Source of the DNA: Octopus bimaculoides
Lineage: Eukaryota
DNA: 64,000 nucleotides
Assembly: GCF_001194135.2 (NCBI RefSeq)
Contig: NC_068998.1
Span: 12,325,183-12,389,182, forward strand
Direction: 5' to 3'
Shown: positions 1-64,000 of the stretch, in pieces
How the letters are laid out: each line of letters opens with the position of its first letter
Position numbering within the stretch: the first letter of the stretch is position 1
Program-made: the position numbers and the translations under genes
The notes under the pieces: generated by a model
The model's input: only the letters and a program-made list of their open reading frames with translations
What the model was told of the DNA's origin: nothing
The model's database searches: none

Positions 1-403
1 CTTATAACTCTCTCCTTCTCTCGGTGATTTTAATGTCTGGCCATCTCGTAATTGGATGTCTTCGCTGTTGACTACCTGTTCCCTTTTCATGGCAAATATT
101 GCACACTTGTCTATGCCAAACTCCATGCCTATATCTTTGCTGAAGAGTTTTACAGTCGGTATTAAGGAATCTATCTCTTTTTCATTCTTACTAAAAAGCT
201 TCAGATCANNNNNNNNNNCTCTTTTTCATTCTTACTAAAAAGCTTCAGATCATCCATGTAAAGCAAATCGTTAATTTTTCTCTTACTATTTCTGAACTGA
301 TACCCTGCTTTTGCCTTCCTTAATACTAAACTAAGAGGTATCAATCATAATACTAATATTAAGGAAGAAAATGAGTCTCCTTGGAAAATTCTTCTCTTGA
401 TAT
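1..403 (-). mobile_element. R4/Dong-like (RLE-clade) non-LTR retrotransposon, RT fragment running off the window edge
   Basis: Minus strand reads IFQGDS...LRKAKAGYQF...LLYMDDLKLFSKNE...DIGMEFGIDKCA: RT core with YMDD, interrupted by a stop and a 10-N gap. Confidence 0.85.
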
Positions 404-503
404 NNNNNNNNNNNNNNNNNNNNNNNNNNNNNNNNNNNNNNNNNNNNNNNNNNNNNNNNNNNNNNNNNNNNNNNNNNNNNNNNNNNNNNNNNNNNNNNNN
501 NNN

Positions 504-1098
504 ATTATTATTATTATTATTCGGTAGTCTTATTTTTATAACGTGCTTTCACTGCACTACCAAGCGCAGCTCTTGTGTGCCTTGGGTACGTGCTGTGGTT
601 TGTTGTGATGCTCTTATTTTTACTGTATTGAAAGTGTTTTACGTAGGATGTGTGCAGTGCCTAGTAGTGCTATTTTCTGTATGTTATATATATTTGTTAG
701 TCCTGGTGATTTTGTTATGTATTTGTCTGAATATTTTCTTATCATACCTAATGCGCCTACTGTGATAGAAATCGTTTCTGTTTTTCGACTCCCCAATTGA
801 GTTACCTCTATTTCAAGATCTTGGTATTTTGAAAGTTTCTCCGTTTCTTTTAGAAAAACATTGTCATCTGTTGGTATTGATACATCAATTAGAAAGCGTC
901 TTTTGCTTGGTGATTTCTGACAACTAAATCCGACCTATTGGTCTTAATTTCTCTATCTGTCTGTATTGGCATATCTCAGAGTATTGTTGTTTTCTAATTT
1001 TCTGTGACCTTTTTCTGGCGCGTGCCTATACCATCTTTTTTTTTGTTGGTATTCCATTGTGCTGGCAAAGCTTCCAGTGTATATAGGTCTCAACATGA

Positions 1099-1099
<1 letters not shown>
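504..1099 (-). mobile_element. 5'-truncated R4/Dong-like LINE: RLE endonuclease, 3'UTR and (AAT)n tail
   Basis: Minus strand reads YIHWKLCQHNGIP...NRSDLVVRNHQAKDAFLIDVSIPTDDN...KYQDLEIEV...ALLGTAHILRKTLSI*, then a short UTR and (AAT)n running into the gap at 404-503. Confidence 0.85.
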
Positions 1100-1171
<72 letters not shown>

Positions 1172-1172
1172 T
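1099..1172. repeat. (TAT)n microsatellite; tail of the adjacent LINE
   Basis: About 24 perfect trinucleotide units seen directly. Confidence 0.95.
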
Positions 1173-1173
1173 T

Positions 1174-1480
1174 ATGGTTTCCTTTCATTATAACTTTATT
1201 TCAGCTACCTTAGTGCCGGGCTTTCTCCGGAGGCCAAGAGTAGCAAGGGCACTTTTGTTTTGCTATGCATGCTAAAATGATCACCACATTTACTCCATTT
1301 TAGACGGAGAGTGCTTTCCGTAGTATATGGACTGTACGCATCAAGGTTATCTTTTGTAGTTCACGGAGACTGGAGTTACCAGGAAGTTGCTTAATATATT
1401 TCTCAGTTTCCTTCTTCACCATTCCCAACCCACCAAATACCACTGGTATTATCGTAGTACTAAGGTTCCACATTTTTAGA
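1174..1480 (-). mobile_element. 3' end fragment of an R4/Dong-like LINE
   Basis: Minus strand reads KMWNLSTTIIPVVFGGLGMVKKETEKYIKQLPG...LQKITL...HILRKALSV*, followed by UTR and the (AAT)n tail. Confidence 0.8.
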
Positions 1481-3280
1481 AATCCACCAGCGTGATGGAG
1501 AAGCTGTGTTAGATAATCTCTACACTATGAAAACCATGTTATCTGGGATCAAGGAATTGATTTTTCCCCAGGAAGGCTGTTAAGTTTGATCTCACCAGCT
1601 TCGCAAGTACTTTAATGATATGAAAAGTTAGTGAAATCGAGCGGTAATACAACGCGAGCGACTTGTTTCCCTTCAACAGATGGGATGACATACTGGGACG
1701 GAAAATGTTCAGGAATAAAGTCTAGACCCAATGAATACCCCCCGACTTGAACAAGAGGATACGCAAGTTGATTCTTACACTTCTTCAGGAGAAGAATAGA
1801 GAATTATCTGTCGGGACTTCGTATTGAATTGGGTTAAATTTTACTAATTACCGCAACGTTGTTCGTATTACCGAAAGTTATATCCGCATTTTATTGACAA
1901 TGGTTTAAGAGCATAATATTAAACAAAGTAATATGTCATATAGATTATAAAATTGATATCTTTAAAGTCATTGTAGACAATGTAATATTTTTCTCTAATG
2001 AGAAAAGGAAGAGAGAAAGTGACTAACACTAAACATTTTCATCCAATAACAAAAACATATATAAACCCAAAGTTTTCCTAAACTAGTAAAAGTATGATGT
2101 TTAAAACTAAAACTCAAAGTATTTTCGGAGACTACACGTGAAATCGAGATGATGTTGAAATTAGGAGATATTTTTACGCGGTAGAATTCCCCTGGAAAGG
2201 GCTTTTGCTCTATGTAAACACTAAGGACCTTTTCCATTTCCCCCGATTCCTATTGATATTATATGAAGGAACGAAATAAACGTTTCCTAAATTACTTCCA
2301 GATGATAAATCATTTCGTACGCTTTTATTCTTTTTAAAATTTTTTTTACTCTTTTACTTGTTTCAGTTATTTGACTGCGTCTCCGGTAGTATATTATTTT
2401 ACTGACAATGTTGAGAATGCGTAGGATATTTTAAAGTAATATATGATATAGGTTAAAGTAATGATAATTTTGAAGCTAATTTAATGTAATTTGCTTGTTA
2501 TGAGAGAGAAATAAAGAGTAAGATAGACAGCTAGATAGAGCTGGGAAAGATAGAGGAGGAGAGACAGGTAAGAGGGAGAGAGAGGTAAAGGGAGGGAGCA
2601 AGAGCGAGCGCGAGAGGGAGCGAGAGTAAGAGAGAATATGCGAGAGGAGGAGGAAAAAAACATCAGAAAAGTTTCTCTCATTAAAACATACACAGATTCT
2701 TTTCGTAAATTGACAAAAATAAACATAATCATACTTGAATGTGTTGTTGATATTCATACAAAATTCCTAAATATGAGTAAAAACTAGAAAATAGAAAATA
2801 GAAAACAATTTGAGTACAGTACCTGTACTAAGGTCTTCCACAGCTTGGAGTGATGAGAACGACAACACGCACCGTATTTATACGTACGTACGTTGGTGGA
2901 AAATTTTAACCTGTTCTCGAAAAATAGCTAACGACACAACAATAAAAAGAAATCCACTTTAATAAGATCCGCTTCAGTGTATAATTATGTCGCCTATTAA
3001 CGCCGAAGTACTTCTAAATAATCTCCAAACATACTTATTTGTATATACTAAAATGGCATTCAGTCGGTTACGACAAAGATGGTTCGAATTGATCCGATCA
3101 ACAGAACAGCCTGTTCGTGAAATTAACGTGCAAAGAGATGTGCACTCGACAGACACGCGGCAGTGCAGTTTCCTAGGTCTAACCAACAGTAGTATTATTC
3201 CCTTTAGGGGACTGTCACATTAAGTTGACAGCATACAACTACTTCATCGTATCACTACTGCATAAATCTCTCTGAGAGAT

Positions 3281-4010
3281 TTAGAAATGTATTATTTCTT
3301 GCTCCATTTTGTTAAGTCTTTCCTTTTCAATGGATATTAAAGCAAGTAAGGAAATTTTTTGATTTGTCCTTCTGTTCCTAGTGTATCTCTTAATTCTTTT
3401 CAAAGCAGAAAACGACCTCCCCACAGAAACAGTTGTAGTAGGAACTGTCAAGATTAATTGCAGCAACTTCACAGCTTCGGGGAACGTTTGGGTTAGTTTA
3501 TTTGCAAATATAAAATGAAGCAAAGTTTTAACAGATTTATCTCGAAACACCTGTGCATTGTAAATTCTAGCTAAATCCGCTTTCAGTCTTATGATATCTA
3601 AAAAGTTTCCTTAATTCTTTTCTAAACGTTCAAATGCATTCTTATCAACTTGGCAAGCAAGATCTTGAAATTTATTTTCATAAACTAATGAAATGAACTT
3701 TAAGTTTTTGAAATCAGCAAATCTTGCTTTCATGTTCTTCAGTATGTAATCCAAAATTACACCAAACATTCCCATTCTTTTTTCTTTAAATGAACCTTTT
3801 GTATGAGATTTTGACTTGGTTAAGTTATTTTCTCTGCAACATTCTTCAAACTTTACATACAAATCCTCGAAACTTTTGTGTAGATTTTCAAGTAAATTTA
3901 TTGTTCCATTAATCCCCTCAATGCATTATGAAATGTCTATCATTTTGGTTTGTAGGACATTAAAAAGAGTGTCAGTTTTAATGAAAATTTCAATATAAAC
4001 CATCAGAAGA
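3281..4010 (-). mobile_element. Degenerate hAT transposase, C-terminal part with dimerisation domain
   Basis: LILTVPTTTVSVGRSFSALKRIKRYTRN...LALISIE matches the hAT C-terminal dimerisation motif; upstream frames give DTLFNVLQTKMIDIS and ILKNMKARFADFKNLKF; stops and frameshifts present. Confidence 0.85.
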
Positions 4011-4059
4011 AAGTATGTTGAGTCTTTTGTTAGCCGCTCATATTTATATATATAATCTT

Positions 4060-4218
4060 CCATCTTTACGTTCTGAATTCAAATTCCGCCGAGGTCAACT
4101 TCGCGTTTCATCCTTTCGGCGGGTGTAGGATGGGGGTCGATAAAATAAATACCAGCTGATGTAATCGAATTGTCCTCTTCCTCGATCTTGCTAGTTTTGT
4201 GCCAAATTTTGAAACCAA
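4060..4218 (+). mobile_element. tRNA-derived SINE family A, 5'-truncated
   Basis: Shares GTTCTGA(G/A)TTCAAATTCCGCCGAGGTC and the TTGTGCCAAATTTTGAAACCAAT tail with many other copies in the window. Confidence 0.8.
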
Positions 4219-4551
4219 TATATATTTACACACAAACACGCGCGCGCGTATACAATACTCACTAAATGCCTTTTTAATAGGTTCATCTAGTTACATATGC
4301 TGAAAACGTTTTATTTGTTTTAATATAACAATCAAATATCAAGGAAAGATTTTTGTCTTTTATAGCGAATCCTGTATGCACTTGCTAAAGAATAAACAAA
4401 CAAACAAAAAACTTTTAAATTTTTTAAATATTAAAAATTTTTTAAATATTTAAAATTTTAAATATTTTAAATATTAAAAAAAAATTTAATATTTTAAACT
4501 GGAAAGAACTTGCAGTGCTCATTTTACGTAATATACAACACCTGTGAATGA

Positions 4552-5061
4552 TCAGAAAGTGTTCATTTCAAGGAGATCTGATATTTTATTATTCTCATAT
4601 TGGAAAATTTTGCGCAATGAAGCCAGCAATTCATCACGAAACTGTCGACTGAAAAGACCGTAAATATACAGGTTAAGAGCAGAGCTGAGATAAAAAGAAT
4701 AGGTTAATAATTTGTAAATCATTTGTTCTTTATCACTTGCAGCATCTTCAAAATCTTTAACATAAAACTTCCTGAAAACTCCACTGAAGTGTGGTATATA
4801 GCTGAGAATCCAGAACAAAGAGATGATGAAGATTGAATTGGACCGAAATGGAGGCATTGATTCTTTTCTAAATTTTGCAAAATGGGTAGATCGAATGTCT
4901 GAAGAACTGCTGTTAGTATACTGCTCTTCAGGTTTGGAAATGTTATAATTCATGTAAAATTCAATAAACCGATTTGCTCTGCTTTTCTTTGCTTGGACAA
5001 GTTTCCAAATTGGCATCGCAATTAATATGTATATTATCACGAGAATTATAGACATAAAAAT
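4552..5061 (-). pseudogene. GPCR copy 1: TM5-TM7 remnant of a class A orphan GPCR
   Basis: Open 167-aa frame aligns to copies 3 and 4 (IILVIIYILI, FWILSYIPHF, YKLLTYSFYLSSALNLYIYGLFSRQFR). NPxxY has become NLYIY. No TM1-TM4 sequence is recognisable upstream. Confidence 0.8.
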
Positions 5062-5117
5062 GGACTGACCTCCTCCCCCAAAATTCGGACCTTGTGCCTA
5101 GAATAGAAAAGAATATC
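5062..5117 (+). mobile_element. 3' tail fragment of SINE family A at the truncation point of GPCR copy 1
   Basis: GGACTGACCTCCTCCCCCAAAATTCGGACCTTGTGCC resembles the tail CGACTTAACCCCTCCCCCAAAATTTGCTGGCCTTGTGCC at 12473-12510. Confidence 0.6.
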
Positions 5118-6144
5118 GTAACTACATTTGAAGTAGTACGGAGTGCGTTCTGTGTGAACATATCAATTCTGTAAAAGGTTATTCTAGATACCCTTGCCCA
5201 AATATTTATTTGAGAAATACTTTTCTTACACCTGACGTGCACAATTCACGTCATAACATTTATGTTCATGTTGGTGCATCGTATTCTGATTATTTGATCT
5301 GGTGCAGCTAGAATCAAGCCCTCTGTCATTTCCTTAGCCATTGAAATGACTTCTGATCTCGGTAACTTTCAGTACTTCCAAAAACATTGGGTAAACTTGT
5401 TGCTTTCAAATTCCGAGAACTTCACGTTTTTCTCTTCTTTCAGCCACCATATCAAGTCTTCATACAAAGTCTTTATACAAAGATCAACTCAAGCAAAAAG
5501 AAATAAGTACAGGCTTGTTTTTTTTTGCCTCTGATCACTTTTCTTTTAAACTTTGCTTTGTAATTTTTACAGGATGTATTTGATGGCATATGCAAAAATC
5601 GGGCGAAGCGATTCGCTGCATGATCTGAAGATCTGAAAAATTTCAGAAATTGTTTAAGAAATAACAATCTTTCACATCTACTTCAGTTTCAAACTCGTCT
5701 CATATTTATTTTTATTTTTGAATATAAATAATCCAGTCGCTAGTTTCTCAAAGAACACGGAGCGACCTGTTTTGGAACACCAATTTGCAAACGTTGTAGA
5801 ACAATCTAAAGTACTATAAACGTCTCAGGGATAGATAACGGGAGAAAGACTACATCAGTGCTTCCAGCCTAGGGACCCTGAGAGTTTCGCTATTTGCAAG
5901 AGTTCGGCAGCGGTTCCGCGATGATGATAATTAGCCTAATTGTATGTAAGTGCATTATCGAATCATTTTTATCGAGTCAATTCGTATTGATAAATATATA
6001 TTATACGTGCACGACATATTCTGTTAATGTGGGGAAGTACAGACAATTGTTAGATGGCAAGAAGTCCTTACAGGAAATAAAAAAAAAGAAAACAGGCACG
6101 AAGGTCAGCATGACTAAATAATCTATATAATAATCTGCTTGCTC

Positions 6145-6249
6145 GAGGCGGTGAACTGGCAGAAACTTTAGCAAGCCAGGCGAACTGCTTTAGCGATATT
6201 TCGTCTGTTTTTACCTTCTGAGTTCAAATTCCGCCGAGGTCGACTTTGC
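6145..6249 (+). mobile_element. SINE family A, 5' half
   Basis: Head GAGGCGGTGAACTGGCAGAA (A-box-like) and GAGTTCAAATTCC (B-box-like). Confidence 0.8.
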
Positions 6250-6385
6250 ATCGAGAATTTGTCCTCCAGGGCCAGACCGTTAAACAAGAGTTCTATTTCG
6301 AAGATGATAATGTTAAAGCTAAGGTAAATAAGTTATTTTTTTTTGTTAAACATAACTAGTCCGGGAACTTTCTGATACCACCTCA
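6248..6385 (+). mobile_element. Mariner remnant: short transposase piece plus right terminal inverted repeat
   Basis: Codes HREFVLQGQTVKQEFYFE (mariner EFVPxGQTVN motif); ends with GTCCGGGAACTTTCTGATACCACCTCA then TA, resembling the TIR of the element at 46182-46398. Confidence 0.6.
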
Positions 6386-6444
6386 TATACTATATATGTA
6401 TATACATGAGTATGTGTGGTGGGTATGTGTGTGTGTGGTGCGTG

Positions 6445-6665
6445 TGTTTGTGTTTTTGTCCCCGCTTCTCTGCTTGACAAACGTTGTTGGCTTGTTTTAC
6501 GAACCCGTAAATTAGCGGTTCAGCAAAAGACTGGTAAACAGATTTCAAAAATAGATAATAAATAAATAAAAGAATTATAATAATGAAAATAATAAGTACT
6601 GGGTCAATTTGTTCAGCCAAAGACGTTGCCCCAATATGGCCATATTCAAATGGTTTGAACAAAAT
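6445..6665 (+). mobile_element. SINE family B, degenerate 3' part
   Basis: TTTGTCCCC...GCTTGACAA...CCGTAAATTAGCGGTTC(A)GCAAAAGA motifs shared with the full copy at 60455-60858. Confidence 0.7.
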
Positions 6666-7129
6666 ACAAAAGCTATTCATAACACTACTAACCTTACCAA
6701 ACACCCCCTTCATACAACATACATCAGATGCAATACTTAAACACGAACGCAAAAACCCTCCTTTATCCATATAATATCCTGGTATGAAACAGGATATGAT
6801 CCAATAATATCCAGTTTAAGTCTAAGTATTAGCACTCATATGCCTTAAGTATGTTAATAACAGTATATTCATCAAAACATCATCTGCAAGTACTTACTTA
6901 CGACTGACTATTTGTGTATGTCCGGAAATGTTTATATTTACAAATACATCCTGTAAATTGAAATACGAGCTTAAATTAACACCTAAATATTCCTTGTAAA
7001 GATTACTTTTTCTAAAGGTACACTGGGATCTAATTTACTAACTCTGTCATGTTTGTCATGCTTTCTTTGTCTTTCACTGAAGGAATATTGATTTCCTCGC
7101 CTCCGTCTACGCTTGTGTTGTAGTCATCC

Positions 7130-7440
7130 CTTCTTCTTCTTCTTCTTCTTCTTCTTCTTCTTCTTCTTCTTCTTCTTTTTCTTTTTCTTTTTATTTTTCT
7201 TTTTCTTTTTCTTTTTCTTTTTCTTTTTCTTTTTCTTTTTCTTTTTCTTTTTCTTCTTCTTCTTTTTCTTTTTCTTTTTCTTTTTCTTTTTCTTTTTCTT
7301 TTTCTTTTTCTTTTTCTTCTTCTTCTTTTTCTTCTTCTTCTTCTTCTTCTTCTTCTTCTTCTTCTTCTCCTCCTCCACCTCTTTCCCCTCCTCGTCTCCC
7401 TCCTTCCCTTTCTCCTCTTCCTCCTTCTCCCCGTCCTTTC
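7130..7440. repeat. Long polypyrimidine tract of (CTT)n and (CTTTTT)n
   Basis: Seen directly; accounts for the poly-F/K/R ORFs. Confidence 0.95.
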
Positions 7441-7767
7441 CTTACTCATGTATATTTTGATAATGGTATAAAAACGTTTTTGTACATGGTTCTTACTCTG
7501 TCTGTCTGTCTGTCTGTCTGCCTCATTCTCTCTTTGTCACTCATCTCTAAAATTAACTCTCCTCTTTGCCATTAATTAATTCCGAAGTGCTAAAAATGCT
7601 ACTGAGGCATATGGATGAAGAAGGAGATCTAAATATTTCAAGTCATAATGAAATCCACCCTCAAAAACAGTATCAAAGATTTTTTTTAGATGCGACACAA
7701 GACTAAATCCTTGGGAAAAATCATGCGGCAGAAGAAAACCTAGAAATGTTTCAACTGCTAAGTGTGT

Positions 7768-7935
7768 AGGCATACCTGTGTGGCTATGAAACTCGCTTTG
7801 CGACCATGTGGCTTCGGGTTTAGTTCCATTGCAATGTATCATGGGCTCTTGTCTTCAATTATAGCCCTAGGCCGACTAATGTCTTGTGAGTGAATATGGA
7901 AGACTGAAACTATGTGGAAGCCCGTCGTATATGTA
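7768..7935 (+). mobile_element. SINE family B, degenerate 5' part
   Basis: Aligns to the head and GCCCGTCGTATAT region of 60455-60858. Confidence 0.7.
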
Positions 7936-8152
7936 TATATAATAGCACCATCTAACTTGGAGCGAAATGTAAATCTTATAACTTTTGAAGCCTATCACGT
8001 CACCTGATGAGGCTCCTTTGCACTGCAAGATGCATCTGATGTAATTACATCGCTCCCCACCTACTAGGGAACAGTAAAGAAGGCAGGCGAAACGATTATT
8101 GTGCTAAATAAAGCTTCTTGTTACACTCCGTCTTCCGTATCAATCATTTAGT

Positions 8153-8211
<59 letters not shown>

Positions 8212-9116
8212 TGTATGTATAAGGATTTCGTAATGAGATAAAAAATCAATGCTGTGTATAATATAGAACATTTATAAATAGAAGGTCTTACAGCTGTTTC
8301 CAGGATATTTATTATATCGCTTTATCGGAGACGGTGTGAGAGGATGGTTAAGCAATAGTTTAGATAAGATAGGAAATAGAGAGTGAATGTAGGGATATTG
8401 TATTTGTAAATCCACTGTTTAGGCAGAATGTGAGTAGTATATTGGTGTTTATTACAATAGTTTGCAGGTCACTACATCACGTCGACGTTGTCATCGTTTA
8501 ATCAAAGGTCGGTCCTGGCCGAGCAGATCAACTTGTAAATATGTTTTAACTCCAAGCCATAGGAAATCTTGTTAATAAAGCCAATCTGTTATCTGGTTTA
8601 ATACTAATGCCAGCTTTCATTCAAATACATTGCATATATTCAAATCAGAGCTCGATATCTGGATAATTTGCTTACTACAGCGACATATGAGTACAAAATT
8701 CTTCACTCCTTTTCCACGATACTAGTATCAAACTTCATCTGAAGAAGCCATAAAACGATATGGAACTTCATTACCAAATGTGTCCTTTCTTTTTAAAGTA
8801 GGTAGAGTGCGATTTGAAAATGATTTGGCTGCTATTTTTTGTATAGAGAGTTCCTTATTGATAAGATCCGTGTAGTTACCCATTCTGAGCATTCTTTTTA
8901 TTTGTTTTAATATGATAACGTTTAGCCGTTTGGCTCTTTATTAGAAGTGGTTTCATATGAAAGGAATTTAAACATATATCCTTGTCGCTAAAGTACTTTC
9001 TGTTCAAGTATTTCAGACTGGGAAGAGCTTGTAGCTTCATTTAAGGTAATAAGTACCACTTGTGAAATGAGTTGAAAGAAGTTCAATATCTTGTTAAGTA
9101 CATAATATTAATATGT

Positions 9117-10239
9117 CATGAAATAAAATCCTTTAGTTCCGTTAGTTCAATGAAAGATTGTCAACCAAAAGGTCCCTAGATATATGGATTAACAGCTCAC
9201 TTGAGATAAAATAATTCATCGACAACTTGTATATTGCAAGTTCGGTATGACTTAAGAGTGTCATTAAAATTTTTAACTGACATCCTCCAAAATATTGCAA
9301 CGAAATGTAAAAGAAAAAGGAAAAAAAATCTTATAGTCCAGATCAAAGTGATAGTGAACAGAATTAAATTAGTCCTATATGGTTGCATTGTGTGCACTCT
9401 GTAAATATTAGTAGAGAGCACTCGTTTCTTTGAAGAACTACCATCACTATTCTCCTCATCAGATAGTGTAATTTTTTGGAGTTGAAAAATCCAGAACTAT
9501 GTCTTCTTACTTTTGCTCTGTAAATGTGCAAAACACGTTTCCCAATTGATGAGTATATTATTATGAGAACAAAATACATAAAACAGCTACCGACGAGCAA
9601 TGTAGTATAATAGATTAAAGGATAGACTGTATCATTTAAACTATCAGAAGATGAACACACTTCTCCAATATGTCTACTTTGTCCGACTATCCTGTGTTGT
9701 TTGCTGTATACAAAAGTTGATGGTATACTAAAAATAAGAGTCGAGGATACCATTGATGCTTGAATTATATTCCCAATCTTAACAGAGAATTGTTGCTGAA
9801 GGGGTCGACCCTACAAGTATGTATCTATCGACTGTTATAAGGTATACAATAATGGCTGAAGTGAAAACTGCTGTAGAAACGGTAAAACGCATCAAGCAGC
9901 ATGCAGCATCACAGTGGAACGTGCAAGGAAAATGAAAAATTACTACATACTGAACAAGTTAGAAAATTACACATTGACAGTGCTACAATGGAAATCTGTG
10001 ACCGTAATTTCAAATTTGAAATGGATAAAAGTGACAATACTATTTCCGGTTACTCCAAGTCTCATATAAATTCCGAGATATTCTATTATAGGAAAATAAT
10101 CATCTGTCATTTCAGCATTCAGTTCTAAAATACCACCATAACCGTTGACAATTTTGTTTATGCCCTTCTTTTCTTCTTCTCTACCCCATGGAAAACTTCG
10201 TAGACAGATTTTGTTTGGCATAAATGACACTTGTATTTT
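9117..10239 (-). pseudogene. GPCR copy 2: frameshifted near-full-length class A GPCR pseudogene
   Basis: Pieces across frames: ELNAEMTDDYFPIIEYLG...GVTGNS (TM1), IVALSMCNFLTC (TM2), DAAC...ITVDRY (DRY at 9821-9829), IFSIPSTFVYSKQ...CS...VYPLIYY, RTNLILFTITLIW, AVNPYI*. Several frameshifts and stops; no ATG at the paralogous start position. Confidence 0.9.
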
Positions 10240-10391
10240 CTACAAAGATAGGAAACGGTGTTATATTAAACATTGTTGTTCAAGAAATTACTTTAAATAA
10301 TACACGGTAGTCTAATAAATTAAGATAACATAGATTTATGCAAAACGAAAAAAATTACATTTATCAAAGAAACAAGTTGGTGTGAATTAAT

Positions 10392-10995
10392 ATTGGTTTC
10401 AAATTTTGGCATAAGGCCAGCAAGTTCATGGGAGAAGGTAAGTCGATCACATCAACCCCAGTGCTCAGCTGGTACTTATTTTATTGACTCTGAAAAGATG
10501 AAAGGCAAAGTTAACCTTGTTGAAATTTGAACTCAAAACATGAAAATAATCATATAATAAATTTTTGCACAAAATGCTTAGTGGCATTTCGTCCAAAATA
10601 GTAAATATATTATTATAGGTACAAGGTATGAAATTTAAGTGGGAAAGGTCTAGTCAATTACATCGACACCAGTGTTCCACTGGTACTTATTTAATTGACT
10701 CAGAAAGGATGAAAAGCGGAATTTGAACTTAGATAAAGACAGACGAAATACCGCTAAGCATTTTACTCGGCGTGCTAACGTTTCTACCATTTCGCTACCT
10801 TCAGTGTGAATTAATACTGGTTTCGAATTTTGGCATAAGGCCAGCAAATTCGTGAGAGGAGTTAAGTCGATTACATCGACCCCAGTGCTCGGCTGGTACT
10901 TATTTTATCGACCGTGAAGGTATGAAAGGCAAAGTTTGACCTCAACGGAATTTGAACTCAGAACCGGAAGACGGACGAAATGCTGCTAAGCATTT
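10392..10995 (-). mobile_element. Three adjacent same-orientation SINE family A copies
   Basis: Units at ~10392-10545, 10617-10801 and 10815-10995, each the reverse complement of the family A consensus. Confidence 0.85.
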
Positions 10996-11193
10996 ACACT
11001 CTCTCACTGGACAGTGATGAAGACAATGATAATAAGTCCAGACAATTTTTTGAAAAATAACTTTTATCAAAACAAGACCCCCACTTAGAGTAGCCACCTG
11101 GTTTTGCCATTTTTAAAGGCCAAGAATCAACTTGTCATCTTCTACTGAAAGAACTTTCTTTCTTTCTCTTTTCCATTGACACTCCTTTCAGAT

Positions 11194-11194
<1 letters not shown>

Positions 11195-11272
<78 letters not shown>
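11195..11272. repeat. Compound (AC)n(TC)n microsatellite
   Basis: Seen directly. Confidence 0.95.
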
Positions 11273-11276
<4 letters not shown>

Positions 11277-11754
11277 TTCTCCCCATTTCTCACCCTCTTT
11301 TACTATCCTATATCTCTCTCCACTCCTACATACTCAATAACGCTATAAAAAGAGACGAATCCACTCAAAAAATTTAAATCTGAAGAGTCTATTAGAGTAG
11401 ACGCAAGCGCCAATATATGATTTATAAAAACATGTGACATATTAATAAAAATCTGTAAATGTACAACCATGCGTGACATGACATGAATAGAATGAGAAGG
11501 GAACAAACATTACGTAATCAACTTCATTGTCCTACAGCTGTCTCCATTATAAGTAGTGTACTCAGAGCTGAATGCTTGTGCATCACCTTTTAGCTTCCTA
11601 AGAGCTCAAAACAGGAGTGTTTACATATTTTCTGTTGTTTACTCTTCTCGTTCTACACTCCTTAATTGAAGGACTCTATTTACAAACTTGAACAGCCGTG
11701 AAGATACTTTTGCATCGTCAAGAAAAGTATTTATACGCCCGCGCGCCCCGCGCG

Positions 11755-11808
<54 letters not shown>

Positions 11809-12082
11809 CGTGCATCCGCTTCTCGAGAGAGCGGATATAAATTCAAAATTTGGATAATATTTTCACTAATTGTTGCGTGCCTATGTAATCGAGAACCCTT
11901 CCATTCCTAATACTTGAACCTTCAGAACATACAACATTCAACTGCATGAGAGAGAATGGGAGACAGAATGGGAGAGAGAAAGAGAGAGTGAGAGAGAGAA
12001 AGAGAGATAGAGAGATAGAGAGATAGAGATAGATAGATAGATAGAGAGTGAGAGAGAGAGAAGGATAGGGGTAGCGTCAGTA

Positions 12083-12195
12083 TCCCGCCGGTACTCACTA
12101 TAGCTGAGCAGATGCAAACAATATGAAATGAAGTACCATGCCCAAGGACATATTGCACCGCTAGGTGACCCGAACATCTTAACCACAAAGCCATA
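12083..12195 (-). mobile_element. Degenerate tRNA-derived SINE, family D
   Basis: Minus strand TGGCTTTGTGGTTAAG...GTCCTTGGGCATGGTAC...CTCAGCT...TGAGTA, similar to 34715-34900. Confidence 0.55.
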
Positions 12196-12317
12196 AATCT
12201 AATCAGAGTTAGCTGAAAACTTGTGACCCTTGAAATACATAGTATTAATAACCGAAAATGAAATCTTTTATTATCCCTTGGGATGGCAGAATAAATTCTT
12301 TGTAATAATTTTATTTT

Positions 12318-12740
12318 CCGTGCTGGCAGAATCGTTAGAACGCTGGCCAAAATGCTTGTATTTCGCCCGTTCTTACATTCTGAGTTCAAATTCCGCCAAG
12401 GTCGACTTTGCCTTTTATCCTTTCAGGAGTCGATAAAATAAATACTAGTTGAGCACTGGAGTCGAAGTAATCGACTTAACCCCTCCCCCAAAATTTGCTG
12501 GCCTTGTGCCAAAATTTGAAATTATTGTTAGTAAGCTGTAAGGCGGTGAAATGGCAGAATCGTTAGCACACCGGGAAAAATACTTAGCGACATTTCGTCC
12601 GTCTTTACGTTCTGAGTTCAGATTCCGTCAAGGTCGACTTTGCTTTTCATCCTTTAGGGGCCGATAAAATAAACATCAGTTGAGCACTGGAGTCAATGTA
12701 ATCGATTTAACCCCTCCCCCAAATTTTCTGGCCTTGAGCC
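12318..12740 (+). mobile_element. Two head-to-tail SINE family A copies
   Basis: 12318-12527 and 12540-12740 each carry TGGCAGAATCGTTAG, GAGTTCA(A/G)ATTCC and the CCCCTCCCCCAAA...GGCCTTG tail. Confidence 0.9.
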
Positions 12741-13504
12741 GAGCCCAATAATTATTATTTCCTATTTGTTTCACTGACATTTACCTTCTTGATGACATAA
12801 TAGTTTGGTATTTCAGTATACAAAAAAAAAGTCTTTTCTCGCTTGTTTGTCTTCTTTATTTTGTGAGTTGGTTGTCTTGAGTTCTGTTCAGGGCATCTTG
12901 GTCACAAACCCAATTAAAGAATACTAAATTTTGTTCCTCTAGATGCACAGGTAATCATATTATTGTATGGGATATATGTATGGTACATTTTGTTTTCTAA
13001 TAAACCTCCATTATTGCTTCTGACGTCTAAATATGTAGCTTGTTGATCATAATCAATATCACGTCTACGTTCAAAATCAAGCCAATTTCGACATAAGCTT
13101 TAAGCACATATTTAAGCAAATACGATACAATCAATATTAAATTGAGGAAAACATTTCTACGTTGATATGAGCTAAAGGATAACAGTTTACTATATGGAAT
13201 GATATTTCTATTACCTACACTCTTGTTTTAGATTTGAGTAACTCTTCCTTACCGTCTTCTGCATATCGGGTAACCAACTACATAAGTACTATTTATATTC
13301 TTATATTCTTTTGGTTACCATTTTTGTACTGTTACTGTTGTTCATGCTAGTTCATTCAGAATATTTATTCCACGTGGTCCGTACAACACACATCTTAGTA
13401 CTATTTCATGAAGTTCTGGCTCTGTTTTAGGATCAGAAATTTCAGCACAAACGATTTTATAATTTGAGCCAACCTTAGCATCTTGTCTTAAGATTATAAA
13501 TATA

Positions 13505-14180
13505 TCAGTATGAGAAAGGTGACGTTTTCAAACTTCTGTAGAATAAGCATGTGGCATTGGTTTGCGCCACCTGCACATGTTTTGGTGAGGAACCATTGTT
13601 GCTGACCTTTCTCTGTCTTTTCTTGGAGGCAACCTTCTCCATGACTTCCACCGTCTCACCCTCCAATGGGGGGGGGGGGAGCNNNNNNNNNNTCACCCTC
13701 CAATGGGGGGGGGGGGGAGCTTTTCTTTTTCCTGCTCCACGGCCCTAGGGGCAGTTCTTCCTGATATGGCCAGGCTCCAGGTACAGGTGACACTTGGGGT
13801 GGCGTCCTTTGAGTATTACCGGGTACCTGCACCCGACCATCTTAAAAAAATCAGGAAAAACAAGGTCTTTAGTGGATTGGGTCCAAAGGGTCAAAACAAC
13901 TTTTGCCCCGACCCAATCAGCTACAGGCTTCATAGTGACACTCAAGAGCCTGGAATTTCTGCCACCCAGACCCCTGCGAACAGTATCTTCTATCCACTGG
14001 GGATTTATCCCGGGAGACAGCCCACACACCCAGGCTCTTATGAGTTTCCTCCCACAATATGTGGGGAGGAAAAAATGTCCTGGCCCTCTAAGAGCTTGCT
14101 TGCAAATTTGCAAGCTTTCTCGGGGTGCCAAACAGCAACCACACCGTTGCATATTTGGCCCTCCGAGATATATGTTTGAT
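13505..14180 (-). mobile_element. Gag-like ORF1 fragment of a non-LTR element (L1/Tx1-type) with a zinc knuckle
   Basis: GRHPKCHLYLEPGHIRKNCP is a CX2CX4HX4C knuckle with one C to Y change; a premature TAG is followed by a proline-rich/basic tail. Clade assignment is inferred. Confidence 0.6.
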
Positions 14181-14672
14181 ACTTGGCAGATAATCTGCCA
14201 ACTCTTTTTCTATTTTATCCTTGTTAAATTGGACGATGGTGTTGAGCGACCTAGAATAGCTATTTTCACTTCAAATAAATAATTACGGTTAACCATATAC
14301 CATTTTCTATTATTGGTTTTTACCAATACTCAGCCATGTTTGCTGAGTGCCGGCACAGACTGTCGAGGAAGGTATTAAAGCCTAATACTATACCGTCCCC
14401 GAACAACTGAACAAAGTTTTGTTCGAAAGTTGTGTGCATTTTCTTGGAATCGAACAATACACACCCTATACGATCATAACGTGAGCCCATTGTGCCGATG
14501 GGTTTTCCAGGTGTGTTAAGGAGCTGAACAACAGAATATCTCGAAAATATTTCTAAACACGTGAAGAAATTCGGCTGCCCTTTCTCGTGTTGAGCACAAA
14601 TGTATCTTAGTAAATGGTATTTTAATAGAATAAAAACTAATATTAAAGTCATGAAATGAAAATATCCTCTTA

Positions 14673-14699
14673 TGACGTCAGCTGCCTATGGCCAATCAG
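14673..14699. promoter_or_regulatory. CRE palindrome plus CCAAT box (candidate promoter motifs)
   Basis: TGACGTCA at 14673-14680 and GGCCAATCAG at 14690-14699; motif match only. Confidence 0.25.
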
Positions 14700-15719
14700 G
14701 AAACACCACATTATTGCCTCACTGCTATCAACTGAAGGCAAGAATTGTCTAGTACATGTGGTTTTGTCAAGGAGTATTTCTTACATAACTATTATTTGAT
14801 CAACCACTCTACTTTTTCTACAATTTCAATGTTAAGCTTAGTTTTCTTCATAGCCTTTCTAATCCTGCAGGCTAACTCTCCATACGACATAGCCACTACG
14901 AACATTACCCCTTGAAATATCTTTGCGTTTTACCACGTGTTTGTTCTGTTTGAGTTTGCCCTAATCCTTTGTATTCTGTTCCAATGTTTGCCTCTGTACC
15001 TAAGGCTGGTTCCACTGGCTTCCTTACTTATGATGTCATCTAAATTCTTCCTACTTCCCCTGTACACTCTGACTCTATCTCTCTGGCTGTAGCTAGATAA
15101 CTGCATGCGGAACATAAATCCTGTACATTTCACAACATGTCCACCCTGTGCATCCCATGAGGTTTTTAGTGTCTTCAAAATTGACCAAGGAAAGAAGACA
15201 GAAACCGTAGCACACGCATGGATGCAGTAGGAAGCAGGGCATCAATATATCAAATCCTCCTCCAACCGTAGGATAATTCGATATCTTTCGAATTCAACAG
15301 GTACCAAGTCCAAAATGCTTGCCATAGATTGGGTTCCGGTAGAGGAAACTAATATCCTAGTAGTAATGTTAAATTGAGTGACGGATAAGGTTATTGGCTA
15401 ACATACAATATGACCCGGTGCAAAACGACAACGTTGACATGATGTGGTGGCTGGCAAAACGTAATAAATACAAAAATACATCTGACAATAATTACTAGAA
15501 TAATGAGCAGCGAATTGTCCTCTTCATGCCTTTCGTAGAGCAAAGATTCCCTTGTAGCTAGGTGCATCTGTCCTGACTTCAGCTACCTCCCCTCACTAAA
15601 ATGATCTTGTGGAGCTTCGTCTCGGCAGTGAAACAAGATATCTGTCTACCTTTTTTTCCCTAAAGGCAATTGACTGATTGATGAAAGAAACAATCAAAGT
15701 ACAATCAAGAAGAAACGGT

Positions 15720-16445
15720 CATTCTTCAACCCCAAAGAAGATATCATCTTTGCCGATAACATTGCTCTTTCCTCCCAGCGTCACATTAACATGGAAGAGG
15801 AGGTCACAGGAATGAGCGTAGCATGCATAGAAGTTGGTCTCAAGATCGATATTGCGAAGACAAAAAGCATGCAAGTGCACACGACTGAAGATGTCAGCTT
15901 TACAGTCAGAAGAGAAGGAATGGAAAATGTCAGTCATTTTACATACCTGGGAAGCGAAACGGACCGAGGCGTAAAAACAAGGACTGGAAAAGCTACAGCT
16001 GCTTTCTGGATGTTCGGTCATCTGGAGATTACAGACTTTGTCAACAAACGCAACACTCAAGATTTTTAATACAAACATTTATGCTGTACACATGTGAAGC
16101 ACATCGAATCACAAAGCTTTCAGTCAACAAGCTCCATATGTCTGTGAATAAATGTCTCCAGACCATCCGTCGGGTGTGATGGCAAGACGGACTCAGAAAG
16201 AAAGCTTCGTGGAACCAGGTGGAAGCAACAATCTGTCGAAAGTTAGTTCAGAAGCGGATTGGTTTGGACGCACGCTTCGTGAGCCTGTTTCCAACATTAG
16301 CACTCAAGCTTTCCTATGGACACACCATAGGAGACGGAAGCGTGGTAAGCTAAAATCAACACGGGGAAGGACCACAGAAAGTGAAGCACAGTCAGACTGC
16401 TACACCTGGGGACAACTGCAATTTATTGACCGTAAATGGATTTGA
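15720..16445 (+). mobile_element. RTE-clade LINE, degenerate 3' RT region
   Basis: VGLKIDIAKTKSM...ENVSHFTYLGS...RTGKATAAF...LYTCE...RKRGKLKSTRGRT...YTWGQL, typical of the RTE C-terminus, with frameshifts. Confidence 0.8.
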
Positions 16446-17217
16446 ACTTAGATTGTTAAGAGCATATATATCGCAATGTATATTTTTCTGACGATTTTAC
16501 GATTCTGCCAGGTTACCGGCTGGGTAGCTCCATAGTATAATGGCAATAAAGAACGGTAATAAATTATCAACAGTGAAAAGAACGTACACAAGAAAGAAAA
16601 TTTATAGATATACATATCACAAGCGGAAAATCACAGTAAAAACGTTCTTGTCACGATTCCCGCAAAAGATTTTCTACGTATTTTGCTGTTAGTATTTTCG
16701 GAGTTTCGAAATGATTTCTCGTCGACAAAAAGAAAACCCAGATTTTCAAACCACTTGTATTGATTATTTGAAGAGGTAATTGAAGATTTGGTATACATAC
16801 AGTAACAATGATTATGACGGCACAATGACTAAAACGCGTCACTTTTGCAGTCACATTTCGAATTCGAAGGAAAAATGTCAAGATTATCGGAATTTTTCGC
16901 AGAAGTTATCTGATAGAAACTTTTTGTTTACCGAAATCTAAATCCAAACTTTTTTGCTTCTACAGAATATTGAATAAATATTTTTGATATAGCTATGACC
17001 ACTATAACCACTGAAGCTAAAATGTGAAAGCTGTAACTTTCACTGTTTCAATCCCGAAGGCTGATGTCGTTCGCAATGTTGGTATCACTTCCTAGTATTT
17101 TTTATATTGAAGTACATTGCTTCTCTTTCAGATTTATGTTAAAGTACATCTGTCCAAATATTACGAGATTTCATGAATGTAAACACGCTGTGTGATTTTG
17201 AGTAGCGTTTACTTCTA

Positions 17218-18409
17218 ACACATGACAGAAGTAAATAGACACGCCATAAAACATCATTTTATGTTTATTCTAACTTGTAATGGTTTATATTTTTTATTAA
17301 TTGACATTTTTATGTTTCAGGTTCTATGTGTTTAATCTATATGTCTGTTTAATCATGCCATGTACAAAAGAAGCCTTGGAACTGTCTGAATTTCAAAGAG
17401 GCCGTATCGTGGGTCATAGCGTAAAATCGCAGAAAACCTTGGGATCCCGCTTTCTACAGTTAATAGAGTGATTGTGCAATTCACCAGAGAGGAGAAGGAG
17501 TCCACATCACCTCGCCCAGATCAACTAGAGCCCTCTGACAGGACCCATCTCTTTGCTAAGAGAAGTGTAGAATATAATTCTCGTTGCAAGGCCTCTGACG
17601 TAGCAGAAGAAGTTGATGTCAGTCCCAGAACAGCTGTCAGGTATCTCCACAAACTTGGTTACTTTGGAAGAGTAGCAAGAAGGAAGTCACTTCTTTGACC
17701 AACCAACATCAAGTGGAGAAAAAATTGAGCCAATGAGATGGTGGAGAGACCACTAGCATTTTGGGACACTGCTATATTCTCTGATGACTCCAGATTTGCT
17801 GTATTTTGTGACATTGGTCGAGTGTGGGTCTGGAGACTCTGTGATCAAGAATTTGATGTGAAAAGATTGCAACCAACAATGAAACACGGCAACTACTCTG
17901 TGATGGTCTGGGGAGCAATTTGGAGCAATGGGATCATAGTTGGTGGAGTGTGAGGGAAACATAAATTCAGATAAATGTGTCCATATTTCAGAAAGGACTC
18001 CTAATCTTCTCTAGTGGCGAAATGATTAAAGAAAGCTAAAATGACCCAAGATTTGTTGGATGACAATGCCATTGAAAAACTTCCATGGCTAAGCCAGCCA
18101 CCAGATACGAGCCCTATTGAACACCTCTGTAACATAATGTACAAGACACTCCATAAAAAGAACAAGAAAGTATCGTATCTTCAAAGCCAGATATTTTGAG
18201 ATTATTGCATGAAACTTGGCAAGAAATTCCGCAACAGAATATTCGTCATCTGATCAGTAACATGCCTAATAGGGTCCTCGCATTGAAAACTTCAATGGGC
18301 ATGTCTATTGAATATTAAATATTCATATTATAACAATTAATAAATAATTTGAATGTATAATTTTAGATTTAAATAAATTTTAATGGTGTCTATTTACTTC
18401 TGTTATCTC
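17218..18409 (+). mobile_element. Tc1-family DNA transposon, decayed, with both TIRs
   Basis: TIR core ACAGAAGTAAATAGACAC at 17225-17242 and inverted at 18386-18403; flanking TA dinucleotides; transposase pieces MPCTKEALELSEFQRGRIVG, FSDDSRF, VMVWGAI, DDNA, SQPPDTSPIEHL. Confidence 0.92.
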
Positions 18410-18411
18410 TA

Positions 18412-18429
18412 AATACATACATACATACA

Positions 18430-18505
<76 letters not shown>

Positions 18506-18530
18506 TACACACACACACACACACACACAT
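18412..18530. repeat. Compound (TACA)n(TA)n(CA)n microsatellite
   Basis: Seen directly, starting at the TA end of the Tc1 element. Confidence 0.95.
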
Positions 18531-18781
18531 TAAAAACTAGAATATATACATGTACTTAAACGCACGCCTATAAACCAATAAATGGTTTACAATTATCTTT
18601 TCATGCATTAATTATTGTTAAACACTTAAAAAAATCCAAATTTGTAGTTGATTGTTGGTTGTTATCCATGATTGAATCGATCCACTTTGTCAATATTCAT
18701 CTGTAGGCATTTTAATAACCCTTGTTAATTATTGATTGATGTCTTGCTCTTAATACAGTACTTCTACACACCAATAGCAAT

Positions 18782-19022
18782 TTAGGCGGCGAGCTGGGAG
18801 AAACGTTAGCACGCCGGGCGAAATGCTCAGCGGTATTTCGTCTGCCCGCTATGTTCTGAGTTCAAATTCCGCCGAGGTCGCCTTTGCCTTTGCCTTTCAT
18901 CCTTTCGGGGTCGATTAAATAAGTACCAGTTACGCACCGGGGTCGATATAATCGATTTAATCCGTTTGTCTGTCCTTGTTTGTCCCCTCTGTGTGTAGCC
19001 CCTTGTGGGTAGTAAAGAAATA
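18782..19022 (+). mobile_element. Full-length SINE family A copy with a variant tail, in the putative 5'UTR intron of GPCR copy 3
   Basis: Intact head GGCGGCGAGCTGG...GTTAGC, B-box GAGTTCAAATTCC, tail CCCCTTGTGGGTAGTAAAGAAATA. Confidence 0.9.
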
Positions 19023-19153
19023 ACACTAATATCTATTTAGAAAATTCAAGAATAATACCTTACTTTCTTTTATAGATATAGTTTTTATTTTGTAAAATAC
19101 ATGTTGACTGTGTTTCCTAGAATTATGCTTAATAGTTCTAGCAAGTTCTTAAA

Positions 19154-19172
19154 CTGACCTTTTTCTTTTCAG
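19154..19172 (+). promoter_or_regulatory. 3' splice acceptor upstream of GPCR copy 3
   Basis: CTGAC (branch-point consensus), CTTTTTCTTTT tract and CAG, 86 nt before the ATG; equivalent sites occur in copies 2 and 4. Confidence 0.65.
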
Positions 19173-19258
19173 AATGTGCAAGGGACATCATTCCAAATCA
19201 AAAGGCTGTTTTCGTCGTTTCTAAAGATATTTCCAAGAAGTTGAAGAAAAATAAGAAA

Positions 19259-20320
19259 ATGGAAAAAAACAATAACGTCAACAATTGTACTAATATTATG
19301 GAAGAACTAAACGCTAAAATGGTGAACGTTTATTTACCTGTATTATTATATCTCGGAACGGTTATGACTTTGGGAGTAATTGAAAATTTCATTGTAATAT
19401 ATGTATACTACTATAAGTTTGATGAATCAGCCACTCAGGTGTTTATTGTAACGCTCTCTGCGTGCGATTTTCTGACGTGCATAATATGTATACCTATGGA
19501 AATTGTGATTCTACATTTTTCATTCACTTTTCACAGCGATATTGCATGCCGTGTGGTACATTTTACGACAGCTGTAGCAGTAACCAATTCAGCTATGATT
19601 ATATTCCTTATATCAGTCGATAGATTCAGACTTGTATGTCAACCTTTTAATCAACAAATTTCCCCTCAAAATGCAAAGAAAATTCTAGGATTTTCAGCAA
19701 TCTGCTCTTTAATTCTTTGTACACCATCATTATTTGTGTACAGTAAACAAAATAGAATGGTGAAACAATGTGGAAATATCGGAGAAGAGTGTTCACTTGG
19801 TCCCTATTTAAATTCCGCAGTATATCCCTTTGCGTATTATATTTTAATAGTCACTGTTTTCTCTTTGGTCTTTATTTTACTCGTACTCATATACATAAAA
19901 ATTGGAAGAAAGATCTTCCAAATTTACAAAGCAAAGAAAAATAATAGAGCCAATACATTTCTTGTATTTACTATGCTCCAAAGCATGCTATCAGATAATG
20001 ATTGGGTAGAGGATAAAGAACCCGCTACGAAGCAGAGAAGACATTCAATGCATCCAAATCGGACTAATTTAATTTTGTTCATCATCACTTTGGTCTGGTG
20101 TATATGCTTTTTCCCATATTTCACGGCAGTGTTCTGGCGATTGTTAACTAAACGTTTTAGTGAAACTACAAGTGATAAAGAAAAAATTCTTTATAAATTG
20201 TTAATGTGTTCTTATTACCTCAACGGGACTCTTAACCCATTAGTTTACGGACTTTTCGGTCGGCAGTTTCGTATTGAATTAATAAGTTTATTTCATGAAA
20301 CTTCCCACTTCTTTAAATAA
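19259..20320 (+). CDS. GPCR copy 3: intact class A orphan GPCR, 353 aa, single coding exon
   Basis: Seven hydrophobic segments, LSACD (TM2), C3.25, DRF, ECL2 Cys, CFFPY (TM6), NPLVY then helix 8 FGRQFR, N-terminal sequon NCT. The ORF track starts at an upstream TTG; the first in-frame ATG is 19259 and aligns with the copy 4 start. Confidence 0.93.
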   Translation: MEKNNNVNNCTNIMEELNAKMVNVYLPVLLYLGTVMTLGVIENFIVIYVYYYKFDESATQVFIVTLSACDFLTCIICIPMEIVILHFSFTFHSDIACRVVHFTTAVAVTNSAMIIFLISVDRFRLVCQPFNQQISPQNAKKILGFSAICSLILCTPSLFVYSKQNRMVKQCGNIGEECSLGPYLNSAVYPFAYYILIVTVFSLVFILLVLIYIKIGRKIFQIYKAKKNNRANTFLVFTMLQSMLSDNDWVEDKEPATKQRRHSMHPNRTNLILFIITLVWCICFFPYFTAVFWRLLTKRFSETTSDKEKILYKLLMCSYYLNGTLNPLVYGLFGRQFRIELISLFHETSHFFK

Positions 20321-20889
20321 TAAAATATCGAATTTCATGAAATATCGTCACTTTGCAATCTTTCATAAATGAAGGCTACAAGTTCTGTTTTAGTCTAACA
20401 TTTTTGAACGAGTATTTTTTTTTAACCACTGATGTACATGATGTGTGCAAATGAAACAACTTTTGATAAATAGAATTAAACGATATTTTAAAACGAATGT
20501 TACAAATACACAAATCTAATCCAAATATATTCGGTCAATATTTGTTATCTACATTGTATATTGAGTGAAACGCTGAAAAATGTCGGGTTCATGAAGATAT
20601 CTAATACAGTATCTACAATAAAAATATTATCCATGCAAAATTTACTAACCATATCTCTTTCAAATCACACCCTCCATCATCAACAGAAACAATAAGCTAG
20701 ATGACGGAGTTCTAGATTTGTTTTATGGGTTAGTCAGATAATGAAGGGCGGCTTCTGTGATAACCGGAATCAGTTGGGGAAAGGAAAGGACAAAGGAAAC
20801 ACGTATCACGTGTATGCTGTTGTAATAAGTAGAGAATTGAAGTATTAAGATCTTGTCTGAAAGCTTACAGCAAAGTGTTTTATTTATTT

Positions 20890-21174
20890 ATGCGCCCTTT
20901 CAAAGCCTCATGGGCCCGGTTTCCCGGTTTCTATGTCGTATGTGTTCCCCCCAGCTGGACTGTACGCCAGTCCATCGCAGCGTTACTCAAGAAATTGGAA
21001 GAAAGAGTGAAAGAAAGTTGGGGCGAAAGAGTACAACAGGGGTCGCCACCACCCCCTACTGGAGCCTCGTGGAGCTATAGGTGTTTTCGCTCAATAAACA
21101 CACACAACGCCCGGTCTGGGAATCGAAACCGCGATCCTCCGACCGCGAGTCCGCTGCCCTAACTACTGGGCCAT
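20890..21174 (-). mobile_element. tRNA-derived SINE family C, near full length
   Basis: Minus-strand head TGGCCCAGTAGTTAGGGCAGCGGACTCGCGG...GGTTTCGATTCCC (A and B boxes); highly similar to 29683-29948. Confidence 0.9.
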
Positions 21175-21600
21175 ACAGCAAAGTATAAACCAGAGAAAAA
21201 AAAAACAAAAAAACTGATATTGGTGTTAAACGGGAGGACTGATTCGCTTTCATATACAATACACACTATAACTAGAAGAAGACGGTGGCCTCAAGGCATA
21301 AACATCTGTACTGACCTAGCGTTAAACAACAATAACAACATTGATGCGAGCTGATGGCCAGCAAGACGTCGTAAAAAATAACAATATACGTCCGAGGATT
21401 ATTATTACAGTCATGTATAGGCTTACAGAATATTATTATTATTATTAATATTAATATTATTATTATTATTATTATTTGCAATTTATCTGTTATTATGCCA
21501 GGCCACCGCCTTGGACCGATTTAGTTAAATGTATTCATTTGATCGACCCCCGTAAGAAATAATAGTAAAGATTACCTGAACACAGAATATAAACATTACT

Positions 21601-21926
21601 CTTTTACTCTGTTTCAGTCATTTGACTGTGGCCATGCTGGAGCACCGCCTTTAGTCGAGCAAATCGACCCCAGGACTTATTCTTCGTAAAAGTAGCCTGT
21701 GGTATATATATATGTATGTGTGTGTATATGTTTGTGTGTTTGTCCCCCCCCAACTTCGCTTGACAACCGATGCTGGTGTGTTTACGTCCCCGTAACTTAG
21801 CCGTTCGGCAAAAGAGACCAATAGAATAAGTACTAGGCTTACAAAGAATAAGTCCTGGGGTGGATTTGTTCGACTAAAGGCGGTGCTCCAGCATGGCCAC
21901 AGTCAAATGACTGAAACAAGTAAAAG
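21601..21926. mobile_element. Inverted pair of SINE family B 3' ends
   Basis: 21601-21689 is the reverse complement of 21839-21926 with 3 substitutions and 1 indel. Confidence 0.9.
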
Positions 21927-22535
21927 AATAAAAGACAATATACTGCAACTTCTAGTTAGGTTTACTATAGAGGTTACGTTAGGCATATTAATTCCAATTA
22001 AAACACGCGGATTTTGCTTAGCAGTAAAAGTAGTATACTTTGCAACATATGGACCGGATCTCCCACCATCTCATAGAACTTGAAATTAATCAAACAATCA
22101 TCAACTCTATTCCTCACACTAGCGTCAGTATGGCCAAAAACATGTATAGATGATAGGCTTAACATGTTTCAACATATCAAAATTGAATATTGTTTTAATT
22201 ATCTCACTGGATGTTATCAGTTGTAAACACAATGATATAAAAACATAGACAAGTTCGTTAATTGCTTATGGAACAAATGTTCATTAAGATCACATATCTG
22301 TCTGATGTGTGAAATCATAGAGGAAAGCTAGGTAAGTTATTCTATTATCGCATTCTGCGAAAATAATGGCAGTAAAAAATCATGGTAGAACAAAAAAAGA
22401 ATAATAAAAATAAAAAAATAAACGAAATTCTTAGGAAACTTAAGTTGTAGTGAAGTCTCAGACAGCCATAAGTACTTTTGGAGTGTTACTTATAAGAACT
22501 GTATTATGACATTACAATGATTTCAATACCCTGCT

Positions 22536-22866
22536 GTTTGATTTCAGTCTCACTGCGTGGCACCTTCGGCGTGTGTTGGCTTGAAGCTATAGTTCTACTA
22601 TAGCTTCAGGCCAACCAAAGCCTCCTGAGTGGATTTGGTAGGTAGAAACTGAAAAAAGCCCGTCTTATATATATGTGTGTAACTTTGTGTCTGTGTTTGT
22701 CCCTCCACCACCGCTTGACAACTGGTATTAGTGTATATACGCTCTCCGTAACTTAGTGGTTCGATAAAAGAAACCGATAGAATAAGTACTGGGGCCGATT
22801 CGTTCGACTAAAATTCTTCAAGACGGTGCCCCGACATGACCGCAGGCTAATGGCTGAAACAAAAGA
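22536..22866 (+). mobile_element. SINE family B copy with an internal palindrome
   Basis: Aligns to 60455-60858 except for an inverted duplication at 22575-22615. Confidence 0.85.
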
Positions 22867-24126
22867 GAAAAATGTTTTTCCAATAACTCAGTTGAGGTAA
22901 AAAAATAATTTGAATGTTTTTCTCAAGTTTATTGACAATTCAAAAACCCCTGCCAAAAGTGATTACAAACTTCTTACTCAAGATATCTCATAAAGAGGCC
23001 TTTTTTATTCGCACACCTTCCCCCCCCCCCCCACAGTACTATAGAGCAGTGTAACGAACTGTAGCTTTATAATATTAGTGAATCATCGCCTATAGGAACG
23101 ATACTATAACAGACAGGAGTCACAGCACAAATGTTCTTACAGCGACTCCTAGCAGAAATTTTCTACGAATTTTGCTATCATTATTTTCCCTTTTTCAGAA
23201 TTGTTTCTAGTCTGATTAAAAAAAAAACAGTCCCAGATTCTCAAGTATCTTGCTGTATTGATTATTTGGGGATGTAATTAAAGATTTGGTATAGATATAA
23301 TAAAAAATTATGACATCAGAATGATTACACTACGTCATGATTCAAACCTCATTTTCAACTTGAAAACATTTCCATCTGGCAGAACTTACCAGGAAATCGA
23401 AGGTTTTTTTGTTCACAAAAATAGAAATTCGAACTTCTTTAGCACTGTAGCTAAAATCTTATGGGATCTATCACTCACTTATCCAAAAGATGTTACTCTC
23501 CTGAATGTTGGTATCTTTTTCTTCTATTTTAATATATAATCCTTTTCTTTTTTTTTCAGATTTCTGTTAAGATAAATCTGTCCTGATGTCATGAGATTTC
23601 AGTAATATAATTATATTCTGTATTTTTTGGGAACAGTTTACTTTCTATTCCTATAACGGTGTTGTTTATATATTACTACACATAGAGAGAGGAGTCGATT
23701 TTAACACAATCGGTAAACTTTATACAAATGTTTAAACTATTTGTAGATGCGAGAAAGTTTTCAACCACAATGCGTTCTGATTAATAAACTGAAAAATCTT
23801 TTATGTACTGAGAAACAACTATATCATAAATCAGTAGAAATGCCACAATCACTCACTAATCCAGAAGATGTTACTATCTTCGATGCTGGTATCTTTTTCC
23901 GCTAGGAGTCGCGACATGAACATTTATGGTACCTTATCTTTTGCTTTTGCTATTGAAGTGATTCCTCCCGAGATGTCTCAGAGTGCATGTACTACTTGAT
24001 GCGTAGAAAAACTTAATTCGTTTCCGTCTTTGTTGGATTAGCTCGTATGACAAAGAATTGCCATCCAATTTTACAAAATTCTCACATCTAGATTTTTTCC
24101 TTGTAAAAGTACTTCTTTCTACTAAA

Positions 24127-24293
24127 GGTGCAAAGCCTGGAACTGGGGGAAAGTCGATCACATCAACTCCAGTACATAATTTATCGACCTCGAAAGTATG
24201 AAAGGCAAAGTCGACCTCAGGACATAAAGACGGATGAAATACCGCTAAGCATTTTGCCCGGCGTGCTAACCATTCTGTCAGCTCATTACCTTT
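24127..24293 (-). mobile_element. SINE family A with internal deletion
   Basis: Reverse complement of the family A head and middle. Confidence 0.8.
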
Positions 24294-24816
24294 TTTTCTT
24301 GTAACAATAATAGTTCTAAAAATTCCATATGTTCATTTCCCACGGAAGGAAGGTTTGTTTTAAAACAGTAGCTATATGAGAAGACTATAGTTGTTGCAAT
24401 CGTATACGAGTCACTCCGGCTATTGTTGTTGTTATTACTGTCACCAAATTCCAAATTACATATTTAAGTATCTGGGATATTTTCATCTATTAAATGCTCA
24501 CTTTACCGTTATTTTTCTACTCCTTATTATACATATGGGTGTGTTGTTTCTTTGACACAGTATTGTTCTTTCGTGTAGTATCCATTTTGATTGTGAAAGT
24601 GTAACGTGTAAATTAAATTTAAAAGTGTATGAAGCAGACGGTCTTTCTTGTCTACTACGGGGAACGAAAACTGCTCTTTTCTAACGAAGTTTAGTAGAGT
24701 CCTTGATTTTTTTCTTATACTTTTACAAGAACTCCAAATAAGATTTCATTTGGTAATGATTGAATAAAACGTGTTTGGAAGACAGAAGCAAAAACGACAT
24801 CAACACAAGTGTCAAA

Positions 24817-24886
24817 TAGCAGCAGCAGCAGCAGTAGCATCATCATCATCATCATCAGCAGTAGTAGTAGTAGTAGTAGTAGTAGC
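24817..24886. repeat. Compound (AGC)n(ATC)n(AGT)n trinucleotide repeat
   Basis: Seen directly. Confidence 0.95.
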
Positions 24887-24904
24887 AGAATGGTGGAGTC
24901 GGAG

Positions 24905-25227
24905 ACTAGCAAAATCCTCTGGAATTTTCCAATCCAAACAAATCAGGCATCTCGTGGTGGTGGACAAAATGTACCACATATGCTAAATAGTTGATGTTGT
25001 ATGCCCCTTTGACCCACGAAAAGTCAAGAAGGTAGGTGAAAAGATAGATAAATACAACCCTCTTAAATACGAAATAACCCGGCTGTGGAAAATGAAGAAG
25101 GGAACAGTATCAGAAGGCATCAAGGGGAGTGTAAAGGAAATTGGAATAGAGTGCCCAGTAGAACTGTTACAAAAGGCTTGCCACCTTGGCACGGCCAGAA
25201 TAACGAGGAAAGTATTAGATAAGTGAA
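24905..25227 (+). mobile_element. RLE LINE 3' fragment
   Basis: HLVVVDKMYHIC...DVVCPFD...KIDKYNPLKYEITRLWKM...ELLQKACHLGTARITRKVLDK*. Confidence 0.8.
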
Positions 25228-25259
25228 AAGAATGGATAGCATGGTACCGTAGAAGACAA

Positions 25260-28200
25260 TAAAACTAAAATAAGACAATAAAAGTAATGGCAGCATGACA
25301 GATGAACAAAAGGCAATCTACGACAGAATAGAGGCAAGACTACAGGAGAACGATAACGACATTATTTGCAACCTTAAAAAGGTTGATCGATGGAAATTGA
25401 ACCAAGAAACGAAAAATGCCAATGAAATTCTGAAATACATCAGAACAAACAACATCACAGAAACAAATAATTTGATCAAGGCAGTAAGTATTCGTACTCT
25501 ATATTAGATAATATAGAGCAGTAAGTATTGCTGTAACAGAAAACGTGGGTGTTGATGTCAAGAAAAAGAAACATAATAGGATGCTCTCGAAGGAAATCTG
25601 TGTTAGACCGAAAAGAGAAAGGGGAGCTTAAAAGCGAACAAAAATACAGGGCGCTGAAAAGGAAGTATAATATTGAAAGAAAGGGCCTGAAAGTAGTAAT
25701 GGAGGAACTGAAGCAGTGCCTTGTTGCAAAGAAAGTAAAGATGGTAAGATACGACCAAAGAATGAAGGGACACCACCAGAATAGGTTATTCAGAGAGGAT
25801 CAGAAGAGATTCTATAAAGAAATAAATGGAGGGTGTACAGATGAAAAGTTGATACCAGATAACAATGAAAGTTAAATGTTTTGGAGTGACATCTGGAGCA
25901 AAGACAAGGAGCACAAATAGAATGCTGAATGACTGCAAGAACTGAAACAAACAGTAGTCTGTCCAAAACAGGCAGAACTAGTCATTTCAGTTAGGGAAGT
26001 GAAGGAAATCAGCAAAAAAAAAAAAAAAAAAAAATGAGCAACTGCAAGGCCCCGGGACCAGATAGAGTTCAAGGCCACTGGATCAAAAGATTTGGTGAAT
26101 GTCATGCACGAATAGCTGCACAACTCAACACCTTTTTAAATGCCGACCAAGTAACACCAGAGTGGTTGACAATGGGTAGGACAGTGCTGAGGTCGATATC
26201 CTGTTTACAACTTATGTGGAAGTTATTGACTGGAATACTCACAGAGTCATTGTACGAACATCTGGAAAAAAATGGAGTCCTGCCACATGAGCAGAAGGGT
26301 TGCAAGCGTAAATGCAAAGGTACCAAGGATCAGTTCCTGATAGACAAAACTGCAAGATAGACAAGACTGCAAGAGGAGGAAAAGTAACTTAGCCATGTCA
26401 TGGATCGACTATCGTAAGGAGTACGATATGATTCCACATTCTTGGATTATGGAATGTATGAACCTATTTGGTATTGCATCGAATGTTAAGTGATTGCTTG
26501 GAAAAAGTATGACGAGTTGGAGGACAGACCTGAGAGTATACGGAAGCAGTTTAGGGACAGTAGAAATTAGGAGGGGCATCTTCCAAGGGGACTGCCTGTC
26601 CCCACTGATCTTTGTACTGAGCTTGATACCACTAACACTGATTCTGAGGAAAGCAAAAGCTGGGTATTTGTTCAAAAGCCTCTAACAAAATGTCAACCAC
26701 TTATTCTTCATGGATAACCTCAAACTTTATGGTAAAGGTGAAGCCCAAGTCAGTTCCCTTGCTGATACGGTGTATAACTTCAGTGCTGATATCAGAATGG
26801 TGTTGGGACTGAGAAAGTGTGATGTGTTAGTAATGAAGAGAAGCAAAATCAAATGTATGGACGGGCTAACGATACGGGGAGGTTATGTATGGACGGGTTA
26901 ACGGTCGGGGGGTGGGGTTATGAAGCAGATAGAAGAGACGGGCTATAAGTACTTGGGAATTTTGGAAATGGATAAATTGATGGAGGAAGAAATGACAGAA
27001 AAATTTAAGGTAGAGTACATGCGCAGACTGAGACTGATCCTTCAGTCAAAATTAAACGGACGGAATAAGATTTAAGCTATCAACACCTTAGATATGGAGC
27101 AAGGGTAATCGCATGGACATTAGACGAACTAAACAGCTTGGACAGAAAGAGAAGGAAGTTGCTAACTAGATATGGGACACTACACCCCAAAAGTGACGCA
27201 GAGACTGTATGTACCAAGAAAAAGAGGGGGAGAGGACTTATTGTATGCAAACACAGTATTAGAACAGAAAAAAAAACAACATAGCATGGTATGTAAAAAA
27301 TGCTACAGAACGGCTATTATTAGAAGCAAGAGAGTCAGGCTTGTGTAGGATGAAAGATTGTTAAGGTAAAGCACTGTACAAGAAATTGAAAACGAATGAA
27401 ACTGAAAATAAAAGGGTAAAGAAAAGAATGCATGGTCAATCTCATAGGGTTGTTAAAGATAAGACAGACAGAGAAAAAGATGGCTGTGGCTGACTAAAAG
27501 TGATTTAAAACCGGAAATGGAGGCTCTAATCTGTGCTGTCCAAGAGCAAGCACTTAGAACAAACTACATAAAAAATAAACTAGACAACACACCAGAAAGT
27601 GATAAGTGCAGACTTTGTGGACAAAATGGTGAAACCGTATGGCATACTACCAGCCAATGTACGCCACTAGCCCAGAAGGAATATAAGAGATGCTACGACA
27701 ATATAGCAAGGCTTATCTATTGGACACTTTGCAACAAGTATGAACTTGACAGAGCAAAAAATTGGTACGACCACAAACCCGAAGGCACCGTCGAAAATAA
27801 AAATGCAAAAATCCTATAGGATTTTATGATTCAGTGCGACCATAAGATAGAGAATAGGAAGCCAGACATAATCTTAATTGAAAAAGAAAACAAACGATGC
27901 TGGATCATAGATATAGCATGCCCAGCTGACTACAAGGTATGCGATAAGGAAGAAAGAAATGTTGAGAGATATGACAGGTTAACTTGGGAAGTTAAGCAGT
28001 TGTAGTCGATGAAAAAGGTAGCAGTAGTACCAATAATAGTTGGAAGCCTGGGAACTGTGAGTAAAAATCTCGAGAAGTACATGGAACAAATCGGGGCTGC
28101 AATAAGGGTGGAGCACTTGCAGAAAACAGTACTGCTTGGAACCGCCCGAATACTCCGGAAAGTGCTCGAAATATAAGAGGTGTTACCTTAGTTCACTGGT

Positions 28201-28290
28201 AGTGAACAGAAGACACCGCAGTACATCTCCAGCGTTAGAAGCTGTGCAAAGGCAATAATAATAATAATAATGATGATGATAATAATAACA
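25260..28290 (+). mobile_element. R4/Dong-like LINE, ~3 kb, dead (RT, CCHC, RLE, TAA tail)
   Basis: [41 protein letters not shown], catalytic YMDD changed to FMDN, CRLCGQNGETVWHTTSQC knuckle, KPDIILIEKENKRCWIIDIACP endonuclease, (AAT)n tail at ~28254-28288; many stops and frameshifts. Confidence 0.95.
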
Positions 28291-29089
28291 GCTTACTTTT
28301 TTTTACCGCAAGGGGTCGAAGGATACCATGTGGTTTATATACTATATTTTGTCAATTGTCAATTTCTGTTCAACATTTACTAAGATCACAGCGTACGTAG
28401 TCATGCATATGACTTGCCTACTCTCTCATCTTAACCGTTCATATATATATATATATATAATACAAAGAACATATATATACATGTATACACAGAGAGGATG
28501 GTGGAGGGAGGAAGTGGAACAAGGAGGAAGGGACAGAAGGGTATAGCAGTGAAGTAGAGGCCAGGACAACAGAAGGGAGCAGAGCGAGAGGGGGAGATGG
28601 GTAAGAAGAAAGATAGATAGGTAGGTAAATAGAGGATAGGTAGAAAGATAGAGAAAGAGAGAGGATGGTAGGGAGGGGAAGTGGAACAAGGNNNNNNNNN
28701 NNNNNNNNNNNNNNNNNNNNNNNNNNNNNNNNNNNNNNNNNNNNNNNNNNNNNNNNNNNNNNNNNNNNNNNNNNNNNNNNNNNNNNNNNNNNNNNNNNNN
28801 NNNNNNNNNNNNNNNNNNNNNNNNNNNNNNNNNNNNNNNNNNNNNNNNNNNNNNNNNNNNNNNNNNNNNNNNNNNNNNNNNNNNNNNNNNNNNNNNNNNN
28901 NNNNNNNNNNNNNNNNNNNNNNNNNNNNNNNNNNNNNNNNNNNNNNNNNNNNNNNNNNNNNNNNNNNNNNNNNNNNNNNNNNNNNNNNNNNNNNNNNNNN
29001 NNNNNNNNNNNNNNNNNNNNNNNNNNNNNNNNNNNNNNNNNNNNNNNNNNNNNNNNNNNNNNNNNNNNNNNNNNNNNNNNNNNACAATG

Positions 29090-29420
29090 AACTACAGACA
29101 ACGGAACGAACACATAGGAAAACAGAAAGCCACTTGGAATATTCCTTCATCAGCTGCCTCTATTCTAACCTGACGTTTCGAAGATAAGACAGAACGTACT
29201 CTAGAATAGTCTCTTCCTGAGTAGTGGATCAACCCACTACACAGAGGATTCCAAGGTGGCAAACACAAACCAAGACAGGAAAAATTGGACAGTGAAAACA
29301 ACATTCAAAAGCCGTACGGCCAAACGCGAATCTGAGGTAGAACGCTAGTAGTCCGTCTTGCCTTCACAGCGGCTGGAGTGAAAAGAAAGCTGACCACAGG
29401 TCACACGAGAGCAGAGAGGA
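29090..29420 (-). mobile_element. Possible Penelope-like terminal-repeat remnant
   Basis: Minus strand carries GAAACGTC and CTGATGA motifs typical of Penelope pLTR hammerheads; no protein motif was recognised. Confidence 0.3.
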
Positions 29421-29682
29421 TGGTGGATATGTATGTATATGTATATGTATTTGCTAAGAGCAAATACACTGCAGTTGCCATAGAGAAAAAAATTCTCTTA
29501 AGGTAAAAAGGTGTGAGAACATCCAGTTTGTTGAGTGTCGCTATCTCTCGAGAATCTCAGACATCGATGCCTTTAGCAGTTGAAATATGTGACAAACATA
29601 TTTCAACTAACCTAAATTCTGCTCATACTTAACACTGCTTTGCGTCTATGTTCCGTTTATATGTATATATTTTTTATTTTTT

Positions 29683-29948
29683 ATGCGCCCTTTAAAAGCC
29701 AAGCCAGGCTCATGGGCCCGATTTTCCGGGTTCTATGGCGTATGTGTTCCCCCCAGCTGGACGGGACGCCAGTCCATCGCAGCGTTACTCAAGAAACAGG
29801 AAGAAAGAGTGAGAGAAAGTTGGAGCGAAAGAGTACAACAGGGGTCACCACCACCCCCTGCCGGAGCCTCGTGGAGCTTTTAGATGTTTTCGCTCAATAA
29901 ACACACACAACGCCCGGTCTGGGAATCGAAACCGCGATCCTCCGACCG
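29683..29948 (-). mobile_element. SINE family C, head truncated
   Basis: Highly similar to 20890-21150. Confidence 0.9.
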
Positions 29949-30294
29949 AGGATAAAATAGTATCGGTGGTTATAATGGCGACAGGAGCGGTATGATGTGT
30001 GATGCTGAGGTGATGGTGGTAATAGTGTTAGTTGTGTGGTGGTAGTAATGTAGTGGTTATACTGGTTGTGGTGGTGAAAGTGACTGTCAAAGTAACCGTC
30101 ATGATAACGTTGATGGCGGTGTATGTGGTTGAAGTAGAAGCAATGACAATGCTGCTGATGATGTTGGTGGTTGTGGTGGTGGTGATTGTGATATGGTGGT
30201 AGTAGTGGTGGTAGTGGTAGTCATCGTCGTCGTCGTAGTGCTGCTCCTTCTGGTTTGGTGGAGGTCTGCGCTCTCCGAGTGCTTTTCGAGTTTT

Positions 30295-31003
30295 TAACAA
30301 AACTTAAGGGTTGATGGAAGACTGAACAGTGTAGGCTATCTGCAATATTTAAATAATCAGACACCACCGGGATCTATTTTCCAGTAGGACAATTGCCCCG
30401 TTCAAAAGACTGGGAGAGTTCTGCAACATTTTGAGCGCAATAGTATGGTGGTTATTGAGTGGCTTCCGCAGTGCCCGGATTTGAATCCGATAGAAAATTT
30501 ATGGAATTATGTTTCTAAAAGAGTTCATGCTAAAAAAAAACAAAAAAAAAAACACACACAAACAAAAAAACAACAACAAATTTGTCCCAATTGAATAATT
30601 TTATTGAAGAAGTATGGCAGAACATTCCAAGTGATTTTTGTGCTCATTTGTCGAACTCCATGTCTCTCCGTTGAAAGGCTGTAATTGAAATTAATGACTA
30701 TGGAACAAGTTATAAATAATAAATTTTTGTTCGTTGATCATTTGAGCCGTAGATTTTCAATTTAAACAAAATAATGTTGGTACAGTCTTAAACTTATTTT
30801 GCCGACAATTTCTAATCATTTGGATTAATTGCGCATTAAAATTATTTGAAAGGTAGAAAGATATATAACGTCTATATCATTTGAAAGAGATAAAATTCTA
30901 CATACACAGTAAAAAGTAAAATAGTTTTATACAGTTTTGTTAAAAATATATTAACGAAGGAATAGAACTGTCATCATCGGTCTTAAACTTATTTTGGCAA
31001 GTG
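30295..31003 (+). mobile_element. Tc1-family transposon, 3' half with IR/DR-type right end
   Basis: VDGRLNSVGY...IFQ*DNCP...WLPQCPDLNPIENLW; direct repeat GTCTTAAACTTATTTTG at 30785-30801 and 30980-30996; ends GTG followed by TA. Confidence 0.85.
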
Positions 31004-31009
31004 TATGTG

Positions 31010-31051
<42 letters not shown>

Positions 31052-32585
31052 NNNNNNNNNNNNNNNNNNNNNNNNNNNNNNNNNNNNNNNNNNNNNNNNN
31101 NNNNNNNNNNNNNNNNNNNNNNNNNNNNNNNNNNNNNNNNNNNNNNNNNNNNNNNNNNNNNNNNNNNNNNNNNNNNNNNNNNNNNNNNNNNNNNNNNNNN
31201 NNNNNNNNNNNNNNNNNNNNNNNNNNNNNNNNNNNNNNNNNNNNNNNNNNNNNNNNNNNNNNNNNNNNNNNNNNNNNNNNNNNNNNNNNNNNNNNNNNNN
31301 NNNNNNNNNNNNNNNNNNNNNNNNNNNNNNNNNNNNNNNNNNNNNNNNNNNNNNNNNNNNNNNNNNNNNNNNNNNNNNNNNNNNNNNNNNNNNNNNNNNN
31401 NNNNNNNNNNNNNNNNNNNNNNNNNNNNNNNNNNNNNNNNNNNNNNNNNNNNNNNNNNNNNNNNNNNNNNNNNNNNNNNNNNNNNNNNNNNNNNNNNNNN
31501 NNNNNNNNNNNNNNNNNNNNNNNNNNNNNNNNNNNNNNNNNNNNNNNNNNNNNNNNNNNNNNNNNNNNNNNNNNNNNNNNNNNNNNNNNNNNNNNNNNNN
31601 NNNNNNNNNNNNNNNNNNNNNNNNNNNNNNNNNNNNNNNNNNNNNNNNNNNNNNNNNNNNNNNNNNNNNNNNNNNNNNNNNNNNNNNNNNNNNNNNNNNN
31701 NNNNNNNNNNNNNNNNNNNNNNNNNNNNNNNNNNNNNNNNNNNNNNNNNNNNNNNNNNNNNNNNNNNNNNNNNNNNNNNNNNNNNNNNNNNNNNNNNNNN
31801 NNNNNNNNNNNNNNNNNNNNNNNNNNNNNNNNNNNNNNNNNNNNNNNNNNNNNNNNNNNNNNNNNNNNNNNNNNNNNNNNNNNNNNNNNNNNNNNNNNNN
31901 NNNNNNNNNNNNNNNNNNNNNNNNNNNNNNNNNNNNNNNNNNNNNNNNNNNNNNNNNNNNNNNNNNNNNNNNNNNNNNNNNNNNNNNNNNNNNNNNNNNN
32001 NNNNNNNNNNNNNNNNNNNNNNNNNNNNNNNNNNNNNNNNNNNTATATATATATATATTCACAAATATAAGGTTTATATATTATCTCTTCTTAATTTTTG
32101 ATTGATGTTTGACCATTTAATATCCAAAATGTATCTACACAAATATTTATCCATAAAAAAATTATGAATTATTACTCTGCCTATTTTTTGTTATAGATAT
32201 ATTATTTGTTAGCCATTCAGAAACACACAATATCTATTAACTTCACTTAAAAACATTTGTTATTTGTAATATAGTGATATTGTGTAATATTGTCAGTGAT
32301 CAGGTTGCAGTTCATGCAACGAAAATTTTGACAGCATGTAACAAATAATAAATGCTTAAGGGAAACAAACGCTCTCTGTGTGTTTTGAATGGATAATATT
32401 TGTCTTGCAAACTGAAACTGTTTTAGTCTCAACACACGATGTCAGATGAAATTACTTGCCCGGCAAGGACATCTCCGAAATAGTTTTTTCTTATATAAAT
32501 CTTAGTAGACTTAATATTTCAGGGTAACATTTAACATTTCATTTCAAACAACATTTTGAACTAAAATATCTAAAATATTTATGCA

Positions 32586-32607
32586 TCACCGATTTCTATC
32601 TTTCCAG
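32586..32607 (+). promoter_or_regulatory. 3' splice acceptor upstream of GPCR copy 4
   Basis: CACCGATTTCTATCTTTCCAG, 64 nt before the ATG; nearly identical to CACCGTTTCCTATCTTTGTAG in front of copy 2. Confidence 0.65.
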
Positions 32608-32671
32608 GAAATAAACCAAAAAGCTGTCTTTAAACTTTGAAGCGACATTCCCAAGAAGGTGGAAAAAAAAA

Positions 32672-33754
32672 ATGGAACAAAATAAAAGCATCAACGAATG
32701 TGTTATTAGTGTAGAAAAATTGAATGCTGATATTGTGAATGCTTATCTTCCTATAATAATGTTTCTAACAATTTCTATGATAATTGGAGGAACTGGAAAT
32801 TTCTTTGTAACCTATATATACTATCATAAATTTTATCCAAACGCTACAAAATTATTTATTGTAACACTTTCAATATGCGATTTTCTAATTTGCATAGTAT
32901 GTATACCTATGGAACTTATCGTTCTATATTATTCTTACATTTTTGAGAGTGATGTTGCATGTCGTGCGATACGCTTTTGTGTTTGTCTAGCCATAATCAC
33001 TTCAGCTCTGATTGTATTTAGTATAGCAATCGATAGATACTTGCTTATATGTAAGCCTCTTAAAAAAAAAATTAGCATTCGCAAAGCAAAGAAAATTCTG
33101 ACAGTTTTAATCACCATTTCCTTTATTTTGAGTATACCAACACTTTTTTTGTACGGCCAACAGATCAGAATGATCAGACAATGTGGAAATATAGCAAAAG
33201 ATTGTTCTATTTCTTCAAATGTAATTGACACAGTCTATCCTGTAATCTATCATATTATTCTGGCAACCGCTTGTTATTCGTTATTTATTTTTATCTTAGT
33301 AGTATACATACTGATTGGAAAGAGTATTTGGAACACTTACACAGCCAAGAATTTTAAAAGAAGTAGTATTTTTGACATTTCAATCACAACTGAACCCTCT
33401 ACCCAAAATGAAGGCATGTCCACTGATATATGTCCAATAAAGCGCTCGTTCTCTTTAGTGAGTGTTAAAAGAGCGTCAATGAATCCAGTTAGAACCAGTT
33501 TCATTTTGTTGACCATTACTTTGGTCTGGATGGTGACTTATTTACCACATTTCGCTGGAGCATTCTTGAAGGTGTCTACTAAAAATTTTACCAATATTAC
33601 AAGTCATAAAGACCATGCCATTTACAAATCGTTACTGTATTCTTTTTATCTCAGCTCTGCTATTAACCCACTTCTTTATGGACTTTTTTCTAAAAGGTTT
33701 CGAAAAGAAATGCGCTTGCTATTTAAGACACTTTTCTCACGAGGTACGCAATAA
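32672..33754 (+). CDS. GPCR copy 4: intact class A orphan GPCR, 360 aa, single coding exon
   Basis: GN (TM1), LSICD (TM2), C3.25, DRY at 33032-33040, ECL2 Cys, YLPHF (TM6), NPLLY then FSKRFR; sequons NKS, NFT, NIT; colinear with copy 3. Confidence 0.95.
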   Translation: MEQNKSINECVISVEKLNADIVNAYLPIIMFLTISMIIGGTGNFFVTYIYYHKFYPNATKLFIVTLSICDFLICIVCIPMELIVLYYSYIFESDVACRAIRFCVCLAIITSALIVFSIAIDRYLLICKPLKKKISIRKAKKILTVLITISFILSIPTLFLYGQQIRMIRQCGNIAKDCSISSNVIDTVYPVIYHIILATACYSLFIFILVVYILIGKSIWNTYTAKNFKRSSIFDISITTEPSTQNEGMSTDICPIKRSFSLVSVKRASMNPVRTSFILLTITLVWMVTYLPHFAGAFLKVSTKNFTNITSHKDHAIYKSLLYSFYLSSAINPLLYGLFSKRFRKEMRLLFKTLFSRGTQ

Positions 33755-34124
33755 AATATCAAATCTTCTTAAATTCATCTCTTTTATAATCATTTACAAG
33801 TGGTACATGTTTTTTTAAATGCAGCTACACGTTCAAACAAGTAATTTTTCTTTCAAACGATTGCTATTCATGATTCGTTCAAATGAAACAATTCCTGATA
33901 TCGTATTAAAACAAACAAAAGAATATCAGATTACGTAGATATAAGGATCTAAAACAAAGAGTATTCGATGATTATGGAGTAATATACACAATTTTGGACT
34001 AGTAAGTGTTACATTTGATCACAGTTTAGTTTCGTATTCTAGTTTAATATTTTAGTTTAGTTTAATATTCGGTGGCTTTATAGAACTTTGGATTTATATT
34101 TCTCTCAAAAGAATCGTGTATTCC

Positions 34125-34667
34125 ATCTGAAAACTGCTGCAATGAATGCTGTCATAATAATTCTGCCTGTCACTCCGTTACTTAGCCCGTCCGTAACGCT
34201 TCCATGTGATTGGTTGAAGGGGAAGGGGAAGAACGGAAGGGAGGGTGTCGAGGGGACGAATGAGAGAGGGGAGGCAAAGGGAGAGATGGTGGTGAGTGAA
34301 ATGTGTAATTCTTTTTTTAACTAAGTTTTTTTCCTCCGTTACTTAGTCCGTCTGTAACACTTTCACGTGATTAGTTGAAGGAAAAGGCAGAGAGCGAAAG
34401 AGAAAGGAGAGAGAAAAAGAGGGTAAGGTAAAGAGTGCGAGAGAAAGAGGGAGAGTGCTGTGTATTAAATCTATAAAATTGTGTATAAAGTATATAAAGT
34501 GTATATATAAAATGCACAAAGTCGCCATCGTATCCTAATTTCCTTCACTTTTCAATTAGCAGATGAGCGACTCTCTTTTGATACAGACACAACACAGGTT
34601 TTTGAATAAAGTTTTCAGAAATAACCCAGTAAGTTTAAATCCGTGAAATATTCACGAGTCCCGCTAG
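34125..34667 (+). mobile_element. Probable non-autonomous Helitron
   Basis: 3' end has hairpin CGTGAA-ATA-TTCACG (34642-34656), then CTAG (34664-34667) and T. Internal ~55-bp direct repeat at ~34164 and ~34335. The 5' end is uncertain. Confidence 0.55.
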
Positions 34668-34714
34668 TTCTCAATAAGGTTAACATTTTCTATTATCTTA
34701 ATATGAATGTTACG

Positions 34715-34900
34715 GAGGCACACGCGTGGCTTAGTGGTTAAGTGATTATGACATCACAATGATTGCAAGATTGTGGTTTCAGTTCCTAGACAAGCTGATA
34801 TGTTGTGTTCTTGAGCAAAACACACCATTTCACGTCAATCCAGTCCACTCAGCTGGCAAAAGTGAGTAATCCTACGACAGACCGGCGTCTCACAGAATCT
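34715..34900 (+). mobile_element. tRNA-derived SINE family D
   Basis: GTGGCTTAGTGGTTAAG head, GGTTTCAGTTCC B-box-like motif, CTTGAGCAAAACAC...CAGTCCACTCAGCTGGC core. Confidence 0.7.
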
Positions 34901-35689
34901 TGGAAATCGAGATTATGAGCTCATTCCTCGCGAAAAGCCTTTGATATATATATATATATTCTTAATATGAATACATTTCTTTTCTTTCCCAGGTCTCTGT
35001 TAGGCTAGTTCTTTCCAACTATTATGAAAACAATCCAAATATTATGAAAACAATTTTATTCATAAAGGGGAACTGGTTATTAGATCATGTGTTATTGTTG
35101 TACAAACACGAAAGTACGCAATCGACCAAAAGATATTTTTCTACTTCCTTTATTTTATTCTGGAAAACATGAGTTGCCATATAACTATTGTTTAGAGATA
35201 TACCTGTTATTATATTATTATTATGCACCTTTTCTAATGATTTAGTGGGAGTTTCACTGTTAATTAATGTAAATTTTTTGTCAGTACAAAATAAGTTTTT
35301 CGCCTGTTCGTCATGTTTTTGTTTTTTTTAAATGTCTGGAAGCTATTTTGCTCTGTTCAATAGTAGAGGTTGTTAAATACACCACGTTGTAAGATATATT
35401 TATCAACCTATATAGCTACTGTTGCTACTGTTCCTGTAGCCTACTGATGCTTTTGCAGTCTCTGCTGCTGCTTTTGCAATCTCTGCTGCTGTTGGTGTTG
35501 TGGTTGCTGTTTTTGCTGCTGCTGTGTGTATGTCTGTAGCATTTGAGAAGGCGTCCTATTTTCGCCCTCTGCTGTGGACAGAAAGCTCTAAGTTGGTTTG
35601 CGGTACCATATATGTGGCACTTCGACCTTCTTTTTTTTCATCATCACAAACAACTGGGAACTATTTCGCAGTTCGATCAAATCGTGACT

Positions 35690-35831
35690 GCTACTTCATT
35701 TTATCGATCCGAAAAGGATGAAAAGCAAGGTTGACCCTGGTGCTATTTGAATTCAAAGCGTAAAGAACTGAAAGAAATACCGTTAAGCATTTTGTCCGGC
35801 GTATTAACGATTCTGCCAACTCACCGCCTTA
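35690..35831 (-). mobile_element. SINE family A
   Basis: Ends with ATTCTGCCAACTCACCGCCTTA, the reverse complement of the head. Confidence 0.8.
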
Positions 35832-36706
35832 GAGTGTCTTATATGATGTAATTATTTTGAACCTGCCACATTATTAGTCATATTTTGACGTTAGCTGACA
35901 AACGTTTTTGAAAATTTACTTAATTTATAAGCATTGCACTTGGTTTGAATTAAATGTTTTGTTTGTAAGAAATATACGACTTCTCCAAAATACCAGCACT
36001 CCATAGCGCCCTCTTGATATTTTCCTCCCCTTTCTGAGCTCATAATGTCCCAAGGGGCGCTACCAATCGGTTTAAGAATCATTGGTTTACATAATAACTA
36101 CAGTAAAAATTAGGCACTATGAACTGGATTGCTTTCTGTTAGCCTTGATTTCTCATCCTCTATAAACTGTGGACATAAAAATAAACAAAATTGTGTTGTG
36201 TGTAGATTTTTGGTTATTTTCGTACTTTGGTGTTTGTTTGTACAAATCAGATTGTACATTTGAGCATTGATTATCGACAAGAACTTTTATCATTTACCTT
36301 CTTATGTCAATCTACTTGAGAATTTTATTTGCGACAGATAAAGTCGCTTGATGCAGCTTACTGCTGGTAACGTATTAATGTCAAGGACAGTTATAGAAAT
36401 ATATTTACCTCATCGTCCTAAGCACACTCTTTTAATCTCTCTACTTCATTCTCTTTCTTAATCACTAACAAAGCAAAATTTACAATCGGAAATGAAAATA
36501 TGAGTTTGTTATCATTTTCAGTTAGATCGGTTAAACCTTGTTTATTTAGTAGGAAGGGTCAGGTAAACAACTATAGAACAAGCATAGCTTGTCTTCTTTG
36601 TAAGGTTTGCAGATCTGAGAAAGAGGTCAGAAATTTTTATGTAGGACTATCAGCCATGACACTTTGGAGTAAATTGTTGAAGAAAACACGAGGTGTAATG
36701 TAATTT

Positions 36707-36713
36707 TCAAAAC

Positions 36714-36765
<52 letters not shown>
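36707..36765. repeat. (AAT)n microsatellite
   Basis: Seen directly. Confidence 0.95.
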
Positions 36766-36768
<3 letters not shown>

Positions 36769-36974
36769 GAAAAATGCTGTTAAGAATGCAAACAATTTCA
36801 GAGACAAGTGTGGAACAAGAAAATGTGGGTAAACAGTAGACATCTTTAGAAAATTGTACAAAGCTATCCATTTATACCGCTCGTGGTATTTTGACAGCTC
36901 TTCTCGTCAATGATGTTTTTTTTATTATTTTTTTTACATGTTTCAATATTTAAATACTGTGCTTGTTCCTCACA

Positions 36975-37775
36975 ACTGCTTGGCAACTGGTGTTGGTATG
37001 TTTTCGTCTCCGTAAGTTAACTGTTCGGCAAAAGAGAGACCGATAGAATAAGTTTTAAAGTAAAATAAGAACTGGGGGTTGATTCGTTTGACTAAAATCC
37101 TTCAAGGTGGTGCCCCGGCATGGCCGCAGTCTAATGACTGAAACAAGTAAAAAAAAAAGATAAAGATAAAAAAACTTGCAATAAGTTACATGAGTTACAT
37201 TTATATATGACTTGTAAATAAATCTATAACCAAACTCAAAACGATGATTAATGAATGTTGACAAAATCAGCAAAGAAACTGAATTAAAAATTTAATAAAA
37301 ATAATTAGAAGCAAACAGAATACGAGGTTAACATACAAAATATTAAAATAATATTAAAAAAAAACATTAAATATCGTGCTTAACTCAAACATCACCAAAA
37401 CCTCATTATTCATTGTAAACACGATTAGACATATTAAGTCTTATATCGATCACTATATCCTTGCTCTGAGACTCTCAATAAATTGGTATCACAGGTCACA
37501 GATGATTATCAAAATACTTTCTTTGTTTTTCGTACTTGTGTTGCGTAATCGCTGCCCACGTTACGGTTTGACATAAAGTTGTGCAACATATACTATTAGC
37601 ATAGCTGCAACAAGCTTCAGAAGCAACTGAAGGGTTGCGGTTGCAGTTTTAACTCCTTAATTCTGAACTCATTCATGTGATACTAGTATTATCTTTTATC
37701 TTTTATTTGTTCCAGTAATTTGACTTGCGGCCATGCTGGGGCACTGCCTTGAACGGTTTTAGTCGAACAATTCAA
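36975..37775. mobile_element. Two SINE family B 3' fragments in convergent orientation
   Basis: 36975-37170 (+) and 37689-37775 (-) both carry the GCCCCGGCATGGCCGCA...TGACTGAAACAAGTAAAA tail. Confidence 0.75.
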
Positions 37776-38092
37776 ATTTAGTCAAAGGCTCATCGTAAGT
37801 GGCTAATTCAAACGACCCGAGTAAACTGCTACTGACGAAACTTAGAAGACAGACCCTCCCAAATACATACATACACACACACAAAAACATACATACACAC
37901 ACACAAAAACATACATACACACACACAAATACATACATACATACACACACACATTCGTTCATGCTGATGTGTTTAGAGTTAGTTCTTCCTACCGTTCAAA
38001 CTCGTTTATGGAGACGTGCAAACACATGCGCACATGCACAAACATGCATGAATGCATACAACATATAAACAATTTGATGCACACGCATCTCA

Positions 38093-38169
<77 letters not shown>

Positions 38170-38332
38170 NNNNNNNNNNNNNNNNNNNNNNNNNNNNNNN
38201 NNNNNNNNNNNNNNNNNNNNNNNNNNNNNNNNNNNNNNNNNNNNNNNNNNNNNNNNNNNNNNNNNNNNNNNNNNNNNNNNNNNNNNNNNNNNNNNNNNNN
38301 NNNNNNNNNNNNNNNNNNNNNNNNNNNNNNNN

Positions 38333-38389
<57 letters not shown>

Positions 38390-38756
38390 ACATACACACA
38401 TGTAGACTCACATAGATACATGTACACGTAATACAAACCTGTAATTGGATAAGACATAACATTACAAACAAAGTATACACATACACCTTAAAACACACAG
38501 CATATACACACCTACGCATACGTATGCACTCATAGAGATGCATAAGCACACATATACAAACACACACGCATGCGCATATACACACGCATGCGCATATACA
38601 CACACACATTCACGCGGACGGAAAAATCATACATGGAAAGACACACCTGGAAATTTATATGTATATCTGTGTATGTGTGTGTGTGTAGATTCATGAGTAT
38701 GTGTGTGTGTGTTTATGTGTTCATGTGTGTGTGTGCTTGTGTGTATGTGTGTGTGT

Positions 38757-38789
<33 letters not shown>

Positions 38790-41007
38790 GTAACATAGCT
38801 ACAGAAGCCAACATTAGCTTCATTGAATCCAAATTGTACAGAAATCAACAATAATCAACCAATCGGATTCATATCTACTCCGTAGGAGGCCAGTTATGTA
38901 TAGCCCTCGCTCGGATGCAAGAAGAAAAGCAACTGAAAGAAATTAGCTGAAAACTACAAAGAAGATAGGCAACATCAATACATTACAGAACGTCGGAGGG
39001 TATCAATACCAACCACTCACTTAGGTATTTTCACTGCTGAAGGATGATCGAGATATGAAGGAGAAACCCGCTCAGCCATAAATGGAGAACCGACAAAAGA
39101 GACACATACGCAGATTAATTTCTCAACATTTCGTCCAACCATGTACCTGTCACGTATTGCAACCGAGGTTGGGCACCAATGATTGGGAAGTACAGTCATA
39201 AAAGCATCTATAGTTGAAGAGAATCATCATCGAGTTTGATGGGTGACCATAATTAGCAAGCAACGTATGAGTATGTGTACTAAATGTGTGTATATATATA
39301 TACCTGAATTTAAGTATGTAAATATACACATCACATACACACAGTCACACACACGTGTGTATCTCTGTATGTATATATAGGCATAGGGGTGTGTGATTCA
39401 CCCTCGGTGATATAGATGTGTGGCGAGTCAGACTGTCTGCGAGCTTCCCCAGTCTTGAGGTAACTATAATGACACACATCTGGTGAGATTGTCTTCCAAC
39501 CATAAATTATACGAACTATGGCCGAAATTGACCATATGGGCAGGTGGGCCAACGTCCTTTGTGTGAATGTATGTACGACCAGGTGTGTATGTGCGAATGT
39601 GTATATGCATCCCGACCTAAACTAGCTAGGTCTCCCCCTTTCTCCCCCTAAACATTCTTACCTGCATATGTATCTTTCTCTTCCCTTTTCTAGTACCATT
39701 CTTTTGTCTTAAATCCAATGTAACTCAATCCCTCCCTGTCCATCCGTTCACTTCCCCACAAAATTTTTATTTATTTATTTATTTATTTATTTTACCAACA
39801 GTTATTTGCAGAGTTCAAATGCAGCACACTAAAAACTCGATAATAGCGACTGCACCAGTTATATGTACAGGTAAAATTCATTGACTGTCTCTTTTCGTTG
39901 GTACAAAAAGAGAATAAAGTGTTGCATATGTTATAGTAAGCTGGCCAAATGTGGGAATTAATCAAGCTCGTCGCCATTCTATCTGTTTTTCTTGATACAT
40001 TGTATGATACAAATCGAACTACACTCCATTTTACAGATGCTAAAATGTGATTATTTCTAGCAGATCTGACAACCATAAACAAAGTACTTCATTGGCTTGT
40101 AATGGGTTAGCATCTACTGCTCGGTGTAAGAATACACGATTTGCATCAGATAAAATAGCAGTCACTATAATAGGAGTTTTTACACGTGGCTGTTTTATAC
40201 ATTATTCACCCATCTTATCTAAAGGAAGAGATACGCCTTATCGTAATATATACCAAAAAAGCAATTGTACGAGTGGCGGCATCTAAACTGCAATTATTTT
40301 ACTGTCCTGACAGCCGTGACACTGAATATCGTAACACAATTTCATATTTGTGGAATTTTCCTCTCCGATAACACATTTAGAAATGTTTTGTTCATGCAAG
40401 ACTCCACTTGATCATCACGTACAAATAGCGTGATACGGGAGAAGAATACCGTTTCACTTATCTGACATTCTGCAAAATATATATCTCTTGGTAAGATTAA
40501 AGATTTATTGCTCAGAAGTTGATGAAAATAATAATACATGAGATTTGTAATTAAATGCATTTGTTGAGATTTCAAGTTTATAAAATTGAAATGCGATATA
40601 ATTCTCTGTTTTCTACTTCATTTTCACCTCCGTATTATGTTAATCATAGTGACAAATGAGATATGTATGAGGAAATAACTTATTAATGAACATTTTCTTT
40701 TACATCGCAGTCGGGGAGCAATAGGATCGTTGCTTACAGATTTGTGAATTATCGATTTATTGCTTTTGTAACGACTAGAGACACAGGAATATCTAACTCT
40801 GAGGAATTTATACCGTATAGATTATTTATTATTTATAAGTACAAGATTTTCGGTTACCTCAGTGAAGTTTACATATTTCATTGATATATCGACGGGAGAC
40901 AGACAGACACACACACACACACACACACACATATTCGTACACACGTATGTACAAACTTCCTTACTAACAACACATCATAGGCATGTATACATGAGAACAA
41001 AGTTAGA

Positions 41008-41287
41008 AGAACCAATGTAATTTACAAATTTGACTGTAAAAAGGGGAAGTTGCAAACCTCGTGGTTCCAACTGTTACGCTGGTCAGATAAGTACAACCAG
41101 CTGTTGGAGGTTCACCATGCTTTTAAAACAAGGAGTAATTGCACCACACTACACTACATAAAACAAAACTAGACCAGGAAAAGTTAAATGAAAGTATATC
41201 ACAAAACTCCTCACAGAAATACAACACTGATTATGGAAGCAATAATATTGCAACACAAGGCTACAACGACTATACAACATACATAAG
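41008..41287 (+). mobile_element. Penelope-like element, degenerate GIY-YIG endonuclease
   Basis: Frameshifted RTNVIYKFDC...CYAGQ...RFTMLLKQGVI..H...LIMEAIIL matches the GIY-YIG layout (VIY, YxG, R...H, E). Confidence 0.6.
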
Positions 41288-42829
41288 TCAAAAGTGGAAA
41301 TCCGATGGCATACAACAGAATTGCTCTAAAGGTGAAGTCCTGGCGGGGAAATCTGTACTATTAGAAAGCGCCATTACTAAAAGGGAAAGCACAGAAGGCA
41401 AAATCACCCCATTTCCTGAAGATGAGGTGGAGATAGAATGGAAACATCGATGAAAATGAATTCGGGAACTTTATTGTGCCAAAAGGAATTGTGTTGCATA
41501 CATATTGGAGAACAGATTGATAAAAATAAGATTACATTAATACAAAGTTATATTTTCATGACGTATTTAGAAGAAAAAGTATTCTTCCCATTTACATTAT
41601 GTTCACTACTACACCCAGGAACTAAACCAGATCGTAGCTGATTGCCTATAAAATGTAAAGGTTGCACAAGAAATTTCTGATGTACTGAAGTAATTCTACA
41701 TGTTCACTGTGCATCAATACTTCAAGCAGTTACAGAAAGAAAAAGATTGCAGCCGAGGAGTGTTGAAAAAGCTTATATCTTAATCAGAATCTGTAGTGTT
41801 ACACTATGCAGGATACGCTTCTATTTATTTTGGATATTCAGCGGGGTTACCAAGTCATCAGAGAAAACTGATGTGAACATCAGAGAAAACTGTTGTTTGT
41901 GTCTATCCTGAAGCAAGTAGCGACAAAAGCAAAGGGAAATTGTATTTTTAAAAAGTGGTAACTGTGACATTTCTGTTTTTCTGTGAAAAATTAAGAAGCT
42001 TCTTATGTGGAATCGAAACTGAGGTGTTGACCAATATGTCAATAGCTTCTATGGCACTCGCCACTATTGCTTTACAAAATGACATGTGGGTGAAAACCGT
42101 CACTTATCTCTCTTAAAATAAACTTTAACCATGACCTTGACAATAAAAGTGAGATCATCATGTTTCATTAATCTATTATATCAGTAAACACGTACACACA
42201 CACACACACACACACAGAATTGAAAAGATAACCAAAAATGATAATTCAATGAAGTGAAATATCAGTCAATGACTTAGAATTATTTTCCTTATATCAGTAG
42301 TATGAGAATTAACACCGGACATATTAAGATTTTAATGTGGTTTCATCTACGAAATATAGCCTTCACAGTATCTATCGAAGCAGTGATGAATGAATCAAAA
42401 TTCTATATTTATTGGTTCAGGAAAAGAGAAAGAATTGTTTAGAAATTAAATAGTTCAGATATGCCACCTCCATGGAAAGCAAATGATTAATCTAGTGTTA
42501 GTATGCATGTGATTCAATATACTTTCTTTCAAAATAATAAATGATATGTGATCAATATGTTACTTCAGAGGATACGCGAGATTTGGGATGTTTATCCATT
42601 TCTATAAACCATTATCAACGAGAACGATGTGAAGTAAATACAGTTGAGAATAGAAACATAACGGCGGACTTTATTCGTCCAACCCGATAACTAACAGCAC
42701 ACCAAGGATGAAACCTCTACATTGTCACTTTTCCTGCTAGATATAGCCGTCAAGTCTTCCTCAAATAATACATTACTATCTCACCAAATGATTCACTGGA
42801 CCCAAATGATCCTTAGTTCCGGGTCAGCA

Positions 42830-43110
42830 GAGGTTGGGATAGTCATGGTTGGAATGGCTTTGATCTTAAAACAAACTCGATTAGAGTTGACTTAAGCCTA
42901 AACATCAGCAATAGTAACAACACACAACAAGCCAATGAGGAACCTCTGTGCTGTCGCTCGACCTACTGTAAATAGTAGCCAAATATCTCTCATATTGCAC
43001 GCTACCGCTTCATATAACAGCTATTTTAGACAATGTAAGTCTAGTTATATTGGAAGCCTGGATAATCTTCGATCATAAGCAGTTCGTCCATGTAAGACTT
43101 GCGAGTAAAC
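42830..43110 (+). mobile_element. Short interspersed repeat family E (other fragments at ~8775-8850, 43563-43640, 56380-56470)
   Basis: Recurring motifs GGGAT(A/G)G(T/C)CATG...TTTG(A/G)TC(T/A)TA...TAAACA and AATAG(C/T)AGCCAAAT; family identity not established. Confidence 0.5.
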
Positions 43111-43174
43111 AACATTAATAGTTCACAAGTGCTGGCTAAAACTCAAATGACTGTTTTATATTAACAAGGTGAGT

Positions 43175-43329
43175 AAGGCGGCGAGTTTGCAGATTCGTTA
43201 GCATGCCGGGAAAAATGCTTAGCGGCAATTCGTCCTTAGGTTCTGTGTTCAAATTCAGCCGGGGGTCAATGTAATCGACTTAGTCCCTCCCCCGAAATTG
43301 CTACCCTTGTGCCAAAATTTGAGACCAAC
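43175..43329 (+). mobile_element. SINE family A with internal deletion
   Basis: Head TAAGGCGGCGAG and tail CCTTGTGCCAAAATTTGAGACCAA. Confidence 0.85.
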
Positions 43330-44714
43330 ATTACGAAGGCAAGTCATGAATGGAGGAGCCAAGTGGATGCATTTCATCGGTCGAATTAGACCAACTAGAA
43401 AATCATTTGTTTGCTAAGCTAGAAAAAAAAATACCGCAAACAAAAGCATGCCTGGGTTTTGCCGAGAAGTCCACTCAGTGAATCATAAATACGGGTTTCA
43501 AATCTGGCCAGAATTTCTGTTGATTAGAGGATTTTATTTTGATTATTCCATTACATGAATAAAAGATGGGATGGCTATGATTTGAACAACTTTGGTCTTA
43601 GGTTTGCTTGAGTAGGGATTACTTGTGATTAAACAATAACCGACTAACTACGCAGCACCTGATTGCTGGATCAGTAACTGATTTGGAGTTACGCAACAGC
43701 AATAAAATGGCCATCCTACATGACATTTGTTGTACACAAATGACTCTGCTATTTACGGTAATCAAAGCCTCCATATCATCTTAGTTGTTTTAGTAAATAA
43801 TCGTAAATGCTCTGAATTACTACCATCAAAAGATTGGTGGGACGGGGAGTAGAGAGTGAATAACGATTGAATTGTAAACTAATAAAACCGGTCGGCGGTT
43901 CAATCCCCAATCTAAGCTGTTGTTTGAGAAGTAGAATTGAGAGTAACTGATGAATTGCTAACAATTAAACTGGGGCCGTGTTCTTATTCCTTATTGCTCA
44001 ATTGACACACGTTACAGGATCTACGGGAGAGAGAGGTTCAGCCGGTAAATCGATCTGGAGAGGGAAAAGCCAATGAGAGGCCCGTGAGTGTCTTTTTTAA
44101 AACAAAAATAAATCTCGCAGTCCCCAATGGACTCTGCTTCCCGGAAACTGAAACTGTCTTGTTCCACATTATCATATTTCTCTCCGAGGTCCTACATCTG
44201 ACTGTGATTTCGCAGCAACAACGCATTGATACATAGAAATAAGTAATTACGCAGCAGTATATTTATTTAGCCATAAACCCACACTGTATTCGCTAGACTA
44301 ACAAATAATAATGTGACGAAAGCAAGTGATGACAACTTCCCAGGTGTAAGAAGAGATACTGATGACATTAGATAATTACTAAACATTGAAAGAGATTTTC
44401 AGGTTACTTGAGGCTAAATTCCAAAACGTTTCATTGTGTAAACAGAAACAATAAATGAGTTTAAATTTGTTTTTCTAAGATTTAAAAATATCAAATATCA
44501 AATTTGAGTTGTCTTCTGCTGCTGCTGTTGATGATGTTGCTACAGTTTTCCTCATTTCTGATTCTTGTTCTTGCTGCAGTTATCGATGCCGTAGTCTCTG
44601 TTAGTATTGTTGTTGACGTCACTGTTTTAACCGTTTCATTCTCTCTCCTACCTCTTTTGTCTTCTGATTCCGCCCTCTTCTTTTATTTACTCTTTTTTTT
44701 TCGATTTTCGTTGA

Positions 44715-44809
44715 TTCTTCTTCTTCTTCTTCTTCTTCTTCTTCTTCTTCTTCTTCTTCTTCTTCTTCTTCTTCTTCTTCTTCTTCTTCTTCTTCTTCTT
44801 CTTCTTCTT
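44715..44809. repeat. (CTT)n microsatellite running into a gap
   Basis: Seen directly. Confidence 0.95.
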
Positions 44810-46181
44810 NNNNNNNNNNNNNNNNNNNNNNNNNNNNNNNNNNNNNNNNNNNNNNNNNNNNNNNNNNNNNNNNNNNNNNNNNNNNNNNNNNNNNNNNNNN
44901 NNNNNNNNNNNNNNNNNNNNNNNNNNNNNNNNNNNNNNNNNNNNNNNNNNNNNNNNNNNNNNNNNNNNNNNNNNNNNNNNNNNNNNNNNNNNNNNNNNNN
45001 NNNNNNNNNNNNNNNNNNNNNNNNNNNNNNNNNNNNNNNNNNNNNNNNNNNNNNNNNNNNNNNNNNNNNNNNNNNNNNNNNNNNNNNNNNNNNNNNNNNN
45101 NNNNNNNNNNNNNNNNNNNNNNNNNNNNNNNNNNNNNNNNNNNNNNNNNNNNNNNNNNNNNNNNNNNNNNNNNNNNNNNNNNNNNNNNNNNNNNNNNNNN
45201 NNNNNNNNNNNNNNNNNNNNNNNNNNNNNNNNNNNNNNNNNNNNNNNNNNNNNNNNNNNNNNNNNNNNNNNNNNNNNNNNNNNNNNNNNNNNNTGCTCAC
45301 TTTCCTACCTATTTATTTAGTTCATTGCTTCAAGGTAGCTTGGTGTCAGGTTCCGTTGCATTTGAAATCAGTTAAATGTAAAAGGATACTTGGCTAACGA
45401 CATGGTTGTGGGTGTTAGTGGTCAACTGCAGCAATGGTGGTGATTGAGGTGACTGAACCAAGGCCAAATATGATAAATAGAAACGAAGAAAAAAAACATT
45501 GCATTCTGAACACCAGAAAGGGTGAGAGGGAACGAGAGAGATAGAGAGAAAGGGAGGAAAGTAGGAATAGAGAAAGGGAGAAAAAGAGAGAAAGAAAGAG
45601 AGATGGATTTCTCCACAACCATTATTTTCAACTCTTCTGTGTTATGGCATTAAGGTATCAAATGAAACACGCCATCACAAAATGTGTAAACTACTACTTT
45701 CATTATTGAATTAATTTTGTCGATAGAAATCTTTTGAGCAGTCCAGTGTATGCCCCGTTTACCTTGGGGAAAGAAAACATGAATTGATCTTGGACATTTT
45801 AGATTTTGTAAACATGGCCTTTTTCTTCAGGGTAGCAGTGAGCGGAACTAGTCACAATATGGTAGCAGTGATCAGTCCCAAAAGAAAAAAATTAAAATTG
45901 TAAAACCATTAGCACAATTTGAAATAAACAACGAACGGAAACGACAGTTATGGAGGCAGACATTTGCAAAAAACAAAACATTTATACCTCGCGAGACACA
46001 AATTAATCTGTTATTAGTAGCTTTGATTAATAAAGAAAAGTCTTTGGACATGTGTTGGTTCCCGGAAAATATGGATGTTACAAGAGAAGCCGGGACTGAT
46101 TTCTTGCTCGTGTTTGTGAGCATATGAAAGTCCTGGTTGACGTGGTTTCCATTAAACGGGGGCAGAATATAAAGGTGTATA

Positions 46182-46398
46182 TGAAGGGGTGCTGAAAAGT
46201 TCCTGGCTTTAAGGGTGTCGCGAAAGGCCTGGTTGAAGGTCCAACCTTCTGAGTTCTTTTACAGGGCTTAGAAAAACTGAAGGACCGCTGCAATAAGTGT
46301 GTGAATCTGAGAGGGGAATATGTTGAACAAGATTATAATTAACTGATCCTCCTGTATTTTCTTTCACCGAAAACCAGGAACTTTTCAGTACACCCTCG
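46182..46398 (+). mobile_element. Non-autonomous mariner (MITE-like), 217 bp
   Basis: TIRs TGAAGGGGTGCTGAAAAGTTCCTGG and CCAGGAACTTTTCAGTACACCCTCG, TA on both sides, internal GLEKLKDRCNKCVNLRGEYVE (mariner C-terminus). Confidence 0.9.
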
Positions 46399-46589
46399 TA
46401 TGACGTGAGATGAAGTGATAGGCTCAGCTTGTGCTTACCTGCCGACATATCAATGCTATAGTATATGGGATAGCTGAAGCTGAATACAAGTGTAAATTGA
46501 CAGGAATCATGTAAGGTAGCGTGCTGGTTTCTGTATGGTTGAATTACTATTCAATTCATTTATGTGGCCGCGCTATTACAGAGGAGGAT

Positions 46590-46740
46590 AGAAAGAAATA
46601 TAGAAATCACTATTAAATTTTGACTTGACGGGTAAATTAATCAACACCAAGCTACGAGAAGTTCCTTCAGCGCTAATATGCTGATGACTGTGCTCTTATT
46701 GCGCAAACTCCAGAACTCTACCAATCAACTCATCAGCTGT
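46590..46740 (+). mobile_element. RTE-type RT fragment
   Basis: YADDCALIAQT motif at ~46678-46710. Confidence 0.55.
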
Positions 46741-46780
46741 CACAGTTTATGAAAGAATAAACTTAGCCTCTAACATCTCC

Positions 46781-46820
<40 letters not shown>

Positions 46821-46829
46821 ACCCAGGTC

Positions 46830-47210
46830 GTCTGTCAGATGGCTGACACAACACAAACTACCACAGTATTCTCGATTCAGATATCGAGTCAGAATAAATT
46901 CAAAACTTCATCAGACAGGCCTTTACGTCCTTAAGAAAACTTTTTCTAAACGTCTATCAGTCTCTTTCACCGATTTCCTCGGCTACCGAAAAGTTTTTGT
47001 TTCCACTCTCTTATATAAACGCGAAACATGAACTACATACAGCCAACTCACCACGACTTTGTAGGTATTTAATGTACAGTGTCTCCAGAAGTTCTCAATT
47101 ACCTGACAAACCAACATTAACAGTTGTGAATCCACGCTATGCAACCATCAACAAGCAGTGCACTTATCTTGCTCTTGCGTTGCTCGTAGGATCTAATCAG
47201 GATTGAAGAA
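46830..47210 (-). mobile_element. Penelope-like 3' fragment
   Basis: Minus strand ELLETLYIKYL resembles the GIY-YIG C-terminal helix; followed by a degenerate CTGATGA motif. Confidence 0.4.
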
Positions 47211-47796
47211 AAGGTTCAAAGGCCAGTTGAAAGTCATTTCAAAGGGTGCATTGTCAATCCTTTAAAAGAGAAAGCCCTCGCTACTCGCCATTCACTTTGG
47301 CATTTTAACTGCCGGAAGGAGATTGAAGATATGGAGAAGAATCGCACTCAGCACTAGCAGCAAATTAAAAAGCTTATATACAGTAGCTTCGTCTCCTCAT
47401 CTACATCTGAAAGGCATATATCAAAGACTGGGATGCAAAATTAACAGAAGATATACAAATGAAAGATATAAGCATACAAATGAATATAAGTGCATGTGTA
47501 TGTGAAGTGAAGTGGTCAAAACACATTGTGTTGAAATGTTTTACATGTAACAAACAATTCCGTTTTGACAAGTCAGCCTGCGGCAACATGATATTTTAGA
47601 AGTCTGAATTAAAACCCCACAGCAGATTAATAATGCCGGGTTGTATTTCGGTAATATTCAAGTACTTAATACCTTTTATGCGATTTCTCAGCATAGAGAA
47701 GAATAGAGAAAGGAACGTTTAAAATATTATATAATAGAAGCGATATCAAATTATATTTCAATATTAAAATGTGATGGTTATAGCATGTGTATTATG

Positions 47797-47860
<64 letters not shown>

Positions 47861-62545: not shown

Positions 62546-63358
62546 TATTTATTTCTTATTTATTTGTTTATAATTTGATAGTTGTTTCTGCACTTTTCGT
62601 TCTCATACTGTTTAGTATGTCGGGTACATTTTGAAAGTCATGCATAAAAAAATGTTCAAGGTGAACAAATGATTTGCCAGAATGCTGCAAAATTTCTTTT
62701 CCATACATTAGTGTTGCTGCATGCTACTTGTGTTATTGTTCTGTCTCTTTGCTGAATGATAACATTTTTCTATGTTTTCCCATGGCTAATTATCTGCTAT
62801 TTTTCTAAAGGGGTTATGGATTAATTTCTTATACGCTGTATAGATTTTAATTCATTTAAATTAAAATTCAATACAATATCTTAGTTTTCTAGTATATACG
62901 CGTTATTTAAAAACTATTGCCATTTTCTTTATAGAAACTCATGTCATTTTTACCAAGTGTAAAATACTCATCTGACAACGCAAAAGCTCAACATAACTAG
63001 TAGTAATGCGTCACACAGTACCTTATGGTTTTGTTCGGTTACTTAACGCTCTGAGATCAAATCATGCCGATGTTAGCTTGGCGTTTCACTCTTCTGAGGC
63101 CAAATAAATAACACAAGAGATGAGTTTCAGGTTAATTTAATCTTCTAACCACGTTCCTGAAATTTCAGGCTTTGTGCCTAGGTAAGGATATGAAGCTATG
63201 GAGGAAAGTGGACTTAAAGTTATCACTAGAGCAGAAGACATTACTTTACATTTTTGCTTTCTGTCCTTCAGCAGTTGATAACATAAGGTACCAGTCAAGA
63301 ACTGTTGTCGATCTAATGGCCAACACATCTTTATCGACCATACCTGGCCTTGTGAAAA

Positions 63359-63576
63359 TATTGGTTTCAAATTTCGGTACAAGACCAGCAGTTTTGGAAG
63401 AGGGGCCAAGTCGATTACATCGACCCCACTGCTCAACTAGTACTCATTTTATCGACACCAGAGAGATGAAAGGTAAAGCCGACCTTGGCGGAATTTGAAC
63501 ACAGAACGTAAGGACAGACGAAATTCCACGAAGCATTTTGCCCTGCGTGCTAACGATTTTGCAAGCTCACCACCTT
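63359..63576 (-). mobile_element. SINE family A, full length
   Basis: Reverse complement of the whole family A consensus. Confidence 0.85.
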
Positions 63577-64000
63577 GGCCTTATGGCAAGATTAAAAGTT
63601 AATATTTAAGATAGTGAGTAGGGCATACTTAAACACAGCAGGATAGCACGGGTAAAAATTGCGGCGGATTTAGTTGTCTCTGCGTTCTAATTTCAAATCC
63701 CACCAGCGTTGACTTCGCATTTAATATTTGCGGCAGTATATATAGAATAAGTGCCGGTTACTGTGGTAGATTATATTACCTCTTCTCTACATATATGGTC
63801 TTCTATTCATCTTAGATTCGTTAAAAGTGAATGTTGGTAAAACTAAATGTATTTCATCTTTTAATTGAAACTTAATACCTATGCATACACAGTTTCTTTT
63901 TCCATGCTATAGAAGCATCTATGTTAACATAAGATGCATCCATGCATCTATGTTGACATAAGAAGCATCTATGTTGACATAAAAACAGCTAGAAACAGCA

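What the first reader, a model, noticed from the sequence alone, without database searches (positions are those of the whole stretch)
4552..33754. Birth-and-death cluster of four orphan class A GPCR paralogs
Seen: two intact receptors, one frameshifted pseudogene and one TM5-7 remnant within 30 kb, all from one subfamily. The coding region is uninterrupted, the TM4 Trp and TM5 Pro are absent, and TM6 CWxP is replaced by CFFP/TYLP/SYIP. Established: clustered single-coding-exon GPCRs with frequent pseudogenes are the pattern of fast-evolving chemosensory-type families. Inference: this may be a lineage-specific, uncharacterised receptor family; ligand and tissue cannot be read from sequence.
Basis: partly seen in the sequence, partly recalled or inferred. 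Interest (0 to 1): 0.75.

Follow-up and report, generated by a model that had tools for sequence, protein, structure and literature searches.

The report
Testis-specific octopus GPCR gene array
The four receptor-like sequences are real, but they are one end of an already published tandem array of octopus orphan class A GPCR genes that are expressed almost only in testis and evolve unusually fast, so they look like male reproductive receptors, not smell or taste receptors.

Summary
The window (Octopus bimaculoides chr 18) carries two intact single-ORF class A GPCR genes (19259-20320, 32672-33754), one heavily decayed pseudogene (9134-10176) and one 5'-truncated TM5-7 remnant (4552-5055). No assembly gap touches any copy.

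They are the distal part of a ~71-kb array with four more intact copies just upstream of the window. The family is already described: it is 'group 2', a cephalopod-specific class A expansion in Ritschard et al. 2019. Their table lists both intact genes (Ocbimv22013759m and Ocbimv22013760m) as 96.4% and 99.7% testis-expressed, with none of either gene's expression in sucker or skin.

The missing TM4 Trp and TM5 Pro, and S-Y/F-x-P in place of CWxP, are confirmed. They are shared by a mollusc-wide orphan clade and are not special to this cluster.

New here: each paralog lineage has its own ortholog in other Octopus species. Those orthologs diverge at or above the neutral rate while staying open. 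Gene B has omega 1.87 (p=0.004), and its nonsynonymous divergence of 19% compares with 8% in syntenic flanks.

Best reading: male reproductive receptors under positive selection. Ligand and cell type are unknown.

The parts
4552..5055 (-). 5'-truncated remnant (TM5 to helix 8) of an L002-like paralog. Open 167-aa ORF, NPxxY degraded to NLYIY, one codon lost in TM6.
   Evidence: tblastn gives 62-65% aa identity to L002/L007 residues 216-356. DNA homology to L002 covers only 4540-5059, at 78% over 524 bp. It sits inside the L002 lineage in the tree (98/80 support). pN/pS against L002 is 0.74-0.97, roughly neutral. No TM1-4 sequence is found anywhere upstream.
5064..5264 (.). Dispersed SINE-like repeat (~150 bp) lying against the remnant's truncation point
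   Evidence: An own-genome DNA search with 5056-5900 gave 1649 first-look candidates. All 39 scored non-self hits fall within query positions 9-212, most of them on 57-209, at 78-87% identity on many chromosomes. The edge of the repeat is only approximately placed.
9134..10176 (-). Old, heavily decayed full-length pseudogene of the same family
   Evidence: The two main HSPs lie in different frames (10158-9487 and 9496-9134), with further frame changes at 9812-9989. There are at least 8 in-frame stops, including two around the NPxxY region. Terminal branch length is 1.29. It falls in the core clade (100/100) and is weakly sister to the L006 lineage (90/91).
19259..20320 (+). Intact gene A (353 aa), identified as Ocbimv22013759m / A0A0L8HIJ1. 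Class A GPCR with DRF, CFFP and NPLVY motifs.
   Evidence: Pfam 7tm_1 E=6e-33 over residues 43-330. The published InterPro row for A0A0L8HIJ1 gives PF00001 at 42-330, and its Scaffold21063 position 18670-19834 has the same spacing to B as in the window. Expression is 96.4% testes and 3.5% retina. The ID assignment rests on position and domain coordinates, not on a sequence match.
32672..33754 (+). Intact gene B (360 aa), Ocbimv22013760m / A0A0L8HIH6. Class A GPCR with DRY, TYLP and NPLLY motifs; under positive selection.
   Evidence: Pfam 7tm_1 E=1.5e-28. It is in the same 90% cluster as UniRef A0A0L8HIH6. Expression is 99.67% testes. Against the syntenic O. sinensis ortholog, omega is 1.64-1.95 by counting methods and 1.87 by ML, with LRT p=0.004 against omega=1.
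32044..32671 (+). Upstream 628 bp of gene B, more conserved than the surrounding intergenic DNA; a candidate promoter or 5'UTR
   Evidence: 5.8% mismatches against O. sinensis, compared with 8.2% in 4470 bp of syntenic flanks. A function is inferred only.
13683..13692 (.). Assembly gap (10 N) between the pseudogene and gene A; intergenic
   Evidence: No cross-species check was available for this gap.
28692..29083 (.). Assembly gap between A and B; intergenic
   Evidence: Flanks are colinear with O. sinensis locus L036.
31052..32043 (.). Assembly gap 629 bp upstream of B; intergenic. Its true length is probably near zero.
   Evidence: Window 31034 aligns to L036 position 9170 and window 32044 to L036 position 9156, so the two sides abut in O. 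sinensis.

Best explanation
The finding is the distal half of a ~71-kb tandem array on Octopus bimaculoides chromosome 18. The array holds six intact genes, one decayed pseudogene, one truncated remnant and one stray 5' fragment.

The genes are orphan class A (rhodopsin-like) GPCRs with a single coding exon. They belong to the published 'group 2' cephalopod-specific expansion.

Shown:
- The two intact window genes keep the residues needed for a signalling-competent receptor: N1.50, D2.50, the TM3 Cys, D-R-Y/F, Y5.58, P6.50, NPxxY and helix 8.
- They are transcribed almost exclusively in testis.
- Their lineages are older than the split between Octopus species.
- Orthologs change at or above the neutral rate while staying open. 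Gene B is significantly above it.

Inferred:
- The copies arose by unequal crossing-over within the array.
- They act in male germ cells or sperm as receptors for a fast-changing, probably peptide, ligand of reproductive origin.
- Sexual selection or sperm-female co-evolution drives their amino-acid turnover, while surplus copies are lost by truncation or decay.

I put about 0.95 on the identity of the genes and about 0.5 on the reproductive-receptor mechanism.
For: Identity:
- The window is chr18:12325183-12389182 of a 2.34-Gb genome, and hits are named O. bimaculoides.
- B shares a 90% cluster with A0A0L8HIH6. Table S2 of PMC6408891 lists it, and the gene 13.5 kb upstream of it, as class A group 2 with 99.7% and 96.4% testis expression.
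- Four more intact copies lie at window -37685 to -6139. Three of them are 94-99.7% testis-expressed in the same table. Two are matched to their gene IDs by exact sequence; the third is matched by position only.

Family placement:
- The 22-sequence core clade has 100/100 support. It holds only Octopus sequences plus Logan sequences of unknown species.
- Argonauta, cuttlefish-related (Sepia-like) and other mollusc sequences fall outside it.

Receptor competence: the motif table and family alignment. A low-confidence model still shows seven helices, an ECL2 hairpin and helix 8.

Selection:
- ML omega against the O. sinensis orthologs is 1.87 for B (p=0.004), 1.58 for L003, 1.61 for L006 and 1.00 for L014. 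Pooled, it is 1.50 (p=0.002) (counting methods).
- For B, pN is 0.190 against 0.082 in the flanks (Fisher p=4e-19). Omega is 2.7 in the ICL2-TM5 block and 0.88 in the N-terminus to TM3.
- Under neutral substitution, the chance that an ORF of this length stays free of stops is 0.2-5% per gene pair.

The source paper reports positive selection on group 2 branches and testis expression in a second octopus, C. minor.
Against: - Expression comes from a single published bulk RNA-seq table. I could not check reads, cell type or protein.
- For A, L014 and, individually, L003 and L006, omega is not significantly different from 1. That is also what relaxed constraint would give.
- The A ortholog in one Logan sample carries a stop inside NPxxY. 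The O. sinensis ortholog of L006 has ERY changed to EQY, and both members of that pair lack P6.50. Some lineages are therefore losing function.
- Blastn flank alignments favour the better-conserved intergenic stretches, which may understate the neutral rate. However, pS inside the genes (0.08-0.12) agrees with the flank figure.
- No ligand, G-protein partner or sperm localisation is known.
Confidence: 0.6

Rival explanations
1. Chemosensory receptors: a fast-evolving, clustered, intronless GPCR family used in suckers, olfactory organ or skin to detect external chemicals.
For: The gene architecture fits: intronless coding regions, a tandem array and pseudogenes. One array member outside the window, L002 (Ocbimv22006267m), the parent lineage of the remnant, is expressed 65% in retina, 18% in sucker and 16% in skin, with none in testis. 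Lineage-specific class A expansions in other Lophotrochozoa are proposed chemoreceptors (PMC11886862).
Against: Both intact window genes have none of their expression in sucker or skin and 96-99.7% in testes. So do most other core-clade members. The family is small, about 10 close copies genome-wide, and has one-to-one orthologs between Octopus species. PMC11886862 reports reduced class A lineage-specific sets in cephalopods and points to ionotropic chemotactile receptors instead. The olfactory organ was not sampled in the published data.
Confidence: 0.07
2. Functionless or dying genes: relaxed constraint after duplication combined with promiscuous testis transcription. On this view the array is drifting toward pseudogenes and the receptors do nothing important.
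For: Omega is about 1 for A, L014 and, within error, L003 and L006. Dead copies are common: the window pseudogene and remnant, L022 with 3 stops in the 35-Mb cluster, and the A ortholog with a stop in a Logan sample. Key motifs are lost in the L006 lineage. From general knowledge, testis is permissive for transcription of young or decaying genes.
Against: Intact ORFs are retained in both species for four ortholog pairs. The probability of staying free of stops under neutrality is 0.002-0.05 each, before counting indels, which are frequent in the flanks. Only in-frame indels are seen in B. Rates are uneven: TM2, TM3, TM7 and the core motifs are conserved, while TM4-6, ECL2-3 and ICL3 are fast. 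B's pN is 2.3 times the flank divergence, and its omega is significantly above 1, which drift cannot produce. The paralogs are old, at 42% identity, yet still open.
Confidence: 0.2
3. Ordinary neuropeptide receptors, as the NCBI names suggest (orexin/allatotropin, CCK, vasotocin, NMU, RYamide). On this view they are duplicated copies used for endocrine control of spermatogenesis by a conserved peptide.
For: The nearest solved structures are peptide receptors: CCK1R, NTSR1, OX1R/OX2R, NPY and NMU receptors. Ritschard et al. place group 2 inside a molluscan clade annotated as neuropeptide receptors. The model predicts an ECL2 hairpin, but with low confidence.
Against: The names contradict one another across close paralogs and orthologs. 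PDB matches are weak (E about 1e-14) and near-tied across several families. No one-to-one ortholog outside octopods appears in the tree or in the exhaustive profile search, where scores fall from about 500 to 389 (Argonauta) and then 295. A conserved ligand would not explain omega at or above 1.
Confidence: 0.1

Closest known systems
'Group 2' cephalopod-specific class A GPCR expansion (Ritschard, Fitak, Simakov & Johnsen 2019, Proc R Soc B; PMC6408891)
   Same: These are the same genes. Ocbimv22013759m and Ocbimv22013760m on old Scaffold21063 are window copies A and B. The upstream copies are the Scaffold14030 genes and the 35-Mb cluster is Scaffold11985. Tandem clustering, testis-dominated expression and positive selection on some branches are all reported there.
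   Different: The paper worked on the fragmented 2015 assembly, so it did not show that Scaffold14030 and Scaffold21063 form one array. I found no mention of the pseudogene or the truncated remnant in the parts of the paper and tables I read. It used C. minor and E. scolopes rather than O. sinensis. The flank-calibrated omega for gene B is new here.
Mollusc-wide orphan class A clade, labelled 'orexin receptor type 2-like', 'CCK receptor type A-like' or 'NMU receptor 2-like' in oyster, abalone, limpet, chiton, mussel and cuttlefish
   Same: The same motif pattern: no W4.50, no P5.50, and S-Y/F-x-P in TM6, with DRY and NPxxY kept. These are the best non-octopod profile hits.
   Different: Only 26-35% identical. 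They fall outside the 100/100 core clade. I did not examine their expression or evolutionary rate.
Vertebrate peptide receptors with solved structures (CCK1R, NTSR1, OX1R/OX2R, NPY1R/NPY2R, NMUR2)
   Same: The class A fold and the general peptide-receptor branch. These are the best PDB sequence matches.
   Different: Matches are weak (E about 1e-14, roughly a quarter of residues identical) with no preferred partner. W4.50, P5.50 and W6.48 are present in those receptors and absent here.
Rapidly evolving male reproductive and gamete-recognition proteins, and testis-expressed chemoreceptor-type GPCRs in other animals (general knowledge; not tested here)
   Same: Testis-restricted expression, whole-gene omega at or above 1, tandem duplication and frequent gene loss.
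   Different: This is an analogy only. No sperm localisation, ligand or fertility role is known for the octopus genes.

Membership tests
Class A (rhodopsin-like) GPCR, Pfam PF00001 7tm_1 | Profile match above the curated gathering score | tested here: met
   A scores 114.8 bits and B 100.5 bits against a cut-off of 30.5. The remnant and the pseudogene ORF fragment alone give no Pfam hit, but they match family members by tblastn.
Class A (rhodopsin-like) GPCR | Core micro-switch residues: N1.50, D2.50, C3.25, D/E-R-Y, Y5.58, P6.50, NPxxY | tested here: met
   All are present in A (DRF variant) and B. The remnant has NLxxY. The pseudogene has DTY, L at 6.50 and a stop in the NPxxY region.
Class A (rhodopsin-like) GPCR | Common but non-essential consensus residues: W4.50, P5.50 and the CWxP toggle Trp W6.48 | tested here: not met
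   4.50 is A in copy A and I in B. 5.50 is V and L. 6.48 is F and Y. The same holds for all 44 relatives tabulated, including oyster, abalone, limpet and chiton, so this is an old clade trait.
Ritschard et al. 2019 'group 2' cephalopod-specific expansion | Being one of the listed genes | tested here: met
   B clusters at 90% identity or more with A0A0L8HIH6. A matches A0A0L8HIJ1 by scaffold position, by spacing to B and by Pfam coordinates 42-330. L002, L003, L004, L006 and L018 match listed UniProt entries by sequence: four are identical and L004 is contained in the longer listed entry.
Ritschard et al. 2019 'group 2' cephalopod-specific expansion | Monophyly with the other group 2 genes to the exclusion of non-cephalopod sequences | tested here: met
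   The core clade has 100/100 support. A wider 33-row clade (100/99) contains only cephalopod sequences plus Logan sequences of unknown species. Outgroup sampling was limited to the top profile hits.
Chemosensory GPCR family (functional class) | Expression in chemosensory tissue | tested here: not met
   In the published bulk RNA-seq, A and B have a sucker and skin proportion of 0 and testes 0.964 and 0.997. This comes from the literature, not from reads. The olfactory organ was not sampled.
Chemosensory GPCR family (functional class) | Species-specific repertoires with few one-to-one orthologs between close species | tested here: not met
   B, L002, L003, L006 and L014 each pair with an O. 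sinensis sequence, and L004 pairs with an O. vulgaris sequence. Synteny is shown for B and L003.
Named neuropeptide receptor families (orexin/allatotropin, CCK/sulfakinin, vasopressin-type, NMU, RYamide) | One-to-one orthology to a deorphanised receptor | tested here: inconclusive
   No preferred family in the PDB search, and database names are inconsistent. I did not build a tree that includes deorphanised protostome receptors.
Positively selected male reproductive genes (evolutionary class) | Whole-gene dN/dS significantly above 1 between close species, with the ORF retained | tested here: met
   For B, omega is 1.87 with LRT p=0.004, and pN is 2.3 times flank divergence. Four pairs pooled give omega 1.50, p=0.002. 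A, L014, L003 and L006 are not individually significant.
Positively selected male reproductive genes (evolutionary class) | Protein present and acting in sperm or the male germ line | not testable with these tools
   Only bulk testis RNA proportions are available.

The most novel reading that the evidence does not exclude
The testis-specific core clade, including window genes A and B, encodes sperm-surface chemoreceptors. They would read species-specific peptides released by the egg or oviducal gland. An egg-derived sperm-attractant peptide is known in O. vulgaris, reported by De Lisa et al. 2013 as cited in PMC6712556. I did not read the primary paper and know of no receptor reported for it. 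Receptor-ligand co-evolution under sperm competition and cryptic female choice would explain omega above 1. It would make this array a GPCR-based gamete-recognition system contributing to reproductive isolation in octopuses.
Probability: 0.15. Interest if true: 0.7.

Novelty: already known. Interest (0 to 1): 0.3.

Why it matters
Taken as found, this is a re-sighting of a published gene family, so it adds little. Three modest additions come out of the check.

1. On the chromosome-scale assembly, two old scaffolds join into one ~71-kb array that also contains dead copies.
2. Gene B changes its protein more than twice as fast as neighbouring non-coding DNA while remaining intact. That is a clean, annotation-independent signal of positive selection.
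3. The unusual TM4, TM5 and TM6 motifs define a large mollusc-wide orphan receptor clade, not this cluster alone.

If the receptors prove to act on sperm, they would be a tractable entry point into post-copulatory sexual selection and species barriers in cephalopods, where female-derived sperm attractants are reported.

Tried and rejected
- I searched for the remnant's missing TM1-4 upstream of 5059 with 14 family proteins and found nothing. The only extra piece is a 5' fragment on a ~305-bp island between N gaps just before the window. It lies on the wrong side of the remnant to be its 5' half as assembled.
- The AlphaFold2 model of A from a 15-sequence alignment was poor (mean pLDDT 54.7, pTM 0.43). 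I used it only for helix boundaries and ran no fold search.
- The word-indexed protein searches found almost no non-octopus relatives. The exhaustive profile search was needed, but it carries no names, so only ten top hits were identified.
- DNA for the O. sinensis ortholog of L002 (P0005) was not on record, so there is no omega for that pair.
- No O. sinensis ortholog of A was found among annotated proteins, nor in the 10 kb upstream of the B ortholog. I cannot say whether it is lost or merely outside the fetched stretch.
- I considered gene conversion as the cause of B's high divergence and rejected it. pS stays at 0.09-0.19 in every block, far below paralog saturation.
- Other ORFs in the window (6390-6770, 13703-14179, 45872-46258, 63136-63498) have no Pfam family above cut-off. 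The region 34-64 kb is microsatellite- and gap-rich with no further GPCR copy.

Full report
**What is in the sequence**

The window is chr18:12325183-12389182 of a 2.34-Gb genome. Protein hits identify it as Octopus bimaculoides. It is 36% G+C and contains 13 runs of N.

tblastn with the two long ORFs, and then with 14 family members, finds exactly four related places:
- Copy A, 19259-20320 (+), 353 aa.
- Copy B, 32672-33754 (+), 360 aa.
- A decayed full-length copy, 9134-10176 (-).
- A partial copy, 4591-5019 (-), within an open 167-aa ORF at 4552-5055.

A and B match Pfam 7tm_1 at 114.8 and 100.5 bits against a cut-off of 30.5. They are 42% identical to each other. None of the three flagged gaps touches a copy.

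The orthologous O. sinensis locus (L036) is colinear with window 21702-36097. The two sides of the 992-N gap abut there, so order and orientation around B are supported and that gap is probably much shorter than written. The 10-N gap at 13683 could not be cross-checked.

**The two dead copies**

It has at least eight in-frame stops and at least three frame changes. Its terminal branch is 1.29 substitutions per site.

The remnant is a 5'-truncated copy of the lineage of L002, the neighbouring gene 11 kb away outside the window:
- It is 62% identical in protein to L002, and 78% in DNA over 524 bp.
- Homology ends at 5059, inside TM5.
- The break is not at an assembly gap. It lies beside a dispersed ~150-bp SINE-like repeat.
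- NPxxY has become NLYIY, and pN/pS against L002 is 0.74-0.97. It is probably non-functional even though its ORF is open.

**The array is larger than the finding**

Four more intact copies lie upstream at window -37685 to -6139. That gives an array of about 71 kb (chr18:12,287,497-12,358,948).

A 5' fragment of another L002-like copy sits on a ~305-bp island between two N gaps just before the window. The unplaced contig C68418 carries an 81%-identical L002-like gene that lacks its N-terminus. The array is therefore probably under-assembled.

A second cluster of five loci lies at 35.36-35.46 Mb on the same chromosome. O. sinensis has the same two-cluster layout on one chromosome.

**It is already described**

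Ritschard et al. 2019 (PMC6408891) defined two cephalopod-specific class A expansions. Their 'group 2' has 21 genes in three species, tandem clusters, testis-dominated expression in two octopus species, and positive selection on some branches.

Gene B shares a 90% cluster with UniRef A0A0L8HIH6. Their Table S2 lists that entry as Ocbimv22013760m, Scaffold21063:32169-35218, group 2, Tau 0.9997, testes 0.9967. The gene 13.5 kb upstream is Ocbimv22013759m / A0A0L8HIJ1, testes 0.964 and retina 0.035. It matches A by position, spacing and Pfam coordinates.

The upstream copies L004 and L003 match 99.7% and 99.6% testis genes by sequence. L005, matched by position only, is 94.5% testis. L002 is the exception, with 65% retina, 18% sucker and 16% skin.

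**Relatives and motifs**

An exhaustive profile search gives scores near 500 bits for octopus family representatives. Scores then fall to 389 for Argonauta, and from 295 bits downward there is a continuum of thousands of proteins.

Of the ten top hits I identified, the first below Argonauta are from oyster, O. bimaculoides itself (L018), cuttlefish-related clusters, abalone, limpet, chiton and a freshwater mussel. Their database names disagree with one another.

The maximum-likelihood tree shows the following:
- The core clade of 22 sequences has 100/100 support. It holds only Octopus sequences plus Logan sequences of unknown species.
- Inside it, A, B, L002, L003, L004 and L006 each pair with a sequence from another species, all with 100% bootstrap support. 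The duplications therefore predate the O. bimaculoides / O. sinensis split.

Absence of W4.50 and P5.50, and S-Y/F-x-P in place of CWxP, are confirmed for the window copies. They occur in every relative tabulated, including non-cephalopod molluscs. They mark an old clade, not this cluster. N1.50, D2.50, C3.25, DRY/DRF, Y5.58, P6.50 and NPxxY are retained in A and B.

**Rate of evolution**

Orthologs between O. bimaculoides and O. sinensis are only 62-83% identical. Synonymous and intergenic divergence between the two species is only about 8-12%.

| Pair | ML omega | LRT p against omega=1 |
|---|---|---|
| B | 1.87 | 0.004 |
| L003 | 1.58 | 0.13 |
| L006 | 1.61 | 0.08 |
| L014 | 1.00 | 1 |
| Four O. 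sinensis pairs pooled | 1.50 | 0.002 |
| L002 vs L007 (paralog pair; shows the method can return low values) | 0.49 | 0.002 |

All values are; counting methods agree.

For B, divergence rises in a clear order:
- 5.8% in the upstream 628 bp.
- 8.2% in 4470 bp of syntenic flanks.
- 12.2% at synonymous sites.
- 19.0% at nonsynonymous sites (Fisher p=4e-19 against the flanks).

Changes are concentrated in ICL2-TM5 (omega 2.7), ICL3 and TM6-ECL3. The N-terminus to TM3 is slower, at omega 0.88.

Random substitution at the observed density leaves an ORF of this length free of stops in only 0.2-5% of trials per gene pair, before counting indels. The ORFs are therefore being kept.

For A the picture is weaker. 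Its only close relative is a Logan contig of unknown species, with omega 1.0 and a stop inside NPxxY.

**Interpretation**

The 'orphan, lineage-restricted, fast-evolving, with gene death' part of the interpretation also holds.

The chemosensory framing does not.

The best-supported reading is a set of testis-expressed receptors involved in male reproduction. They are kept functional but driven to change, as many male reproductive proteins are. An egg-derived sperm-attractant peptide is reported in O. vulgaris (De Lisa et al. 2013, cited in PMC6712556). That makes a sperm chemoreceptor role a testable but unproven possibility.

The main rival is relaxed constraint combined with permissive testis transcription. 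It fits the genes with omega near 1 and the frequent dead copies. It does not fit gene B or the retention of open frames.

**Verdict**

The feature is real and correctly described, but it is already in the literature, so interest is low to moderate. The additions from this check are the joined array with its dead copies, the flank-calibrated positive-selection signal for gene B, and the finding that the odd motifs are mollusc-wide.

Noticed in passing
G000:C18:12323636-12323861 (window -1547..-1322), just before the window start: A 248-bp piece, 78% identical to the first 20 codons plus about 190 bp upstream of L002. It sits on a ~305-bp island between N gaps of 100 and 1243 bases. Unplaced contig C68418 (L007, 306 aa, 81% identical to L002, N-terminus missing) might belong there. 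The array is probably under-assembled.
   Followed up: partly
L037:677-1702 (Logan SRR11869391, species unknown): The closest relative of gene A (64% identity) has a premature stop inside the NPxxY motif (NPLVY becomes NEYV*), so the A lineage seems to be dying in that species.
   Followed up: partly
L036:9764-10897 (O. sinensis CM016873.1, ~30.81 Mb): The O. sinensis ortholog of gene B has an intact 378-aa single-exon ORF with an 18-residue Ser/Arg/Gln-rich in-frame insertion in ICL3. It is annotated only as a 270-aa 'uncharacterized protein LOC115219661' with a spliced model.
   Followed up: yes
L006 (chr18:35388616-35389692) and L040:3001-4089 (O. sinensis): This testis-specific paralog (99.99% testes) has Leu at 6.50 in both species. 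The O. sinensis copy also has ERY changed to EQY. G-protein coupling may be altered or lost although the ORFs are open.
   Followed up: no
window 5064-5264, 6146-6249, 4056-4231, 3054-3157 and others: Short dispersed repeats (~100-150 bp, SINE-like) recur throughout the window and the upstream 50 kb. One has at least 1649 first-look candidates genome-wide.
   Followed up: partly
window 34000-64000: Gene-poor stretch with eight assembly gaps, most of them flanked by long TG/CA, TA/TG-type and homopolymer or trinucleotide microsatellites. No ORF has a Pfam family and there is no further GPCR copy.
   Followed up: partly
window 7030-7449 (-): An apparent 139-aa Arg/Lys-rich ORF that is simply a purine-rich microsatellite read in frame. 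It is not a gene.
   Followed up: no
G000:C18:35422710-35423303 (L022): Another family pseudogene (3 in-frame stops) inside the second cluster at 35.4 Mb. Gene death is not confined to the window.
   Followed up: no
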